A DNA stretch of 64,000 bases, taken from IMG/VR virus record IMGVR_UViG_3300030107_006096, positions 20,977 to 84,976 of that record; one strand, written 5' to 3'. Position 1 is the first letter of the stretch. The number at the start of each line of letters is the position of its first letter. The notes under the pieces were generated by a model, which was not told the DNA's origin, did not search any database, and saw only the letters and a program-made list of their open reading frames with translations. Made by a program: the position numbers and the translations under genes. Source of the stretch: a virus. Positions 1 through 64,000 of this stretch are shown piece by piece.

Positions 1-1
1 T

Positions 2-2035
2 GGACCTTTTTATGATATAACCAATCAATACAATGGAGCAGACTCTTATGGTCTAGGGAGTAGAACAATTTGTGAGAATTATTCCGGAGTCCCTTGTCGA
101 AGATTAGGAAAAGATTTTGTAGATCTTAACGTGGTTCCGGGAGAAACTTATCACTACTATACAACAAGTGTAAATGTATTTGATTCTAGCAATTCAATTT
201 ACGAAAGTAATCCAAGTCAAGTTGTGAGCATCACTGTTCCATCAACGAAATCAGGATTAGTCAATCAAGGAAATTATCGTAACATATTTGATCCAGATGA
301 TGGAAACTCTTCAAGTTCAGATCATATTATTTATGATGACGGAATCGTACCAATAGAAAATACATATGCAACATACTTTGATTTAATTGAAGGGTATAGA
401 TTGGGAAATAATAACCTATCAATTCCTTTCTTTGGTTTTGTAAATCCTTTTGAAAGTCCTTTACAGCCTGGCGTAGATCATACGAACTTCCCATTATACT
501 ATAGAATATCCGGAGACGATCTAAACTACGATCCTATTGGTATTCCAATGCCAACTGATCCAACATCATATCAATATATCATGGGATATTCTCATGAAAC
601 TGACAGTGATATTACTGGTATTGATTATGAATCTAATTATAAGTTAGCATTGGGATCTTCAAATCAAAATGGTCTTGCATTAATTAATTATCTAGATTCA
701 ATAGAAACTTTATGGTTGACAAGAAATTTTCCAAATCCAAATAATGAAAATCTTAGGAGTAAACTTGAACCTTACTACCATTCAAAAATTCATTTTAGCA
801 ACATCAAAAATCTTAAAAAGTTAGTAATTAATCCAGCTAGATATGGAAACGGAAGAAACGATTATGGAGAGGATTGGTCATATAGTGGTTCTTCTTCTCA
901 GGGGGACTCGCCCGAAACATACTTAGGTTACTATAGTGGAGTATACTTAGAAAATGATATCGATATACTTGGTAACTTAGAAGTTTTAATTGCTAGAGAT
1001 TCAAATCTAGATACCTCCTTCCAAAGCATGGAATATTTTAATTTCTATGACTTAAAATCCGTAAAGCATTTGGACTTGTCAAACAACAAATTGTATGTTG
1101 TTGATTATGATATTGACTCCACACATGGCATACACAATTTAGAAAAATTATATCTAAACAACAATAAAATAGGATCAAACAGTACAGCATGGATAGAGGA
1201 CTCAGCATATCCCGATCAAAATGATTCTATGCCTTTGTTTACACAATCTTTTAGTAATTTAAATATATGTGACGTTAGTAACAACGACATAAGAACTTTA
1301 AATAATACAACTGATATAGATACCGAAGAAACATTTATGGAAAATTTAAATGCTTCTAGTAATCCAAGACTAGGAATAGACGGAGAGTTTTTGATGAAAT
1401 CTCCAAACTTGAAATACTTAAATTTAAACTCTACAAATCTTCAACAAGGGGTAAGAATTAAGAATGCTTCTAATCTAGAATTTGCCACAATCAAAGGTGG
1501 TCAACTTAGAAGGTTATCAGTTTCTTCTAATACAAGACCAGATACATTTTCAAATCTTGAGCATTTAATTCTAGGATCATCAAATGCAGAGTTCACAACA
1601 TTAAACTTGAGATACGGTAATGGAAACAATCCTCAAGGCGAATATGCAGCCGCAGGAGGAGAGGGAAATTATTACGACTATGGTTTTTCGACATATAATT
1701 TAAGATCATTAGATGTTTCCGATTGTCCTACACTACAAAGTTTACATTTACCGCATTCAAGTGACTCTTACAGTGATGTTGCGAAAAAATACTTAGAAGT
1801 AGTTAACATTAGTAATACTAAATTAGGACTGCAAGCATCATTAGATTCCTTTATGGATAATGAAGCATTTTCTCCTACAAATTATCCATCGGGTCATGTT
1901 TTAGAAGTAATAGCAAAAAATGTTAAAGATGTAAGTAATAATCCTTGTTATTTGTCTAATGGAAAGTATAATGAATTGATTTCTGCCTGGGCTTCTACAG
2001 GGAGAACTATATTGTTAACCATTGATGTTTTATAA
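2..2035 (+). CDS. Large FN3-like + leucine-rich-repeat protein, 5'-truncated by the window edge (probable virion or adhesin protein)
   Basis: The frame of the 131..2035 ORF is open back to base 2. FN3-like segment DLNVVPGETYHYYTTSVN; LRR units such as LKSVKHLDLSNNKL, LEKLYLNNNKI, LNICDVSNNDI, LKYLNLNSTNL, LRSLDVSDCPTL. Confidence 0.7.
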   Translation, partial: GPFYDITNQYNGADSYGLGSRTICENYSGVPCRRLGKDFVDLNVVPGETYHYYTTSVNVFDSSNSIYESNPSQVVSITVPSTKSGLVNQGNYRNIFDPDDGNSSSSDHIIYDDGIVPIENTYATYFDLIEGYRLGNNNLSIPFFGFVNPFESPLQPGVDHTNFPLYYRISGDDLNYDPIGIPMPTDPTSYQYIMGYSHETDSDITGIDYESNYKLALGSSNQNGLALINYLDSIETLWLTRNFPNPNNENLRSKLEPYYHSKIHFSNIKNLKKLVINPARYGNGRNDYGEDWSYSGSSSQGDSPETYLGYYSGVYLENDIDILGNLEVLIARDSNLDTSFQSMEYFNFYDLKSVKHLDLSNNKLYVVDYDIDSTHGIHNLEKLYLNNNKIGSNSTAWIEDSAYPDQNDSMPLFTQSFSNLNICDVSNNDIRTLNNTTDIDTEETFMENLNASSNPRLGIDGEFLMKSPNLKYLNLNSTNLQQGVRIKNASNLEFATIKGGQLRRLSVSSNTRPDTFSNLEHLILGSSNAEFTTLNLRYGNGNNPQGEYAAAGGEGNYYDYGFSTYNLRSLDVSDCPTLQSLHLPHSSDSYSDVAKKYLEVVNISNTKLGLQASLDSFMDNEAFSPTNYPSGHVLEVIAKNVKDVSNNPCYLSNGKYNELISAWASTGRTILLTIDVL

Positions 2036-2519
2036 TGGAGTTGAAATGGAAGATAAAAATTTTAAGAATTCATCGTTTAAAGAAAAACTAGGAATGGCAA
2101 AAAGTTTTGCTCAGTCAGTAATTTCTAGGGGAATCACCAACAAAAAAGTAGATGCTACCACAAAACAGTTAAGGGTTATTAGTTGTTTTGGTGATGGGGG
2201 AGAACTCGTTCCATGTGAGTATCTAAGAGAAAGTAAAGAAGATTCCACTAAAAGTTTTTGTGGTGGTTGTGGCTGCGGAGATAGAAAAGGAACTTGGTTA
2301 AACGCTGATGCTTCTGAGTATAGTAAATTAGATTACCCAAAAGTTTCTTGTCCCTTACAAATGCCTGGTTTCACTAACTACGAAGAAAGTGAACCCGACG
2401 AAGCAGAAGAGCCAGTTACCAGAAGATACTATATTGAAAAAATGGAAATTGAAAGAATATCTAAAGTAAAGGTATCGCTGCCTGATCCCCCAAAACAGGA
2501 AAAGAAAGAGTCTGACTGA
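2022..2519 (+). CDS. Cys-rich hypothetical protein, putative metal-binding (likely start ATG 2046)
   Basis: PCEYL, FCGGCGCGD and VSCP motifs; GGAG at 2037-2040 precedes ATG 2046. Confidence 0.55.
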   Translation: MMFYNGVEMEDKNFKNSSFKEKLGMAKSFAQSVISRGITNKKVDATTKQLRVISCFGDGGELVPCEYLRESKEDSTKSFCGGCGCGDRKGTWLNADASEYSKLDYPKVSCPLQMPGFTNYEESEPDEAEEPVTRRYYIEKMEIERISKVKVSLPDPPKQEKKESD

Positions 2520-2539
2520 AAAATAGGGTTGCTCCAACT

Positions 2540-2547
2540 TATACATA
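2540..2547 (+). promoter_or_regulatory. Possible late promoter variant TATACATA upstream of gp13
   Basis: One mismatch to TATAAATA, intergenic, about 20 nt before the gp13 start. Confidence 0.4.
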
Positions 2548-2568
2548 ATATGAAAACAGGAGTTTCAT

Positions 2569-3375
2569 ATGGCAACCCCAAACTCAGTAGATTCTCTAAT
2601 TGATTACTGTTTCAGACGATTGGGAGATCCAGTAGTCGATATAAATGTTGACAGGCAGCAAGCAGAAGAACGTGTTGAAGATGCTTTGGATTTCTTTGCT
2701 GAAAGACATTTTGATGGAGTTGAAAGACATTACTATAAGTATAAAGTAACTTCCGACGACATCACAAATGGTTATATAGACACTTCAGGATTGACTGCTG
2801 GCAGCGGTGCAGGCTATACGGCTGCACCAGCAGGTGATAAAATTTTATCCGTCGTGAGGGTATATCCATTTGGAAGTCAAACTAAAAACATGTTTAGTGT
2901 TCGATACCAAATGTCTCTTCAGGATTATTTTGGTGTCAATCGTGGATTGAATGCTAGTAGTTCTATGGGAATCGCTAGTTTTGATTCTGCAAAAAGATTT
3001 ATTAGTCTTGTAGAACAAATGTTTAATCCTGAAAAGCAGTTTAGATTTAGTAAAGTTACAAATAGACTATACATTGATATGGATTGGGATGAAGATATTG
3101 ATGCAGGCGATTTCATAGTATTTGAGGCTTATTCTTTATTGAACGCAACAACATTCACTGAAATTTACAATGACAGGTTATTAAAAGAATATGTTACCTC
3201 TTTAATAAAACGTCAGTGGGGAGCAAATCTTTCTAAGTTTGAAGGTGTTCAATTGCCGGGTGGAGTTACTGTAAGGGGCGGAGAACTATTTAGAGAAGCA
3301 CAGGAAGAGATTCAGAGAATAGAAGAGAGAGTTCTTTTAGAGTATGAATTACCCCCTGATTTCATGGTTGGATAA
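2569..3375 (+). CDS. gp13: Neck protein gp13
   Basis: LIDYCFRRLGDPVVDINVD, KRQWGANLSKFEGVQLPGG and YELPPDFMVG motifs; synteny with gp14-gp15. Confidence 0.93.
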   Translation: MATPNSVDSLIDYCFRRLGDPVVDINVDRQQAEERVEDALDFFAERHFDGVERHYYKYKVTSDDITNGYIDTSGLTAGSGAGYTAAPAGDKILSVVRVYPFGSQTKNMFSVRYQMSLQDYFGVNRGLNASSSMGIASFDSAKRFISLVEQMFNPEKQFRFSKVTNRLYIDMDWDEDIDAGDFIVFEAYSLLNATTFTEIYNDRLLKEYVTSLIKRQWGANLSKFEGVQLPGGVTVRGGELFREAQEEIQRIEERVLLEYELPPDFMVG

Positions 3376-3379
3376 TTAA

Positions 3380-4306
3380 ATGGCAAGAAATCCCTATTTC
3401 AAAGACTATAGTGGCGAACAAGACGTTGCGGAAGATCTGACCATTGAAACGATAAAGGCAATGGGAAGAGATATGGTTTATATACCCAGAACCATTCTCA
3501 CCAAAGACGATATTTTTGGCGAAGACATTCTTTCGAAATTTTCCGATGGATATGACATTGAAATGTACATTCAGTCTGTAGATGGTTTTGAAGGTGAAGG
3601 AGACATCATATCAAGATATGGATTGCAGGTCAAAGATAGGGTAGAACTTTTAGTTTCAAGAAGAAGATTTGAACAAGAGGTTACGACTGTCGCTGGAATT
3701 AATAGGCCGCGAGAGGGAGATTTAATTTATTTTCCCCTAAGCAAAAGTCTTTTTGAAATTCAATTTGTTGAACACGAAAATCCTTTTTATCAACTAGGAA
3801 AACTTTACGTTTATAAATTATCATGTGAACTGTTCCTCTATGATCAGAAACAAGAAATTGATACAGGAATCAGTGACATTGATAGTGTTGAGGACGAAAG
3901 AAAAGAATATGTTATCAAACTAACTCTTGGAGATAGGGTCAGTGGCACGTCTTATGTAAATTACTTAGAGGGAGAGGAAGTATTTCAGGTATTGGGAGTC
4001 AATGGAGCAACTGCTGCCGACGCCACTGCAACAGCAACAGTTATTGACTGGGACTCTACGGGCAAGATTCTTCAAATTTCAAACGTGTCAGGAACGATTG
4101 CTACTGGATCAACAGAGAGTATAAAGGGATCTTTGTCTGCAACAGAATACAAAGTTACATCGAAAGATACTACAAATATTATTGCTCCAACTGAACCAGA
4201 AAATAGTTCAATGATGGGAGATAATGAAGATCTCGAATATGGAATTGATTTTGATAACATCTTTGACTTTACAGAAACAGATCCATTCTCGGAAGGTGAT
4301 TATTAA
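3380..4306 (+). CDS. gp14: Neck protein gp14
   Basis: RPREGDLIYFP, FVEHENPFYQLGK, C-terminal FDFTETDPF; synteny. Confidence 0.93.
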   Translation: MARNPYFKDYSGEQDVAEDLTIETIKAMGRDMVYIPRTILTKDDIFGEDILSKFSDGYDIEMYIQSVDGFEGEGDIISRYGLQVKDRVELLVSRRRFEQEVTTVAGINRPREGDLIYFPLSKSLFEIQFVEHENPFYQLGKLYVYKLSCELFLYDQKQEIDTGISDIDSVEDERKEYVIKLTLGDRVSGTSYVNYLEGEEVFQVLGVNGATAADATATATVIDWDSTGKILQISNVSGTIATGSTESIKGSLSATEYKVTSKDTTNIIAPTEPENSSMMGDNEDLEYGIDFDNIFDFTETDPFSEGDY

Positions 4307-5190
4307 TGTTTAGATCTTTTTACAACGAATCTATTCGAAGATTAGTGGTCGCTTTTGGATCCCTTTTCAATGATATTACTTTGAAATCTACTAACTCATC
4401 TGGCAATGAGGAAATTATAAGAGTTCCTTTATCCTATGGACCAAAAGAAAAGTTTCTTCGAAGAATAGAGGAAGCAAGTTCAATATCAGGCACATCAAAG
4501 GTGCAAATGACATTACCTAGACTTGGGTTTGATATAACAGATATTTCATATGATCCTCAAAGAAAAAGAAATACTCTGCAACAAAGAAGAGAAATATTGC
4601 CTGGAGGCACTGGAGGCCAGGCCTCATATTCATATGCTGAAGTCCCTTATAATTTTAACTTTTCTCTTTACGGTTTTGTTAAAAATATGACAGACGCTCT
4701 TCAAATGACAGAGCAAATATTGCCCTATTTTACACCAGAATTCAATGTCACAATAAGATTCAATGACATCAATAAAAAAGTAGATGTTCCAATTATATTG
4801 AACAGCGTTTCAATTGAAGAAGACTATGAAGGAGATTTTGAATCTCGAAGAAGCATAATAACTCAATACGACTTCACGGCGAAATCATATGTATTTGGAG
4901 AGACACGAAAGAAAAATACCATTCTCTATACAGAAAATACTTTCTACAATCTTGTCGGAGATAATTATACAAGAAGTGGAGTAAGTGGTGCAATTTCAAG
5001 AGTGGATGTTGGAGTAAGTGGTGCTTCTGTTGATGGATCATATACTGGCTATACTATGAATAATTACACAACTTACACTAACATATATACAGTTGGACCC
5101 AGCGGATCAACAGTTGACGGTCAAAGATATATGGATACTTATGGAAATACATATTCGGGTGCGACGTATAATCCTCCGAATCCAACTTAG
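4306..5190 (+). CDS. gp15: Tail sheath stabilizer/terminator gp15 with a Gly/Ser/Thr/Tyr-rich C-terminal extension
   Basis: FYNESIRRLVVAFGSLFN, VPLSYGPKEKF, EQILPYFTP, EEDYEGDF. Confidence 0.92.
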   Translation: MFRSFYNESIRRLVVAFGSLFNDITLKSTNSSGNEEIIRVPLSYGPKEKFLRRIEEASSISGTSKVQMTLPRLGFDITDISYDPQRKRNTLQQRREILPGGTGGQASYSYAEVPYNFNFSLYGFVKNMTDALQMTEQILPYFTPEFNVTIRFNDINKKVDVPIILNSVSIEEDYEGDFESRRSIITQYDFTAKSYVFGETRKKNTILYTENTFYNLVGDNYTRSGVSGAISRVDVGVSGASVDGSYTGYTMNNYTTYTNIYTVGPSGSTVDGQRYMDTYGNTYSGATYNPPNPT

Positions 5191-5197
5191 GTGAATT

Positions 5198-7353
<2,156 letters not shown>

Positions 7354-7355
7354 GT

Positions 7356-7363
7356 TATAAATA
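7356..7363 (+). promoter_or_regulatory. T4-type late promoter for gp18
   Basis: Intergenic TATAAATA upstream of the AAGGAG RBS and ATG 7421. Confidence 0.8.
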
Positions 7364-7420
7364 TCGTAGATAAAAGATATAATTTCCAAATGAAATGATC
7401 ATTCTACAAGGAGAATTCAA

Positions 7421-9547
7421 ATGCCATTTAGTGTTAGCCCTAGTGTTACCGTAACAGAACTAGATCAAAGTTCAATCATCCCTCAAATCGCAACCACAAC
7501 TGGTGCATTCGTGGGAAGATTTGACAAAGGTCCCGTGGATAAAATCGTCGATATTTCAAGCGAGAAAGAACTTTTCGCAATTTTCGGAAAACCATCAGCA
7601 GGAGAAAGAGGAACAGACTGGTGGACATGCGCCAACTTCTTAAACTACAGCGATAAATTAAAGGTCGTTAGAGTTGATGAAGGTGGGGATCAATATAGCA
7701 CGGCATTGGGCGGCGGTGTTGGTTTGACTGCCGGTCGTCCTGCGGCACTTCAAGGAATAACCACTGGAGGAGTAACAACTCTTCCTAGAGTAGAATTTAA
7801 AGAACCGGGACAAATAGGAAATAGTTTAAGATTAGTTGTTTTCCCTGCCGGTGCAGGAGATCCTACTATTCTTTCTGGTACTGGTATTCGATCAGCAGCA
7901 GGAGGTATTGGAAATATTGGAAGTGTTGCAGATTGGAATACTGGCGGAACTGACACCTTTTCTGCCGGCGTCATGGTGAATCCTCTGGGTGGTTTCTATG
8001 CTCCCACTGATACTGATCTTTTCTCCTATAGACCGACAACAACGGGAGAAGTATATAAATCTCATAGAAATGGAATTTTAGCATCTGGAGTTAACAACAC
8101 CACGAACGGCGCAACTATGGATGAAGTTCATATTGCTCTTATTGATGAGAAGGGCTTGATTGCTTCGAATGAAGGAATTACTGGAACAGTCCTTGAAAAA
8201 TGGGAAGGTCTCTCTATGTGGAGAGGTGTTTACGACGGTGCAGGTAAAAACATCTACTATAAAGATGTAATCAATAATGAATCTAATTACATTACAATCG
8301 AAGAGGATATTGATAAGAGTTTGTTTGTAGCACAACATAAGCGTGGCAATGATCTGCCTTGGATAGGCGAAGATTCTACTTTTGGTCATGCAGTAACCGG
8401 CCACACGTTCTCAAATAACGATCCATTGTGGAGTCCCGGCACTACTTTCATGCCGATGCTTCAGTTCTCTGACATGTATACTAATGCGGGTGACAGTGTT
8501 AATCATAATGGCATATCCGCAGGTTATACTGCTTCACCATTAGCATATAATGTAGTATTCAGTGGTGGTCTAGATAGTGGAATCACTTGGCCATATGAAG
8601 GTGCAGGAACCGACAAGGGTAGTGGATTGTTCAATCCGCATCTGGCTGCGATTAAGAACGCATACAGAAAGCACTTTAGAGATTCAGAACAAGTTGATAT
8701 AGATTTGATTCTCGGTGGTGCCGCTGGAAAGATTCTTTCGGCAGATCTCATTGATATAGCAGAACATAGAAAAGATTGTGTCGCGTTTATCTCACCTCCA
8801 ATTTCACCAACTGAAACCGAATATAATTCTGTGGTTTACCAGTCAGAATTACATGGTTTCTCAGGACCTACAAATATCATTAATTATAGAAACGCAAATA
8901 ACTTAAATTCATCTTACGCAGTAATGGACACTGGATGGAAGTATATGTTTGATTCATATAACGGATTCTTCCGATGGGTTCCATTGAATGCAGATGTTGC
9001 TGGACTTTGTGCAAGAACTGAAAATACACAGGAAGCATGGTTCTCTCCTGCTGGATTTAATAGAGGAAGAGTTCAGGGTGTAGTCAAACTTGCAATCAAT
9101 CCAGATAAAGCTGAACGAGATAGACTGTATGCCGCAGGAATTAATCCTGTAGTTTCTTTCCCCGGAGAAGGAACAGTATTGTTTGGTGATAAGACTCTAC
9201 AAAGAAGACCAAGTGCATTGGATAGAATTAATGTACGAAGGTTGATGATTCACTTGGAGAAAGCAATCGCTACTGCTGCCAAGTTCCAACTCTTTGAGTT
9301 TAACGATGTCTTCACTCGAAGATCTTTCGTTAGCACGATCACTCCTTTCTTAAGAAGAGTTCAAGCGAAGAGAGGAATTACAGACTTTAGAGTTGTATGT
9401 GATGAAACAAACAATGATACTTCTGTTATCGAAAATAATCAATTCGTAGCAGACATATTCATCAAACCAGCAATGTCAATCAACTTTATAAATCTGAACT
9501 TCGTGGCTGTTCGACAAGATGCAACTTTCACAGAATCTACTACCTGA
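7421..9547 (+). CDS. gp18: Tail sheath protein gp18
   Basis: SPSVTVTELD, WFSPAGFNRG, LFGDKT, DRINVRRL, FRVVCDETNN. Confidence 0.97.
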   Translation: MPFSVSPSVTVTELDQSSIIPQIATTTGAFVGRFDKGPVDKIVDISSEKELFAIFGKPSAGERGTDWWTCANFLNYSDKLKVVRVDEGGDQYSTALGGGVGLTAGRPAALQGITTGGVTTLPRVEFKEPGQIGNSLRLVVFPAGAGDPTILSGTGIRSAAGGIGNIGSVADWNTGGTDTFSAGVMVNPLGGFYAPTDTDLFSYRPTTTGEVYKSHRNGILASGVNNTTNGATMDEVHIALIDEKGLIASNEGITGTVLEKWEGLSMWRGVYDGAGKNIYYKDVINNESNYITIEEDIDKSLFVAQHKRGNDLPWIGEDSTFGHAVTGHTFSNNDPLWSPGTTFMPMLQFSDMYTNAGDSVNHNGISAGYTASPLAYNVVFSGGLDSGITWPYEGAGTDKGSGLFNPHLAAIKNAYRKHFRDSEQVDIDLILGGAAGKILSADLIDIAEHRKDCVAFISPPISPTETEYNSVVYQSELHGFSGPTNIINYRNANNLNSSYAVMDTGWKYMFDSYNGFFRWVPLNADVAGLCARTENTQEAWFSPAGFNRGRVQGVVKLAINPDKAERDRLYAAGINPVVSFPGEGTVLFGDKTLQRRPSALDRINVRRLMIHLEKAIATAAKFQLFEFNDVFTRRSFVSTITPFLRRVQAKRGITDFRVVCDETNNDTSVIENNQFVADIFIKPAMSINFINLNFVAVRQDATFTESTT

Positions 9548-9552
9548 TAGAG

Positions 9553-9560
9553 TATAAATA
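9553..9560 (+). promoter_or_regulatory. T4-type late promoter for gp19
   Basis: Intergenic TATAAATA followed by AAGGAG and ATG 9583. Confidence 0.85.
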
Positions 9561-9582
9561 GTAACAGTCAAGGAGAATATAA

Positions 9583-10101
9583 ATGTCAATAGATACTTTT
9601 GCTGACAAGTTTAGAGGGGGAATGAGACCTACACTCTTTAGAGTGGATGGTAACATTCCAGGCCAAAACACATCAAGTGAGGATAGAACTTTCTTCATTA
9701 AGTCATCTCAATTCCCCGCATCTACTGTGGGTGTAATTGAAGTGCCATATAAAGGAAGAAAGATTAAAAGACCCGGAGATAGAACATTTGCTGAATGGTC
9801 AATTACTGTTTTAGCAGATGAAGCGGGAAGTATTCGAGCAGATTTTGTTCATTGGTTGGAAAGAATTAATTCCCATCAAAATATTACAGTTTCTGATAAT
9901 GTAAATGATATCTTTGCTGAGTGGAGTATAACTGCTCTTGGTGTTAATGATCAACCATTAGATACAATTACACTTGTGAGATGCTTCCCAACAGAAGTTG
10001 GAGCAATGGATTTCAGTTACGAAACTACAGATTCGGTAGCAGAGTTTACTGTAACGCTGCAATACGATTACTGGTTAGGCGGCGGTGCAGCCGGCTCCTG
10101 A
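9583..10101 (+). CDS. gp19: Tail tube protein gp19
   Basis: GGMRPTLF, VPYKGRKIKRPGDRTFAEWSIT, EFTVTLQYDYW. Confidence 0.95.
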   Translation: MSIDTFADKFRGGMRPTLFRVDGNIPGQNTSSEDRTFFIKSSQFPASTVGVIEVPYKGRKIKRPGDRTFAEWSITVLADEAGSIRADFVHWLERINSHQNITVSDNVNDIFAEWSITALGVNDQPLDTITLVRCFPTEVGAMDFSYETTDSVAEFTVTLQYDYWLGGGAAGS

Positions 10102-10121
10102 TTAATTGAAAGGTTTACATT

Positions 10122-11678
10122 ATGCCATTTGACCTCTTTGGATTTACTATTGGAAAGAGGGGAAAGGAATCCCCTAAACCAACTACATTTGAAAATCAGG
10201 CCGACAAAAGCATCAAGTCTTTTGTCGGTCCTGATGATTATGATGGAGCCATGACAGTTGAAGCTGGTGGTGTCTTCGGAACATATATTGATTTTTCCGG
10301 AGCAGTAAAAAACGAAAACGATTTAGTTCGTAGATTTAGATCAATGTCACTATTTCCAGAAGTGGATATGGCAATAACTGACATTGCAAATGACGCAATC
10401 GTTTTTGATGATGAGAAAAAACCAGTTCAAATAAGTCTGGGCGAAACTAATCTATCAGATAATATTAAGAAAAAGATAGAGGATGAATTCGAATCAATCC
10501 TTTATCTTTTAAATTTCAATAACAAAGGTTATGATATATTCAGAAGATGGTATGTGGACAGTAAATTATTCTACCACATCATTATCGATGAGAATAATCC
10601 TAAAAAGGGAATAAAAGAATTACGACCGATCGATCCTGTTAAAATTCAAAAGATAAGAAAAGTTAATAAACAAAATCTAAAAGCTAATGGAGCGTCTGTT
10701 CCCATAGTAACAGACGTTGAAGAATTCTTTCTTTACGTTGAAACTGATAAACAGGCTTTATACCAAACATCAACGCAAGGTTTAAAAATTGCACCCGATT
10801 CAATTTGTTACGTTCATTCAGGACAAATAGATACCGGATCTAAAAGAGTAATAGGTTATCTACAAAAAGCAATTAGACCTTTAAATATGCTTCGTCAGAT
10901 CGAGGATGCTGTCGTTGTATATAGAATCTCCCGAGCGCCGGAAAGAAGAATTTTCTATATCGATGTTGGTAACTTACCAAAACAAAAAGCAGAACAATAT
11001 CTCAAAGGAATTATGAATCGTTATCGTAATAAGATAACGTACAATGAAACAACTGGTGAAATTGAAGACGATAGAAGGCACATGAGCGTTCTTGAAGATT
11101 ACTGGTTGCCAAGACGAGAAGGTGGCAGAGGAACAGAAATTTCTACTCTTGATGGTGGACAAAACTTAGGAGAGATGGAAGATGTCATGTACCTACAGAA
11201 AAAATTATATCGTGCGTTGAATGTTCCTCCTTCAAGATTAGAAGCAGAGAATGGCTTTAATATGGGAAGATCTGCTGAGATTACTAGAGACGAAGTAAAG
11301 TTTTCAAAGTTTGTAGATCGACTTAGAATGAGATTTTCTGAATTATTCTTAAGATTGCTTCGTTCACAGTTAATATTAAAGGGAATAATTAAGCAGGAAG
11401 ACTGGGATAAAATTTATCAAAACATTGCTTTTAAATTTAAGACAGACTCTTATTTCCAAGAATTAAAAGAGAATGAAATTCTTAAAGAACGAGCAGAGAT
11501 GTTAAGAGATTTGGATGAATATATTGGAAAGTATTATTCGATTGAATATATTCGAACGAGAGTATTACATCAAACTGAAGAAGAAATAAAAGAAATAGAT
11601 TCACAGATAAAACAAGAAACCGATCAAGGTTTAATAGATTCGGGTGAAGAACCTGAAGGAGAGGAAGATTTTGAATGA
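10122..11678 (+). CDS. gp20: Portal protein gp20
   Basis: YRISRAPERRIFYIDVGNLP, EDYWLPRREGGRGTEISTL, EITRDEVKF. Confidence 0.98.
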   Translation: MPFDLFGFTIGKRGKESPKPTTFENQADKSIKSFVGPDDYDGAMTVEAGGVFGTYIDFSGAVKNENDLVRRFRSMSLFPEVDMAITDIANDAIVFDDEKKPVQISLGETNLSDNIKKKIEDEFESILYLLNFNNKGYDIFRRWYVDSKLFYHIIIDENNPKKGIKELRPIDPVKIQKIRKVNKQNLKANGASVPIVTDVEEFFLYVETDKQALYQTSTQGLKIAPDSICYVHSGQIDTGSKRVIGYLQKAIRPLNMLRQIEDAVVVYRISRAPERRIFYIDVGNLPKQKAEQYLKGIMNRYRNKITYNETTGEIEDDRRHMSVLEDYWLPRREGGRGTEISTLDGGQNLGEMEDVMYLQKKLYRALNVPPSRLEAENGFNMGRSAEITRDEVKFSKFVDRLRMRFSELFLRLLRSQLILKGIIKQEDWDKIYQNIAFKFKTDSYFQELKENEILKERAEMLRDLDEYIGKYYSIEYIRTRVLHQTEEEIKEIDSQIKQETDQGLIDSGEEPEGEEDFE

Positions 11679-12193
11679 ATAAAAATCTAAAAGACATGTT
11701 GAGTGCATCTATTAATAATGACATCGATTCTTTTACAGCATCCTTTGAAGCTGAAGTTAATGATAGAATTTCTTCGAAGATAGCACAAAAGCATTCTGAG
11801 GTTGCTCAGAATGTGATGAAAGATGAAACACAAGTAGAAGAGGCTTTTTCGAAACAATCTAGATCAAATAATTATGACTTCAGAAGCAAAAATGATTTGA
11901 ATAAATTTGTAAAAGCAGTTATGAAAGCTGGAGTTAAAAAAACTAATTTAAAGATATCAGGTACGAATGTTGTAGTGAAAGATTTGGATGATGGTGACAT
12001 GGGAGAGATTATTTATTTTATGGCAAAAGATATGAAAGCAGTCACCGAATCTAAAGATACTAAAATAGAAAAAAACCTAAATAATTGGCAAAACGATGAA
12101 GATCTAATAAGCAATTTAATGAATTGCATAGAGTCCGAAGATTATAGTAATATCTTAGATTTAGCAGAGGAACTATCAAATGACATTAACTAA
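11675..12193 (+). CDS. Prohead core / internal head protein (gp67-like position)
   Basis: Lies between portal and protease; helical and charged; E-A sites resembling gp21 cleavage sites. Confidence 0.5.
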   Translation: MNKNLKDMLSASINNDIDSFTASFEAEVNDRISSKIAQKHSEVAQNVMKDETQVEEAFSKQSRSNNYDFRSKNDLNKFVKAVMKAGVKKTNLKISGTNVVVKDLDDGDMGEIIYFMAKDMKAVTESKDTKIEKNLNNWQNDEDLISNLMNCIESEDYSNILDLAEELSNDIN

Positions 12194-12728
12194 AAGAATT
12201 ATAGACTTACTTCAAGAAAATAAATTAGTTGAAGCCACAGACATGACTGAGACTGTTTTATATTCCAAACTTACAGAAATTTTAGCAGAGAAGTATGAGG
12301 AAATTTCTCCCACTCTCTTTGGTGAGGCTAAGAAAGCAAAAGTCACGGACAAAGATGATGATGGTGAAGGAATGGATCCAGTTGGACATGGTGATGATGA
12401 TATTGATAATGATGGCGATTCTGATGATTCTGATGAGTATTTAAAGAACCGAAGAAAAGCAATCGGTAAAGCCATTAAGAAAGAACAAACAGAAGTTGAG
12501 GAGCAAGAAGAACCAAAAGCTCAAAAGAAAGGAACCGTTTACGGAATTTCCAAAGGTGCTTATAAAGCTAAATCTCCCGAACAAAGATCTTTAATTAAAC
12601 AGAAGCATCATAGAGATGCCGAGAAGTCCGAAAGAGAAGCAGAAAGAGAACGTGTCAAGAAAGCAAGAGAACGGTCTCAACAGCAAAGGGTTGATCAGGA
12701 AAGAGACATGGAGGCAGGTCGAGGATGA
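12180..12728 (+). CDS. Prohead core / internal head protein with acidic DxDNDGD motif
   Basis: DPVGHGDDDIDNDGDSDDSDEYLKNRRKAI, a motif type recalled from T4-like internal proteins; lies before gp21. Confidence 0.55.
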   Translation: MTLTKRIIDLLQENKLVEATDMTETVLYSKLTEILAEKYEEISPTLFGEAKKAKVTDKDDDGEGMDPVGHGDDDIDNDGDSDDSDEYLKNRRKAIGKAIKKEQTEVEEQEEPKAQKKGTVYGISKGAYKAKSPEQRSLIKQKHHRDAEKSEREAERERVKKARERSQQQRVDQERDMEAGRG

Positions 12729-13372
12729 AATTAATTACAGAAATGACAGAGGACATTCAACTTCTCGCAGAGGTAAATGAAAAAACCGGCGAGAAGAATT
12801 ATTTCATTGAAGGTGTCTTCATGCAAGCCGGTCAGAAAAATCGTAATAATAGAATCTATCCTTCTGAGATTTTGAACAAAGAAGTTGGTAGATACACTAA
12901 AGAGTATGTTAATAAGAATCGAGCCATGGGTGAATTAAATCACCCACAAGGTCCCACAGTAAATCTTGATCGTGTATCCCATATTATCAAAGAGCTTCGT
13001 GTGGATGGAAATGACATCTATGGGAAGGCAAAAGTGATGGACACACCTATGGGCAAGATTGCAAAAAATCTTATTGATGAGGGTGCTAAACTTGGCGTAT
13101 CTTCCCGTGGAATGGGTTCTTTGAAAGAAAAAAATGGAATCAATGAAGTCCAAAAAGACTTCATGCTTGCTGCTGTAGATATTGTTGCTGACCCATCAGC
13201 ACCAAACGCTTTCGTGAATGGAATAATGGAAGGCGCAGAGTGGGTTTGGGATAACGGACTATTGAAGCAAAAACGAATTGAAGAATATAAAGCAGAGATA
13301 GAAAAAACGTCTAGAGCAGATTTAGAAGAAAAGGCTCTAAAATTGTTCACAGATTTCATGTCAAACTTATAA
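12725..13372 (+). CDS. gp21: Prohead protease gp21
   Basis: MKLITE, GELNHP, LGVSSRGMGS, DIVADPSAPNAFV. Confidence 0.97.
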   Translation: MKLITEMTEDIQLLAEVNEKTGEKNYFIEGVFMQAGQKNRNNRIYPSEILNKEVGRYTKEYVNKNRAMGELNHPQGPTVNLDRVSHIIKELRVDGNDIYGKAKVMDTPMGKIAKNLIDEGAKLGVSSRGMGSLKEKNGINEVQKDFMLAAVDIVADPSAPNAFVNGIMEGAEWVWDNGLLKQKRIEEYKAEIEKTSRADLEEKALKLFTDFMSNL

Positions 13373-13376
13373 AAAC

Positions 13377-13384
13377 TATAAATA
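13377..13384 (+). promoter_or_regulatory. T4-type late promoter for gp22
   Basis: Intergenic TATAAATA upstream of the AAGGAG RBS. Confidence 0.85.
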
Positions 13385-13415
13385 CTAAGATATATCGTCT
13401 ACAAGGAGAAGTCAA

Positions 13416-14561
13416 ATGGAATATATGGATCCAATCGAAACAGCAAGAGCCATTCTTGCAGGAGAACTTTCTGAAACTCTAGATCCCGAAGAGGATCTGG
13501 AAGATACCGCTATTGATGCTGAAATTGAGGAAGACCTCGAAGAAGCAAAGCATAAGAATAATGATGATGAAGATGAAGACAACGATGACGAAGATGATGA
13601 AGAAACTGATGAAGATTACGATGTTCGTCGTGGCAAAAAGGTCAACAAAGAAGCTGTTGTAAATCCTAAGAGCGAGGAAGATAAGGATCTTTATAAAGAT
13701 GCTCAGGGTAAAGGTGCTAAGGTTGCTAAACCAACTGGCAATGCCTCTGGAAAAAACAAAAGCGGCATCAAAGCAAAAGCATCTTCTGCTTCAGGAAAGA
13801 TAGACACACCCACTGCCAGCGGAAGCTCACAGGAAAGATTAGAGCAGCATATGACTACTCTCTTTGATGGTGAAGAACTGACTGAACAGTTTAAGACTAA
13901 GGCTTCTACCATTTTTGAAGCAGCAATAAACGAAAGAGTTAGTGAAGTCGAGGCTTCTTTACTTGAACAGTATGAAGAAGTTATTGAAGAGCATACTGAG
14001 GCTATCTCTAAAGAATTAGCAGAAAAAATCGATAACTATCTCACCTACGTTGTTGAGAAGTGGGTTGAGGAAAATGAAATTGCAATCGAGACTGGCATTC
14101 GTGCTGATATTGCAGAAGATTTTATGACTGGTCTTAAAGAACTTTTCGAGAACTCATATGTTGATGTTCCTGAAGAGAAGAATGATTTAGTTGAGCAACT
14201 CGCAGAAGCAGTTGTTGATCTTCAAGATAAATTAGAAAACGAAATTGCTAGAAATATTGATCTCAAATCAAACGTAATGGAAAGCCGTTGCGAAACAATT
14301 CTGAGTGAAGTTTCTGAAGGACTTGTAGACACAGAAGCAGAAAAACTTCACTCTCTCGCAGAGGGAATTGAATTTGAAGATGAAGATCAGTATCGTGAGA
14401 AGTTAAACATTCTTAGAGAAAGTTATTTTGGAGAATCAGCAGTTTCATTAAATGAAGAAGATTCTTCTAACAATCAAATCGAAACACCCGCTGGTATGGA
14501 AAGATACATGTCTGCTCTTTCTAAATCAGCAAAACTTAGCAAAGAGAACAGGCTATCCTAA
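13416..14561 (+). CDS. gp22: Prohead scaffold protein gp22
   Basis: FKTKASTIFEAA, DNYLTYVVEKWVEENEIAIETGIR, LRESYF; acidic coiled coil. Confidence 0.95.
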   Translation: MEYMDPIETARAILAGELSETLDPEEDLEDTAIDAEIEEDLEEAKHKNNDDEDEDNDDEDDEETDEDYDVRRGKKVNKEAVVNPKSEEDKDLYKDAQGKGAKVAKPTGNASGKNKSGIKAKASSASGKIDTPTASGSSQERLEQHMTTLFDGEELTEQFKTKASTIFEAAINERVSEVEASLLEQYEEVIEEHTEAISKELAEKIDNYLTYVVEKWVEENEIAIETGIRADIAEDFMTGLKELFENSYVDVPEEKNDLVEQLAEAVVDLQDKLENEIARNIDLKSNVMESRCETILSEVSEGLVDTEAEKLHSLAEGIEFEDEDQYREKLNILRESYFGESAVSLNEEDSSNNQIETPAGMERYMSALSKSAKLSKENRLS

Positions 14562-14576
14562 ATTTTAAATCTTATA

Positions 14577-14584
14577 GATAAATA
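14577..14584 (+). promoter_or_regulatory. Late promoter variant GATAAATA for gp23
   Basis: Intergenic ATAAATA core upstream of AAGGAG and ATG 14611. Confidence 0.65.
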
Positions 14585-14610
14585 GTATACTTAAACAAAG
14601 GAGATACGAA

Positions 14611-16104
14611 ATGGACTTTAACGGAGTTACCCCCTACGACCAGTTAGTAGAAAAGTGGTCACCCATCCTTGAACATCCTGAAATGGATGGAATTGAAGAT
14701 GGTTATAGAAGAAAATGTACTGCTGCCATGCTTGAAAATCAGGAAAGAGCATTAGCAGAAGAACGAGGTTATCAGCACAATCTTAGCGAAGCATATCCTT
14801 TAAATGCTGTAGATAGAGCCGGAGATACCGGACTTGCAGGTGTAAATGGTTCACAGCGCCCAATGGGTGGTTATGATCCTATTTTAATCAGTCTCGTCCG
14901 TCGTGCTATGCCTAACTTAATGGCATATGACATTTGCGGTGTTCAGCCAATGAGCGCCCCAACTGGACTTATCTTTGCACTTAAGGCACAACATTCTGGT
15001 GGTGCTGCCGCTGGTGATCAAGAAGCACTCTTCCACGAAGCAGGAAACCGTGGTGGTACTGCTGCTGCTGCTAATGGTGCTACTGCTGCTGCTGACTGGG
15101 ATCCCCTGCTCGGTTTCACTGGTTCTGATATCTCTATCGCTAGAGCAATGACCAGAAATGATGCTGAAGGTTTAGGTGGAGGTTCAATCGGTTTCGCAGA
15201 GATGGCATTCAGCATTGAGCGTACATCCGTTACTGCGAAGACTCGCGCCCTCAAGGCTGAGTATACGACAGAACTTGCTCAGGACCTTAAAGCAGTTCAT
15301 GGACTCGACGCAGAGAGTGAACTTGCTAACATCCTTAGCACTGAAATTCTTTCAGAAATTAACCGTGAAGTCGTTCGTACAATCTACGGTGTTGCTAAAC
15401 TTGGTGGTCAGCAGAGAGATCTGACTTACGCCGGTGCAACAGCCGCTGCTGAACACGCTTATGGTGTTCCTGCCGGTCGTGGACTGGATGGTACAGTTCA
15501 TGGTGGTGGTATCTACGACATCGTAAACGATGCCGACGGACGTTGGAGTGCAGAGCGTTGGAGAGGACTTATGTTCCAGATCGAACGTGAAGCAAACGTA
15601 ATCGCCAAAGAGACTCGTAGAGGAAAAGGTAACGTCATCATGTGCGACAGCGACACTGCTTCAGCACTCGCAATGGCTGGATTCCTTAACATCTCACCTG
15701 CTCTTAACAATAACTTAGACATTGATGATACTGGAAACACTTTTGCCGGTATGCTTAATGGTAAGTTTAAAGTTTATATCGATCCTTATGTTAACGCAAA
15801 CTCAAGTGCATATAGCACTAACACTGCTCAGAACTTCGTTTGTGTTGGATACAGAGGAACAAATCCATATGACGCTGGACTCTTCTACTGCCCATACGTT
15901 CCACTCCAGATGGTTCGTGCAGTTGGTGAGAATACCTTCCAGCCCAAGATTGGATTCAAGACTCGTTACGGATTAGTCAGCAACCCATTCGTCACCACAA
16001 ATGGTGCAAACAATGGTACGCCTGACGGAGAGACATTAACAGTTCGTGTTAATCCTTATTATAGAATTATGCGTCTGATTAATCTCCACGGACAGGGTTC
16101 GTGA
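14611..16104 (+). CDS. gp23: Major capsid protein gp23 (predicted gp21 cleavage after LSE60)
   Basis: LVRRAMPNLMAYDICGVQPM, ELAQDLKAVHGLDAESEL, YCPYVPLQMVRA, FQPKIGFKTRYG. Confidence 0.99.
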   Translation: MDFNGVTPYDQLVEKWSPILEHPEMDGIEDGYRRKCTAAMLENQERALAEERGYQHNLSEAYPLNAVDRAGDTGLAGVNGSQRPMGGYDPILISLVRRAMPNLMAYDICGVQPMSAPTGLIFALKAQHSGGAAAGDQEALFHEAGNRGGTAAAANGATAAADWDPLLGFTGSDISIARAMTRNDAEGLGGGSIGFAEMAFSIERTSVTAKTRALKAEYTTELAQDLKAVHGLDAESELANILSTEILSEINREVVRTIYGVAKLGGQQRDLTYAGATAAAEHAYGVPAGRGLDGTVHGGGIYDIVNDADGRWSAERWRGLMFQIEREANVIAKETRRGKGNVIMCDSDTASALAMAGFLNISPALNNNLDIDDTGNTFAGMLNGKFKVYIDPYVNANSSAYSTNTAQNFVCVGYRGTNPYDAGLFYCPYVPLQMVRAVGENTFQPKIGFKTRYGLVSNPFVTTNGANNGTPDGETLTVRVNPYYRIMRLINLHGQGS

Positions 16105-16132
16105 TCTCCTAACTCGTAACTCCGAGTAAATG

Positions 16133-16161
16133 GGGGAGTCCTTCGGGACTCCCCTTTTTTT
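16133..16161 (+). terminator. Rho-independent terminator with C(UUCG)G tetraloop after gp23
   Basis: GGGGAGTC-CTTCGG-GACTCCCC followed by a T7 run; classic T4-type terminator. Confidence 0.93.
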
Positions 16162-16162
16162 A

Positions 16163-16170
16163 TATAAATA
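16163..16170 (+). promoter_or_regulatory. T4-type late promoter for gp3
   Basis: TATAAATA immediately after the terminator, before GGAGG and ATG 16190. Confidence 0.85.
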
Positions 16171-16189
16171 GTATTATGGAGGGAACATC

Positions 16190-16753
16190 ATGCCAGGATA
16201 TACAGCAGAAAATGAAGTAGCGATTGATGTTAAATATCAAAATTCTGCCTATAAACAACCAGCAGATGATAACTATCTCTTAAATAATGCTTTCAGATTT
16301 AATTTACAAAGGACTCCAACTGTAACTTATTTCTGTCAAAGGGCAGCAATACCTCAACTATCTTTCAATATCATTGAACAGCCCACTAGATTTGGAGCAA
16401 AGGTTTATAAGGCTGGAACCTCTTACGAATATTCTGAACTTGAAATTGAATTTATAGTTGATGAAAGAATGAGAAATTGGCTAGAGTTGCATGATTGGAT
16501 GAGATCATTAAGTAACGCCGAAGACGCATCAGAATTTATTCCATACGAACAACAAACATCTACAGCAGAAATAATAGTCTTAACCAGTGCTTATAAGCCC
16601 TATCTTGCAGTAACATTTAAAGATGTATTTCCGACATCGTTAGGACAGATAAATTTTGATTCTACAATATCAGAAACAGAACCAGTTATATCTTCTGCAA
16701 CATTTAGATATTCGACGTATTCAATAAGAACCTTAGGCGATTTTCGCCCTTGA
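16190..16753 (+). CDS. gp3: Tail completion / tube terminator gp3
   Basis: NYLLNNAFRF, TYFCQRAAIP, FIVDERMRNWLELHDW, FKDVFPTSL; follows gp23 as in marine T4-like phages. Confidence 0.88.
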   Translation: MPGYTAENEVAIDVKYQNSAYKQPADDNYLLNNAFRFNLQRTPTVTYFCQRAAIPQLSFNIIEQPTRFGAKVYKAGTSYEYSELEIEFIVDERMRNWLELHDWMRSLSNAEDASEFIPYEQQTSTAEIIVLTSAYKPYLAVTFKDVFPTSLGQINFDSTISETEPVISSATFRYSTYSIRTLGDFRP

Positions 16754-16777
16754 CTTGTTTTAAAATTATGCTAAAAT
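16750..16777 (+). promoter_or_regulatory. Sigma70-like early promoter for uvsY/uvsW
   Basis: TTGACT (16750-16755), 16-nt spacer, TAAAAT (16772-16777) with an extended -10 TG. Confidence 0.6.
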
Positions 16778-17237
16778 GAAACTCCCATTACAGGAGTCCT
16801 ATATGCGTTTTGATGAAATTAAAAAAATGATTGAAGAAGATATTGTGATGGATTCGACAGAGCTTGATAAAGAGGCTTTAAAGACACCACAACTGCATGG
16901 AAAATATCTAAATATACTGATTGATGAAAAGTTAAAACTATCAAAGTATGACAGTGATTTCAAAAAACTAAAGAGAAAGAAATGGCTTTACTATACAGGA
17001 AAGATGAGTCAAGAAGAATTAAATGAACTGGGTTGGGATCCGTTTGATTTAAATATACTTAAAACTGATATAGATAAGTTTCTAGATTCTGATGATGATT
17101 TAATCGTATTGAACGATAAGATTTTATTTTTAAAAGAAAAGGTGAACTACCTAGAAACCACTTTGAAGATGATTTCAAATAGACAGTGGTTGATAAGAGA
17201 GGCAATCGATTGGGTTAAATTTACGCATGGAACATGA
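16776..17237 (+). CDS. uvsY: Recombination mediator UvsY (likely start ATG 16803)
   Basis: ELDKEALKTPQLHGKYL, KWLYYTGK, ISNRQWLIREAIDW; AGGAG precedes ATG 16803. Confidence 0.9.
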   Translation: MKLPLQESYMRFDEIKKMIEEDIVMDSTELDKEALKTPQLHGKYLNILIDEKLKLSKYDSDFKKLKRKKWLYYTGKMSQEELNELGWDPFDLNILKTDIDKFLDSDDDLIVLNDKILFLKEKVNYLETTLKMISNRQWLIREAIDWVKFTHGT

Positions 17238-18708
17238 TAGTATTCACATAAAACCATATGATGATGTTTACATAAAAGTAGACTGTGAACGGGGAGTTGC
17301 AAAAGAACTTTCTGATTTTTTCACATTCAAAGTTCCTAACTATCAATACACTCCCGCTTTCAAGAATAAAGCATGGGATGGGCAAATAAGACTTTATAAC
17401 ATCTACAAGCAAACGATATACAAAGGTCTTTTAGATTATATCTTAAAGTTTGCAGAAGATAGGGATTATAAAGTAACGTCTTCTTTAGATATACAGGATT
17501 ACAATTTCACGAAAGATGGAATAAAGTCCTTCATTGAAACACATTTAAATATTCCATATTCGCCATATGAACATCAAATAGATGCCGTTCATCATGCAAT
17601 TAATAATGATAGGTGTCTTCTTTTATCTCCTACTGGTTCTGGTAAATCTTTGATCATATATTCTTTAATGAGATACTATTCTGATAAGATAAATGATGAT
17701 AAGAAAATACTAATCATAGTTCCTACAACAGGGCTGGTATCTCAGATGATAAGTGACTTTAAAGATTATTCGAAAGATACAAAATGGAATGCAGGTAAAA
17801 ATTGTCACGCTATATTCTCTGGACAAGACAAATCTACCGATAAGAAAATAGTAATATCAACATGGCAAAGTATTCATAATATGAATGAGAAATATTTTGA
17901 TCAATTTGAAGCTGTGTTTGGGGATGAGTGTCATTTGTTCAAAGCAAAATCATTAACAAAGATAATGAGTAAACTTAAAAAATGTCCCTATCGTTTTGGT
18001 ACAACTGGCACATTGGATGATTCGCAGACACATAAACTTGTAATTGAAGGACTCTTTGGAAGAGTATTTAAAGTTACTACAACGAAACAATTAATGGAGG
18101 AGAATCTTCTTTCTGAACTCAAAATAGATTGCATCACCCTTTCTTATAGCGATGAAGAAGTGCAGGAAATAAAAAGAGCAAAGTATATTGAGGAAATTAA
18201 ATGGCTTATTGCAAGTGAAAAGAGAAACAAATTCATACAAAATTTAGCATCAAATGTTGAAGGGAATACTCTTCTTTTATTCAACTATGTGAAAGAACAT
18301 GGTGTTCCTCTATACGAAAATCTAAAAAAGAAACACAAGGACAAACCCATCTTTATGATTCATGGAGGAACCAGTGTAGAGCAGAGAGAAGAGATTAGGA
18401 ATATTGTAGACAAGGAAAAAAATGCTATTTTAGTGGCTTCATATGGAACATGTTCTACGGGAATCAACATCAAAAACATTCACAATATCATATTTGCTTC
18501 TCCCTCCCGTTCAGTTATTCGTGTCCTACAGTCCATAGGTCGCGGCCTAAGGACTTCGAAGACTAAAAATAAGGTAAGACTATATGATATCAGTGATGAT
18601 TTGAAGTATCTGAAATATGTGAATCATACATACAAACATTTACACGAAAGAATTAAGATATATAATAAAGAGAGATTTGATTTTAAAAGAATCTCTATAA
18701 AACTATAG
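17227..18708 (+). CDS. uvsW: SF2 DNA helicase UvsW
   Basis: WDGQIRL, SPTGSGKS, GDECH, LQSIGRGLR. Confidence 0.96.
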   Translation: MEHDSIHIKPYDDVYIKVDCERGVAKELSDFFTFKVPNYQYTPAFKNKAWDGQIRLYNIYKQTIYKGLLDYILKFAEDRDYKVTSSLDIQDYNFTKDGIKSFIETHLNIPYSPYEHQIDAVHHAINNDRCLLLSPTGSGKSLIIYSLMRYYSDKINDDKKILIIVPTTGLVSQMISDFKDYSKDTKWNAGKNCHAIFSGQDKSTDKKIVISTWQSIHNMNEKYFDQFEAVFGDECHLFKAKSLTKIMSKLKKCPYRFGTTGTLDDSQTHKLVIEGLFGRVFKVTTTKQLMEENLLSELKIDCITLSYSDEEVQEIKRAKYIEEIKWLIASEKRNKFIQNLASNVEGNTLLLFNYVKEHGVPLYENLKKKHKDKPIFMIHGGTSVEQREEIRNIVDKEKNAILVASYGTCSTGINIKNIHNIIFASPSRSVIRVLQSIGRGLRTSKTKNKVRLYDISDDLKYLKYVNHTYKHLHERIKIYNKERFDFKRISIKL

Positions 18709-18718
18709 AGGAGAGTAC

Positions 18719-19441
18719 ATGAAAAGTAAGTACAGAATCTTAAAGTTGAAAAGTGGGGAAGAGATTATTGCTAGAATTGTTGGCTCCACAAGAGAGAAAA
18801 TGACTCTAGAAAGACCTATGGTTTTTAGGACTACTTTTCAAATGGATGGTTTTGGAAGAAAGAGAGAAATTACTTTCCTCCGAGACTGGTTACAAAATAC
18901 CAACGATATTAAAATAGAAATTCCTAAAGATCATATAGCTTCATTTCTTGCTCCCAATAGTGAAGTTTCGAAATTATATGAAATGGAAAAGGAACGAGAT
19001 GACGTTCCTCCAAGTTTAAAATCTCCGGAGATTCCGGACATGAATAATGAAAGTCAATCTTCTGTATCTTCTATATTAGATGAGTTATTGAAAGAAAAGA
19101 TAAATGATGAAGAAGAAAAGTTAGAAGACTTATTGGCAAGTATGGAAGATTTTAAAGAAGATTTCCCAGATCAAATGATGGAAGAAAACGATCCGACTAC
19201 TCAGGAGTTCATAGTTATGAATATGTTATTTCCCCCGTCTATGCTAAAGGATATGATTGATAGGGGAATAATTGATCCAATGGAACTGGGTTCCATACTA
19301 GATTCATTCGGTCCAAAGGAAAATGAACATCCGGAAGGAATGAGTGATAAATATACTGGTGATGAAAATGATAGAGAAGATTTTGGCAATAAGTGGTCAG
19401 ATTGGTCGCCTGATATTAATGATTATTTAAAACCAGAATAA
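18719..19441 (+). CDS. Hypothetical protein with Sm-like N-terminal domain and acidic tail
   Basis: ILKLKSGEEIIARI N-terminus, typical of the gene between uvsW and gp55 in aquatic T4-like phages. Confidence 0.55.
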   Translation: MKSKYRILKLKSGEEIIARIVGSTREKMTLERPMVFRTTFQMDGFGRKREITFLRDWLQNTNDIKIEIPKDHIASFLAPNSEVSKLYEMEKERDDVPPSLKSPEIPDMNNESQSSVSSILDELLKEKINDEEEKLEDLLASMEDFKEDFPDQMMEENDPTTQEFIVMNMLFPPSMLKDMIDRGIIDPMELGSILDSFGPKENEHPEGMSDKYTGDENDREDFGNKWSDWSPDINDYLKPE

Positions 19442-19455
19442 TTGTTCTTCAATCC

Positions 19456-19483
19456 TTGACAAAGGCGATTTTAATCGTACAAT
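19456..19483 (+). promoter_or_regulatory. Sigma70-like promoter for gp55
   Basis: TTGACA (19456-19461), 16-nt spacer, TACAAT (19478-19483); intergenic. Confidence 0.7.
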
Positions 19484-19520
19484 AAAAAGTGTCAAGAAAA
19501 AAATATAAGGTTGAAGAAAA

Positions 19521-20102
19521 ATGAGTAAAAAGAAAAACGCAAATCATTACATTGATAACAAAGTTTTTTATCAAGCGATGATAGAGTGGAAAGAGAAAAT
19601 AAAAGAAGCAGAAGAGGTGGGAGATCCAAGACCTGCTGTTACGGAATATATCGGAAAGTGTTTCATGGATATAGCAGAACACTTAGCATATAGACCTAAT
19701 TTTATGAACTATCCATATAAAGATGAAATGATTGGCGATGGAATAGAAAATTGTATTCTGTACGCTCACAATTTTAATCCAGAAAAATCAAAAAATCCTT
19801 TTTCATATTTCACACAGATCATATACTATGCATTCTTGAGAAGAATAGAAAAGGAAAAGAAAAATTCATACATCAAATATAAGATGTTAGAAATGAATGA
19901 TCCTGAAGGTCTATTTTCGAAATACTTTAAGGATAATTTTTTCAAAGGTGAAGATGATGATAAAAGTATTAAAGACATTTTCAACCTTTCAGAAAAAGAT
20001 ATAGAAAAGTTTGAACCCAAAAAGAAAAAGAAAAGAAAGAAAAAGGCATCTCTTGATGATGTCATGGAAGATGAAGTAAATGAAGATAGCACTAATAAAT
20101 GA
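19521..20102 (+). CDS. gp55: Late-transcription sigma factor gp55
   Basis: HYIDNKVF, RPNFMNYPYKDEMIGDGIENC, NPFSYFTQIIYYAFLRRIEKEKK. Confidence 0.96.
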   Translation: MSKKKNANHYIDNKVFYQAMIEWKEKIKEAEEVGDPRPAVTEYIGKCFMDIAEHLAYRPNFMNYPYKDEMIGDGIENCILYAHNFNPEKSKNPFSYFTQIIYYAFLRRIEKEKKNSYIKYKMLEMNDPEGLFSKYFKDNFFKGEDDDKSIKDIFNLSEKDIEKFEPKKKKKRKKKASLDDVMEDEVNEDSTNK

Positions 20103-21123
20103 CACGCATTTTGGAGCTAGAGGCGATTCACAATTATTCCTAGACTACTTTATGAAATTTTTTGATGAAGTATTCTTTCCCTATGTAAAAGAAAATAATA
20201 TTAAAACTATCATTCATGCAGGTGATTTGATGGATCGCCGCAAGTTTGTAAACTTTAGTATTCTAAATCAAGTTCGCAATCGATTCATCAAACAACTCGA
20301 AGATGAAAATATTCAGATGCATTGTATTATTGGCAATCATGACATCTACTACAGAAATACTAATGATGTTAATTCTACAACAGAGTTGTTCAAGGATGAT
20401 ATTTCAATATATGAAAAGCCCACTGTGATAGATTTTGATGGCTTAAATATTGGATTTTTACCTTGGGTAAATAAAGAAAATTATGAAGAGTCAATTCAAT
20501 TTATTAAGACGGCAAATGCAGCAATTCTAGTCGGACATTTAGAGTTGGATGGATATCAGGTTCTCCGTGGAGTAAAGTATCACGGAGGAATGGATTCTAA
20601 ATTGTTTGATCGTTATGAGAAAGTTCTTTCGGGACATTTTCATTGCCGTCAAGAACAAGATAACATTTACTATCTTGGCACACAATACCAGATGACATTT
20701 GCCGACTTGAATGAAAGAAAAGGCTTTCATATTCTTGACACTGAAACTAGGGAAGTAGAGTTCATCGAAAACCCATATCAAATGTTTCATATACTAGAAT
20801 ATAATGATGAAGATGGTCCAATTGATGTTGATAAGTTAGATTTGGATTACTTAAAAGATTGTTATGTCCGTCTGGACATTCACCATAAGAAACATGCTTA
20901 CAGTTTTGATCGATTTATGGATCGGCTTTACGACGTTGGAGCCGCAAAGATCACAACTGTAGAAGAATCAATAGATGAAAATGAAGAGGAAGAACTTGTT
21001 GACTTAGCTCAGGATACTGTTACACTAATCAATAACGAAATCGATTTATTGGATGAAGTAGAAGACAAACCAAGAATGAAAAAGATAATTAAAGATCTTT
21101 ACATGGAGAGTTTATCGCTGTGA
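20080..21123 (+). CDS. gp47: Recombination endonuclease gp47 (Mre11/SbcD-like)
   Basis: DTHFG, GDLMDRRK, GNHD, SGHFH. Confidence 0.96.
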   Translation: MKIALINDTHFGARGDSQLFLDYFMKFFDEVFFPYVKENNIKTIIHAGDLMDRRKFVNFSILNQVRNRFIKQLEDENIQMHCIIGNHDIYYRNTNDVNSTTELFKDDISIYEKPTVIDFDGLNIGFLPWVNKENYEESIQFIKTANAAILVGHLELDGYQVLRGVKYHGGMDSKLFDRYEKVLSGHFHCRQEQDNIYYLGTQYQMTFADLNERKGFHILDTETREVEFIENPYQMFHILEYNDEDGPIDVDKLDLDYLKDCYVRLDIHHKKHAYSFDRFMDRLYDVGAAKITTVEESIDENEEEELVDLAQDTVTLINNEIDLLDEVEDKPRMKKIIKDLYMESLSL

Positions 21124-21674
21124 ATATTTTTGTACTGGATGAGAATCCACAAACCGCCGCACAAATGATGTGCGACAAGCATGTAGTAAAAATGATTGTA
21201 GAGTCCGGACAAATGCTTTCTACGGCATGGAGAGTTCTAGATGGAGACCAATATACGGAACTGTCTGCAAACAATCGCCGAATCAAAAGATGGAAATTAC
21301 CTTACGAAATGTTTGAGGAGATGTTATACAAAGCCTCATTTGTTGGACATCCATGTACCCAATGGACAATGGAAAATCAAAAGAACTATTATTGGTTAGC
21401 AGAACACGCATATGCTTTGTGTAGAGAATACACTTACAGATATAAAGGTAAAGAACATAAAGCACAAGATATGATTTCTTATATGCGTTATCGTAAACCT
21501 GCGAACATAAAAATGTCAGAGTCTATGACTCCATTTGCTCAAGCGATGCCCGATACATATAAGAACAAAGATGCTGTGAAAGCCTATCGTGCGTATTATC
21601 TCGGCGAAAAAACTGGGTTTGCAAAATGGAGTCACAGAGAAACTCCTACTTGGTATGAGGAGGCATTAGTTTGA
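21120..21674 (+). CDS. Pyrimidine-dimer DNA glycosylase (DenV-like) family protein
   Basis: MNIFVLD...CDKHVVKMIVESGQMLST, HPCTQW, TPFAQAMP, AYRAYY. Confidence 0.75.
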   Translation: MNIFVLDENPQTAAQMMCDKHVVKMIVESGQMLSTAWRVLDGDQYTELSANNRRIKRWKLPYEMFEEMLYKASFVGHPCTQWTMENQKNYYWLAEHAYALCREYTYRYKGKEHKAQDMISYMRYRKPANIKMSESMTPFAQAMPDTYKNKDAVKAYRAYYLGEKTGFAKWSHRETPTWYEEALV

Positions 21675-23383
21675 TAATATTCCAAACATTAAGTTGGAGA
21701 AACTTTCTCTCAACAGGAAACTATAAGACAACTGTTGATCTAACTCGTCATGATAATACACTTGTGTCTGGCGAGAATGGTGCAGGCAAATCTACAATGC
21801 TAGATGCATTGACGTTTTCTTTGTTTGGAAAATCATTTCGTGGCATCAAAATCCCACAGCTACCAAACTCTATTAATGAAAAAGACTGTGAAGTAGAAAT
21901 TAATTTTACAATCGGAAAAGATGAGTACCGAGTTGTTCGTGGACTTAAGCCTAAAAAGTTTGAGATATACAAGAATGATGATTTGCTTCCACAAGATGCA
22001 AAGTCCAAGGACTATCAAAAAATACTTGAAGAACAGATTCTCAAGATGAGTTACAAATCATTTTGTCAGGTTGTAATATTGGGATCATCAAACTATGTCC
22101 CTTTCATGCAACTTAGTGCCGCAGATCGTCGAGCGGTGGTTGAGAACCTTCTAGACATTGATATATTTTCTGCCATGAATACCCTTGTAAAGATGAGACT
22201 TCAGATAACGAAAGAGTATATCAAGGATGTTGATTATAAGATCGAGATTACAAAGAGTAAGGCTGAAGATAAACAAAAACTCATAAAGACACTTGAAAAG
22301 AAATCAAGTGATTCGGTTGAAAAGTATGAAGAGGAAATCAAAGAGAATCGAAAAATGATTTCCGAATACAATCATATAATCGAATCATATCAAACTAATA
22401 TTGAACATCTAATGAGTCAAATAAAGGATAAAGATATTATTCCTAAGTCTCTATTGAACATGGAGTCCGATGAAAAGGAATTGAAGAACAAGATTAAAAC
22501 TATTCAGAAGAACGTAAAGTTTTATGAAGAGAATGATACCTGTCCTTCATGTAAGCAAGATATACAACAACATCATCGTGATAGTGTCTTTGCAGAAAAG
22601 AAGAAAGAAAAAGAATCTATTGATTCACAATTAGAGGAACTGTCCGAGACAATCGATTCGGTTCAAAAAAGATTGAATGACATCAATGCAGTATTGACTA
22701 CTATAGAGGGAATTGAGAAGGCAATCTCAACTAAACAAAATGAGATTTCAGTTTCTTCACAATACATTGACAAGATGCAAAAGAATATTGAATCAGTTCT
22801 TACTGAAGGAAAAGAGGTTCAAGAAACCAAAGATGAATTGAACCAACTGATTGGTGAGGGAAAGAATCATGTCACAAGAAGAAAAGAGTTGGTCGAAGAT
22901 AAACATTATTATGGTATTGCTTCTACTCTTTTGAAAGACAGTGGAATCAAATCAAAAATTATCAAGCACTACTTGCCGATTATGAACAAACTGATTAACA
23001 AGTATCTTGCGGACATGGATTTCTTTTGTCAGTTCAACCTTGACGAAAACTTCAGCGAGACAATTAAGAGCCGACATCGTGACGAGTTTACCTACCATAG
23101 TTTCAGTGAAGGTGAACGATTGCGTATTGACTTGTCGTTGCTTCTTGCATGGCGAGAGATTGCACGGTTAAAGAATAGTGTGAATTGTAATCTTTTGATT
23201 CTTGATGAGGTGTTTGACTCTAGCCTTGACGGAGTTGGCACAGAAGAGTTCTTAAAGATATTAACATCGTTCGGTAATCGTGCTAACATATTTGTAATCA
23301 GTCACAAGTCTGATTCAATGACAGACAAGTTTCAGAATCATATTGTGTTTGAAAAGAAGAACAACTTCAGTAGGATAAAATGA
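21671..23383 (+). CDS. gp46: Recombination ATPase gp46 (Rad50/SbcC-like)
   Basis: GENGAGKST, zinc hook CPSC, FSEGE signature, LILDEVFDSSLD. Confidence 0.97.
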   Translation: MIIFQTLSWRNFLSTGNYKTTVDLTRHDNTLVSGENGAGKSTMLDALTFSLFGKSFRGIKIPQLPNSINEKDCEVEINFTIGKDEYRVVRGLKPKKFEIYKNDDLLPQDAKSKDYQKILEEQILKMSYKSFCQVVILGSSNYVPFMQLSAADRRAVVENLLDIDIFSAMNTLVKMRLQITKEYIKDVDYKIEITKSKAEDKQKLIKTLEKKSSDSVEKYEEEIKENRKMISEYNHIIESYQTNIEHLMSQIKDKDIIPKSLLNMESDEKELKNKIKTIQKNVKFYEENDTCPSCKQDIQQHHRDSVFAEKKKEKESIDSQLEELSETIDSVQKRLNDINAVLTTIEGIEKAISTKQNEISVSSQYIDKMQKNIESVLTEGKEVQETKDELNQLIGEGKNHVTRRKELVEDKHYYGIASTLLKDSGIKSKIIKHYLPIMNKLINKYLADMDFFCQFNLDENFSETIKSRHRDEFTYHSFSEGERLRIDLSLLLAWREIARLKNSVNCNLLILDEVFDSSLDGVGTEEFLKILTSFGNRANIFVISHKSDSMTDKFQNHIVFEKKNNFSRIK

Positions 23384-23853
23384 TGCTTGTGAAACATGGC
23401 ACCGAATCTCAAATAAAAGAAATATACGATACCTTTCGGTTGTATAAAGATATATTTCCACATCTACGATTTGATTATCTTACTCGCAAGGTTAAATCAG
23501 ATAGATGCATTTATGAAGATGATGTTGCCATCACTTACACAATCTATCAAAGAAAAAATAAAGTAGGAACGTCTTATGAGAATTTAGAGTTGAAAGCCTC
23601 CAAGGGTGATGTTATGATACATCAACTTGCAAATGCAAATCCAAGTAACGGCAAGAGCAAGGAGATCGTGCAAAGATTTCTCGAAGAGAATTGTCATGGT
23701 AAAAGAGTATGGTTGACTGTTCGTCAAAACAATGATCGTGCCGTACGCTTTTATGAAAAGATGAATTTCAAAAATGTCGGAACTGTACATTGGATGAAAG
23801 GAAAACTACCCGGATATGTCTTCTGTTATGTCACAAATAAAACCATACTATGA
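23380..23853 (+). CDS. GNAT-family acetyltransferase
   Basis: IHQLAN..SNGKSK, WLTVRQNNDRAVRFYEKMNF (GNAT motifs A and B). Confidence 0.8.
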   Translation: MMLVKHGTESQIKEIYDTFRLYKDIFPHLRFDYLTRKVKSDRCIYEDDVAITYTIYQRKNKVGTSYENLELKASKGDVMIHQLANANPSNGKSKEIVQRFLEENCHGKRVWLTVRQNNDRAVRFYEKMNFKNVGTVHWMKGKLPGYVFCYVTNKTIL

Positions 23854-25420
23854 ACGCAACAACCATGTGATTGATTCGCATGTGAATTGCAACTTTGAAG
23901 ATTTACTTGAGATGACTCCAGACGAGTTTCGTGAATGGGTCATCGAAATGCGTAAGGCAGTAAAACAAGCATGGGACACTTACGGCTGTCCTCCACGAAC
24001 CGGCAAAGATGAACAAGACATCATTGATTCTTTCAATAAGATTGCCGAGTATCCAGTTCATAAATTCACACACACCGATGAACTGTCTGACATGGACGAT
24101 GATGTAATCATCAACAAGTCTCGTCTTGGAGTGGAAGTTGATCAATGGTTCTCGAATATGTTCAAGACAAGAATCAACTACACCGAAAAAGATAATGGAT
24201 ATTCTATCTATGATCTGGTAGCCGATGATAAGAGATTGGATCAGGTTGTGAAGGGAGCGATGCGTCATCTTCGTCGTGATTCATTTTACACTCATGCACT
24301 TTCCGCGATCAAGCATGATAAGAAATATGCTGTCGTAGATGTGGGAAGTGGCGATGAATGGATGGAAGCATTCTTCAACAATCCAAATATATTTCGAGGA
24401 TATGATTTCCTACTTGAACAGGTGAAGATTCGTGACGGGGCGAACACTGGATATTTTCAGTTAGAACAGGACGACATTCTTCAGCTAACGAAGGATCAGG
24501 TGGAGAAGTGGAAGAATAAAATGGAATACCGCCATTACTCTACTTTTGATATTTCTGCAATGCCTGATGATAAAGTGTATGCAATCCGTATATATAGAAA
24601 AGGGAGAAAGGTATTTCCTGCTGCTTTTAAGTCTTTTAGGATAGGATATATTCAACCTGCGGTAAACTTTCCGCCAATGACTGCGAAATATTTGTATGAA
24701 AGATTCACAGAAAATATTAAAGATCAAGAACGCATTGTTATATACGACCCGTCAAGTGGGTGGGGCGGCCGCATACTCGGTGCTATGGGTTGTCGGGATG
24801 ATCGTCGGATTCACTATGTTGGCACTGACCCAAATCCTGATAATTTTCTTGATGGCGATTCTTACAGTAAGTATGAGTCTCTCGCTGATTTTTACAACAC
24901 CAAAACTTATCGCGGAAATCCATTCTTTTCCGAAACGAACTCTTACCATATTTTCAAAGAGGGTTCGGAGGAGATTGGCAAACACTCTGATTTCCAACAA
25001 TATAAAGGGAAAACAGATCTTATTTTTACATCGCCACCCTATTTCAACAGGGAAGCATACTCAGAAGACGAAAATCAATCGTACAAAAAATACGGATCGT
25101 CATATGAATCATGGAAAGAAGGTTTTCTTCGACCAACATTAACAACTTGTGTTGAGTGGTTAAAGGAAGATAGATATTTATTATGGAACGTAGCCGATGT
25201 TTTAGTGAGTGGTAAATATTTACCGATAGAGCAAGATAGTATTGACATATTAGAATCTTTAGGTATGATTTATAAGTATACTTTGAAGATGGGACTGGAA
25301 GGAATGCCAGGTCAAAATAGAGTGGGAGAAGATGGAAAGCCCAAATGTAAAAATTTCTGTCAGGTGAATGGAAAATATTTAAAGTACGAACCAGTATTTG
25401 TTTTTTATAAAGGAACTTGA
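23816..25420 (+). CDS. Phage DNA amino-methyltransferase-like protein (N6-A or N4-C)
   Basis: SAM-binding YDPSSGWGGR and catalytic-type FTSPPYF motifs; C-terminal YEPVFVF; long N-terminal extension. Confidence 0.75.
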   Translation: MSSVMSQIKPYYERNNHVIDSHVNCNFEDLLEMTPDEFREWVIEMRKAVKQAWDTYGCPPRTGKDEQDIIDSFNKIAEYPVHKFTHTDELSDMDDDVIINKSRLGVEVDQWFSNMFKTRINYTEKDNGYSIYDLVADDKRLDQVVKGAMRHLRRDSFYTHALSAIKHDKKYAVVDVGSGDEWMEAFFNNPNIFRGYDFLLEQVKIRDGANTGYFQLEQDDILQLTKDQVEKWKNKMEYRHYSTFDISAMPDDKVYAIRIYRKGRKVFPAAFKSFRIGYIQPAVNFPPMTAKYLYERFTENIKDQERIVIYDPSSGWGGRILGAMGCRDDRRIHYVGTDPNPDNFLDGDSYSKYESLADFYNTKTYRGNPFFSETNSYHIFKEGSEEIGKHSDFQQYKGKTDLIFTSPPYFNREAYSEDENQSYKKYGSSYESWKEGFLRPTLTTCVEWLKEDRYLLWNVADVLVSGKYLPIEQDSIDILESLGMIYKYTLKMGLEGMPGQNRVGEDGKPKCKNFCQVNGKYLKYEPVFVFYKGT

Positions 25421-26856
25421 AAATGGCAAAAAAGAAAAAGGGAAACCTTCTCTACATCATGAACCCTAATTGTGGATGGTGCAAGAAAGCTGATCCTGTA
25501 GTTGAGGAATTGGTCAAAGATGGATATAAAATTAAGACATTAAATGTCCAGAACCAAGATGATGCAATAAAGGCAAGAGAAGCTATTACAAAGCATGGTA
25601 TTCAATGCGGAACTCCATTGTTCCTAGATTCAAAGACAGGTAACATGGTATGTGGTTTTAGGGAAAAAGATATTCTTGAAAAATGGGCAAATGGAGAAGA
25701 GATGCCTGCTCCGCCTCCAAGAGAACAACCTCAACAGCCTCAACATGTTGAAAAAGAGACTAGAGTTAGATTGGAATATATTTGGCTGGACGGTAAAGAG
25801 ACAACTGGTATCAGGTCAAAAATTAAATTTGAAAACATTAAACTGCCTCCTGTGAATCCCCATGCTCCACCTCCTATTGATGAACTCATGGGAAAAATTC
25901 CTGATTGGTCATTTGATGGTTCAAGCACATCTCAGGCAGAAGTAGAGAATAGTGATTTAATTTTGAAGCCTGTTAAGATTGTAAGAAATAGTTTAGAACG
26001 ACAACAGCCTGGGGGTCAAATATCATTAATAGTTTTATGTGAAGTTTTCAATGTAGATGGGACGCCCCATGAGTCAAATGCTCGATATAACTTGAGATCT
26101 TTTGTTGATGAAAATGAAATGGACGATTTGGTAGTTTCCTCAGAGCAAGAGTATGTATTTTGGAACCATGACTTAGATTTGCCATCTGGTTGGGAGTCTT
26201 CGGATAAAGATGGTTCAATGGGCGAACCTTCAAATGAGGGAGATTACTATTGTGGTTTTGCATTAGACAACTCTACCGTTGGTGGTACTCATAGAATGAT
26301 TGCAGATTTCCACGCAAATGTTTGTGGTATGTGTGATATTAGTTTAAGTGGATATAATGCAGAGGTTATGAAATCCCAGTGGGAGTATCAAACAGCACCA
26401 TCTGATGTTTTAACTTCGGCAGATAATCTTTGGATTAGTAGATATCTTTTAATGAGAATTTCTGAACAAAGAGGACTAGGTATTTCTTTTGATCCTAAAC
26501 CTGTTGACGGAAATTATAATGGTTCTGGTTGTCATATTAATTTTTCCACCAAGACAATGAGAGAAGGATCAAACGAAATCGTAGAAGAAATCTGTGAGTC
26601 ACTTGCTTTAAATCACGAAAAAGCAATTTCATCTTATGGTGTGGGAAATGATAAAAGACTAACAGGAAAAAATGAAACTTCTAAAATTGATAAGTTTACA
26701 TATGGTAAAGGTGATAGATCTTGTTCTTTAAGGATTCCAGTTGGAGATTATCTTGAAGATAGAAGACCTGCTGCAAACGTAGATCCCTATGTTGCTTTTC
26801 TTAATCTGTCAGAAGTTTTGACAGATGTTAATAATAAAGTTTTAGAAAGAGTGTAG
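25417..26856 (+). CDS. Thioredoxin-like (CGWC) domain fused to type II glutamine synthetase
   Basis: N-terminal NPNCGWCKK and GTP cis-Pro motif; Pro/Gln linker; GSII motifs LEYIWLDG, WSFDGSST, EQEY, NAEVMKSQWEYQ, NGSGCHINFST, RLTGKNET, YLEDRRPAANVDPY. Confidence 0.88.
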   Translation: MKMAKKKKGNLLYIMNPNCGWCKKADPVVEELVKDGYKIKTLNVQNQDDAIKAREAITKHGIQCGTPLFLDSKTGNMVCGFREKDILEKWANGEEMPAPPPREQPQQPQHVEKETRVRLEYIWLDGKETTGIRSKIKFENIKLPPVNPHAPPPIDELMGKIPDWSFDGSSTSQAEVENSDLILKPVKIVRNSLERQQPGGQISLIVLCEVFNVDGTPHESNARYNLRSFVDENEMDDLVVSSEQEYVFWNHDLDLPSGWESSDKDGSMGEPSNEGDYYCGFALDNSTVGGTHRMIADFHANVCGMCDISLSGYNAEVMKSQWEYQTAPSDVLTSADNLWISRYLLMRISEQRGLGISFDPKPVDGNYNGSGCHINFSTKTMREGSNEIVEEICESLALNHEKAISSYGVGNDKRLTGKNETSKIDKFTYGKGDRSCSLRIPVGDYLEDRRPAANVDPYVAFLNLSEVLTDVNNKVLERV

Positions 26857-26861
26857 ACTAA

Positions 26862-27221
26862 ATGCCAAGGAAAAAAAGAATTGATAATATCACTGGTTTG
26901 AGTGATAATACTAACCTATCATATGAAGGATATCTAAAGGCTGCTTTGGCTTTAATGTCAGATCAGTTTTCAATCAGAGTTTATAAGTTGGCTCCCAAAA
27001 ATGAATATCCAATATTCGAGAGAGGGAAGGATATCAGAGTTCAATTCTACTGCAACAAAAAAAGAATATATGAATTTATCATAGAAAAGATGTTCTATTA
27101 CCAAAGCAATAGAAACAAGGAGGACAGGGCATGGATGAGAACTCATGCTTCTGTTCACCTAAATATGGTAAAGAATGCCATTATTAGGAAAGAGAAAAAT
27201 GTCTCTAAGATACCCGGATGA
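26862..27221 (+). CDS. Hypothetical protein
   Basis: 119-aa ORF packed tightly in the operon; no recognisable motif. Confidence 0.55.
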   Translation: MPRKKRIDNITGLSDNTNLSYEGYLKAALALMSDQFSIRVYKLAPKNEYPIFERGKDIRVQFYCNKKRIYEFIIEKMFYYQSNRNKEDRAWMRTHASVHLNMVKNAIIRKEKNVSKIPG

Positions 27222-27699
27222 AATTTCTTTTTTAAAAGAACAAATATCAGAATTGTTAAGATACAATGATGTTATTTTAGATGACATTGTTTACATGTAC
27301 TATGTCTATAGAGAACCTGAAAATGTTTTTGTTGCAAGAAGAAACTCAAGAAAGCCATCTACTGCTAGACAGACTCCAAAGACTGCTTTTAGTTCATTAG
27401 ACATCATCGGTAATCAACTAGTAATTAAAATTTTTGAAGCATTACACGGCCACAACAAATTTTCCAATAATGAAAATATTGGAGGAAAATTTAACATAGT
27501 CGGAAAGTTTAAAATGGTTGATGAAAGTGGAGATTATGTTCGCTATAACATGGGAGATGTGGTATACTTCAATGGTAAAACTTATATCGCTACCAGAAAT
27601 ACAACAGGCTGTACGCCAGGACATAAACATCCATATTGTGATTCGTGGAAAGTGATTGGTTTAGATGATAGTGTGGGTTACAAGGAAAGTGGTTTTTAG
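27175..27699 (+). CDS. Hypothetical protein with C-terminal CBM5/12-like carbohydrate-binding module (likely start 27199)
   Basis: YNMGDVVYFNGKTYIA...TPG...SWK resembles the ChtBD3/CBM5-12 pattern. Confidence 0.55.
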   Translation: MPLLGKRKMSLRYPDEISFLKEQISELLRYNDVILDDIVYMYYVYREPENVFVARRNSRKPSTARQTPKTAFSSLDIIGNQLVIKIFEALHGHNKFSNNENIGGKFNIVGKFKMVDESGDYVRYNMGDVVYFNGKTYIATRNTTGCTPGHKHPYCDSWKVIGLDDSVGYKESGF

Positions 27700-27710
27700 G
27701 AGTTTTCGTT

Positions 27711-28541
27711 ATTATTCTTTTAGATAACAATCAAATACTTTTTGCTAATGTTTTTCAGTCTATAAAATATTCTTCTACTGTTGATGAAGATTTTTTGAGA
27801 CACATGACTCTAAACACATATCGCTTCTACAGAAATAAATTTCAGTCTGAATATGGTGAACTTGTAATTTGTAACGACTCTAAGAATTATTGGAGGAAAG
27901 ACATTTTTCCATATTACAAGCACAGTAGAAAACAAAAAATTAAGTCTTCTGAATTGGATTGGGATTCCATCTTCAATAGCATGACAAAGATAAGAGAAGA
28001 AGTTAAAAATACTTTCCCCTATAAAAATATAACTGTTGAAAGAACAGAAGCCGACGACATCATATCAGTGATTTGTAAAAACTATAACGATGAGAAGATG
28101 TTGATAGTTTCAAGCGATAAAGACTTTCAACAACTTCAAAGATATCCCAACGTAGAACAATATAGCCCAATAAGAAAAGATTTTCTTGTGTGTGATGATC
28201 CGGAGACATTTTTATTGGATCATATAATTAAAGGTGACTCTTCAGATGGAATACCTAATATTCTATCTGATGATGATGTTTTCACAATAGAAGACAAAAG
28301 ACAAAAAGCATGTGGTAAAAAAAGAATGACCACAATCAAAGAAGACATTTCCCAGTGGTCGAATACAGATCATTGGAAAAGAAATCAAAGTCTAATTGAT
28401 TTAAATCTTATTCCAGAACAGTATCAGTCTGCTATAATTAAGGAATATGAAAAAGAACCTATTGGTAAAAGAAGTAATATATTGAATTACTTTATAACAA
28501 ACAAATTAAAAAATTTAATGTCTAACATAGAGGAGTTTTAG
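27711..28541 (+). CDS. rnh: T4-type RNase H / 5'-3' exonuclease, probable non-canonical ATT start
   Basis: NYWRKDIFPYYK, EADDII, SSDKDFQQL, KGDSSDGIPN. The conserved N-terminus (I)ILLDNNQ lies upstream of the ORF-track start, 8 nt after AGGAG. Confidence 0.9.
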   Translation: MILLDNNQILFANVFQSIKYSSTVDEDFLRHMTLNTYRFYRNKFQSEYGELVICNDSKNYWRKDIFPYYKHSRKQKIKSSELDWDSIFNSMTKIREEVKNTFPYKNITVERTEADDIISVICKNYNDEKMLIVSSDKDFQQLQRYPNVEQYSPIRKDFLVCDDPETFLLDHIIKGDSSDGIPNILSDDDVFTIEDKRQKACGKKRMTTIKEDISQWSNTDHWKRNQSLIDLNLIPEQYQSAIIKEYEKEPIGKRSNILNYFITNKLKNLMSNIEEF

Positions 28542-28546
28542 TTTCG

Positions 28547-28726
28547 ATGCCAAAGAAAAAACAGAATAATAACTATAATCAATATGAAGATTATGAAGAT
28601 GTTCGAGGAAAAGGGACAAGGAAAGAGAAGAGAAGGACTCGTCGGCACAATGAAAAAAAGTGGTTAGACGAAGTTGCTAGAGGCAATCTTGATTCTGAAA
28701 CATATGTTGATCACTTTGAAGAATGA
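28547..28726 (+). CDS. Small basic hypothetical protein (59 aa, MPKKKQNNNY...DHFEE), absent from the ORF track
   Basis: GAGGAG RBS, ATG 28547, TGA 28724-28726; fills the rnh-gp45 gap. Confidence 0.6.
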   Translation: MPKKKQNNNYNQYEDYEDVRGKGTRKEKRRTRRHNEKKWLDEVARGNLDSETYVDHFEE

Positions 28727-28741
28727 AACGGAGACTATATT

Positions 28742-29437
28742 ATGATTACTGCGACTAGCGTGAAATTGTCAAAAGAGACACTTTCAATTCTTAAAAACTT
28801 TTCTGCACACAACAGTAACTTGTTGGTTAAGCCGGGAAATGAAATTAATACAATCACACCTGCAAAGAACGTAGTTGCGAAGGCGACTGTGCAGGAAGAT
28901 TTTCCTGTTGAATTTGGAATCTGGGACTTGAATAAGTTTCTAGGAACAATTTCTCTTTTCAACGATCCTGAATTTACTTTTGATGAGAAGTGTGTTCGTA
29001 TTGAAGGCGAAGATGGTGCAAAGGTGGATTACTATTATTCCGAACCTAGACTTCTTTCTACGTTGACAAAAGATGTTAATATGCCTGAGTCAGTTGTTCA
29101 CTTTTCAATAACAGAGGATAACTTTATCTCATTACAAAGAGCAGCTTCAGTTCTACAACTTCCAGATCTTTGTATTCGATCTAACGACAATAATGAAATT
29201 TTATTGGTTGTTCTTGATAAAAAGAGTTCAACATCAAATCAATTTGCTATAACTGTTGGTGAAAATGAAACTGGTGCTAGTTTTGAATTTTACCTTAAGA
29301 TGGAGAATATTAGACTTCTTGCTGGCAATTATGACGTATCAGTTTCTAAGACTGTAGTTAGTAAGTTTTCTCATCAATCTACGGATTTAGTCTACTACAT
29401 AGCACTAGAGAATGATTCTACTTTCAGTGGAGATTGA
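28742..29437 (+). CDS. gp45: Sliding clamp gp45
   Basis: KLSKETLSILKNFS, FGIWDLNKFL, ASVLQLPDL, YYIALE. Confidence 0.95.
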   Translation: MITATSVKLSKETLSILKNFSAHNSNLLVKPGNEINTITPAKNVVAKATVQEDFPVEFGIWDLNKFLGTISLFNDPEFTFDEKCVRIEGEDGAKVDYYYSEPRLLSTLTKDVNMPESVVHFSITEDNFISLQRAASVLQLPDLCIRSNDNNEILLVVLDKKSSTSNQFAITVGENETGASFEFYLKMENIRLLAGNYDVSVSKTVVSKFSHQSTDLVYYIALENDSTFSGD

Positions 29438-30339
29438 TTATGAAAACTTTAGTGACGGGCGGTAATGGACTTGTAGGTTCAACAATCGATTCTGATTTTA
29501 AACCCACAAGAGAAGGCTTAGATCTCATGAACATAGATGAGATTTGTGAATATATTATTCACAATGACATAGATTCTATTGTCCACTGTGCTGCTAAGGT
29601 TGGTGGAATTAAGGCAAACACAGAACAACTAGGTCAATTTTATTACGATAACATATCAATCAACACAAACATTCTTGAAGCGGCAAGAAAAACAAAAGTG
29701 AAGAAGGTAGTTTCTTTTCTTTCTACTTGTGTTTTCCCAGAAGAAGCAACATACCCATTGACTTCAGATCAGATGCACAATGGAGAACCACATCCATCTA
29801 ATTACGCATATGCTTATGCAAAAAGAATGCTAGAAGTTCAGAGTAGAGCTTACAGGGATGAGTACGGTTGCAATTTTATTACGGTAATACCGTGTAATAT
29901 CTACGGTCCAAATGATAATTACAATTTGGATTCCGGACATGTTATCCCGTCTCTAATTCATAAATGTTATCTAGCGAAAAAGAATAATACAGATTTTGAA
30001 ATTTGGGGAACTGGAACTCCATACCGTGAATTTATATATTCAAAAGATGTGGGATATCTTACTCAGTGGGCATTAGAGAACTATGATGATCCAGAACCTT
30101 TAATTCTTTCTCCTGATGAGGAAATAAGCATTGCAACTATTGCTCAAGAGATTGCATGGAGAATGGGATTTGAAGGTAACATATTTTACAATCAGGAAAG
30201 AGATGGTATACATAGAAAACCATCTGATAACAGTAAAATAAAGTCACTGTTGCCTGAGTATAAGTTTGTTCCTATTGAAATGGGGCTAAAGGAAAGTATA
30301 GATTGGTTTATAAAAAATTACGATGAGGCTAGAAAATGA
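29434..30339 (+). CDS. fcl: GDP-L-fucose synthase (likely start 29440)
   Basis: GGNGLVG, HCAAKVGGI, LSTCVFP, YAYAKR, PCNIYGPND, WGTGTPYREF. Confidence 0.92.
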   Translation: MIMKTLVTGGNGLVGSTIDSDFKPTREGLDLMNIDEICEYIIHNDIDSIVHCAAKVGGIKANTEQLGQFYYDNISINTNILEAARKTKVKKVVSFLSTCVFPEEATYPLTSDQMHNGEPHPSNYAYAYAKRMLEVQSRAYRDEYGCNFITVIPCNIYGPNDNYNLDSGHVIPSLIHKCYLAKKNNTDFEIWGTGTPYREFIYSKDVGYLTQWALENYDDPEPLILSPDEEISIATIAQEIAWRMGFEGNIFYNQERDGIHRKPSDNSKIKSLLPEYKFVPIEMGLKESIDWFIKNYDEARK

Positions 30340-31325
30340 AAAGAGCATTAATTACAGGTATAAATGGTCAAGACGGATCATATCTAGCAGAGTTTCTGCT
30401 TGAAAAAGGATATGAAGTTCATGGTATTCTCAAGAGAAACTCTGTCGCAGAAAACCAGACTGCTCGTTTGGATAATTGTTATGAAGATTTACATTTATAC
30501 TATGGAGATCTAACTGATCTATCATCTTTAATTTCGATTCTACAAAAGGTACAACCCGATGAGGTTTATAACCTAGCAGCACAGTCTCATGTTCGCATTA
30601 GTTTTGATGTCCCTATCTATACTGCGTGTGCTACAGGATTGGGAGTTCTCAATGTATTTGAGGCATGTCGTCTAATATGCCCAAAGACTAAAATTTATCA
30701 AGCATCATCATCAGAGATGTTTGGAAACTGCATTGACGATGATGGATTTCAAAGAGAAACTACTGCTATGAGACCCGTAAGCCCTTACGGTTGTTCTAAA
30801 GTTTTCGCATACAACATAGCAAAGAATTATTGTCATTCGTATGATATGTTTATATCTAATGGAATTCTATTCAATCATGAATCACCAAGAAGAGGATCTA
30901 ATTTTGTAACTAGCAAAGTTGTAAAGGCAGCAGTTGCAATTAAAATGGGCAAACAAAAAGAATTAAGAATGGGCAACTTAAATGCAAGTCGTGATTGGGG
31001 TCATGCAAAGGATTATGTAAAGGCTATGTGGATGATTCTTCAGCATGACACACCGGATGACTTTGTTTGCTCCACCGGCATTTCACACAACGTAAAATAT
31101 CTTTGCGAATATACTTTCAATTCTCTTGATATGAACTATGAAGATTATATAATTACAGATGAAAAGTATCTTCGTCCAGAGGAATTGGAACATCTTAAGG
31201 GGGACTCTACTAAACTCAGAGAAACTTTAGGATGGGAACCAGATTATACTTTTGAACAAATGATAGAAGAAATGATAGACGTTGAGCTTTCCAAGCACGG
31301 ATTAAAACGAGAGGATATAGTATGA
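30336..31325 (+). CDS. gmd: GDP-mannose 4,6-dehydratase
   Basis: ALITGINGQDGSYLAE, NLAAQSHV, ASSSEMFG, GILFNHESPRRG, RDWGHAKDY. Confidence 0.97.
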   Translation: MKRALITGINGQDGSYLAEFLLEKGYEVHGILKRNSVAENQTARLDNCYEDLHLYYGDLTDLSSLISILQKVQPDEVYNLAAQSHVRISFDVPIYTACATGLGVLNVFEACRLICPKTKIYQASSSEMFGNCIDDDGFQRETTAMRPVSPYGCSKVFAYNIAKNYCHSYDMFISNGILFNHESPRRGSNFVTSKVVKAAVAIKMGKQKELRMGNLNASRDWGHAKDYVKAMWMILQHDTPDDFVCSTGISHNVKYLCEYTFNSLDMNYEDYIITDEKYLRPEELEHLKGDSTKLRETLGWEPDYTFEQMIEEMIDVELSKHGLKREDIV

Positions 31326-32275
31326 CAGTTGCAGAAGCCACAAAAGATTTTTTGTGGGTTGAAAAGTATAGACCTAAAAGCATTAATGAATGCGTTCTTC
31401 CAAACTCTATTAAAAAAACTTTCAAGCAAATGGTCGATTCTGGTGAATCTCAGAATTTGCTTTTGTCTGGAGGTGCAGGTTGCGGAAAGACAACTATTGC
31501 AAGAGCGTTGTGTAATGAATTGGGAGCAGACAATATCCTGATAAATTGTTCAGAGAATGGAAACATAGATACTCTTCGCACCACTATTCGAGAATTTGCA
31601 AGCTCTGTTTCTCTAACAAATTCAAAGAAGGTTGCTATCCTCGATGAGTTTGATTATTCGAATGCACAGAGTATTCAACCTGCACTGAGGGGAGCGATTG
31701 AAGAGTTTGCTAATAACTGTAGATTTATTCTAACTTGTAATTATAAAAACAGAATCATTTCTCCTATTCATTCTCGTTGCACGAATATCGATTTCCAAAT
31801 TCCAAACAAAGAGAAACCTATTCTCGCACTAGAGATGATGGAACGAATTAAATCTATTCTTAAAACAGAACAGGTAGATTTCGAAGACAAAGTTTTGGCA
31901 GAATTGATTCAAAAGTATTTTCCAGACTTCAGAAGAATCTTAAATGAGTTGCAAAGATATTCGGTTGGTGGTAAAATTGATGTAGGGATTCTATCTCAGA
32001 TAGGAGAACTGAATGTAAAGCAACTGATGAAGCACATGAAAGATAAAGATTTTTCAGGTGTTAGAAAATGGGTTGTTAAGAACTTGGATAATGATCAAAC
32101 ACAAATCTTCAGAAAGATATATGATGGTTTGTATGATTATTTGGAGCCACAAAGTATTCCTTTAGTGGTGTTAATTCTAGGAGAGTATCAGCATAAAGCA
32201 GCTTTCGTTGCTGACGCTGAAATAAATATGGTTGCATGTCTAGTACAAATTATGATGGAAGCAGGATTTAAATAA
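31322..32275 (+). CDS. gp44: Clamp loader large subunit gp44
   Basis: LWVEKYRP, GGAGCGKTT, ILDEFD, HSRC, FPDFRRILNELQRY. Confidence 0.96.
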   Translation: MTVAEATKDFLWVEKYRPKSINECVLPNSIKKTFKQMVDSGESQNLLLSGGAGCGKTTIARALCNELGADNILINCSENGNIDTLRTTIREFASSVSLTNSKKVAILDEFDYSNAQSIQPALRGAIEEFANNCRFILTCNYKNRIISPIHSRCTNIDFQIPNKEKPILALEMMERIKSILKTEQVDFEDKVLAELIQKYFPDFRRILNELQRYSVGGKIDVGILSQIGELNVKQLMKHMKDKDFSGVRKWVVKNLDNDQTQIFRKIYDGLYDYLEPQSIPLVVLILGEYQHKAAFVADAEINMVACLVQIMMEAGFK

Positions 32276-33054
32276 TGTCTAAAGCTATAGAAAATTTTGA
32301 CGAGTCTTTATACACACATAATTTCATTACAGATCTTTATGATGAGGGATTTATGGAGAGATCATATCAAGACAAAAGAGTTCAAAATATAAATTTTGCT
32401 AGAATCTTGATAGATTTTTTCAAATTTGATAATCGAAGTGTAGTCGATTTTGGATGTGGAACAGGTGTTCATTTAAATGTGTTCAAAGAAAGAGGTTGCG
32501 AAGTTCGAGGATTTGAATATTCATATGACGCAGCAAAACCACAACATGAGAAGATGGGACTTACTGAAGAGGAAATTACATTTGGTGATGTTTCTGAACC
32601 GATTAAGCTGTCTAAAAAGTATGATGTTGCAATGTCCATAGAAGTTGCAGAACATATCCCGAAAAGTAAAAGCGATAATCTAGTTTCAAATCTAGTCAAC
32701 GCTACGGATGGGATTATATTTTTTACTGCTGCTGGTCCAAACCAAAGCGGAACTGGTCATATTAATTGTCAACCAAAGGATTTTTGGAGATCTAAATTCG
32801 CAAAACATGGTTGGTATATACCACTCGCAGAAAATAAATGGAGTTACATTGCGCCGATTGTAGATAAATTCACCCCAGTTAATTATCCCTGCACATGCAA
32901 TCCAAGAGCGGTATGGTATTGGTTAGTATCTAATTTAATGATATTCCAGAAAGAAGAAAAGATACAAGAATGCTTCGCTTATATAAGAGAACTAGAACAC
33001 GGACCGGAATGGAATTATGAGGACCCATTGAAGGGTTTAAAAATTTATGACTAA
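32275..33054 (+). CDS. Class I SAM-dependent methyltransferase (glycan-associated type)
   Basis: VVDFGCGTG, SIEVAEHIP, FTAAGPNQSGTGHINCQ. Confidence 0.82.
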   Translation: MSKAIENFDESLYTHNFITDLYDEGFMERSYQDKRVQNINFARILIDFFKFDNRSVVDFGCGTGVHLNVFKERGCEVRGFEYSYDAAKPQHEKMGLTEEEITFGDVSEPIKLSKKYDVAMSIEVAEHIPKSKSDNLVSNLVNATDGIIFFTAAGPNQSGTGHINCQPKDFWRSKFAKHGWYIPLAENKWSYIAPIVDKFTPVNYPCTCNPRAVWYWLVSNLMIFQKEEKIQECFAYIRELEHGPEWNYEDPLKGLKIYD

Positions 33055-33074
33055 TTTACAGATGGAGACAAATT

Positions 33075-33383
33075 ATGACAGAATATAGGCCACAAGGATC
33101 ATGGTTATTTTTAGAAAAAGTTGATTACGAAGAAGAAATAACAACGGAATCTGGTATTGTATATAAAGCAAAACAGGTTCTAGATACAGTTTATGTGGAA
33201 GCAACTATCTTAGCAATGGGACCGGGATTGCCCCTTCCTAGTGGAGAGATCCCAACTCCAGAATATTCAGTTGGTGATAAAGTTCTATATGATGTCCGAT
33301 CCAGAAAAGGAACATATAAAGAGTATGATATGATTCGTATGGAGGATGTAGTTTCAATCGTGGATGAAGATGAAGCTGAGTAA
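33075..33383 (+). CDS. groES: GroES-like co-chaperonin (functional analogue of T4 gp31)
   Basis: YRPQGSW, mobile loop TTESGIV, ILAMGPG, VGDKVLY, MEDVVSIV. Confidence 0.8.
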   Translation: MTEYRPQGSWLFLEKVDYEEEITTESGIVYKAKQVLDTVYVEATILAMGPGLPLPSGEIPTPEYSVGDKVLYDVRSRKGTYKEYDMIRMEDVVSIVDEDEAE

Positions 33384-33753
33384 TTTTTTAAATTCGATTA
33401 ATCATGAAAAGAATGATCTATTCTCAGACGATACGGAGTATGCTGAGAAGATGTATCAGCCATTTGTGATAAACAGATCTCTATCTTATTTTCCTGATAC
33501 TATTTTTCATGCGAACGAGATGAATGTTTTAAATTCTCTCTCTGAAAAAATGCAGTATGATTATTTGAAATGTTCTATTCGCAAAAGAAAAAGATTCAGC
33601 AAATGGATTAAGAATGATAAAATCGATGATTTGGATCTCATAAAAGAATATTTTAACTATTCAAACAGCAAAGCTGAAGAGGCGCTGAGAGTTCTTACAG
33701 AGGATGCCATAGAGGAAATCCGCAAAAGAACATACACAGGGGGGGTTAAATAA
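33364..33753 (+). CDS. gp62: Clamp loader small subunit gp62
   Basis: FLNSIN, YQPFVINRSLSYFPDTIFHANEMN, RKRKRFSKW, YFNYSNSKA. Confidence 0.93.
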   Translation: MKMKLSNFLNSINHEKNDLFSDDTEYAEKMYQPFVINRSLSYFPDTIFHANEMNVLNSLSEKMQYDYLKCSIRKRKRFSKWIKNDKIDDLDLIKEYFNYSNSKAEEALRVLTEDAIEEIRKRTYTGGVK

Positions 33754-33796
33754 TTTTATAGCATATATATTAGGTGAACTAATTAAGGAAAATGCT

Positions 33797-34204
33797 ATGA
33801 GTGATGATGTTTTTAAAGGACTTGGAGTCGAAGTAAAATTAAATAATGAAGATGACTTTTTGAAGGTGTGTGAAACTTTAACAAGAATTGGTATTTCCTC
33901 CAAGAAAGAAAATAAACTTTACCAATCTTGTCATATCTTACATAAAAGAGGAAGATATGCAATTCTTCATTTCAAAGAGTTGTTTGTTCTGGATGGTTTA
34001 GAGACTGATATATCTGTGACTGATATAGGAAGAAGAAATAAGATCGCAGATCTTTTAGATGAGTGGGAGTTAGTAGAAATTATTGATCCTGAAAGATATG
34101 AGGAACCGCAAATATCTTTAGCTCAACTGAAAATTCTTCCCTATAAAGAAAAAGATGACTGGAATTTGATACCCAAATACCATATTGGGAACTATAGAAA
34201 ATGA
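33797..34204 (+). CDS. regA: Translational repressor RegA
   Basis: DDFLKVCETLTRIGISS, LYQSCHILHKRGRYAILHFKELF. Confidence 0.97.
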   Translation: MSDDVFKGLGVEVKLNNEDDFLKVCETLTRIGISSKKENKLYQSCHILHKRGRYAILHFKELFVLDGLETDISVTDIGRRNKIADLLDEWELVEIIDPERYEEPQISLAQLKILPYKEKDDWNLIPKYHIGNYRK

Positions 34205-34210
34205 GTAACT

Positions 34211-34897
34211 ATGTCAAAATTATTAATCAAATTTCCTTCTCGGAACAGACCTGACAAGTTCAAAAAGGTTCTGAGAAAGTACATCGATTTTCTTTCAGGA
34301 AATCATGATGTTCGTTTTGTCATCTCTATGGATGAAGATGATAAAAAAATGAACACGAAAGATATAAAAACATTTCTAAAGAGACTTCGTAAAGGTGGAG
34401 TAGATCTCGTTTATCATTACGGAAACTCAAAAAGTAAAGTTGAGGCATGTAATGCAAATATGGAAAATGAAAATGCAGATGTAATCATGTTGATCTCGGA
34501 TGATATGATTCCTCAACTTAGAAATTATGACGATGTAATTTTTGAATACTTTTCAAAGGCATTTCCAGATTTTGATGGTGGTATCAAGTTTCACGATGGA
34601 CTCAGAAATGATATACTAATGACTCTTCCTATCATTGGCTGGAAAGTTTATGAGAAGTGGGGATACATCTATCATCCCGATTACACTTCTTTATATTGTG
34701 ATACTGAACAAACTTTTGCTTTACAGATAATGGGAAAGTTAGCAGCGGTTGATATTTGTCTTGCGAAACATGAATGGACACCAGAACCTTTTGATGAACT
34801 TCATGCAAGAAATGAAAATGCACAGATGTATCACAAAGATGGTGCAGTTTTCCAAAGAAGAAAAATGAATAATTTTGATGTAGGAGTTTTATCGTGA
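34211..34897 (+). CDS. GT-A fold glycosyltransferase (GT2-like)
   Basis: IKFPSRNRP N-terminus, SDDMIP (DxD-like), YHPDYTSLYCD. Confidence 0.7.
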   Translation: MSKLLIKFPSRNRPDKFKKVLRKYIDFLSGNHDVRFVISMDEDDKKMNTKDIKTFLKRLRKGGVDLVYHYGNSKSKVEACNANMENENADVIMLISDDMIPQLRNYDDVIFEYFSKAFPDFDGGIKFHDGLRNDILMTLPIIGWKVYEKWGYIYHPDYTSLYCDTEQTFALQIMGKLAAVDICLAKHEWTPEPFDELHARNENAQMYHKDGAVFQRRKMNNFDVGVLS

Positions 34898-35808
34898 GTG
34901 AAACTATTTTATCTTATTGTTTGTTTGAACCAATTACTATGCACTTACATAGAACTTGGGACAAAAATAGAATGGAAATGAATCGGTATTGGTATAACAT
35001 ACCTGCACTTCTAATTGCAAACGAAATACTATATCCTAATTTTGATACTAGATTTTATATAAGTCCCAGTGTTAAAAATAATCCTCTTTTTCCTATATTG
35101 AAAGACACAGGGGTTCAGGTGGAAGAAGTTGAATTAGAATTTGAAAGAACTTCAGAACCCATGTTATGGAGAATGATGCCTCTTTGGGATGATGTTTCTT
35201 GTTTTTTCACAAGAGATGTTGACTCAATTCCAAACAGAGAAGAGGCACAATGCACCTTGTACTTCAAGAATAGTGATCACCATATTCAAACAATAAGATC
35301 GCATGAGAATCACTATCATGAACAGGGATGTGATATGTTAGGAGGTCTTTCTGGATTTAAACCTAAACTGATAAAGAAGAAACCACAAAATTTTACAAGC
35401 TATTACAAATCTAAAAATGATATGCCTTGGGCCCAAGATCAATATCTTATGGTCAATACTTTCATATATTCACAAGAGGATAAGTATATCAATAAGAGAT
35501 TTTTAGATTGTCCTATAAACAACCAGAGCAGATCAGCAAAGTTTTCTTGTTCGGAAATAAATGAGAAACAAAAAAATACTATTTCTTTCTCTCAAAAACA
35601 AGAAGAGGTTTTAGAAATAATAGAAAGAAATAACATAAGCACATGGGCAGGAGAACCTTGCGACACAAGAGGAAACATTCTAAAACAATTTTTATCATTA
35701 GATACAAAGATGGGAAGAAAGATAAATAAACTATTCAAGAGTGATGATTCTATTGCGAATTTTTATGGAGTATGTAATGAAGATTTATCTAAACAAGTCG
35801 TCGCATAA
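34894..35808 (+). CDS. Putative glycosyltransferase-like protein
   Basis: MLWRMMPL..RDVDS..IRSHENH..MLGGLSG..DQ pattern, recalled from glycan loci and large viruses. Confidence 0.5.
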   Translation: MSETILSYCLFEPITMHLHRTWDKNRMEMNRYWYNIPALLIANEILYPNFDTRFYISPSVKNNPLFPILKDTGVQVEEVELEFERTSEPMLWRMMPLWDDVSCFFTRDVDSIPNREEAQCTLYFKNSDHHIQTIRSHENHYHEQGCDMLGGLSGFKPKLIKKKPQNFTSYYKSKNDMPWAQDQYLMVNTFIYSQEDKYINKRFLDCPINNQSRSAKFSCSEINEKQKNTISFSQKQEEVLEIIERNNISTWAGEPCDTRGNILKQFLSLDTKMGRKINKLFKSDDSIANFYGVCNEDLSKQVVA

Positions 35809-36562
35809 AGGAGATACATTCCGAGAGTTACTTGGAATGTGGGAAGAGTCTGGTTACTGTAAATTGCATAAATCCAATGACAGATTTTGTTGGGTGAATG
35901 GAGTTGGTAACATTTTGCTATATGAATATGCAAGATTTGATTTCATTCCAAACATGTGGAAATTTGGACTCTTTTCCAATAGTCAACTTTTCTATGGCAA
36001 CTGCTCTCCTTGGATATTTTGGGCAAGACATCCCAGAAAGTTAGAAAAATCTATTGACGAGGGAATTCTTTCTTATTCCGAAAGAGACACCTCTTCTATT
36101 TTCCTAGGAAAAATAGAAAATCAAATACAATATAATGGAAGAATGGGAAAGGATTGGGGCGAAGTTATAGAAGAATTTAGTATGCCAATTTCTTTTGGTG
36201 ATTCTAAATCTTATCCATACACACAAGAACAATATTTAAATAAAGTAAAAAGTTCTAAGTTCGGACTGGTGTTGCCTGGTTATGGACCTAAATGTAACAG
36301 AGAAATAGAATACTTTGGTTTGGGCACAGTTCCAATCTATACAACAGATACTGGCCTTCATTATTACGATAGTCTTAAGGAAGGTGTTCATTATTTAATG
36401 GTAGAATCACCAGAAGAAATTCCTTCTTTGTTGGAAAAAATAGACGAAAAAACTTGGAATGAACTTTCATCAAACGGTAGAGAATGGTACAATAAAAATT
36501 GTTCTCGCAAAGGATCCTTTGAAACTACACAAAAAATTATAAAGGAACATGCCGGTGGATGA
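35741..36562 (+). CDS. Exostosin/GT47-like (GT-B) glycosyltransferase (likely start 35777)
   Basis: YLNKVKSSKFGLVLPGYG..REIEYFGLGTVPI. Confidence 0.6.
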   Translation: MMILLRIFMEYVMKIYLNKSSHKGDTFRELLGMWEESGYCKLHKSNDRFCWVNGVGNILLYEYARFDFIPNMWKFGLFSNSQLFYGNCSPWIFWARHPRKLEKSIDEGILSYSERDTSSIFLGKIENQIQYNGRMGKDWGEVIEEFSMPISFGDSKSYPYTQEQYLNKVKSSKFGLVLPGYGPKCNREIEYFGLGTVPIYTTDTGLHYYDSLKEGVHYLMVESPEEIPSLLEKIDEKTWNELSSNGREWYNKNCSRKGSFETTQKIIKEHAGG

Positions 36563-37256
36563 TTCAATCACTGTTATACTTACAGTCTGGAAAAGACATA
36601 ATTTAGAAGAGCAGTTGATTGCAATTAAAGATCAGACTGCCAATATTGATTCTATCTACGTTTATCAAAACGAATCACATGTTGATATAAGTCATCTAAA
36701 AGAAAAGTATGACTTCAAACATGTGCAATCTAAAGACATGAACTTCAAGTTCCACGGAAGATTCACCCTTCCTTTATTATTTGAAACAAAATATACAGCA
36801 ATATTTGATGATGATACTATTCCAAATAAAGGATGGTTGCAGCATTGTAAAAATCTTTGCGACAGTAAAAATTGTATAGTTGGAGCCAACTGTAGAAATA
36901 ACGACGGATCGGGTCATGGCCTTTGTGATGGTAAACTAAATGCAGATCCTATCAAATGTGATATTGTTGGTCACTGTTGGTTCTTTAAAACAGAATGGAT
37001 TCATCACATGTGGAGAGAACCCGCCTTCACTTTCGACAACGGAGAGGACATACATTTCTGTGCATCATGTCAAATATATGGTGGTATAGATTCTTATCTT
37101 CCTTCACAAACACAGCAGGACATGGACAACTGGGGAGATACAAGACCTCTGTTGGGAGCAGACAACCACGCTACATGGAAACGAGAAGATCACAATCCAA
37201 TACGAAAACAGCTATATGAATATTGGATTTCAAAAGGATGGAAGGTTACAAAATGA
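36549..37256 (+). CDS. GT2-like glycosyltransferase
   Basis: ITVILTVWKR, IFDDDTIP, GEDIHF. Confidence 0.72.
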   Translation: MPVDDSITVILTVWKRHNLEEQLIAIKDQTANIDSIYVYQNESHVDISHLKEKYDFKHVQSKDMNFKFHGRFTLPLLFETKYTAIFDDDTIPNKGWLQHCKNLCDSKNCIVGANCRNNDGSGHGLCDGKLNADPIKCDIVGHCWFFKTEWIHHMWREPAFTFDNGEDIHFCASCQIYGGIDSYLPSQTQQDMDNWGDTRPLLGADNHATWKREDHNPIRKQLYEYWISKGWKVTK

Positions 37257-37957
37257 TTTCAATTAGATATTTTCCTCCGGACTGGGGCTTCGGAAACAGA
37301 ATGTTGTACTACAATAACTTAAGACAGATTGCCGAGAACAATGCAGACTCTTGGTCCTGTGTTCCTTGGGAAGGTCATGACATGTTTAGAGGTAACATGT
37401 TAGGGGAAAAGGCAATGGGAAATCTTGTACTGAATCCTTGTCTTGGGGAAAAGTTTTTTGAAATGCATAGCGTTCCAACAAGAGAGATCTTTCAACTGAA
37501 TGAAGAAAAACATTTTGAAGGGAAAGTTGCCGCAGTTCATTTCAGGGGTGGTGATTTTTTCCAATGGAATCCTGATGCTGTTTTAGATAAAGATTACTAT
37601 CTGAATGCAGTCGATTCTATTAAAGATGAAGTTGATAAGTTTATACTCTTCACAGAAGATGAATCTTTGCCTTCCTATTCCGCTGTTGAAAAATATTTCG
37701 AGGATGAGGGAGTTGACTACGACATTGGTGATAATCAAAGAAGCAATTATGTTGATGATTTTAGAAACATGTCGGCTTGTGATTATATTATTTCTAGTCC
37801 ATCAACTTTTTGTATTTGTTCTGCCATGATAGGAAACAAAACTAATGTAATCCATTCTAAAAAATGGATAGATAATAGAGTGAACGCTCAAGATAAATTT
37901 TGGGTAGATTTAAACAACGGCGGAAATGAAGATTATTCAATATGGAGATTAGTATGA
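37223..37957 (+). CDS. Alpha-1,2-fucosyltransferase-like, GT11 (likely start 37253)
   Basis: GFGNRM, VHFRGGDF, MSACDYIISSPSTF. Confidence 0.8.
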   Translation: MDFKRMEGYKMISIRYFPPDWGFGNRMLYYNNLRQIAENNADSWSCVPWEGHDMFRGNMLGEKAMGNLVLNPCLGEKFFEMHSVPTREIFQLNEEKHFEGKVAAVHFRGGDFFQWNPDAVLDKDYYLNAVDSIKDEVDKFILFTEDESLPSYSAVEKYFEDEGVDYDIGDNQRSNYVDDFRNMSACDYIISSPSTFCICSAMIGNKTNVIHSKKWIDNRVNAQDKFWVDLNNGGNEDYSIWRLV

Positions 37958-38574
37958 ATTATGAGAAGTATTGGATAGATGGGATGGGACTACACTCCAC
38001 CCAACTAGAAAAAATTGCACAAATTCTAAAAACCGGAGTCAAAAATGTGGTTGAATTTGGTTCTGGTAAATCCACTGAGTTCTTAGTTGATTTCAGAGAA
38101 GAGAATGAACTAGATTATGAAATATGTTCATTTGATCATCATCCATTTTATGGATATAAAGAGACTCATGATTTCTTAACAACACATCGTCGAGACATAG
38201 TTCGATGTAGTGATGAATGTTATGAAGAAATGTTTAATGAGAAGAAATACAATAAGTCCTGTTTTGTTAACTGTCAAAATGAAATGGATAATTTTCGAAT
38301 TAAAAATTCTTTTTATGATATAACAGAGGAATATTTACCAGAAAATATAGATTTGGTTATTCTAGATGGACCCAATGGAAATGGTAGAAGTATATCATTT
38401 CTACATTTAAAAGATAAGTTGTCTAAAGAGGCACACATTCTAATCGATGATTCAGATCATTATGATTTTGTAGAACGAAGTAAAAAAATATTAGATGTAG
38501 AGGTTATTGTTCATGAAAATGATACCTCAATCCATCCGTTATTCAATTACGCATTATTAAAGGTGACATCATGA
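37942..38574 (+). CDS. Class I SAM-dependent methyltransferase
   Basis: VVEFGSGKST, LVILDGP, ILIDD. Confidence 0.72.
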   Translation: MEISMNYEKYWIDGMGLHSTQLEKIAQILKTGVKNVVEFGSGKSTEFLVDFREENELDYEICSFDHHPFYGYKETHDFLTTHRRDIVRCSDECYEEMFNEKKYNKSCFVNCQNEMDNFRIKNSFYDITEEYLPENIDLVILDGPNGNGRSISFLHLKDKLSKEAHILIDDSDHYDFVERSKKILDVEVIVHENDTSIHPLFNYALLKVTS

Positions 38575-39374
38575 ATAAAGTATATCTAAAGACATATTTT
38601 TATGTCCCTCATGAAATAGATTTTTTGATTATGAATTTATTAGAGTCTTATGATCACATAGACAAATTTATCATATGTGAATGTAATAGGACACACACTG
38701 GTCAACCTAAAGAATTTATCTTCGAAGAATATCTAGATAGATTCCCAGAAGAATTCAGAGACAAAATTTTGTACATTCCTTGTAACATTGAAGATTACAC
38801 TGTAGAGGCATATGAGAACGAGGATGACATTCATAATATCAACGAACCTGTAATGAGAAGTTTCTTTATGAAACAGATGACTTTTAATGATGATGACATT
38901 ATTCTTTCAGTTGATGCAGATGAAATTATCTATAGGGATGCTTACAAATACATCATCAAAGAAGTAAAAGAAAAAGATTTGGTAAGATTCAATCTACATC
39001 AGTTCTTCTACAAAAAGACTTATTTGTGGGAAGGTAAAGATTTTGTTTCGCCAATAGCAGCGAAATATAAAGTATTTAAAAATCATTTCCCCTGTAACTG
39101 GAGAGATGTTGGACCTATTCTTCCAATAAAGGTTGGTTGCCATTTCTCATGGTGCATGACTCCAAAGGAAATGGTTCATAAACTCCACACATATAGTCAT
39201 CCCAGATATAGATTTTGTGCGGACGAAGAGGTATTGAAGAATGCTATTGATAATAAAGAATATCCGTTTGATGAAAATGTAGATTTTAATATTGTAGAAC
39301 TTGATTATAATCATGAGGTGTTACCAGAATGTCTGAAAAGTCAATCGCAATACTTGGAAAAGGCCCCAGTGTAG
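38571..39374 (+). CDS. GT17-like (MGAT3-type GlcNAc transferase) glycosyltransferase
   Basis: DKFIICECNRTHTGQPK, ILSVDADEI, GCHFSW..KLHTYSH. Confidence 0.72.
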   Translation: MNKVYLKTYFYVPHEIDFLIMNLLESYDHIDKFIICECNRTHTGQPKEFIFEEYLDRFPEEFRDKILYIPCNIEDYTVEAYENEDDIHNINEPVMRSFFMKQMTFNDDDIILSVDADEIIYRDAYKYIIKEVKEKDLVRFNLHQFFYKKTYLWEGKDFVSPIAAKYKVFKNHFPCNWRDVGPILPIKVGCHFSWCMTPKEMVHKLHTYSHPRYRFCADEEVLKNAIDNKEYPFDENVDFNIVELDYNHEVLPECLKSQSQYLEKAPV

Positions 39375-39922
39375 ACAAGTGTACGAAAGAGTTTATTGAT
39401 TCTTTCGACGAAGTTGCTGCTTGTGGAAGACCTGTTTTTACAGGTTATGAACATCTAATTGGCAACAGAGCAAAGTATGATTTTGCAAATAGAACTGCTA
39501 CTCCATACACACAAGAGGAAGCACAGAGATTAGGCATAGAACACTTCATTGATACTGGAGGAGGCACAAAAATCAGAGAAAGATTTAGTCATGGAGACTT
39601 AGATCCTTCAACTGGCATCCTAGCTTTTCATCATTTCCTAGAAAAACCAGAGTATACTAAGATTGCCTTGATTGGTTTTGATTTGTTTCAAACAATGGAG
39701 AAGGTGTATTATTATAAAAATGAAGAATTTGATCCTGCTTTAACATGGTTATGGGAAAATGGAACATACGATTCGGAAGGAAGGTTGACCATTGTTAGTG
39801 GTCATAAGACAGAGTTGATATTTAAATATCTAAATGACATGTTTGATTTATATAAAGATAAACAATTTTACATCATGTCTTCTTATAAATTTAGTGAAAA
39901 GGAAAATTTAAAAGTATTATGA
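39329..39922 (+). CDS. Sialyltransferase-like protein (GT29/GT42-like motifs)
   Basis: IAILGKGPS..FIDSFDEV (sialylmotif-L-like), PSTGILA..IALIGFD (sialylmotif-S-like), late His (GHKTE). Confidence 0.55.
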   Translation: MSEKSIAILGKGPSVDKCTKEFIDSFDEVAACGRPVFTGYEHLIGNRAKYDFANRTATPYTQEEAQRLGIEHFIDTGGGTKIRERFSHGDLDPSTGILAFHHFLEKPEYTKIALIGFDLFQTMEKVYYYKNEEFDPALTWLWENGTYDSEGRLTIVSGHKTELIFKYLNDMFDLYKDKQFYIMSSYKFSEKENLKVL

Positions 39923-40677
39923 AAAATATAGATCTTAAGAAAAAATATGATGAGGTTTTCAAGGAAGGTTCTGAAAACTTTTTTACATGCAACGTCTTCA
40001 GAGAGGCATGGACAATCGCCGGCGCCGAAGATTGGTCGGGGAAAAAAGTAATGGACATTGGTTGTGGTGAAGGTATGTTGCCCACAATGATTGCACATGC
40101 TGGAGCTTCAGATGTAGTAGGAGTTGACTATAGCGAAGAGGCTATTGATAACGCCAATAACAAATTTGAAATTGAAAATCTACAGTTTGTTTGTGGGGAC
40201 TACAGAGAAGTTGAAGGAAAGTTTGACATCATCACAATGCAAGGAGTCATGGAACATTTAGATGAACCTTGGGAGGAGTTGAAGAATATGATGGACAATT
40301 ACTTAGAAGAGGATGGTGTCTTAGTTACAAGTTCTCCTTCATTCTTAAATCCCAGAGGATATGTATGGATGACTTTAGCTAAATTGTTTGATGTTCCAAT
40401 GTCACTTACTGATCTTCATTTCATATGCCCATTTGATATGGAAAATTTTTGCGAAGAAAATGATTATGAATTAGATTATACATCTATCCATCAGGATTGG
40501 GGCTCAGGAGAAACATTAATAAGAGATTTCAACAAGAGACTTCGTAATGCCCTTCGTGATGCGGATATGGATAATAGTAAAGTTGATGATCTTTTAGAAT
40601 GGTTACATCAAGCAACTCCATACTTCGAAACAAATGAAGCGTCAGGAGCTATTGTAGTTTATAGGATAACAAAATGA
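39919..40677 (+). CDS. Class I SAM-dependent methyltransferase (UbiG-like)
   Basis: VMDIGCGEG, VGVDYS, FDIITMQGVMEHL. Confidence 0.85.
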   Translation: MKNIDLKKKYDEVFKEGSENFFTCNVFREAWTIAGAEDWSGKKVMDIGCGEGMLPTMIAHAGASDVVGVDYSEEAIDNANNKFEIENLQFVCGDYREVEGKFDIITMQGVMEHLDEPWEELKNMMDNYLEEDGVLVTSSPSFLNPRGYVWMTLAKLFDVPMSLTDLHFICPFDMENFCEENDYELDYTSIHQDWGSGETLIRDFNKRLRNALRDADMDNSKVDDLLEWLHQATPYFETNEASGAIVVYRITK

Positions 40678-41321
40678 AAATAGCATATGACATCGGAGCA
40701 AATTCTGGATCTTTTACGCAATCGTTTTTAGATGATGGGTATGAGGTCATTTCAGTTGAACCTAACCCAGATGTTTTTCAAAAACTAAAAGATAAATTTG
40801 AAGATAATTCAAACGTGATCCTAATAAACAAGGCAGTATCATCCAGCGGCGACAAAGTTAATTTTTTTGTTCCAAAAATTAAAGGAAAACATGTGGTTGC
40901 TACTTGTTCGGAAGATTGGTTTGGGGGAAGATTTAAGTATATATTTGATCAAGGTTATGATAAAATAGAAATGGATTCAGTATCTTTAGATGAATTGATC
41001 AAAGTTCATGGAAGTCCAAGTAGAATAAAAATAGATGTGGAAGGTTATGAATATAATGTAATAAAAAGCATGACTGAAAAACATGATTGTCTCATCAGTT
41101 TCGAATGGACATCTGAAGTCTATGAAGAAGCAAAAAAAGTTTTACTCCATTTAAAGTCCTTGGGATTTTCAAAAGGAATGATATTGAATGGAGATGATTC
41201 CTCGACATATAAGAATACACCAGAAAATAAATTAAATAGCATTGAAGAAATGATATCTTTTTTCGAGTCGGACATTTCGAAAACACATTCGGGCAGTTGG
41301 GGAGATGTTTACATTAAATGA
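40674..41321 (+). CDS. FkbM-family methyltransferase
   Basis: DIGANSG, VEPNP, KIDVEGYE. Confidence 0.88.
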   Translation: MKIAYDIGANSGSFTQSFLDDGYEVISVEPNPDVFQKLKDKFEDNSNVILINKAVSSSGDKVNFFVPKIKGKHVVATCSEDWFGGRFKYIFDQGYDKIEMDSVSLDELIKVHGSPSRIKIDVEGYEYNVIKSMTEKHDCLISFEWTSEVYEEAKKVLLHLKSLGFSKGMILNGDDSSTYKNTPENKLNSIEEMISFFESDISKTHSGSWGDVYIK

Positions 41322-42508
41322 AAACACTAAAGCGAGACAAAGTAGTTTTAAATTTTAGGGAAACCCCCAGAGAACAAAGAGGAACTCTGGGAGGACAGTA
41401 TCCTAACGTAGTTAAAGATAAAATTTATTATCAAATGGAAGAACCAAAGGAAGTTCACTACGCAATTCAAAAGGAAAATTCTTACATTAAACCAGAATCT
41501 AATGTTACAATCAAAAAGTCTTTGTCCGCTCAAAACTTTAGTGCTTTCTATGATACAAACCCAAACATAAATGAAGATGAAAGATACAAAGCAGTTGGAG
41601 GATATCATGTTGGAAGATCGGCGGTTGAAAACTACAAGCAAGGAATCGAATCTAAATTATACAATCATCTAAATGATTGTCCAATAAGCAATGATTTAGA
41701 AGTAGTACCACATCCCGATCCAGTGTGGCCTCAATACACTCGTTTATTATTTAAAGATGACTTCCATCATCCAAGGCACGCAAACGGATTGTATGTATTC
41801 AAGTCGTCAGATGGAATAGACTGGAAAGAGTATCATGATTTGCCAGTAATTAGCAGTTTTGATTCCTGTGAAGAGAATGAGGAAAACCCAAACAATACTG
41901 GAATAGGTCATGATACTCTTCCCAGTATTTTTTATGATCATAATATAGATGAGTATGTTATGTACATCAGAGCAAATCTAAGTTTGGGTGTTAGACATGT
42001 ATTTTATACACACTCAAAGGATTTAATAAATTGGTCTAAACCTTCTTTGATAAAAATAGATCCTGCATTTGATTTGAATCATGATAATTTATATTTCATG
42101 TCTGCATTCCCTTTCGGCAGAAAGTACATAGCTTTTCCCCCATACTTTAAAAATTCTGTGGTTTCACATGTAACAGGAAAAGAAAAAGTATTTGATAAAG
42201 AAAAAAGAGACTGGGTATGGGGAGATCCCGGAGGACCAGTAAGTGCAGAAAAGAATGGGCATCAAAGAAATTATTGGGATGCAAAAACTCTAGTAATGAT
42301 ATCGGATGATCGTTTGAATTGGAAAGTGGTCGATACAATTTTACCCTCTGAAACTAGAGGTCATATGACCTTTCCACATGTGGTGTCTTTTAGAGAAGAA
42401 GATGATGGCTATGCTCTTTACGTTCATGAAGAGTTTATGACTTTTACAAATAAGTTGGTTCGTTACACAATAGATTATGAAGAATTGGAAAAATATCTTG
42501 ATACCTGA
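41318..42508 (+). CDS. Beta-propeller glycoside hydrolase-like protein
   Basis: Repeated S-x-D-x-x-x-W boxes: SSDGIDW, SKDLINW, SDDRLNW; FYDHNIDEYVMYIR. Confidence 0.55.
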   Translation: MKTLKRDKVVLNFRETPREQRGTLGGQYPNVVKDKIYYQMEEPKEVHYAIQKENSYIKPESNVTIKKSLSAQNFSAFYDTNPNINEDERYKAVGGYHVGRSAVENYKQGIESKLYNHLNDCPISNDLEVVPHPDPVWPQYTRLLFKDDFHHPRHANGLYVFKSSDGIDWKEYHDLPVISSFDSCEENEENPNNTGIGHDTLPSIFYDHNIDEYVMYIRANLSLGVRHVFYTHSKDLINWSKPSLIKIDPAFDLNHDNLYFMSAFPFGRKYIAFPPYFKNSVVSHVTGKEKVFDKEKRDWVWGDPGGPVSAEKNGHQRNYWDAKTLVMISDDRLNWKVVDTILPSETRGHMTFPHVVSFREEDDGYALYVHEEFMTFTNKLVRYTIDYEELEKYLDT

Positions 42509-43313
42509 GCATACTATATTTGGAATAACTAAATTCACGCAACTAGGAAACAGTCTAGTTCAGATATGTAACGCCATAAATGTTGCAAAGAAATCTAATT
42601 CTACATGTAGAATGCCTAGTTCAAGTGTTAATCCAGATGTAATGAATTTTTTAAAGACAATTCCAAATGTAGATGACATCAAAGATAGGAAAACAGAAGT
42701 AGAAAGAAAATTCTATTTCGAGAATGAATGTTTTGGCTACAGAATGACAAATGAAGATAGAAGGAATATACTACACCAGTATGTTTATCCTCATCTTAAT
42801 ATAGGTGATGCGCCTTCTGTGAAGGATGATACATTAGTAATCCATATTCGAAGTGGAGATATATTTAACGAATGGATACATCAGAATTATGTTCAACCTC
42901 CTTTAGAATACTATAAGAAAATTATAGACGAAAAGGAACCAAACGATGTATTGATTGTTAGTCAAAAAGATTTAAGCAATCCATGTATAGATGCCTTGAT
43001 TTCTTGGGACTCTAAAGTTAGAATACAGACAGGCTCTATTCAGGAGGATGTAAGTTCAATATTGAAGGCAAAATCATTAGTGATTGGATTTGGAACTTTT
43101 GGCTGGATGTTATCTTTGATGTCGAAAAACATAGAAGATTTATATTGTCCTAATATAGTTACTGATGTTTTTTCTTCTGAGTTTGAAAATTGTCCATACA
43201 AGATAAGAAGATTCAATTTTCCAAATTATATTCCAATAGGAAATTGGAAAAGAACAAATGAACAAATGCAACACATGATTGATTACAAAAAAGATTTAAT
43301 AGTAGAGGTATAA
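42477..43313 (+). CDS. GT11-like fucosyltransferase
   Basis: LGNSLVQ, IHIRSGDIF, QPPLEYY, GTFGW. Confidence 0.65.
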   Translation: MKNWKNILIPEHTIFGITKFTQLGNSLVQICNAINVAKKSNSTCRMPSSSVNPDVMNFLKTIPNVDDIKDRKTEVERKFYFENECFGYRMTNEDRRNILHQYVYPHLNIGDAPSVKDDTLVIHIRSGDIFNEWIHQNYVQPPLEYYKKIIDEKEPNDVLIVSQKDLSNPCIDALISWDSKVRIQTGSIQEDVSSILKAKSLVIGFGTFGWMLSLMSKNIEDLYCPNIVTDVFSSEFENCPYKIRRFNFPNYIPIGNWKRTNEQMQHMIDYKKDLIVEV

Positions 43314-43314
43314 A

Positions 43315-44292
43315 ATGAAAGATAAGATTGCTATATTTTGCTCAGGAGATGAAGGATATATTCCAAACATGATCTCTGCTTTATTGATTGCGTGTAAGTA
43401 TAATTCAAATTTTGATCCGTGGATAATCACTGATGCATCAGAAGAAGCAGTTGATAAGTTTGAAAGACTAGGGATTGGGTATCTGAAGGCAGATCTTAAA
43501 GATGATATTAACGGTTATATAAATGATCAGTGGCCTTCTCATAGTTTCTGGTGGCACGTTGGACCTAAAATGCTACATGAAAAGGGATACAAATATAGTA
43601 TCTTCATAGATGCAGATGTCTACTGTATAAGAAAAATAGATACGTCGCTTTTCAATGAAGACTTAGAGATTGCTGCTAGATCCGGCGACATCGAAAACAA
43701 ATTCAATTCTGGAGTCATACTTTTCAACAATGAGAAGATGGTAGATATGAATCTAGATGAAGAGTTTATGAAAGCATATCAAAAGATGGCAACTCCCGAG
43801 TATATTCAATGGCATGGGGGAAGTGTTCACGATCAACAAGTTTTATGTGCTATGGGAAAGAACAATAACTATTCTGAGTTTCTTGGTTATGATGGAATCT
43901 TTGACTTGAAAAATCTTGACATGACTTGGAATTATCAGTTCAACATAATACCCGGAAAGATTACAAACGAAGATCTTATTCAAAAGGATTATTCTACTCT
44001 AAAGAAAGAAATAAACTTCGTTCATTTTCTACTTTCAAGACCATGGCTTCCATATGAAAACTGGGGATCCGGGAACCACGGACTATTTCATTCAAATGAC
44101 TTTCCGGAATTTAATTTCTCAAAAGGTTTTGTTGTAAATAAAAGAGAGAAAGAACCACATCCAGAAACCAGAATTCAATTTGTTAATGATTGGAGAAACG
44201 AAGCACGGGAGATAGAGAATAAATATGAAGTAGAACTTTTTGATGAGTTTGATGACTTAAGTGTGTTGATTAAAGAGGGTAGTTTTATATGA
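43315..44292 (+). CDS. GT8-family glycosyltransferase
   Basis: DEGYIPN, FIDADVY, FNSGVILFN, DQQVL, WNYQ, VHFLLSRPW. Confidence 0.82.
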   Translation: MKDKIAIFCSGDEGYIPNMISALLIACKYNSNFDPWIITDASEEAVDKFERLGIGYLKADLKDDINGYINDQWPSHSFWWHVGPKMLHEKGYKYSIFIDADVYCIRKIDTSLFNEDLEIAARSGDIENKFNSGVILFNNEKMVDMNLDEEFMKAYQKMATPEYIQWHGGSVHDQQVLCAMGKNNNYSEFLGYDGIFDLKNLDMTWNYQFNIIPGKITNEDLIQKDYSTLKKEINFVHFLLSRPWLPYENWGSGNHGLFHSNDFPEFNFSKGFVVNKREKEPHPETRIQFVNDWRNEAREIENKYEVELFDEFDDLSVLIKEGSFI

Positions 44293-45065
44293 AACATAAA
44301 GTGATTGCTTGTATTCCTACTAAAGATACAGGATGGTTGTTGAAGAAAACTTTAAAGCATCTTAGTTCTTTCTGTGATAAGATCATAATCAGTGATGATA
44401 ATAGCACCGATGATACTTATGATGTATGTTCTGAACACTCTTCGGTGGAATATTACAAAAGACCAAAAAGAGAAAATGGAGATAGACAAGGATCTTTACA
44501 GAGACAGGAATTGTTAGAGAGAGCCTACAAGCATAATCCAGACTATTTTTTCTTTCTGGATGCAGATGAAATGCCATCTCCGGATATAGTTGATTGGATT
44601 GATTCCCTAGACAGCAGAGAAAAAGAAACAACAAACCTTTGGACTTTTCCTTGGGTGCATCTTTGGAATGATGAGAAGCACTATAGAGTAGACTCATATA
44701 CATCAAAGTTGGGTGCCAATATAAATTGGAATCCATTTACCGTGGATTATAGAAAAGGCTTTTTCGTTAGAAACATTCCAAATTATGAATTGAAGTATGA
44801 CACAACACAGCACCGAGTCAGACCTTCAAATCAACCTGTGAATGTTCCTAAACCTTGGGTTGATGTTCAGGGTTCTCCTGTTATAATTCACTATGGAAAA
44901 ATTAGTCCTTACTTTAAGTCGGGACAAAATTGGAAAGATAGAGCAGAGTGGGACAATTACCAGCACGGCAAAGATAAAAATGAAACTTATAAACATCATG
45001 AAATTTCTTCTTCAGAAGAAACTTTAGAATTAGAAAGGACGAAAGAAGAATGGCTATGGAAATGA
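44289..45065 (+). CDS. GT2-family glycosyltransferase
   Basis: DDNSTDDT, FLDADE, IIHYG. Confidence 0.8.
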   Translation: MKHKVIACIPTKDTGWLLKKTLKHLSSFCDKIIISDDNSTDDTYDVCSEHSSVEYYKRPKRENGDRQGSLQRQELLERAYKHNPDYFFFLDADEMPSPDIVDWIDSLDSREKETTNLWTFPWVHLWNDEKHYRVDSYTSKLGANINWNPFTVDYRKGFFVRNIPNYELKYDTTQHRVRPSNQPVNVPKPWVDVQGSPVIIHYGKISPYFKSGQNWKDRAEWDNYQHGKDKNETYKHHEISSSEETLELERTKEEWLWK

Positions 45066-45688
45066 AAACAAAAGAAAACATTTTAGAAGAGTTGAGAGAA
45101 AATGGATACGCAATATTGCCAGATTACTGGTCAAAAGATAAATGTCAGGAGGCATTAGATCAACTTGAATCTATTCCGATGCAGGCATTTGAAGGTGGTC
45201 AAGGTGGAGATAAAAGATTCCAACATACGAATCGCTACTCCGAAAGTGCGAATGAGTTTTTAAATGATGCATTTATTCAAGACATTGCAAACAATTATAG
45301 CAAATGTAAAGACGCAGATAGGGTCATGACAACTGTTCTGAATCATTATCCAGACAGAGAGAGTGACTCTGGTGGAGGTTGGCATGTTGATTCTAAACAA
45401 CCTCATCAATTCAAAGCACTGTTATATTTAACAGATGTTGATGAAGATAATGGACCTTTTACCTTTGTTAGAAAGTCGAGAGATATTGTTAAAGATTTGC
45501 CAATGCATTCCAACAATAGAATCACTGACGAGACAGTTGAAGAGAATGTTGATCCTTCAGATGTAATTGAATGTCTTGGTCCCGCTGGAACTTGTATTTT
45601 GGCAGACACTACGTTCCTCCACAGAGGCAAGAAGATAGAAAAGGGAAAGAGAGTGGTTTACACCACATATTTTTATGATCGTTCCTAA
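45050..45688 (+). CDS. PhyH-like Fe(II)/2-oxoglutarate oxygenase
   Basis: LRENGYAIL, WHVD, YLTDVDEDNGP, HRG..R. Confidence 0.82.
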   Translation: MAMEMKTKENILEELRENGYAILPDYWSKDKCQEALDQLESIPMQAFEGGQGGDKRFQHTNRYSESANEFLNDAFIQDIANNYSKCKDADRVMTTVLNHYPDRESDSGGGWHVDSKQPHQFKALLYLTDVDEDNGPFTFVRKSRDIVKDLPMHSNNRITDETVEENVDPSDVIECLGPAGTCILADTTFLHRGKKIEKGKRVVYTTYFYDRS

Positions 45689-46521
45689 TGATAATAATAG
45701 ATAAACAAACAAGAGGTAGATTTGGCAACAAGGTATTTCATTACAATAGTCTTGTTCAGTTATCTAATATTTTAAACCAAGAACATGTTTGTGCCAAGTG
45801 GGATGGATCTGATTTGTTTACTGAAATAAAAACAGAGGAAAACACAATCGACACTGATGTAAAGGAAATTCCATCTTTTGATCTGATAAATCTATCGGAG
45901 TCTCAATTAAAGAAAGAATATTCATCGGGCAATTTCAAACTTCATTCTCTTTCTTTATGTGGACCTTTTTTCAGAATAACTAAAAAAGATCCTAGAGACT
46001 TTATGAAAATAGAATTGAAAATAGGATTCAAAGAAGAATTTATTATAGGAATTCATATCCGTGGGGGAGACACTAGAGGTGCTGATGGGATGCAGTGTAA
46101 GGAAATCCATCCTCCAGAATATTACATAAATGCCATTGAGTTTGTAAAGGAACAATACAAAGGTAAACAAATACTATTCTGCTTGTGTACTGATGATCCC
46201 GATCCCAATTATCCTTCGTTCCAGAAAACATTAGATCACTTATTAAATACTAAATCAGAAGTGTATTTGGATACTAACAACAGTTATCAAAAAGACTTTT
46301 CAATTTTAGCTAACTGTGATGTCTTGATTGCAGGTTCTAGTACCTTTGTTACTGCTGCGGGGATGCTGGGAAAACATAAAAAAATAATTCACAGTAAAGA
46401 TTTTGTCGAACAGTTTAAAGAAGAGGATCAAAAATGGTATAGCAGTTTTGGAAATGGAATGTTCTTTCATGATATGAATCACATGAAGAGTGATTATTAT
46501 AATGTTTGGAAACTTTTATGA
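45688..46521 (+). CDS. Alpha-1,2-fucosyltransferase-like, GT11
   Basis: GRFGNKVF, IHIRGGD, YYINAI, NCDVLIAGSSTF. Confidence 0.8.
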   Translation: MIIIDKQTRGRFGNKVFHYNSLVQLSNILNQEHVCAKWDGSDLFTEIKTEENTIDTDVKEIPSFDLINLSESQLKKEYSSGNFKLHSLSLCGPFFRITKKDPRDFMKIELKIGFKEEFIIGIHIRGGDTRGADGMQCKEIHPPEYYINAIEFVKEQYKGKQILFCLCTDDPDPNYPSFQKTLDHLLNTKSEVYLDTNNSYQKDFSILANCDVLIAGSSTFVTAAGMLGKHKKIIHSKDFVEQFKEEDQKWYSSFGNGMFFHDMNHMKSDYYNVWKLL

Positions 46522-47153
46522 AAGTTCAAGCAGTGTTGTTCGATTTAGATGGAGTTCTTGTTGACGCATGTGATTGGCACTATCTTGCTTTAAATAAAGC
46601 TCTAGAGGGAATTAGAGTAGAGCCAATTAGTCGGGAGGATCATATTACAACTTATAATGGTTTACCTACACGGATAAAACTTGAAATGTTAGGACTCAGC
46701 GAGGATGAGTCTACTTTAGTTTGGAAATTGAAACAAGAATATACTCTAAAAACCATAAGACAATATGCAAACATTCAGCAAGAAAAGATTGAGTTGCTTT
46801 CTCATCTTAAAGAAGAAGATATCAAAGTGGCATGTGTCACAAATTCAATTCAGGAAACTACAAATGAAATGCTTGAGTCAACTGGTCAGTTTAATTTATT
46901 TGATTTGATCATCACAAACGAAATGGTCAATAATAATAAACCCCATCCGGACTGTTATAATCTTGCTTTAAAAAAACTTGATGTTGACCCTGATTGTTGT
47001 ATAATTGTAGAGGACAGTCCAAAGGGATTACAGTCGGCAAAAGAAAGCAATGTCCCAGATGAAAACATTTGGAAAGTAAAAGACACCAAAGATGTTGATT
47101 TGAAAAATTATAGGAGATTTGTAAGTGAAAATTTTAATTCCAATGGCAGGTGA
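46506..47153 (+). CDS. HAD-family phosphatase (likely start 46518)
   Basis: FDLDGVLVD, KPHPD, VEDSPKG. Confidence 0.88.
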   Translation: METFMKVQAVLFDLDGVLVDACDWHYLALNKALEGIRVEPISREDHITTYNGLPTRIKLEMLGLSEDESTLVWKLKQEYTLKTIRQYANIQQEKIELLSHLKEEDIKVACVTNSIQETTNEMLESTGQFNLFDLIITNEMVNNNKPHPDCYNLALKKLDVDPDCCIIVEDSPKGLQSAKESNVPDENIWKVKDTKDVDLKNYRRFVSENFNSNGR

Positions 47154-47835
47154 GGGCAGCAGATTTAGTAAGGAAGGATATACTTTTCCTAAACCTCTGA
47201 TTGATGTAAATGGCAAACCAATGATTCAAACAGTTGTTGAAAATCTCGACTTCAATGCCGAATATATTTTTCTAGTCCGTGGTGAACATCTTCAAAAGTA
47301 TGAAGGTTTAGAGGATACTCTTCAAAGAATAACGAATGGAAAGTCTACCATTGTTGTTGTTGATCAACTAACAGAGGGTGCTGCATGTACAGCATTGCTT
47401 GCCAAAGAACACATCGATAACGATGAGGATTTATTAATTGCAAACTCTGATCAGTACATTGAATATTCTCCTGAAAATTTCGAAACAATAAAGAATATGA
47501 CAAATGTTGATGCTATGGTTTACGCATTTGAGGCGGTACATCCAAAATGGTCTTTTGTTAAAACTAACTCCAGAGGAATAGTCACAGAAGTTGCAGAGAA
47601 GAAACCAATATCAAACATTGCAACCTGTGGGATTTATTGGTATCGTAGAGGCTCAGATTTTGTAAAGTATGCAGAAAGGATGATAGATAAAAATATCAGA
47701 GTGAACAATGAATTTTATATTGCACCTGTGTATAATGAACTTATAAATGAAGGTAAAACTTTAATACCTTTTTATGTGCATTCGATGTGGGGCATCGGAA
47801 CACCAGAAGACTTGCGAGCATTTTTAGATAGATGA
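47125..47835 (+). CDS. Sugar-phosphate nucleotidyltransferase
   Basis: IPMAGEGSRF, PKPLI, TEGAACT, EKKPIS, NNEFYIAPVYN, GTPEDL. Confidence 0.88.
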   Translation: MKILIPMAGEGSRFSKEGYTFPKPLIDVNGKPMIQTVVENLDFNAEYIFLVRGEHLQKYEGLEDTLQRITNGKSTIVVVDQLTEGAACTALLAKEHIDNDEDLLIANSDQYIEYSPENFETIKNMTNVDAMVYAFEAVHPKWSFVKTNSRGIVTEVAEKKPISNIATCGIYWYRRGSDFVKYAERMIDKNIRVNNEFYIAPVYNELINEGKTLIPFYVHSMWGIGTPEDLRAFLDR

Positions 47836-48257
47836 TTATTATTTCACATAGAGGAAATCTCAGAGGAAAAGATGAAAGTACAGAAAATCATCCAGATCAG
47901 ATTAGAAAGGCATCAAAAGATTTTCTAGTAGAAGTTGATGTTTGGTATTCGGATGGGTGGCACTTTGGTCATGATAATCCAGAATATGAAGTTAACCTGT
48001 GTGAATTTGAAGTTAATCATAGGTGCATTTATCATGCAAAAAACATTCATGCAGCAGAGAGATTGTTAAGCACAAATTTACATTGGTTTTGGCATCAGAA
48101 AGATGACATGACAATTACCAGTAATGGATGGATGTGGTGTTATCCAAATAAACCAGCAAAGGGTGGAATCTTAGTTGATTTTAACTCACCTAGATATATG
48201 AATAATGTTAGAGGTGTTTGTGTGGATGATCCTTCAGGATGGAGAAATTTGAAATGA
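47832..48257 (+). CDS. Short GDPD/PLC-like phosphodiesterase-fold protein
   Basis: ISHRGN, EVDVW, GHD, HAKN, FWHQKDD. Confidence 0.65.
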   Translation: MIIISHRGNLRGKDESTENHPDQIRKASKDFLVEVDVWYSDGWHFGHDNPEYEVNLCEFEVNHRCIYHAKNIHAAERLLSTNLHWFWHQKDDMTITSNGWMWCYPNKPAKGGILVDFNSPRYMNNVRGVCVDDPSGWRNLK

Positions 48258-49117
48258 AAGTTGCTGTTAATTTTTCTGGTCAGTTTAGATTTTATGATAA
48301 ACCAGTTCAATCTATTATTCAAAATTTATTAGATCCATATGATTGTGATGTTTTTTGTTATTTTTCTAACAACATATCTAATAATTATGATGATGTTTCA
48401 GATCAAGAAATAATAGAAAAAACAAATAAAAAATTAGGATCTAAACTAAAGAAGTTACAAATATCCGGGAAAGAACATAATCCCACAGGAGATGGATCAT
48501 TCGCAAGTGATTTTTTAAAAACCATTGAATTATATGGCAATGTTCACCCAAGAAATAGAAAAATGGAACTCTGTGACAATCTTAGAAAACAATATGAGAA
48601 GGATAATAACTTCAAGTATGATATTGTTGTTAATCTAAGACCTGATTTTATGCTTCAGAAACCATTTAAATTTAAGGAAAATATAGAGGATAAAACTGTT
48701 TATGTTATAGGAAAGGAATTTTCAAATAAAGAAAAGGGTTATGAGAAAATTCCAAGAGTATTTGATGGTTTTTGGTATGCTAATTCGCAAACTTTTTCTA
48801 AAGCAGTAACAAATATGATAGGTTGGTTTCCTTCTATGAATGGAATTAAAGAGGATCCAAAAGAAATATTTGAAAAACTTAGACTTAAATATTTTATATT
48901 CACGCCCGAAGATTGTTTGTTGTATAATTGGATAGTTAAAGATAAATTGAAAGTGGAATTATTTGATCTTCCAATAGTATATCGTCACCCCGATGGTAGA
49001 ATAGTGAGTTATGAAAATTTTCAACCAATCCATGACAATATTGAAACTAATTTGCCTAGAGGTTTTGTTTTACCAGAAAAATATTGCATAGATGATCTTA
49101 CTCATCTCTGTCGTTAG
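48239..49117 (+). CDS. Putative glycosyltransferase-like protein (likely start 48254)
   Basis: KVAVNFSGQFR and YDIVVNLRPDF pattern, recalled from glycan clusters. Confidence 0.5.
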   Translation: MEKFEMKVAVNFSGQFRFYDKPVQSIIQNLLDPYDCDVFCYFSNNISNNYDDVSDQEIIEKTNKKLGSKLKKLQISGKEHNPTGDGSFASDFLKTIELYGNVHPRNRKMELCDNLRKQYEKDNNFKYDIVVNLRPDFMLQKPFKFKENIEDKTVYVIGKEFSNKEKGYEKIPRVFDGFWYANSQTFSKAVTNMIGWFPSMNGIKEDPKEIFEKLRLKYFIFTPEDCLLYNWIVKDKLKVELFDLPIVYRHPDGRIVSYENFQPIHDNIETNLPRGFVLPEKYCIDDLTHLCR

Positions 49118-49126
49118 GAGATTATT

Positions 49127-50092
49127 ATGATAGATGTAGTGATACCAGCACACAGAAAAGATATTGAAACTCTAGATCTTTGCATCGAAGGCATTAGAAA
49201 TAATGTAAAGAATGTAAGAAGAGTTATTGTTGTATCAAAAGAAAAAATGACAGACAATGCAGAATTTTATTCGGAGGAAGATTTCCCTTTCTCATTTAAA
49301 GATGTCGGCAACATCATTGGTTTTCACAGAAAAACATTTAATTATTATGGGGGATTGATTCAAACCACATCTGCTCTTGTGATACCAGATTTAGAAAGAG
49401 ATGTTCTAGTTTGTGATGCCGATACTGTATTTCTAAAGGAAACAGAATTCATAGATGAAAATGACATTGCACTTTATAACGTGAGTTATGATCTTCCCTC
49501 CCATGTAACATTACATCCTTATCTGGAACACATGGAAAAGTTAATACCAGGTCTCACTAAACAAACACAGTATTCTGGAATATGTCATCACATGCTAATA
49601 CAAAAAGACATATTGAAAGAAATGTTTGATCGGGTAGAAGACATTCATAAGATGCCTTTTTGGAAAGCAGACATAGGTGTTACACTACAAGATTATAAAA
49701 GTTTAAATCCAAAACCTGCTCACCCAGATGCTCCTCTTCTTTTCACAACATATGAATTATATTTTAATTATGTTATGAAGTATCATAAAGAAAGAGTTGC
49801 AATAAGACCTCAAAATAGTATACTTGCTTATAAAGGAAGAACGGGAGTTGATGGTTTTGAGGAACACAATATAGGATCAAGAACAAATTTAAAAGGCAAT
49901 GTTCAAATATTGTCAAGAGAAGAGGAAAGCAAATTTAAATTTGAATCCTTTGAAGAGTCTTGTAAACATATTTCGAAGAGATGTGAGGAACTAGGATATG
50001 ATGCAGTTACTTTTCAAAACCATACTAGAATTGGTTCACAAAAGCACAGGGAAGAATGCGAGAGGGAGATAAGTGAAATTCTTGCCAGTTAA
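49127..50092 (+). CDS. GT-A fold glycosyltransferase-like protein
   Basis: IDVVIPAHRKD, VCDADTVF, ICHHM, TYELYF. Confidence 0.62.
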   Translation: MIDVVIPAHRKDIETLDLCIEGIRNNVKNVRRVIVVSKEKMTDNAEFYSEEDFPFSFKDVGNIIGFHRKTFNYYGGLIQTTSALVIPDLERDVLVCDADTVFLKETEFIDENDIALYNVSYDLPSHVTLHPYLEHMEKLIPGLTKQTQYSGICHHMLIQKDILKEMFDRVEDIHKMPFWKADIGVTLQDYKSLNPKPAHPDAPLLFTTYELYFNYVMKYHKERVAIRPQNSILAYKGRTGVDGFEEHNIGSRTNLKGNVQILSREEESKFKFESFEESCKHISKRCEELGYDAVTFQNHTRIGSQKHREECEREISEILAS

Positions 50093-50486
50093 TAGTTTAA
50101 ATATTTTCCATCTCAAAAAGTTCATAGATGAAATGGGTTCTTCTGAAAAAACATTTAGGTATTATGATAAAAGAAATCCAGAGACAGCTATAAAAAATCA
50201 TTTACTTACAACAATTTTGTTTGATGATAATGCAGTGGGTTATGGACACCTAGATAAAGAAGACGATAAAATTTGGTTGGGAATATGCGTCAAAGAGGGA
50301 AAGCAAGGAAAAGGTTACGGGAAGGAAATAATGAAAAAGTTGGTTGAGTCTTGTTCAGAAGATATCTACTTATCTGTCGATAGTGATAATGAAAAGGCAA
50401 TCAAACTATACAAATTATTTTCTTTTGAGGAATTGAAAAGAAGTGAAAATATTTTATACATGAAACGAAATGCTTCCAGTTTATAA
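50073..50486 (+). CDS. GNAT acetyltransferase (candidate sugar N-acetyltransferase)
   Basis: QGKGYGK, LSVDSDNEKAIKLYKLFSF; overlaps the DegT gene. Confidence 0.85.
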   Translation: MKFLPVNSLNIFHLKKFIDEMGSSEKTFRYYDKRNPETAIKNHLLTTILFDDNAVGYGHLDKEDDKIWLGICVKEGKQGKGYGKEIMKKLVESCSEDIYLSVDSDNEKAIKLYKLFSFEELKRSENILYMKRNASSL

Positions 50487-51579
50487 TTTACACATTCCGA
50501 AATCCAGTATAGATTACGCGAATGATGCAATGTCATCTTCGTGGATATCCTCTATTGGAAAATACATTGAACTAGCAACAGATAAATTAAAAGAATTTAG
50601 TGGTTGCGAGTATGTCGTGTTAACAAACAACGGAACTTCTGCTACACACTTGGTTACTAGATCTTTGAAAAGGTTTAAACCTGAGACTAAGAGAATTCTT
50701 GTACCAAGTGCGTGTTATGTTGCAGCTTATAATTCATTGCTATACGACAACAATGATTGGGAAATAGTTTGTCTGGATCTAGACAAAGAAACATGGAACA
50801 TGAAAGTAGAAGAGGTGGGAGATTTTGATGCGATTTATGCCGTGCATAATTTAGGAAACATCATAAATGTCCCTGCTCTTCAAGAAAAATTTAATTGTCC
50901 AATTATAGAAGATAACTGTGAGGGTTTTTTTGGTGAGTACGAAAACAAACCATCAGGATCAAAATCCCTATGCTCTTCTCTTTCCTTCTTTGGAAATAAA
51001 AATATAACGTGTGGAGAAGGTGGAGCTTTCTTAACAAACGATAAGTCAATATATGATTTCGCAATTAAGTTGAGAGGACAGGGACAAACGGAAGAAAGAT
51101 ATATTCATGATGAACTTGGTTACAATTATAGAATGACAAATGTTCAAGCAGCGATTCTTTTAGGACAACTGGAGAATGCAGAACATATCCTTGATAACAA
51201 GGTAAGAGTTTTTGATAGGTATAAGAAAAACTTAAAAGATGTTCCCGGTATTTCTTTTCAGAAAGAGGAAAAGAATACTTCCCATTCTAATTGGATGTTT
51301 GGAGTTAAGTTTGATCATCTTAAATCATATAAGGATGCGAAAAAGTATTTTACTGATTGTGGTATAGATGTAAGACCCATGTTCTACTCGTACAGAAAAC
51401 ATAAACATATTATGGAATCTGGGTTGTTTGTGGGAGAAGATGCTGTTTCGAATGATATAAATAATACAGTTGTTATATTTCCTTCTTATCCTGATTTGAC
51501 AGATAAGGAAATTGATTATGTTTGTGAAAAGATTCTTATTTTTGTGAAAAGGTTAATGTATGCACATTTTAAATTATGA
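50470..51579 (+). CDS. DegT/DnrJ aminotransferase, GDP-perosamine synthase-like
   Basis: WISSIGKYI, NGTSA, IIEDNCE, SFFGNKNITCGEGGA, GYNYRMTNVQAA. Confidence 0.85.
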   Translation: MLPVYNLHIPKSSIDYANDAMSSSWISSIGKYIELATDKLKEFSGCEYVVLTNNGTSATHLVTRSLKRFKPETKRILVPSACYVAAYNSLLYDNNDWEIVCLDLDKETWNMKVEEVGDFDAIYAVHNLGNIINVPALQEKFNCPIIEDNCEGFFGEYENKPSGSKSLCSSLSFFGNKNITCGEGGAFLTNDKSIYDFAIKLRGQGQTEERYIHDELGYNYRMTNVQAAILLGQLENAEHILDNKVRVFDRYKKNLKDVPGISFQKEEKNTSHSNWMFGVKFDHLKSYKDAKKYFTDCGIDVRPMFYSYRKHKHIMESGLFVGEDAVSNDINNTVVIFPSYPDLTDKEIDYVCEKILIFVKRLMYAHFKL

Positions 51580-52270
51580 TACCAAAAAATATTATTTTGC
51601 TGAGTTGGTGGGAAGTCTCTACAACATAGACTTAGCAGATCTAGACAGTGAAGATGAGAAAACAAATCTAACATTAGGTAAAGATACTCATACTTCTCTC
51701 CATAAAATTTATTATAACAAGATAGATGCAGACGGTGGATGGCCAGAGTTTGATAATCTATACAAAGCATTTGTCAGAGAAGTTATCTTTCCATTGTTTG
51801 AAGATGACGAGTTGATCTATCAGAAGACTCCCGGCATTCGTTTCAATAGACCGGGAGCGAAAGCAGTTTATAGGTGGCACTCAGACGGTGATTCCCACCA
51901 TAAGCATCCTCTCGGCGAACTGAATGTATTTTTGCCACTCACTAAATCTTTTGATACCAATACTGTATGGATTGAAAGTTTGCCCGGACTTGGAGACTTC
52001 GCTCCAGTAAATCTTGAGTATGGTCAATTCCTTTTCGCTTACTTCAATCAGTGCCGTCATGGAAACCAAGATAATGAAACCGGCAAGACAAGAGTTAGTT
52101 TTGACTTTAGAGTTATGCCTGGTTTTGCGTATGATGATAAATGTGATAAAGTCACATGTACAACAAAACAACCCTTTACAGTAGGTGGGTATTATGATAA
52201 AATGAGTCGTGATGAAACACCAGATACATTTGATCCGATTGAAAATGCAAAGTTAGGTTCAGCATGTTAG
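51560..52270 (+). CDS. StrG-like Fe(II)/2OG oxygenase-fold protein
   Basis: YQKTPGIRF, WHSD, NVFLPLT, HGNQDNETGKTRVSFDFR. Confidence 0.72.
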   Translation: MHILNYDTKKYYFAELVGSLYNIDLADLDSEDEKTNLTLGKDTHTSLHKIYYNKIDADGGWPEFDNLYKAFVREVIFPLFEDDELIYQKTPGIRFNRPGAKAVYRWHSDGDSHHKHPLGELNVFLPLTKSFDTNTVWIESLPGLGDFAPVNLEYGQFLFAYFNQCRHGNQDNETGKTRVSFDFRVMPGFAYDDKCDKVTCTTKQPFTVGGYYDKMSRDETPDTFDPIENAKLGSAC

Positions 52271-52908
52271 TACAAAAGTATATGGACGAGTATAAACTTT
52301 CCGATCCGTGGGATGTGGTTGATTTGTTTGAAAAAGTTCTAGCAGAATATGCTGGAAGCAAGTATGCTGTCGCTGTAGATAATTGCACAGATGCGATGTT
52401 TCTTTGTCTGAAGTATCTTAAAGCAGAAGGCGAAATTATTTTGCCAAAAAGAACATATGTTTCTGTTCCTTGTACTGTCATTCATGCTGGGTGTCAAGTA
52501 AAGTTTGAGGACATTAAGTGGAGTGGAGCATATCAACTTAATCCATATCCAGTATGGGATGGAGCTACTAGAATGAAGCAGGGAATGTACGTTCCAGACT
52601 CTTACTATTGTTTGTCTTTTCATAGAAGAAAACACATTCCAATCGGCAAAGGTGGAATGATACTCACGAACAACAAAGATGCATATGAATGGTTTAAGGT
52701 AGCTCGGTATGAGGGAAGACATATGGACAAGTTGTATAAGGATGACTCCTTTGATATGATTGGATGGAACATGTATATGCCTCCGGAACAAGCAGCCGAG
52801 GGACTGGAGTTGTTTAAAAATATTTCAGATGATAATGATGATCTGGAAACTTCTGGTATGCATAAGGATTTGTCAGAGTTTCCAATATATGAAAAGGCAA
52901 ACCGATGA
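52264..52908 (+). CDS. Short DegT-like PLP-dependent aminotransferase (214 aa)
   Basis: FEKVLAEYAGSKYAVAVDNCT, SFHRRKHIPIGKGGMIL, GWNMYM. Confidence 0.75.
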   Translation: MLVQKYMDEYKLSDPWDVVDLFEKVLAEYAGSKYAVAVDNCTDAMFLCLKYLKAEGEIILPKRTYVSVPCTVIHAGCQVKFEDIKWSGAYQLNPYPVWDGATRMKQGMYVPDSYYCLSFHRRKHIPIGKGGMILTNNKDAYEWFKVARYEGRHMDKLYKDDSFDMIGWNMYMPPEQAAEGLELFKNISDDNDDLETSGMHKDLSEFPIYEKANR

Positions 52909-53723
52909 GTACAAAAATAATTGCAGAGATTGGAATAAATCATAATGGTGACATTAATATCGCAAAGAAATTAATTGATGTTGCTGCTGTTGCAGGATGC
53001 GACTTTGTAAAGTTTCAAAAGAGAAATCCTGATGTATGTGTACCAGAAGATCAGAAGTATAAGAGGAGAGATACTCCTTGGGGAAATCTCATGTATCTAG
53101 AGTACAAATATCGAATGGAGTTTGATCACTCTCAATACGATGAATTGTTTTCATATGCTGATTCAAAAGGAATAGGAATGTTTGCATCAGTTTGGGATAA
53201 TGATTCTGTTGACTTCATGAGAACTTACACAAGCACAATGAAGGTTCCTTCTGCTCTGATCACAAACAATGATCTTTTATTTTATGCAAGAGATCGATCA
53301 GATTATTTAATGATCTCAACAGGAATGAGCGAAGAAAAAGAAATAGAAAATGCAGTGAAGGTAGGAAACCCTGATCTCATATTCCATACTAACTCCTCAT
53401 ATCCATCCCCGGTTGATGATTTAAATTTGAATTATATAGAATGGTTATATGAAAAGTATCCAGATAAAGATATTGGTTACAGTGGACATGAATATGGCCT
53501 TGTCCCTACATATGCAGCAGTTGTCAAGGGTGCTACTTGGATTGAAAGACACATAACACTAGACAGAACAATGTGGGGATCTGATCAGATGGCATCTGTA
53601 GAGCCTCATGGACTAATAAAATTGGTAAAAGATATTCGTAGTATAGAAAAGTCACTAGGAGATAGTGGTCCTAGAAAGGTTTTGGAATCTGAATTAAGTA
53701 AAAGAGAATCATTGAGGGGTTAA
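52905..53723 (+). CDS. neuB: N-acetylneuraminate / nonulosonate synthase (no C-terminal SAF domain)
   Basis: IIAEIGINHNGD, VKFQKR, ISTGMS, SSYP, GYSGHE, IERHITLDR. Confidence 0.92.
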   Translation: MSTKIIAEIGINHNGDINIAKKLIDVAAVAGCDFVKFQKRNPDVCVPEDQKYKRRDTPWGNLMYLEYKYRMEFDHSQYDELFSYADSKGIGMFASVWDNDSVDFMRTYTSTMKVPSALITNNDLLFYARDRSDYLMISTGMSEEKEIENAVKVGNPDLIFHTNSSYPSPVDDLNLNYIEWLYEKYPDKDIGYSGHEYGLVPTYAAVVKGATWIERHITLDRTMWGSDQMASVEPHGLIKLVKDIRSIEKSLGDSGPRKVLESELSKRESLRG

Positions 53724-53724
53724 T

Positions 53725-54360
53725 ATGAAAACAGTAGCGTTGATATTAGCGAGAGGTGGCAGCAAAGGAATCCCAAATAAAAACATTCAGTTGTTGGGTG
53801 GGGAGCCTCTAATAGCATACTCAATAAATGCAGCAAAATATTCTGATGTGGATGAAGTTTGGGTTAGCACAGATTCTGCAAACATAAAAACTTTGGCAAA
53901 AAAGTTTGGGGCGAAAGTCATAGACAGACCTTCTGAATATTCAAAGGACGAATCGCCAAACGAAGATGCTCTATTACATTTTGCAGAGAATGTAGAGTTT
54001 GATATTCTTGTTTCGATGCAGCCTACTTCCCCTTTGATTTCTCCTAAGTATATAAATGAAAGTGTAGAGAAAATAAAGGAAGGATTCAATTCTTCGTTTA
54101 CTGCATACAAGGAACACTGGTATCCAAGATGGACAAAGAACATTGAACCAATCGGTTTTAAGAATGAAAGCAGACCGAGAAGACAAGATAGAAATGATGT
54201 TTATGTGGAGAATGGTGCAGTCTATACCACCACAAGAAAAGATTTGATAAAATCTAAAACTAGAGTAAGTGGAAAGATTGCGGTAGTAGAAATGCCTTTT
54301 GCGGATAGTATTCAAATTGACACCTATGAAGATATGAAATTAGTGGAGAAAATTCTATGA
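53725..54360 (+). CDS. neuA: CMP-nonulosonate (CMP-sialic acid) synthetase
   Basis: LARGGSKGIPNKN, VSTD, QPTSPL, RRQD, ENGAVY, IDTYED. Confidence 0.92.
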   Translation: MKTVALILARGGSKGIPNKNIQLLGGEPLIAYSINAAKYSDVDEVWVSTDSANIKTLAKKFGAKVIDRPSEYSKDESPNEDALLHFAENVEFDILVSMQPTSPLISPKYINESVEKIKEGFNSSFTAYKEHWYPRWTKNIEPIGFKNESRPRRQDRNDVYVENGAVYTTTRKDLIKSKTRVSGKIAVVEMPFADSIQIDTYEDMKLVEKIL

Positions 54361-54689
54361 TTTACTGTTTTGATTTGGATGGAACTCTTTGTAAATTGTC
54401 AGACAGCTATGAGACGGATGAGTATGATAAATCATATCCTATTCCAGAAAGAATAGAAAAAGTAAATTCTCTCTACAAACGTGGTCATAAGATTATCATA
54501 GAGACTGCAAGAGGGTCGGTTTCCGGAAAAGACTGGCACCAAGTTACTAAAGATCAATTAAAAAATTGGGGAGTAAAGTATCATGTACTCCGAACAGGAA
54601 CCAAACATGCAGCCGATCATTATGTTGATGACAAAGCTATAAATGCTTCTGACTTTTTTACAAAACGTGGAGACACACTTAAATTATGA
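54357..54689 (+). CDS. Small capless HAD phosphatase
   Basis: FDLDGTL, TARG, K..ADHYVDDKA. Confidence 0.82.
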   Translation: MIYCFDLDGTLCKLSDSYETDEYDKSYPIPERIEKVNSLYKRGHKIIIETARGSVSGKDWHQVTKDQLKNWGVKYHVLRTGTKHAADHYVDDKAINASDFFTKRGDTLKL

Positions 54690-55672
54690 TATTAATTTGC
54701 TACGGAACAAGACCAGAGTATATCAAAGTAAAACCCCTTATTGAAAAAATGAGGGGAGTTGTTCCGTTTCAAATTCTACATGTTGCTCAACATCAAGATT
54801 TAGTGGATGGAGAATATGATCATTTCATTGAAATAAAAGATGGTGAAAATAGATTAGATTCTATCATTTCATCTGTAATGAATTCTTTTGATTTTAAGGA
54901 ACATGGAATCTCTCATGTAATTGTTCAGGGGGACACTGCTACTGCGTATGCGATTGCTCTAACTGCGTTCAATCATAAAGTTCCTGTTATACATTTAGAG
55001 GCAGGAATGAGAACCTATGATCTAGAAAATCCATATCCAGAAGAAGTATATCGACAATGCATTTCAAGAATTGCATGTATTCATTTTGCTCCTACCTCCA
55101 ACGAGGCCTGTCTCCTGAAACAAGAAAAGGTGCATGGCGACATTCATGTTGTAGGAAATACGGTTCTGGATAATTTGTTGGGGGTTCCTTGTGAGTATGG
55201 GAATGTGGTTCTTCTGACAATGCATCGAAGAGAAAATCACCATGTAATTCCAGAATATTTTAAGACTTTCTCAAAATTAGCAAAAGATAATCCGGATTTG
55301 CAATTTGTTTTACCATTGCATCCAAATCCGAATGTTCAAAAACATAAAGACTTGTTGGAGGGAGTTTTGGTTATAGATCCTTTGCCATATGATTCGATGA
55401 TAAGTTCAATCGCAAAATGCAGAATGATTATTTCGGATAGTGGTGGGATTCAAGAAGAGGCAGCATTCCTTAAGAAAAAGATTATTGTTTGCAGACAAAC
55501 GACAGAAAGAGTTGCTTCCCTTGAATCATCCTCATTTATATGCAGATCACCAGAAGATCTAGAAAAAATATTCTATCGGTTAAAAGATGACTACATAGTA
55601 GAGAAGGATTGTCCATATGGTGACGGTCGATCCAGTGAAAAGATTTTGGAGATTTTGAAATGCGTTGTTTAG
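54686..55672 (+). CDS. wecB: UDP-GlcNAc 2-epimerase, non-hydrolysing type
   Basis: GTRPEYIK, QGDT, HLEAGMRT..PYPEE, TMHRREN, DSGGIQEEA, PYGDG. Confidence 0.88.
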   Translation: MILICYGTRPEYIKVKPLIEKMRGVVPFQILHVAQHQDLVDGEYDHFIEIKDGENRLDSIISSVMNSFDFKEHGISHVIVQGDTATAYAIALTAFNHKVPVIHLEAGMRTYDLENPYPEEVYRQCISRIACIHFAPTSNEACLLKQEKVHGDIHVVGNTVLDNLLGVPCEYGNVVLLTMHRRENHHVIPEYFKTFSKLAKDNPDLQFVLPLHPNPNVQKHKDLLEGVLVIDPLPYDSMISSIAKCRMIISDSGGIQEEAAFLKKKIIVCRQTTERVASLESSSFICRSPEDLEKIFYRLKDDYIVEKDCPYGDGRSSEKILEILKCVV

Positions 55673-56577
55673 TTACAGGTGGAGCAGGTTTCATAGGATC
55701 TAACCTTGTTGATCGTCTTATACAAGATGGCAATGAGGTTGTTGTCATTGATAATGAATCATCAGGTTCCTATGAAAAATTTCATTGGAACGAGTCTGCT
55801 GAAAATTACAAGTATGACATAGCGGACTATGATAAAATATATCCACTGTTTAAAAATGTTGATGTTGTCTTTCACTTAGCTGCACAAGCTAGGATACAGG
55901 TTTGTATAGAAAACCCTGTTACGGCAGTTAAATCTAATATTTTAGGAACTTCTTGCGTTCTGCAATGTGCAAAAGAGAATGGAATCAAAAGAGTAATTTA
56001 TTCTTCGACATCTTCTGCGTATGGTTTGAAGAATGATCCTCCATTAGTAGAGTCTATGCAAACTGATTGTTTAAATCCTTATTCTGTTTCTAAAGTAGCT
56101 GGTGAGGATCTGTGCAAAATGTATAATGATCTTTATGGATTGGAAACTATAATTTTTAGATACTTCAATATTTATGGCAACCGGCAACCAACAAAAGGAC
56201 AATACTCCCCCGTTATTGGTTTATTTCAAAATCAATTAGAATTGGGAAAACCAATGACAGTTGTTGGTGATGGTTTACAAACAAGAGACTATACAAATGT
56301 TTCAGATGTAGTTGAAGCAAATATTTTAGCTTCTCAAACTCAAGAGAAGGAAGCGTTTGGTCAAATCTTTAATATAGGATTTGGAAAAAACTATAGTGTA
56401 ATGGAATTAGTAGAAATGTTAGGCGGAAAAGATGCAAATTATGTTAACATACCTAACAGACTTGGAGAGTCCAGACATACTTTATCTGACTGTTCAAAAG
56501 CAGAAAGAATATTAAATTGGAAAGCAAAAATTGACTTAAAAGAATGGATTAAAATATGCAAGAAACAATTAGTGTAG
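55660..56577 (+). CDS. NAD-dependent sugar epimerase/dehydratase (SDR)
   Basis: VTGGAGFIGS, SSTSSAYG, YSVSK, RYFNIYG, GDGLQTRD. Confidence 0.9.
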   Translation: MRCLVTGGAGFIGSNLVDRLIQDGNEVVVIDNESSGSYEKFHWNESAENYKYDIADYDKIYPLFKNVDVVFHLAAQARIQVCIENPVTAVKSNILGTSCVLQCAKENGIKRVIYSSTSSAYGLKNDPPLVESMQTDCLNPYSVSKVAGEDLCKMYNDLYGLETIIFRYFNIYGNRQPTKGQYSPVIGLFQNQLELGKPMTVVGDGLQTRDYTNVSDVVEANILASQTQEKEAFGQIFNIGFGKNYSVMELVEMLGGKDANYVNIPNRLGESRHTLSDCSKAERILNWKAKIDLKEWIKICKKQLV

Positions 56578-57917
56578 ATGAATCTAAGATTGTTAAGAAG
56601 GCTCCCAAACCTGAAGGAATAAGTGTAACACTCTGTATGATAGTGAAGGATGAATCTCACATCATCAAAGAATGTTTAGAGTCTATGCTTCCATTCATTG
56701 ATAGGTATGATATCACCGATACTGGATCAACTGATGGGACTCCTGAATTGATTAAAGAATATATGGATGAACGAGGAATTCCCGGTGAGGTATATATTTC
56801 TGACTGGAAAGGTTTCGGTAAAAGCAGAACAGAAGCACTAGGAAGATGTGACGACAAAGCAGATTATATCTGGATGATCGATGCTGACGATAGGGTCACT
56901 GGAAATTTTAAATATCCTCCGGTTATGGATGCAGATGCATACAGTCTTCGACTAGGAAGGCCAGATTTTTCTTGGTTTAGAAATCAAATATTTAAAACAG
57001 GCGTTCAGTGGGAGTATGTTGGAATTCTTCACGAATATGCAGAATGCAAATCCAAAACACCTGAAACCACTAGAGTTGTCAAGTGGGATCAAGGAGACTA
57101 CTTTGTTGAAGCAAGAACTCTTGGTGCTAGAAATGTGGGAATTGATCCTAAAGATAAGTATGCAAAAGATGCAGAACAACTTCTAGATGCACTTACTAAT
57201 GAAGAATCTGATACTTACGAACCCAATAATGTTCGTTATCAATTCTATCTTGCTCAATCTTATTTTGATTCACATCAATGGGATGAAGCAGTGGAAGCAT
57301 ATAAGAAGAGAATAGAAATGGGAGGATGGGAAGAAGAAATTTGGTTCTCTTATTTCAGAATTGCGATCATCTATGCGATTCAGGAGAAGACATGGGGAGA
57401 AGTAAAACAAGCATATCTAGATGCTTTCGAATATAGACCTCATAGAGCAGAACCTCTATATGAAATCGCAAGAGTATGCAGGACTATGGGAAAGCCTCGT
57501 CAGGCTTACATTTATGCTAAAATGGGAGTAGAAATACAATATCCCGAGCAAGATATTCTATTCATTGCAAAGGATGTATATGATTGGAAAATGTTAGATG
57601 AATTTGGTTCTGTTGCCTTTTATATTGGAGATTTCCAGAATGGTGGGGGAGCATGTCAAAAACTGATGGCAGAAAATAGATTCCCCGATTCAGAGAGGGA
57701 GAGGATCTCTAATAATTTAAGATCATATGAAGCTCAGATTCAAGCTCTATACCAACAGAGAATGCAGTTTGAAGAGAATCAAAAAAGAATGATTGAGGAA
57801 AATAAGCAAAAAGAAAGAGAAGAAAAGAAGCAGCAGAAAGCTGTAAAAGCCATGCAACCTAAAAAATCCACAAAAACCCAAAGTCCAAAGAAGGGAAAAA
57901 AGAAAAGGAATAAATAG
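56556..57917 (+). CDS. GT2 glycosyltransferase with TPR repeats
   Basis: LCMIVKDE, DTGSTDGT, IDADD, GILHE, FYLAQSY followed by TPR-like helices; basic tail. Confidence 0.87.
   Translation: MQETISVDESKIVKKAPKPEGISVTLCMIVKDESHIIKECLESMLPFIDRYDITDTGSTDGTPELIKEYMDERGIPGEVYISDWKGFGKSRTEALGRCDDKADYIWMIDADDRVTGNFKYPPVMDADAYSLRLGRPDFSWFRNQIFKTGVQWEYVGILHEYAECKSKTPETTRVVKWDQGDYFVEARTLGARNVGIDPKDKYAKDAEQLLDALTNEESDTYEPNNVRYQFYLAQSYFDSHQWDEAVEAYKKRIEMGGWEEEIWFSYFRIAIIYAIQEKTWGEVKQAYLDAFEYRPHRAEPLYEIARVCRTMGKPRQAYIYAKMGVEIQYPEQDILFIAKDVYDWKMLDEFGSVAFYIGDFQNGGGACQKLMAENRFPDSERERISNNLRSYEAQIQALYQQRMQFEENQKRMIEENKQKEREEKKQQKAVKAMQPKKSTKTQSPKKGKKKRNK
57909..57916 (+). promoter_or_regulatory. Late promoter variant AATAAATA for the fibre module
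   Basis: ATAAATA core followed by GT, as at the gp19, gp23 and gp3 sites; about 19 nt before ATG 57935. Confidence 0.5.
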
Positions 57918-57934
57918 TATAAAAGGGAAAAAAC

Positions 57935-58381
57935 ATGGCAGTTAATTACAATTTAGAAGCACAGCAAGGCGCAAACTTCACATTTCATGTTAAATATCTG
58001 GATGAAAATAATAGTCCGGTTGATTTGGCAGGAATGACTGCTTCCATGCAGGTACGAAGATATGCTACTTCAAGTACAAAATTAATAGAATGGGCATCTC
58101 ACAATGTCGGTTCCATACTATACCCTTTGGGAGTTACCACGGACGGAACAGGGGGAAGTGGTGGAATAAAATTAAATGCAACTTACACTGGCGGAACAGC
58201 TAGTATTCTTATCAACGGTATGACGGGATCAACTGGAGGAATCTATGTTACTGCTGATCCCGAAACAATGAGTCATGTTCCTGTTGGTAAACATTATTAT
58301 GACCTTGAATTGATAAATGGAAATACAATTTTAAGAATAGTTGAAGGAAGATTCGAAGTCAAAGGAAATGTATCGAGATGA
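57935..58381 (+). CDS. Virion structural protein (baseplate/fibre-associated, BppU-like)
   Basis: QGANF, DLAGMTASMQVR, YYDLEL..RIVEGRFEV pattern of phage structural adaptor proteins. Confidence 0.6.
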   Translation: MAVNYNLEAQQGANFTFHVKYLDENNSPVDLAGMTASMQVRRYATSSTKLIEWASHNVGSILYPLGVTTDGTGGSGGIKLNATYTGGTASILINGMTGSTGGIYVTADPETMSHVPVGKHYYDLELINGNTILRIVEGRFEVKGNVSR

Positions 58382-58509
58382 AGATAAGCATAAGAGAAGA
58401 AAATCTTATTAAGAAAACAGTTCAAAAGAAAATTCTTGCAAGTCTTGATGTTATCAATATGATTACAATCAAAAAAGAAGTAAAAAATAATAGATTTACT
58501 TTGAGATGA
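58378..58509 (+). CDS. Small hypothetical protein (43 aa, MKISIREENL...FTLR), absent from the ORF track
   Basis: ATGA overlap with the upstream stop; TGA 58507-58509 just before ATG 58513. Confidence 0.5.
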   Translation: MKISIREENLIKKTVQKKILASLDVINMITIKKEVKNNRFTLR

Positions 58510-58512
58510 ATT

Positions 58513-59838
58513 ATGTTAGAAAGTTTTTCAAATTATTCTCCTAAAAATGAATATTCTGTTCGCACGGGAAATTCAAATGTAATTACAGGTTCAAATAAAA
58601 TTGGATCTGAATTTGCTATAGTACAAGACGTTGGAGAGATAAAAGAAAATACTACCTTAACTCTCGTCGAAAAAGAAAATGCAGTAGATCCTTTTTTCTT
58701 TCAAGTAGGAAAAGGATTAGCAGAGGCATATTTCAAAGACTCCAAACAAAAATATTATTGTTTTACAGGCTCCACTTCTCAAATTGAAGAATTGTTTGAC
58801 TCAATTGAACCCAAGTTCGAAGAACATATCATTGAAGATGAAGAGATAATAAATGAGATTATGATTCAAGGACCTGTTGGAGAAAAGGGAGATATTGGTG
58901 AACAAGGCCCCCAAGGTGAAATAGGACCACAGGGAGTAAAGGGAGATACCGGCTTAAGAGGAATTCAAGGTGAACAAGGCCCTCAGGGAGAGCAGGGGGA
59001 TCAAGGTGAACAAGGCGAAGTTGGAGAACAAGGCCCTCAAGGCGAACGAGGTGAAGTTGGAGAACAAGGCCCTCAGGGAGAACAGGGTGTCCAAGGTGAG
59101 CAAGGAATTCAAGGAATACAAGGTGAACAAGGCGCTAAAGGTGAGCAAGGAATTCAAGGAGTTCCCGGCATTAAAGGTGATCGGGGCGAACAGGGAATTC
59201 AAGGCGAACAAGGTCTTCAAGGTGAGCAAGGAATACAAGGTGAACGTGGCGAAGTTGGAGAAAAAGGCCCTAAAGGTGAACAGGGCATCCGGGGAGTTCG
59301 GGGAGAAAAGGGCGATAGAGGTGCAGAGGGAAAACGAGGACTTAAAGGCGAAAAAGGCGACAAAGGCGATCCAGGCGAAAAGGGAGATCCCGGAGAACCT
59401 GTGCAAATTAAAACTGGAAAAGGACTAAAGTACAACAAAAAGAAAAATGAACTTTGGTTAGATCCAAACACATTCCCTCCAGTTCCATTAGGACAAGTTG
59501 GGGGTGCAGTGATCGGCGGCGGTGGTAGTAACACTGGTGTCCAATCTGATGAAACAGTAATCAGAAGCACAGTAAGGCATATAAATTTTGCCTCAGACTT
59601 TACGGTGGAGAAGACTGGAAAAGAAGACGTTAAAGTTACAGTGAATCCAGCAACTCAAGAAAACCGACATGCACAAGCTAACTACGGCTCATTGTCAGCC
59701 GGTGCTGCTAAGTCACAAGAGTCAAACAATCCCTCAATTGTATTAACTGCTGGTGGCAATAATGAAATATTCCAAAACTTGGATATGAAAGATAATGAAA
59801 TAAAAAATGTAAAATTAGACGGTGGAACTTTCACCTAA
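58513..59838 (+). CDS. Collagen-like fibre protein
   Basis: 59 uninterrupted Gly-X-Y triplets (58870-59400); ends in LDGGTF. Confidence 0.88.
58870..59400 (+). repeat. Collagen-coding 9-nt-periodic repeat
   Basis: Includes an exact 23-bp direct repeat GAAGTTGGAGAACAAGGCCCTCA at 59017-59039 and 59053-59075. Confidence 0.85.
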
Positions 59839-59857
59839 ATAATACGAGGTAATAATT

Positions 59858-61339
59858 ATGGTAACACATATTCAATTTCATAGATCTTGCGTAGCGGGAG
59901 CAACTCCCGACGTTTCTACAATGTACGAGGGTGAGCCTGCTGTCAATCTTACTGATGGCATCTTATGGGTAAAAGGCTGTACTAGCGAATTGGTTCTTTT
60001 TCCTACAGGAGTTTCTTCTGTAAACGGTTCGACGGGCGATGTTACTATAACTGATTTAGTGGGTGTTGAAACATTCAACGGAGCGACTGGTGACGTACAG
60101 GGAGTAGGATCATTCAATGGATTAACCGGAACTGTTGACACATCTACTTTATTGATTCATGCTGATGGAATTTCTGCTGATGGTGCAACATTTGGTGATA
60201 ATATCAATTTGGGTGGTAATATTGTTCACTCAGGAGATACCGATACTCTTTTACAGTTTGATACGAATCAGGTAACTTTAAAGGCAGGAAATGCTACACT
60301 GTTAGAAGGCAATGCAAATGGTGTTCTCCATGTACCAACAGGTGTCTCTGGTGGTGGAGCGACATTCAGCGAAAATGTAGTGATTGAAAATGTCGGAGAT
60401 ATTGCACTCACAGTTAAAGGAGATACCGATAACTCTGGTGAAAACGACAACCCACTCATTCGTTTAGAACAAGACGGAGGAGCAGTCAGTTGTAATATTG
60501 GAATCAATGGTGACTCGAACAATCAATTTGTAGGCGCACAACCAAATGCGTTCTACATTGAAGCGGAATCATCTTCCGGTGCGGTTAACCAATTAATTCA
60601 ATTTGCAACAAACAACGCAGATGTAATGACACTCAATGGTGATGGTAATGTTGGAATCAACACAAGTGTACCAAGAGAAAGATTAGAAGTTCAAGGCACA
60701 ATTCAAGCAACAGGAGTTTCTGCTGAAGGATTGACTTGTAGTGGCAATATCATCATAGGTGAAGATGCATTCATTGGAACTGCTGCTGACGATGAAAGAA
60801 TTAAATTTGATGGTTCAAGTAACATACTTTCGTTTAGAACTCCAAATGTCCAAATTGAGAGAAAACTAGCACACTATGGAGATGGAGATACATACCTTGA
60901 CTTTACTTCGGACAGATTAAAGGTTGAAGTGGGTGATAGTTTAGTAATGGATATGAGTGCTGGCGGAATCACAATGGGAGATTTCGAGCTTACTCGACCT
61001 AAGCTGAAGGATTATTCTGAAACTGCATTAGCAACTAGCACTAAAAGTGCTTCGTTCAATGTTGATTTTGAAGACGGTAATGTCCAATCCTTCACTTTCA
61101 GTGATGACCTTACAGTGAGTTTCACCAACCCACCTGCAAGTGGTTCAGCAGGAACAGTTACACTTATTATTACAAATGGTGGCGCAAACACAACAACTTG
61201 GCATTCAAATGTATATTGGCCGGGAAATAATGCCCCTTCACTTACATCGAGTGGTGTAGATATTATTTCGTTTGTGACAATCGATGCAGGAACTAAAATT
61301 TACGGATTCGTTGGTGGACTTAACTTCCTAAATTCATAG
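59858..61339 (+). CDS. Tail-fibre / adhesin-like structural protein
   Basis: N-terminal IQFHRS..GEPAVNLTDGILW, VSSVNGSTGDV-type repeats, GNVGINTSVPRERLEVQG, C-terminal WPGNNAPSLT domain. Confidence 0.75.
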   Translation: MVTHIQFHRSCVAGATPDVSTMYEGEPAVNLTDGILWVKGCTSELVLFPTGVSSVNGSTGDVTITDLVGVETFNGATGDVQGVGSFNGLTGTVDTSTLLIHADGISADGATFGDNINLGGNIVHSGDTDTLLQFDTNQVTLKAGNATLLEGNANGVLHVPTGVSGGGATFSENVVIENVGDIALTVKGDTDNSGENDNPLIRLEQDGGAVSCNIGINGDSNNQFVGAQPNAFYIEAESSSGAVNQLIQFATNNADVMTLNGDGNVGINTSVPRERLEVQGTIQATGVSAEGLTCSGNIIIGEDAFIGTAADDERIKFDGSSNILSFRTPNVQIERKLAHYGDGDTYLDFTSDRLKVEVGDSLVMDMSAGGITMGDFELTRPKLKDYSETALATSTKSASFNVDFEDGNVQSFTFSDDLTVSFTNPPASGSAGTVTLIITNGGANTTTWHSNVYWPGNNAPSLTSSGVDIISFVTIDAGTKIYGFVGGLNFLNS

Positions 61340-61348
61340 GATTATATT

Positions 61349-62068
61349 ATGTTAGGCGTAAGCAAAGCAACAAATACAAGAGCCTATCAATTACTGAACA
61401 CCGGAACTATCACAAGCACTGGTGCCCAAAGTTATACCATTCCCGCAGGAACTTTATATCTTGAAGTTGAGATGTGGGGCGGAGGAGGCGGTGGTGGTAA
61501 CAAAACAACCGTTGGTGGTAGAGGTGGCGGTAGTCACGGCGGTGGAGGCGGCGGTGGTGGTGCTTATGTAAAGAAAACATATTATGGTGCAGCGAACATG
61601 CAAGCATCAGATACTTTAAACTTCACAGTTGGTGCTGGTGGTGCTGCTCAAGCCGCTGGTGCAAATACCACTCTGGATACACATAAAAGAAGTTCTACAA
61701 CCATCACAACATTTTCTTCTGTTTCCGCAGGAGGAGGTGGAGCAGGAGAATCTTCATCAGCAGGAAACGGTGGTGCTGCTGGTACTGCATCAAATGGAGA
61801 TGTTAATACAAACGGAAATGCTGGTGCAAACCAGTCTGGTGCAGATGGTTTTGGTACTGAACTAGGAGCGATCGGCGGAGATGCAGCAACATTCACCGGC
61901 GCCGATTCGGGAGAAGAAGGCGGTGGTGGTGCAGGGGGAACCGCCAGCGTAACTCCGGGTGATGGAACTGCTCCCGGTGGAGGCGGTGGTGGTGGTTATG
62001 CCGGAAGCAGCAACACTACCGGAGGAGCAGGGGCAAATGGAAAAGTTATTGTAAAGGCATATGGATAA
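61349..62068 (+). CDS. Glycine-rich fibre-associated protein
   Basis: YTIPAG..VEMWGGGGGGG, GGGGGAY, APGGGGGGG, GANGKVIV. Confidence 0.75.
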   Translation: MLGVSKATNTRAYQLLNTGTITSTGAQSYTIPAGTLYLEVEMWGGGGGGGNKTTVGGRGGGSHGGGGGGGGAYVKKTYYGAANMQASDTLNFTVGAGGAAQAAGANTTLDTHKRSSTTITTFSSVSAGGGGAGESSSAGNGGAAGTASNGDVNTNGNAGANQSGADGFGTELGAIGGDAATFTGADSGEEGGGGAGGTASVTPGDGTAPGGGGGGGYAGSSNTTGGAGANGKVIVKAYG

Positions 62069-62090
62069 ATCTTTAACCATATGGTATACT
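62062..62090 (+). promoter_or_regulatory. Sigma70-like promoter for dut / gp43
   Basis: Extended -10 TGgTATACT (62082-62090); weak -35 TGGATA 17 nt upstream; overlaps the palindrome ACCATATGGT. Confidence 0.5.
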
Positions 62091-62120
62091 AAGTCCTGCT
62101 AATTTTAGAAGGAGTTTGTT

Positions 62121-62678
62121 ATGAAATTGAAGTATTACAAGATGAAACAAGATGTGCAAGATCCTATTTTCGCCACAGATGGCTCTGCGTGTTTCGATAT
62201 TCACGCATACCTATCAGAAGAAAATAAAATATGGTCTGGTTTACCGAAGCCTGTTGTTACCATTTACAACATGGAAAACAAAAAAGAAATAAGAGAATGT
62301 AAAATGTGGGCAGGAGAAAATTCTTCTTTTGATGTGGGTATTGAATTATTTCCTGGCGACAGGGCTTTAATTCCAACCGGCTTAATTTTTGATATTCCCG
62401 AAAATCATTCTGTTCGAGTCCACACAAGATCAAGCATTTCCCTGAAAAAAGGATTGATTCTCACCAATAGTGAAGGTATAATTGACTCAGACTATTATCA
62501 TCAAACTTTCATTATGCTGTATAATGCCAGTGCAGATGAGGTCAGAATTCATCATGGAGACAGAATCGCTCAAGGTGAATTAGTTCAAACTTATAATTAT
62601 GATTTAGAGCAAACCATAAACATCCCCGAACGAAAGACAACTAGAGTTGGCGGGTTTGGCTCAACGGGAGTTAATTGA
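62121..62678 (+). CDS. dut: Trimeric dUTPase
   Basis: GSACFDI, IPTGL, RSS, GIIDSDY, GDRIAQ, RVGGFGSTG. Confidence 0.95.
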   Translation: MKLKYYKMKQDVQDPIFATDGSACFDIHAYLSEENKIWSGLPKPVVTIYNMENKKEIRECKMWAGENSSFDVGIELFPGDRALIPTGLIFDIPENHSVRVHTRSSISLKKGLILTNSEGIIDSDYYHQTFIMLYNASADEVRIHHGDRIAQGELVQTYNYDLEQTINIPERKTTRVGGFGSTGVN

Positions 62679-63001
62679 TGAAAAAGATGAATCGAGAAGA
62701 ACTACTCAAACACCACGACTCACTTTGTAATGAAGCAAAGGAATTGATGAAAAAGAAAAATCATGATTACGCCGGTAAGGGTGGCGACTCACCATTCGCC
62801 AACTTTGAAAGAACAGAGGCGATGGGAATTTGCTCGACAGAAGCAGGTGTTCTTGTTAGAATGGTAGATAAGATTTCGCGTCTAAGCACCTTCGTTGAAG
62901 CCGGAGAACTCAAAGTAGATAACGAAACTTATCATGATGCGATTGTTGATATTATCAATTACTGTGTTTTGTTGAGTGGTATCGTTGAAGAGAAAGCATG
63001 A
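62675..63001 (+). CDS. Nucleotide-modification-associated domain 1 (Nmad1/DUF1599-like) protein
   Basis: KKNHDYAG, FANFE, VRMVDKISRL, DAIVDIINY. Confidence 0.7.
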   Translation: MMKKMNREELLKHHDSLCNEAKELMKKKNHDYAGKGGDSPFANFERTEAMGICSTEAGVLVRMVDKISRLSTFVEAGELKVDNETYHDAIVDIINYCVLLSGIVEEKA

Positions 63002-64000
63002 GTGAACACTACACCAATGTAGCATTAAGGGGAAAGAATATCCTCTATCGTGGTATCAATGAGGACGGGACTCGCTTTCAAAGAAAAGAAGAGTTTCGTC
63101 CTACCATGTTTGTCCCTTCGAAAGAAAAGACAAAGTTTAAAACATTGAATGGTGTTTATGTGGAACCGATTCAGCCTGGAAACATTCAAGACACCCGTGA
63201 ATTTATTAATCGTTATGAGAATGTTCAGGGGTTTGAAATTTACGGGAACAATGATTTCATTTATCAGTTCATTGGTGCGAACTATCGCGGTGAAGTTGAC
63301 TATGATTTCTCAAAGATTAAAGTAGCGACTATCGACATCGAATGTGAATCGGAGTATGGATTCCCTCGACCAGACAATCCAAACGAAAGAATCAATGCGA
63401 TCACAGTTGACTTTAATGGTTGGGTTTACGTTTTTGGTTTGGGTGAGTTTTCTCTTGAAGAGAAAGAGAACCTAAGACAGTTTGTATTTGAAACTGAAGA
63501 AGAGTTACTTGACTCTTTTCTTTCAACGTGGGAACTCGAATCTCCTGATGTCGTGACTGGATGGAATGTTCGATTCTTTGACATTCCTTATCTTGTAAAT
63601 CGAATCTCTGAAGTATTGGGCAGTTCTGCTGCAAAGCGTTTGTCTCCTTGGAAAGTTCTCAAGGAACGTAGTATTCGTAAGATGAATCGAGAGAATCAAA
63701 CTTATGAAATCGTAGGCGTTTCCACTCTTGATTATTATGAATTATATAAGACGTTTACTTATGTGAATCAGGAATCATATCGTCTAGATCACATTGCATT
63801 TGTTGAACTCGGCGAGAAGAAGTTGTCTTATGATGAGTATGACAGCATGGCAACATTCTACCGAAATGATTTCAACAAGTTTATAGAATACAACGTGAAA
63901 GATGTTGAGCTTATCAAGAATCTTGAAGACAAGATGAAACTGCTTGAACTTGCGGTTTCTCTTGCTTATGCTGCCAAGGTTAACTTCATGGATGTATTTG
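62998..64000 (+). CDS. gp43: Family B DNA polymerase gp43, N-terminal and exonuclease part (3'-truncated; not in the ORF track)
   Basis: ATG 62998 overlaps the upstream stop; MSEHYTNVALRGKNILYRG, ExoI DIECES, ExoII VTGWNVRFFDIPY, ESYRLDHIA, ExoIII YNVKDV. Confidence 0.96.
   Translation, partial: MSEHYTNVALRGKNILYRGINEDGTRFQRKEEFRPTMFVPSKEKTKFKTLNGVYVEPIQPGNIQDTREFINRYENVQGFEIYGNNDFIYQFIGANYRGEVDYDFSKIKVATIDIECESEYGFPRPDNPNERINAITVDFNGWVYVFGLGEFSLEEKENLRQFVFETEEELLDSFLSTWELESPDVVTGWNVRFFDIPYLVNRISEVLGSSAAKRLSPWKVLKERSIRKMNRENQTYEIVGVSTLDYYELYKTFTYVNQESYRLDHIAFVELGEKKLSYDEYDSMATFYRNDFNKFIEYNVKDVELIKNLEDKMKLLELAVSLAYAAKVNFMDVF

Follow-up and report, generated by a model that had tools for sequence, protein, structure and literature searches.

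The motif G-[AVLIMFYW]-[TS]-[GA] occurs 21 times in a set of 14 virion proteins in a 64,000-nt stretch of an uncultured marine T4-like phage genome (hereafter, the window), where about 6 occurrences are expected, and the excess recurs in related phages. Since particle proteins show this excess and the phage and its relatives encode an enzyme similar to bacterial enzymes that glycosylate proteins, their particles are probably sugar-coated. The chance that the motif represents the preferred acceptor context of this enzyme, GT2-TPR, acting as a soluble cytoplasmic O-glycosyltransferase, is judged to be about even. The features concerned, with gene names checked against PHROGs and Pfam, are listed in Table 1.

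Table 1. Motif-bearing and glycan-related features, in window coordinates
Feature	Position	Strand	Assignment and context	Motif matches
gp13, neck protein	2569..3375	+	phrog_211, 1.6e-35	GLTA 2788-2799; GYTA 2812-2823
gp14, neck protein	3380..4306	+	phrog_460, 1.1e-77	GATA 4004-4015
gp15, tail sheath stabiliser	4306..5190	+	phrog_227, 1.5e-67, residues 2-220 of 294	GVSG 4978-4989, 5011-5022
gp18, tail sheath	7421..9547	+	phrog_23, 2.7e-117	GLTA 7721-7732; GITG 8174-8185; GISA 8510-8521; GYTA 8522-8533; GFSG 8855-8866
gp23, major capsid protein	14611..16104	+	phrog_138, 3.8e-134	GATA 15076-15087; GFTG 15112-15123; GATA 15433-15444
gp3, tail completion protein	16190..16753	+	phrog_45	GYTA 16196-16207 (N-terminus, residue 3)
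Glycan-building island	29434..56577	+	Pfam and NCBIfam; interrupted at 31322-34204 by gp44, gp62, regA and a Cpn10-like gene	
GalE-like NAD-dependent sugar epimerase/dehydratase	55660..56577	+	directly upstream of GT2-TPR; best NCBIfam galE, 9.7e-53, below curated cut-off	
GT2-TPR	56556..57917	+	N-terminal GT-A domain with D-A-D-D motif, then TPR repeats; PF00535 1.2e-11; TPR_14 above cut-off	
p148, small Ig-like virion protein	57935..58381	+		GMTA 58031-58042; GMTG 58217-58228
Collagen-like fibre protein, GEQ/GIQ type	58513..59838	+	tail-fibre PHROGs	0
Fibre protein 59858	59858..61339	+	tail-fibre PHROGs	starts: GATG 60080; GLTG 60119; GISA 60167; GVSG 60341; GVSA 60713
Tail-fibre-assembly-like protein	61349..62068	+	phrog_863; Gly-rich (29% Gly)	

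All 21 matches listed in the first-pass annotation were found again at the same positions. Its remarks that gp16, gp17, gp20, gp21 and gp22 are free of the motif and that replication and glycan enzymes carry almost none also agree with our scan of the window ORFs, which found no match in these five proteins or in gp19 and two matches in the 61 ORFs outside the virion set (GLSG in ORF 34894 and GYSG in NeuB 52905). The excess is clear for single proteins such as gp13 (2 matches, 0.14 expected), gp18 (5, 0.80 expected) and fibre 59858 (5, 0.86 expected), and the Gly/Ala/Thr-rich protein at 61349 has 0 matches with 1.88 expected by composition. Per-position information amounted to 2.7x for G1, 3.7x for T3, 1.5x for S3, 3.5x for A4 and 2.1x for G4. 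No shared word was found in the DNA under the matches; the pattern belongs to the protein level and is confined to one lineage.

The motif was picked after inspection of the window sequence, and it ranks only 479th of the 89,660 class motifs scored in the window's virion proteins (50th of 12,493 with collagen tracts masked), which would be in line with a chance or compositional artefact of post hoc choice in Gly/Ala/Thr-rich proteins. Hold-out matches likewise lie mostly in one protein; eight large upstream proteins contain 11 matches (4.96 expected), but 8 of the 11 fall in a single 784-aa protein and the other seven are not enriched (3 matches, 3.9 expected). These eight are presumed baseplate or fibre proteins, an identity that does not come from annotation. 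The original attribution of the motif to exterior virion proteins is too broad, as these seven stand at expectation. Such an artefact is nevertheless highly improbable and already contradicted. Shuffling of whole virion proteins gave a mean of 5.98 matches and reached 21 in 0 of 5000 trials, and shuffling within blocks of 15-60 residues gave 6.0-6.7 matches and reached 21 in 0-1 of 5000, so that the excess survives control for both overall and local composition. When the four residue classes were permuted into all 24 possible orderings, the original one came first in the virion set of the whole contig (32 matches vs 20 for the runner-up). Moreover, the motif, fixed beforehand, came first in independent genomes by orderings as well as by unbiased enumeration.

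In each of four such relatives (G010, G011, G012 and G014) the motif ranked first of 24 orderings, with 53-80 matches vs medians of 21-26.5, and unbiased enumeration of four-position motifs in 130 virion and fibre proteins of G010-G014 placed it first of 33,208 (302 matches vs 69.2 expected). Two further relatives, G005 and G006, gave ranks of 2 and 1 of 24. Non-structural proteins showed no order preference (ranks 22, 12 and 11 of 24), and fewer than 8 matches were present in 31,466 aa of non-structural homologues from G010-G014; the excess is thus specific to virion proteins.

Among 50,697 records, no T4-like isolate had a homologue of GT2-TPR or p148. In 55 structural proteins from five isolates without the enzyme, the motif ranked 2774th of 32,003 (59 matches vs 41.8 expected), and in the fibres of Melnitz and S-CREM1 it ranked 24th and third of 24 orderings. 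The proposed co-occurrence of motif and glycosyltransferase is supported: the motif recurs in carriers and is weak or absent in non-carriers, but cyanophage and Melnitz homologues of the core proteins, which lack the enzyme, still reach 2.3-4.2x the composition expectation individually. Summed over six core proteins (gp13, gp14, gp15, gp18, gp23 and gp3), the excess is about 4.8x in the window and six enzyme-positive relatives vs about 2.6x in isolates without the enzyme. The enzyme-positive genomes all form one related group (gp23 identity about 50-79%), and the association of motif and enzyme could be a product of their common descent; no clade member without GT2-TPR was found that could serve as a control.

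This common ancestry is compatible with another explanation, that Gly-rich loops and beta-rich fibre repeats of this lineage favour the motif for structural reasons (e.g., as a turn leading into a strand), with duplication and descent spreading it. GT2-TPR could in that case act on G-x-T collagen fibres only, on p148 only, or elsewhere, with most of the scattered matches never modified. This explanation is possible though rather doubtful. Several matches do repeat within one protein (the gp15 pair; three similar units of fibre 59858), the first p148 motif opens a confident beta strand in a structure model, and a weaker preference of the same kind is seen in six isolates that lack the enzyme, the motif being first of 24 orderings in their six pooled core proteins (24 matches vs a median of 12). 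The excess, however, extends across unrelated folds (capsid, sheath, neck, Ig-like and fibre proteins), and the same folds lack it in 308 outgroup homologues (rank 6 of 24; 193 matches vs a median of 185.5), as do the Melnitz and S-CREM1 fibres. The preference for Thr over Ser (232 to 100), which is like that of natural SgtA sites, also argues against a purely structural origin.

Alignment of the core proteins bears on the same question. Nine of the 14 core-protein matches stem from substitutions in columns that vary but are filled in the homologues, Thr or Ser often replacing A, L or N, which speaks against the structural explanation; the gp14 Thr column carries L or I in outgroups. The suggestion that many matches lie in insertions or extensions applies to the other five only. 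Both gp15 matches are in the C-terminal variable part, the first in columns missing from most outgroups; gp18 matches 364 and 368 lie within an insertion missing from 67 of 70 outgroups, gp18 being alignable to T4 gp18 over residues 5-109 and 417-707 only; and the N-terminal extension of gp3, which begins M-G-Y-T-A in relative G001, is missing from 62 of 70 outgroups. All three gp23 matches fall in indel-rich loops; the gp23 structure model is poor (pLDDT 53.6). Site 275 was found in the window only, and sites 156 and 168 keep Thr or Ser in only 45 and 42 of 67 clade homologues. These two sites, like the first p148 site, are homologous and partly conserved, which favours the structural explanation. 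Convergence of unrelated surface proteins, as originally proposed, does not fit these gp23 sites, which were inherited clade-wide rather than of independent origin. Because homologues without the enzyme retain an excess and two gp23 sites are inherited, the predicted link of gp23 and gp18 to the enzyme is weaker than that of p148 and the fibres.

GT2-TPR, for which at least 432 relatives are present in IMG/VR, is a candidate protein O-glycosyltransferase and, judging from its relatives, architecture and gene order, the likely writer of the motif. Residues D109-A110-D111-D112 are invariant in five homologues. Among solved structures its best relative is GmaR (E 6.6e-9), in a match that spans only residues 23-115, the half of the GT domain that binds the nucleotide, followed by SunS (0.0076). 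In 57 of 80 related loci the next gene downstream is that of p148, whose 55 distinct homologues average 2.4 matches vs 0.31 expected, 53 of them having at least one. The AF2 model of p148, a candidate dedicated substrate of GT2-TPR, is a beta sandwich (mean pLDDT 83.2) for which Foldseek placed T5 and DT57C tail-tip/baseplate chains on top. Late-promoter-like boxes precede p148 (ATAAATA, 25 nt upstream) and fibre 59858 (CTAAATA, 23 nt upstream); none was found in the 100 nt upstream of GT2-TPR. The collagen-like fibre 58513 has 177 collagen-like residues with GEQ as the commonest triplet and no Thr repeats, and its homologues in G005 and G006 carry GPT, GNT, GVT and GAT repeats instead. Collagen-like proteins rich in G-x-T/S are found downstream of GT2-TPR in 19 of 80 loci.

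The glycan-building island encodes enzymes for GDP-fucose synthesis (fcl-like and gmd), NeuB, a cytidylyltransferase, a wecB-type epimerase, DegT aminotransferases and a nucleotidyltransferase, along with two GT11-like, one GT17-like and one GT2 enzyme, several methyltransferases, HAD and GNAT proteins. In marine phages, large glycan islands are generally assigned a role on sugars of the host envelope. The reader of the motif might then be no glycosyltransferase but, for instance, an assembly chaperone, a different Thr/Ser-modifying enzyme or a host receptor, with the island and GT2-TPR remodelling host glycans or other targets. While the lack of a late-promoter-like box at GT2-TPR and the 12 of 35 island ORFs without a Pfam match would accord with such a reader, it is unlikely. 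Among solved structures, the nearest relatives of GT2-TPR have protein or peptide substrates, its gene is closely linked to that of a virion protein, and Pfam and a membrane-segment scan found no flippase, polymerase or ligase in the window. As no window ORF has a hydrophobic membrane-type segment, no membrane-embedded enzyme of lipid-linked type is encoded in the window, which fits a soluble pathway.

For the preferred reading, glycosylation by GT2-TPR, we infer sugar attachment, sugar identity and the sites used from sequence. Late in infection, the GT-A domain would start the glycan by moving one sugar from a nucleotide-sugar donor to Thr, less often Ser, while the TPR part would grip the protein substrate. 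The donor may be UDP-hexose or UDP-HexNAc supplied by the GalE-like enzyme, a homologue of which is present in 60 of 80 GT2-TPR loci (directly upstream in 26). The surest substrates would be p148 and the fibre proteins, in relatives including BclA-like G-x-T collagen fibres, and loops of the sheath, capsid and neck proteins could be modified at scattered positions as well. The glycan might be extended by the island's other transferases, GDP-fucose and nonulosonic-acid pathways and methyltransferases. Of the glycosylation proposal in the first-pass annotation, the enrichment, virion specificity, recurrence with the enzyme and adjacent candidate writer gene stand, but not the exterior scope, the full link to gp23 and gp18, or the analogy with Bacteroidota.

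In Bacteroidota, O-glycosylation at the sequon D-(S/T)-(A/I/L/V/M/T) takes place in the periplasm by a lipid-linked route and needs an Asp ahead of Ser/Thr. This sequon resembles the phage motif as a short Ser/Thr context common to many unrelated surface proteins, but here Asp is depleted before the motif (0.6x at -1), Gly stands at -2 and the window encodes no membrane protein, which makes the analogy a poor one. The GT domain is also weakly related to the peptide S-glycosyltransferases SunS and ThuS (PDB 7msp, 7msk; E 0.0076-0.019; NCBIfam SunS family 3.5e-5, far under cut-off), GT2 enzymes with a peptide as their direct acceptor. The similarity is marginal, and their target is Cys in one bacteriocin precursor, unlike the candidate targets of GT2-TPR. 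SgtA and GmaR, cytoplasmic enzymes of GT-A and TPR architecture, are better analogues than the Bacteroidota sequon.

According to PMC7157674, C. difficile SgtA is an O-GlcNAc transferase of GT-A and TPR architecture, encoded directly upstream of bclA3, which modifies Thr, with Ser tolerated, in GPT collagen repeats of the exosporium collagen-like glycoprotein BclA3. GT2-TPR resembles it, by description rather than sequence alignment, in having GT-A followed by TPR, in being a predicted soluble enzyme using a nucleotide sugar, in gene position immediately upstream of a G-x-T-rich surface-protein gene and in a putative Thr acceptor with Ser tolerated; in relatives, GPT, GNT, GVT and GAT collagen fibres adjoin the enzyme. 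The systems differ in that this is a phage and not a spore, the next gene encodes a small Ig-like protein rather than a collagen protein, the window's collagen fibre is of the Thr-free GEQ type, and single motifs, in which a hydrophobic residue takes the place of Pro, are also scattered over non-collagen proteins. Mycobacteriophage glycosyltransferases decorate the phages' own capsid and tail proteins (Freeman et al. 2023, as cited in PMC12619734). Those systems are unlike the present one in phage family, host type and enzyme architecture, and the glycans are reported, in what that source relays, at C-termini of capsid and tail-tube subunits, whereas here gp19 has no match and the capsid matches lie in internal loops. 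Listeria monocytogenes GmaR (PDB 22ao) is, as described in PMC9638930, a flagellin O-GlcNAc transferase of 637 aa with an extra anti-repressor domain that GT2-TPR lacks. Both have an N-terminal GT domain followed by TPR, and a further likeness to the proposed phage system is that GmaR acts in the cytoplasm on a protein that self-assembles into a filament.

The window is a 64-kb part of a viral contig that measures 84,976 bases and comes from an uncultured T4-like myovirus, and the gene names given in the first-pass annotation were borne out by PHROGs and Pfam (see table). The closest isolates are distant, with gp23 identities of at most 53%, the best being that of Methylophilales phage Melnitz. 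No membrane-type hydrophobic segment was found in any ORF of the window, and no flippase, polymerase or ligase was found there by Pfam. Direct soluble transfer of a glycan therefore fits better than a lipid-linked pathway; lipid-linked steps absent from the window could come from host enzymes.

Positions of features in the window
Feature	Position	Remark
gp13	start 2569	
gp14	start 3380	
gp15	start 4306	
gp16	start 5198	
gp17	start 5679	
gp18	start 7421	
gp19	start 9583	
gp20	start 10122	
gp21	start 12725	
gp22	start 13416	
gp23	start 14611	
gp3	start 16190	
UvsY, UvsW, gp55 and further replication/recombination genes	after gp3, up to gp45 (28742)	
Glycan-building island	29434-57917	broken by clamp-loader genes and regA
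GDP-fucose synthesis (gmd and a fcl-like gene)		in island
Two GT11-like, one GT17-like and two GT2 genes		in island
Several methyltransferases, one nucleotidyltransferase, one GNAT, DegT aminotransferases		in island
NeuB, cytidylyltransferase, wecB-type epimerase, GalE-like epimerase (55660-56577)		in island
Full-length DegT gene	50470-51579	in island
214-aa ORF	52264-52908	in island
Nonulosonic-acid cassette	52905-55672	in island
GT2-TPR	56556-57917	in island
148-aa protein (p148)	57935-58381	after island
Collagen-like fibre	58513	after p148
493-aa fibre		after collagen-like fibre
Gly-rich protein (239 aa)	61349-62068	after 493-aa fibre

In the nonulosonic-acid cassette, NeuB and a PseF-like cytidylyltransferase are paired with a small HAD phosphatase, and in NCBIfam the epimerase scores above the threshold of the non-hydrolysing WecB type (226.9 vs. 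210.15 bits), not that of the NeuC type. The 214-aa ORF that neighbours the full-length DegT gene resembles LegC/PseC-type aminotransferases only over roughly their first 85 residues, and could be a paralogue that was truncated or has diverged. Strong mosaicism was seen over window positions 7421-28541 in comparison with the relative G002 (homologue rows L001 and L086), in which the recombination proteins (window ORFs 20080-25420) are 93-99% identical to those of the window, gp18 only 63% and gp23 ~71-79%. In three Synechococcus phage records (OQ504982-OQ504984), DNA that matches the tail sheath gene of the window bears the label "major capsid protein", probably a mis-annotation.

The motif G-[AVLIMFYW]-[TS]-[GA] had been put forward as a candidate O-glycosylation sequon of exterior virion proteins, and all 21 matches reported for it were recovered in place. 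The 14 virion proteins (5,115 aa) that hold these 21 matches gave a mean of 5.98 in whole-protein shuffles, and shuffling within blocks of 15-60 residues gave 6.0-6.7, with at most 1 in 5000 reaching 21; the excess over composition-shuffled proteins holds in the virion set. Also correct were the reported absence of the motif from gp16, gp17, gp20, gp21 and gp22, to which gp19 can be added, and its near absence from replication and glycan enzymes: the 61 ORFs outside the virion set, 15,999 aa in all, have 2 matches vs. 3.56 expected (1724 of 2000 shuffles gave 2 or more). The four residue classes of the motif can be ordered in 24 ways, all with one and the same composition expectation, and of these the proposed order ranked first in the contig's whole virion set (32 matches vs. 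20 for the runner-up) and was still first when collagen tracts were masked (30 vs. a median of 12.5). Collagen repeats as the sole source were rejected, since the preference survives masking of runs of at least four G-x-y triplets. Every position was found to be informative given the other three, and Thr was preferred over Ser. The codons under the contig's 34 matches are varied and of ordinary usage, and the pattern is therefore one at the protein level; a DNA-level cause was rejected, as no DNA word is common to the 34 matches. The flanks are uncharged, with Glu at 0.1-0.5x from -5 to -1 relative to the Gly, and show a preference for Asn at -1 and for Ala at +4; they reveal no longer consensus.

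Several features of individual proteins were also noted. The Gly-rich protein near the end of the window (29% Gly, with long poly-Gly runs and likeness to tail-fibre assembly proteins) has 0 matches vs. 1.88 predicted from its composition. Both gp3 (16190-16207) and an unrelated 784-aa virion protein (contig C1, 12580-12600) begin M-P-(L)-G-Y-T-A; gp3 of the relative G001 begins M-G-Y-T-A, and this N-terminal extension is absent from 62 of 70 outgroup gp3 proteins. Cysteine-rich repeat proteins of the fibre/baseplate region carry words of their own in great excess: G-x-C-C in this contig, ahead of the window (G000:C1 2-19646; 25 observed vs. 1.8 expected), and G-A-C-C in the giant virion proteins of G010-G014 (39 vs. 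0.2).

The motif was picked post hoc, and among class motifs counted in the virion proteins of the window it stands 479th of 89,660, or 50th of 12,493 after masking, where poly-Gly/Ala and G-x-C-C words score higher. Eight large proteins upstream of the window, used as a hold-out, contained 11 matches vs. 4.96 expected, 8 of the 11 being in one 784-aa protein. Some matches duplicate one another, and the matches fall in indel-rich or variable segments. The first-pass annotation had many of them in what looked like insertions or terminal extensions; this is the case for only 5 of 14 core-protein matches, the other 9 being substitutions at variable, occupied columns when compared with outgroup homologues. 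Most matches lie within non-aligning segments when gp18 and gp23 are aligned to their T4 counterparts, and the AF2 model of gp23 (67 sequences; mean pLDDT 53.6) is too poor to place sites.

Relatives were retrieved from IMG/VR with gp18, gp23 and GT2-TPR, the candidate writer enzyme, as queries. Whole contigs were analysed for G001, G005, G006, G010, G011, G012 and G014, of which G011 is rated 100% complete, and the counts include only homologues whose alignment covers at least 60-70% of the query. With the motif fixed beforehand and collagen masked, it was the first of the 24 orderings in the virion/fibre proteins of G010, G011, G012 and G014 (58, 53, 80 and 76 matches vs. medians of 21-26.5); it was first in G006 and second in G005 (56 matches, the top being an overlapping word), and all seven enzyme-positive genomes place it at rank 1 or 2. 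When four-position motifs built from 27 residue classes were enumerated without bias on 130 virion/fibre proteins of G010-G014, exactly this motif came out 1st of 33,208 (302 matches vs. 69.2 expected), followed by its variants G-x-T-[GA] and G-hydrophobic-T-[GA]; in both analyses of G010-G014, "structural" covers core homologues together with any ORF of 350 aa or more that lacks a homologue among the window's non-structural proteins, so that some non-virion proteins may be included. Non-structural proteins of enzyme-positive genomes showed no preference for the motif (ranks 22, 12 and 11 of 24), and fewer than 8 matches were found in the non-structural set of G010-G014 (31,466 aa).

GT2-TPR has an N-terminal GT2 (GT-A) domain (PF00535, 1.2e-11, above cut-off) that carries a DxD-type motif for metal and nucleotide-sugar binding, and D109-A110-D111-D112 and D55-T-G-S-T-D60 are invariant in five homologues at 40-66% identity. 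TPR repeats lie C-terminal to the GT domain (TPR_14, 24.8 bits vs. a cut-off of 23.5, with other TPR families below cut-off), and consensus TPR proteins match residues 221-327 with E 3e-6 and weaker. The best relative among solved structures is GmaR (E 6.6e-9, the match being limited to residues 23-115); the peptide glycosyltransferases SunS and ThuS come next for the GT domain, at marginal E-values. With GT2-TPR as query, every NCBIfam model scores below its cut-off. The enzyme family is common, with a relative encoded in at least 432 IMG/VR stretches.

Gene order was surveyed in the best 80 of these at least 432 loci. A homologue of p148, the Ig-like virion protein of the window, is encoded directly downstream of GT2-TPR in 57 of the 80 and anywhere in the locus in 64; a GalE-like homologue lies upstream in 60, directly so in 26, and collagen-like proteins lie downstream in 35, in 19 of which they are rich in G-x-T/S. 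Removal of exact duplicates and of lengths outside 120-165 aa reduced the 64 p148 proteins to 55 distinct ones, including that of the window, which average 2.4 motif copies each vs. 0.31 expected, with at least one copy in 53 of 55. These copies cluster in a variable-length Gly/Thr-rich central loop and at two flanking positions. The predicted fold of p148 is an Ig-like sandwich (mean pLDDT 83.2), with its second site in a loop of lower confidence, and the best structural matches are small tail tip/baseplate chains of T5 and DT57C. A late-promoter-like box is located 25 nt upstream of p148, as also before gp18, gp19, gp22, gp23, gp3 and the 493-aa fibre; these boxes were recognised by the T4 late-promoter consensus. 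TATAAATA is not above chance in the window (6 vs. 5.84); what is suggestive is only its position in front of late genes. The fibres that follow p148 in G005 and G006 are BclA-like, with GPT, GNT, GVT and GAT repeats. In the collagen-like fibre of the window, the 177 collagen-like residues form chiefly GEQ, GIQ, GEK and GPQ triplets, none of its triplets ending in Thr, and the G001 collagen fibre is of the same GEQ type without Thr. The most economical explanation, to which we give even chances, is that GT2-TPR is an SgtA/GmaR-like protein O-glycosyltransferase, with p148 and fibres as its surest substrates and the motif as its preferred acceptor context. Motif sites dispersed over loops of the sheath, capsid and neck proteins may be additional substrates.

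No homologue of GT2-TPR or p148 was found in T4-like isolates among 50,697 phage records. The 55 structural proteins (35,344 aa) of Melnitz, S-CREM1, Bellamy, S-CAM22 and RB55 place the motif 2774th of 32,003 (59 matches vs. 41.8 expected), and it ranks 3, 24, 10 and 19 of 24 in the fibre and baseplate proteins of four enzyme-negative isolates, coming third in S-CREM1 and last in Melnitz. The Melnitz baseplate/fibre proteins have 10 matches vs. a median of 19 and ~21 expected from composition, which looks like avoidance rather than neutrality in an enzyme-less phage. The idea that T4-like structural proteins favour the motif in general was rejected on the basis of 308 IMG/VR outgroup homologues of the six core proteins (gp13, gp14, gp15, gp18, gp23 and gp3), where the motif ranked 6 of 24 (193 vs. 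a median of 185.5); these come from short contigs that may or may not encode the enzyme, and the close relatives L001, L002, L021, L088-L090, L092 and L141 were excluded. The split is not clean, as the core proteins pooled from six enzyme-negative isolates still rank the motif first (24 vs. a median of 12), with individual cyanophages at 2.3-4.2x the composition expectation; summed across counts, the window and six enzyme-positive relatives stand at ~4.8x vs. ~2.6x for the isolates. Since enzyme-less isolates keep an excess in their core proteins, enzyme and motif are strongly associated in fibres and p148, and modestly in capsid, sheath and neck. The proposed co-occurrence of motif and transferase is supported by the ranks of the seven enzyme-positive genomes, of the four isolates and of the pooled negatives.

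Phylogeny confounds this association: the enzyme-positive genomes all fall in one related group, and no clade member without GT2-TPR was found among the relatives. In the main rival, the motif would reflect a structural habit that this lineage has in its Gly-rich loops and fibre repeats and that was passed on by shared ancestry, with GT2-TPR acting more narrowly. We consider this rival possible but rather unlikely, and rank it behind the reading of the motif as the GT2-TPR acceptor context.

A wider proposal, in which a widespread group of uncultured marine T4-like phages would build a complex glycan in the host cytoplasm and attach it to a four-residue sequon in unrelated particle proteins so that the whole virion is coated, can be made only tentatively. 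It would amount to a phage-owned general O-glycosylation system with an SgtA/GmaR-like initiator. The 27-kb island would supply fucose, nonulosonic acid and methyl groups as glycan components, and the sequon would have spread by substitution and insertion into the capsid, sheath, neck, Ig-like collar protein and fibres. If true, the sequon of a phage glycosylation system in the cytoplasm could be read from sequence, the large glycan islands of marine phages would have at least part of their purpose explained, and a glycan layer could contribute to phage-host recognition, particle stability and evasion of grazing or antibodies in an abundant group of ocean viruses. A literature search located no report of such glycosylation in T4-like or marine phages, nor of a GT2-TPR enzyme in phages that acts on a G-x-T acceptor.

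Among known systems, the analogy that the first-pass annotation drew to the Bacteroidota D-(S/T)-x sequon fails on its defining features, which are an Asp directly ahead of the Ser/Thr, an oligosaccharyltransferase in the membrane and a lipid-linked glycan: here the residue before the Thr is hydrophobic by definition, Asp is at 0.6x at -1 relative to the Gly, and no membrane-type segment is present. Glycosylation of tailed-phage virions could be traced only to mycobacteriophages, the sole phage precedent located, where glycans are described on C-terminal extensions of capsid and tail-tube subunits (cited in PMC12619734). That arrangement is not matched here, as gp19 has 0 motif matches and the gp23 sites are internal (residues 156, 168 and 275 of 497). 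Host glycans on a cystovirus envelope (PMC8402811) have no bearing on the motif. C. difficile SgtA is described as adding O-GlcNAc to the Thr of G-P-T collagen repeats, with Ser tolerated. By its description it shares the GT-then-TPR architecture of GT2-TPR, and its gene lies immediately upstream of bclA3 (PMC7157674). GmaR, a Listeria enzyme that places GlcNAc on flagellin, has the same GT-then-TPR order (PMC9638930). The adjacency of enzyme and substrate genes in SgtA/GmaR-type systems is paralleled by p148 next to GT2-TPR; the long (G-x-T)n region of the BclA type is missing from the collagen-like fibre of the window, but it is present in G005, G006 and 19 of the 80 loci. SgtA-BclA3 and GmaR are the closest models for the GT2-TPR system.

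Follow-up and report, generated by a model that had tools for sequence, protein, structure and literature searches.

The window, a stretch of 64,000 nucleotides, is part of a virus contig in IMG/VR that is 84,976 b long (85 kb; 47% complete) and contains a gene whose product joins a thioredoxin-like module to a type II glutamine synthetase (GSII). The open reading frame at 25417..26856 on the plus strand is free of interruptions. The sequence-only reading had seen here a single ORF that joins a CxxC thioredoxin-like domain, a linker and GSII, and our results agreed with it, both in the open frame and in the places of the motifs. The features of the gene and its surroundings are as follows.

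25242..25269, + strand: sigma-70-like site TTGACA-16-TATGAT (11/12 match), within the 3' end of the upstream gene
25411..25414, + strand: AGGA ribosome-binding site, 8 nt 5' of ATG 25423, read from the sequence
25423..26856, + strand: fusion gene of thioredoxin-like module and GSII, 477 aa plus stop, frame open
25423..25446, + strand: Lys-rich N-terminal tail MAKKKKGN (alignment A1)
25447..25692, + strand: predicted thioredoxin-fold module (AF2), with CGWC, C62-G-T-P65 and C77-G-F
25693..25758, + strand: G-E-E-[MI]-P-x-P-P segment and Pro/Gln-rich linker, residues 91-112
25759..26052, + strand: GSII N-terminal beta-grasp domain, residues ~113-210, including F-D165-G-S-S-T
26053..26853, + strand: GSII catalytic domain, residues ~211-477 (Pfam Gln-synt_C)
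25435..28430, no strand: low-identity block, 54-75% nt identity to L188/L190, with flanks at 92-98%

The start codon is likely ATG 25423, because it follows the AGGA at a spacing of 8 nt, the identical 477-aa database protein (P0001) has the N-terminus MAKKKK and homologues begin with MA. TTG 25417 was dropped as a start, given that ribosome-binding-site spacing and homologue N-termini favour ATG 25423. The methylase-like gene upstream has its stop at 25418-25420, and there is zero intergenic space on the 5' side of the fusion gene. The sigma-70-like site is a possible early promoter, to be taken as a lead only, because such sites in the region numbered 26, which is no excess over the 22.7 ± 4.5 found in shuffles. 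A search of the window with Rfam for a glutamine riboswitch or another RNA element gave 0 matches at gathering, and no tRNA was found.

The fusion gene is flanked by gp46-like, GNAT and methylase-like genes on one side and by RNase H and gp45 genes on the other. With phage genes on both sides, and kept among related phages, it was classed as a phage auxiliary metabolic gene. The best match of the gp46-like neighbour was to T4-like cyanophages (47%), and no cultured-phage relative matched positions 20000-32000 of the window at the nucleotide level. The low-identity block spans the fusion gene, two small ORFs and RNase H; outside it, L188 and L190 are near-identical relatives of the window. The block was delimited by 300-nt sliding identity between positions 19435-29570 of the window and L188, and by protein identities.

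The glutamine synthetase domain

Pfam Gln-synt_C (PF00120) matched the window's protein at 8.4e-15 with 55.1 bits, above its gathering threshold of 24, and matched all 39 members of alignment A1. Gln-synt_N (PF03951) matched residues 163-210 at 4.7e-7 with 29.8 bits, under its cut-off of 33.4; the beta-grasp fold is nevertheless modelled, and it superposes on GSII over ~365 columns. The PDB sequence matches to plant, human and Streptomyces GSII ranged in E value from 4e-71 to 1e-61, and the alignments of the GS part begin at residue 113-116. The AF2 model of the whole fusion protein, a monomer, had a mean pLDDT of 92.1 and a pTM of 0.82. By Foldseek, the model has the GSII fold, matching 4bax_A (Streptomyces GSII) with an E value of 4.4e-38, a TM(target) of 0.92 and an rmsd of 2.1, and 2d3a_A with a TM of 0.86.

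Residues 113-464 of the fusion were 35-38% identical to known GlnII proteins (4bax of S. coelicolor, 2d3a of maize GS1a, 9wp6/4is4 of plants and 2qc8 of human), with TM(target) values of 0.81-0.92, and the GS part shares all of their active-site motifs. Different from these proteins, the fusion has an N-terminal extension of ~110 residues with a predicted thioredoxin fold and an Asn before the flap Glu, falls under the NCBIfam cut-off and belongs to viral sequences that split from the sampled cellular ones on trees. NCBIfam GlnII (NF041605) gave 275.3 bits (E 6.6e-82), and the next family, GlnA, 60.9 bits. Because 275.3 bits is below the 500-bit equivalog cut-off, the GS part is best described as a divergent GSII-class protein, which is no equivalog by NCBI's rule.

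The motifs EQEY (241-244), E314..W320-E321-Y322 (EV..QWEY), NGSGCH (366-371), RLTGKNET (412-419) and EDRRP (445-449) were all present, as had been reported from the sequence. The catalytic residues checked, whose roles and numbering come from the human and maize GS structures, were D165, E241, E243, E314, E321, N366, G367, H371, S375, R412, E418, R432, R437, E445, R447 and R448. Of the best 120 database matches, 118 were aligned. The checked metal, glutamate, ATP and ammonium residues of the active site were kept in 117-118 of these 118 relatives, or in 114-118 across every residue listed; D165 was found in all 118, and S375 and R432 were invariant. As judged from these residues and from the model, the GS part is apparently a type II glutamine synthetase capable of catalysis.

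The substitution of RLTGKNET for the usual RLTGxHET was also confirmed. Just before the flap Glu, the window's protein has Asn and 79 of 79 cellular relatives have His. Among the 77 fused forms this residue was His in 45, Asn in 20, Tyr in 10, Lys in one and a gap in one. Because this residue varies in the viral forms, the kinetics or regulation of GS may differ. The Asn beside the flap Glu, the 275 bits against a cut-off of 500 and the fast evolution of the fusion gene, whose identities between loci were 45-58% against 70-98% for its neighbours, could also mean that the domain no longer makes glutamine and acts as a gamma-glutamyl ligase for another amine or as a non-catalytic scaffold. However, all checked residues of the metal, glutamate, ATP and ammonium pockets are conserved and the modelled fold matches true GSII closely, and we consider such a change of function very unlikely.

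The thioredoxin-like module and its partners

The secondary structure of the module in the AF2 model is b1 9-13, a1 18-32, b2 37-41, a2 45-58, b3 66-69, b4 75-77 and a3 82-89. Its CxxC, encoded by TGT GGA TGG TGC at 25471-25482 (C17-G-W-C20), is placed at the N-terminal end of helix 1, and the predicted cis-Pro loop is C62-G63-T64-P65; together they mark a predicted thioredoxin fold. C77 is a further Cys. Similar to the Trx/Grx/NrdH-type oxidoreductases (PF00085, PF00462; PHROG 22), the module is predicted to possess the b-a-b-a-b-b-a fold, the CxxC and the cis-Pro loop. Different from them, it has CGWC (within N-C-G-W-C-K) instead of WCGPC or CPYC, two extra near-invariant Cys, a Pro-rich tail and Pfam scores under the cut-off. 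Pfam Thioredoxin (PF00085) matched the window's protein at 8.6e-5 with 22.9 bits, under its cut-off of 23.5, and reached E<=1e-3 in just 4 of 39 scanned members, of which 33 were fused. By VIA-align, the module aligned with A. fulgidus Trx3 over 82 residues (Z 10.1, rmsd 2.3), followed by generic thioredoxins, and its best Foldseek match had an E value of 2.4e-5. A special or metal-binding thioredoxin-fold relative was sought with Foldseek against pdb and with wide VIA-align searches, which returned generic thioredoxins and glutaredoxins only. The ESM Atlas matches were small thioredoxin-like clusters only.

C17 and C20 were found in all 77 fused forms, and C62 and C77 in 76 of them. The pairwise identity among the fused forms was 71.2% for the module against 54.6% for GS, and the module was the more identical of the two in 98.6% of 2926 pairs. 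By these comparisons the module is under strong constraint, more than the GS part. The N-terminal portions varied: many relatives start with MAC-x(1-2)-C and a Lys-rich stretch in place of MAKKKKGN, and the two Cys of this extra pair, absent in the window's protein, were present in 46 and 44 of the 77 fused forms, respectively. The linker PAPPPREQPQQPQ corresponds to residues 96-108, and the ten-residue blocks in the linker region had pLDDT values of 86 and 73. The GEEIPxPPxP segment trails the module regardless of its partner.

The relatives of the module numbered 167 at E<=1e-3 among 1.84 billion representatives, and no N-domain match was found among the cultured phages of INPHARED. Elsewhere the module is fused to a SET-domain protein (P0124) and a GNAT (P0144), and it is also found on Cys-rich proteins (P0145, P0170), on long low-complexity proteins, in tandem copies or alone. 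The identities of the module across GS, SET, GNAT and other partners were 45-68%. Across 49 module proteins with various partners C17, C62, G63 and P65 were invariant, and C20 and C77 were kept in at least 90%. In the loci examined, the module was always within or adjoining phage genes; for instance, the module protein of L165 adjoins genes for SSB, a UvsX-like recombinase, an exonuclease and a DnaB-like helicase. On the evidence of these searches, the module is a rare, portable phage domain family that is undescribed. Given that it is also attached to SET, GNAT, Cys-rich and low-complexity partners, its role need not concern GS.

The module may be a general adaptor of marine phage early proteins, serving in localisation, assembly, partner binding or as a structural Zn or Fe-S site, with GS just one cargo whose chemistry is unaffected. 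The unrelated partners, the GEEIPxPP tail kept with every one of them, the position of the L165 protein among replication and recombination genes and the stronger conservation of the module than of GS all point to such a role, as do the four conserved Cys, whose clustering follows from the general thioredoxin-fold layout and would be unusual for a plain reductase. However, redox-active thioredoxin-fold proteins are marked by a cis-Pro loop and by a CxxC where helix 1 begins, and in an independent phage lineage GS is immediately followed by canonical Trx and Grx genes, which points to a real connection between GS and thiols. We regard the adaptor as a serious possibility, but not a probable one.

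Distribution of the fusion among marine phages

The same module-GSII architecture was found in 77 of the 118 aligned relatives, which came from independent sources (ENA, JGI, Tara, Logan and NCBI). In IMG/VR, where at least 579 stretches encode a GSII relative, the fusion was seen in 25 distinct contigs, including 10 of the best 80 GS loci and 23 of 52 module-bearing loci. All of these 10 and 23 fused loci were syntenic with the window, with the gene in a shared slot between gp46/methylase and RNase H/gp45 in the replication module of uncultured marine T4-like phages, in line with the phage origin proposed from the sequence. An assembly chimera at the junction had been raised as what could undo the sequence-only reading. 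Because 77 of 118 relatives, assembled independently, and the 25 contigs all share this in-frame junction, the fusion is not an assembly chimera or a mis-joined gene pair, the chance of which we take to be negligible. One 'cellular' fused match, in a Weeksellaceae MAG (L083), had the synteny of a phage and is probably a mis-binned viral contig.

GS without the module was found at the same locus in related phages (L011, L012, L014, L015 and L016), so GS does not need the module. The unfused state was confirmed on DNA for L011 and L014 and is given by gene calls for the unfused database proteins. Searches by tblastn with five module variants found no split gene, i.e., a module ORF near unfused GS, within about 8 kb in L011-L080; the single extra match, at the cellular locus L099, was weak (E 3e-4). 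A single origin of the fusion was rejected, as the label of fusion state changed six times on a tree of 76 rows chosen from 277, at least four of the changes being forced by well-supported branches. Six rows with truncated N-termini were left out of this tree, as was P0093, whose 90% cluster also contains a 471-aa member.

The viral GS clade nested in no sampled cellular group, with 79 cellular sequences in one tree and 12 in the other. The best cellular GS matches were from Marinimicrobia, Patescibacteria, Thermoplasmatota and Gammaproteobacteria, and they were 40-45% identical and lay across a supported branch. The GSII phylogeny, from which the host was to be inferred, pointed to none, and no host is proposed here. 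Four huge-phage records (LR756502 etc.) matched the GS part at 41%, and the INPHARED matches covered residues 113-474 only.

Phage GS as an auxiliary gene of nitrogen metabolism, in phages of aquatic bacteria, is already in print, both for viruses assigned to SAR86 from under the Ross Ice Shelf (PMC10721903) and for the 'moraphages' (PMC12619734). The portions of these two accounts considered here mention no thioredoxin domain on phage GS, and no characterised phage GS was found in the literature accounts, as far as they were available. Among the best matches listed, no description of a thioredoxin-GS fusion was found in print, as the sequence-only reading had supposed, although supplementary files may list such genes. 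The architecture itself is represented in databases by dozens of metagenomic copies, all labelled 'glutamine synthetase' only, because the N-domain is under the Pfam threshold in most members.

Glutamine synthetase and thiol chemistry

GS is sensitive to oxidation. Plastid GS2 of plants is thiol-sensitive, its reductant being a separate thioredoxin, and two of its cysteines have reportedly been proposed as a redox-sensitive pair. No GS-domain Cys was both fused-specific and universal among the 77 fused forms aligned. Position 179 was Cys in 48 of 77 fused and 5 of 35 unfused forms and is Leu in the window. C370 (GSGCH) and C434 (RSCS) share alignment columns with Cys of the plant GS chain 9wp6_A. 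They occurred together in 1 of 88 fused rows, that of the window's own protein, so this pair cannot be the mechanism of the family, and a family-conserved Cys pair of the plastid GS2 type was not found. The sequence-only reading had suggested a self-contained redox switch. Given the module on SET, GNAT and other proteins, the unfused GS at the same locus and the lack of such a Cys, that suggestion was not borne out; because the same module is attached to other phage enzymes, it is no switch specific to GS.

Of 70 unfused viral loci, 5 (L042, L055, L058, L059 and L061, of three sequence types ~80% identical) have genes for Grx (92 aa), Trx (103 aa) and Grx (90 aa) right after GS, at spacings of 2-6 nt. 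The Trx has the canonical WCGPC and scored 90-94 bits with PF00085, and no RNR domain was found among the 10 neighbouring ORFs of L059. Similar to the fusion, this cluster physically links a phage GSII to thioredoxin-fold proteins. Different from the fusion, the genes are separate, the GS belongs to another clade (41-42% identity to that of the window) and the genomic context differs. Given that GS is immediately followed by Trx and Grx genes in a separate phage lineage, a connection between GS and thiols is favoured; the GS-redox link is plausible but unproven.

T4 NrdC is a disulfide reductase for ribonucleotide reductase (RNR). The module could likewise be an independent disulfide reductase for other enzymes, such as RNR, and be fused to GS for co-expression only. 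It matched PHROG 22 ('thioredoxin domain', of the category nucleotide metabolism) at 3.3e-4, the fusion was the sole Trx/Grx-like gene found in a 123-kb relative (G001, 68% complete), and G005 encodes both RNR and a module protein of 178 aa. However, the window's record and G001, both incomplete, gave no match to the RNR large subunit (PF02867). The relatives G002 and G003, in which neither a module nor Grx was found, gave only weak RNR-like matches (16.5 and 15.3 bits, under a cut-off of 23.9, passed by G003 only when summed with neighbouring matches and by G002 never). Fusions to SET or GNAT would be hard to account for. We therefore consider this role unlikely.

On balance, we lean towards a competent GSII that has long resided in a fixed slot of the replication module in a clade of uncultured marine T4-like phages, part of which gained a phage-specific, thiol-based accessory module. 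The GS domain would convert glutamate, NH4+ and ATP to glutamine and most likely raise the glutamine supply in the infected cell. A use of this glutamine in amino-sugar synthesis, as proposed earlier, gained no backing, as none of three Pfam families of glutamine amidotransferase (PF00733, PF00117 and PF13537) had a match in the 85-kb, 47%-complete record. The acquired module, with its basic tail, CGWC, GEEIPxPP segment and two more near-invariant Cys, one next to the cis-Pro loop and one past strand 4, may have redox and possibly metal-binding chemistry. It would keep the tethered GS reduced and active, or make GS activity depend on the cellular redox state. In a putative GSII decamer of two pentameric rings, ten copies of the module would decorate the enzyme.

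A broader proposal, which we hold to be rather improbable, is that the four-Cys CGWC module is a portable redox- or metal-sensing regulator on diverse marine-phage early enzymes and gates the takeover jointly by the redox state of the host. The enzymes in question would be glutamine synthetase, SET methyltransferase, GNAT acetyltransferase and replication-cluster proteins, with light/dark changes in surface water, or oxidative stress there, as possible cues.

In marine viromes, phage GS genes are listed among the auxiliary genes of the nitrogen cycle. The fusion family, with an intact GSII and a built-in thioredoxin-fold domain, provides a compact test case, for which the module-free GS forms at the same locus are natural controls; the second lineage links GS to separate Trx and Grx genes. 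Pfam-based architecture searches miss the module family, which is attached to several enzymes and better conserved than the cargo; what it does could therefore explain a whole set of unannotated marine phage proteins. If the module does control or protect GS, these phages would tune nitrogen assimilation to the cellular redox state.

The fusion gene and its glutamine synthetase part

The fusion gene joins an N-terminal thioredoxin-fold module to a type II glutamine synthetase (GSII) and has the following features in the window.

25242-25269: candidate sigma-70-like site
25417-26856, + strand: uninterrupted reading frame of the fusion gene
25471-25482, + strand: CxxC motif, C17-G-W-C20
26530-26532 and 26722-26724, + strand: C370 and C434
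26671-26673, + strand: Asn 417

The true start is almost certainly the ATG at 25423: it is preceded by an AGGA at a distance of 8 nt, and the N-terminus (MAKKKK) of the identical 477-aa database protein P0001 and those of homologs match this start. The upstream gene stops at 25418-25420. The sigma-70-like site is a possible promoter of the fusion gene; such sites were not enriched in the region. All motifs named in the sequence-only reading were found where it had placed them, including the CxxC, C62-G-T-P65, the Pro-rich linker and the GS motifs. The fusion protein matched Pfam Gln-synt_C (8.4e-15), Gln-synt_N (4.7e-7, under its cut-off) and Thioredoxin (8.6e-5; 22.9 bits vs. a cut-off of 23.5), as well as PHROG 22 'thioredoxin domain' (3.3e-4) and NCBIfam GlnII (6.6e-82; 275 bits vs. 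a cut-off of 500). Its GS part is a divergent GSII that misses the NCBI equivalog threshold.

A search of 5.8 billion proteins identified 3240 relatives among 8000 scored candidates. From the best 120, 118 were aligned, P0077 (a fragment) and P0108 (a fish GS) being left out. Seventy-seven of them had the full fused architecture, 35 were GS alone and 6 were N-terminally truncated calls. The aligned proteins originated from ENA, JGI, Tara, Logan and NCBI, and relatives were named only as 'glutamine synthetase' or COG0174/K01915.

The best solved relatives by sequence were plant, Streptomyces, yeast, insect and mammalian GSII (E 4e-71 to 1e-61, residues 113-464). The AF2 model of the fusion protein (pLDDT 92.1, pTM 0.82) aligned to S. 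coelicolor GSII with a TM(target) of 0.92 and an rmsd of 2.1, and to maize and human GS with TM of 0.82-0.87. The residues that act in human and maize GS as metal ligands or as contacts of glutamate, ATP and ammonium (D165, E241, E243, E314, E321, N366, G367, H371, S375, R412, E418, R432, R437, E445, R447, and R448) were retained in 114-118 of the 118 aligned proteins. Very probably, the fusion protein has glutamine synthetase activity. The substitution RLTGKNET, pointed out earlier, is also present, with Asn 417 adjoining flap Glu 418. Position 417 was His in all 79 sampled cellular GSII relatives. The 77 fused viral forms had H (45), N (20), Y (10), K (1) or a gap (one), and the unfused viral forms had H (22), C (9), N (2), Y (1) or F (1). 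This distribution suggests a relaxed or altered constraint at position 417 in phage GSII generally, fused or not.

Distribution and genomic locus

GSII relatives were found in at least 579 stretches of IMG/VR, and 10 of the best 80 loci were fused. All 10 fused loci and the window shared the gene order gp47-like, gp46-like, 534-aa methylase-like gene, fusion gene, small ORFs, RNase H, gp45, sugar genes, and gp44. A second IMG/VR scan, with the module as query, identified 52 loci, 23 of which carried the GS fusion; 15 of these 23 were on contigs new relative to the first scan, and all 23 were syntenic with the window. Because the fusion recurs in relatives from several sources and at a fixed locus, the assembly chimera that the sequence-only reading had considered is ruled out. 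The fusion gene is a conserved phage gene.

The window comes from an IMG/VR virus contig that is 84,976 b long, with a GC content of ~35% and a CheckV completeness of 47%. The closest cultured relatives of the gp46-like neighbor were from T4-like Synechococcus phages (47% amino-acid identity), which places the source in an uncultured lineage of marine T4-like phages. In 185,579 species genomes, 538 stretches encoded relatives, and only one of the best 80 (L083) was fused. L083 is a 5.6-kb contig of a MAG labeled Weeksellaceae with the order gp47-like, gp46-like, fusion gene, small ORFs, and gp45. This is a phage gene order, and binning of a viral contig into a bacterial MAG is the probable origin of L083.

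The neighborhood of the fusion gene includes the following.

23816-25420, + strand: 534-aa methylase-like gene
26862-27221 and 27175-27699: two ORFs downstream of the fusion gene
29434-57917: ~35 same-strand ORFs of 200-450 aa after gp45, the first fcl/gmd-like by homology with related loci

Two near-identical relatives, L188 and L190, were 92-98% identical to the window in nucleotides up to 25434, 54-75% identical from 25435 to about 28430, and about 90% identical thereafter. Their fusion protein was 57-58% identical to that of the window, vs. 98-99% for the flanking proteins. Because identity falls where the fusion gene begins and rises again past RNase H, a block consisting of the fusion gene, the two downstream ORFs and RNase H has been exchanged by recombination, with one boundary at the gene start.

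The 534-aa methylase-like protein had a weak N6_N4_Mtase match at residues 401-466 only, and no family match was found for its N-terminal ~380 residues. Its gene was seen in 22 of 23 relatives and is conserved far better than the GS gene; the identities were 69-89%, except for 41% in L189 and 98% in L188/L190. The 157-aa ORF upstream of it had a weak GNAT match.

The four-cysteine module and its partners

In the AF2 model, the module adopts a minimal thioredoxin fold (b-a-b-a-b-b-a, residues 9-89). Structure searches returned generic thioredoxins and glutaredoxins only (best VIA-align Z 10.1, rmsd 2.3 over 82 residues; best Foldseek E 2.4e-5). The first 100 residues alone had 167 relatives at E<=1e-3, of which 61 were at E<=1e-10, among 1.84 billion representatives. 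With so few relatives, the module is a small, distinct family. Of 39 scanned members, 33 of them fused, only 4 had a Pfam thioredoxin match at E<=1e-3, and the architecture therefore does not show up in domain databases. Across 2926 pairs, the mean pairwise identity was 71.2% for the module vs. 54.6% for the GS part, and the module was the more similar in 98.6% of pairs.

The module cysteines C17, C20, C62 and C77 were present in 77, 77, 76 and 76 of the 77 GS fusions, respectively. Among 49 module proteins with varied partners, C17, C62, G63 and P65 were invariant, and C20 and C77 were found in at least 90%. Thioredoxin folds usually place the cis-Pro loop and the loop that follows strand 4 on either side of the CxxC. 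Given this layout, a metal site or a pair of disulfides could be built from the four thiols.

Partners other than GS were found at 29 of the 52 IMG/VR module loci, on contigs that have hardly any genes in common with the window. The non-GS module proteins were 45-68% identical in the module, which was always followed by G-E-E-I-P-x-P-P.

Module proteins without GS
P0124 (metagenomic protein): module and SET domain (Pfam 1.3e-10)
P0144 (metagenomic protein): module and GNAT acetyltransferase (6.9e-11)
Long low-complexity proteins: module and repeated W..Y..W.KEN.HLP motifs
P0121: module in tandem
P0145 and P0170: module at the C-terminus of Cys-rich proteins
Proteins of 130-190 aa: module nearly alone

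The N-terminal halves of P0145 and P0170 were 53-54% identical to the product of another window ORF (2022-2519, + strand). This 165-aa Cys-rich ORF has C..C, CGGCGCG and SCP motifs, lies just upstream of head-tail adaptor and head-closure genes, and had no Pfam or PHROG match. At locus L165, a module protein is encoded just upstream of SSB, a UvsX-like recombinase, an exonuclease and a DnaB-like helicase. A phage protein family of 260-356 aa (L163-L169, L212 and others; P0125, P0127, P0131, P0135) consists of the module, a Pro-rich linker and W..Y..W.KEN.HLP repeats, and ends in a coiled-coil-like ...H[FL]G[VI]K or in ...KxNTKT[IV]KGL; no member had a Pfam or PHROG match.

Association with GS and proposed role

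The sequence-only reading had proposed a self-contained, redox-switched enzyme. A switch specific to GS is not borne out, as the diverse partners (SET, GNAT, low-complexity and Cys-rich), the unfused relatives, the multiple changes of state and the lack of a universal fused-specific cysteine all count against it. GS without the module occupied exactly the same slot in L011, L012, L014, L015 and L016, and no module was found within ~8 kb of GS at these loci. The GS part of the fused protein P0019 was 80% identical to that of close relatives with an unfused form. On an IQ-TREE tree of 76 rows picked from 277, a selection that excluded truncated calls and P0093, the fused state required six changes, at least four of which were forced by well-supported branches. 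L011 and L014 nested among the members of a 20-row clade (support 96) that also held 11 fused forms, the window's being one of them. A FastTree of all 277 rows agreed. In the alignment of 118, no cysteine of the GS part was present in every fused form and in fused forms only. At position 179, Cys was found in 48 of 77 fused vs. 5 of 35 unfused forms, and the window's protein has Leu. The GS cysteines of that protein are C206, C277, C301, C391, C370 and C434. C370 and C434 fall in columns with Cys in the 423-aa plant GS chain 9wp6_A (GSGCH and RxCS), and this pair was found in one of 88 fused rows, that of the window. In the main alternative, which the partner diversity and the possible metal site would favor, the module serves as a general adaptor or a structural metal domain unrelated to GS chemistry; we consider this less likely than the reading favored below.

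Linkage between GS and thioredoxin genes was assessed by PF00085 searches of the records behind L011-L080 and an ORF scan. At 5 of 70 unfused loci (L042, L055, L058, L059, L061), representing three types that were ~80% identical, three further genes come after GS at intervals of 2-6 nt.

Gene 1: glutaredoxin, 92 aa
Gene 2: canonical WCGPC thioredoxin, 103 aa (90-94 bits)
Gene 3: second glutaredoxin, 90 aa

The block, at 7998-9943 in L059, neighbors genes for DUF932, PcfJ-like, DUF7788/DUF2828 and poly(A)-polymerase-head proteins, and no RNR domain was found among 10 neighboring ORFs of L059. Different from the window, this other marine phage lineage has separate genes, a canonical thioredoxin and a GS of another clade; because both the GS clade and the kind of thioredoxin differ, the block is an association independent of the fusion. 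In a 123-kb fused-type relative, searches recovered no Trx/Grx-like gene other than the fusion, and no RNR.

GS has been described as an auxiliary gene in viruses assigned to SAR86 (PMC10721903) and in moraphages (PMC12619734), and a review cites oxygen-minimum-zone viromes for phage GS (PMC9083009); the accessible portions of these three papers mention no thioredoxin domain for it. No description of a thioredoxin-GS fusion was found in the published literature, supplementary files aside. Phage GS as an auxiliary gene is already known, and its fusion to a thioredoxin fold appears to be new. The portable four-cysteine module is a more original element than the fusion.

The earlier suggestion that the glutamine serves amino-sugar synthesis found no support: although a large putative glycan-gene island lies downstream, glutamine amidotransferases of three families were absent from the 85-kb record, which is weak evidence given that the record is half complete. 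GS enzymes are easily inactivated by metal-catalyzed oxidation. The reading we favor, with modest confidence, is that of an active GSII that adds glutamine capacity and carries the module as a thiol accessory. The fusion gene would be expressed together with the replication genes and would make an active GSII, which would most likely raise the glutamine-synthesizing capacity of the infected cell, and the module may either keep the tethered enzyme reduced and active or couple it to the cellular redox state.
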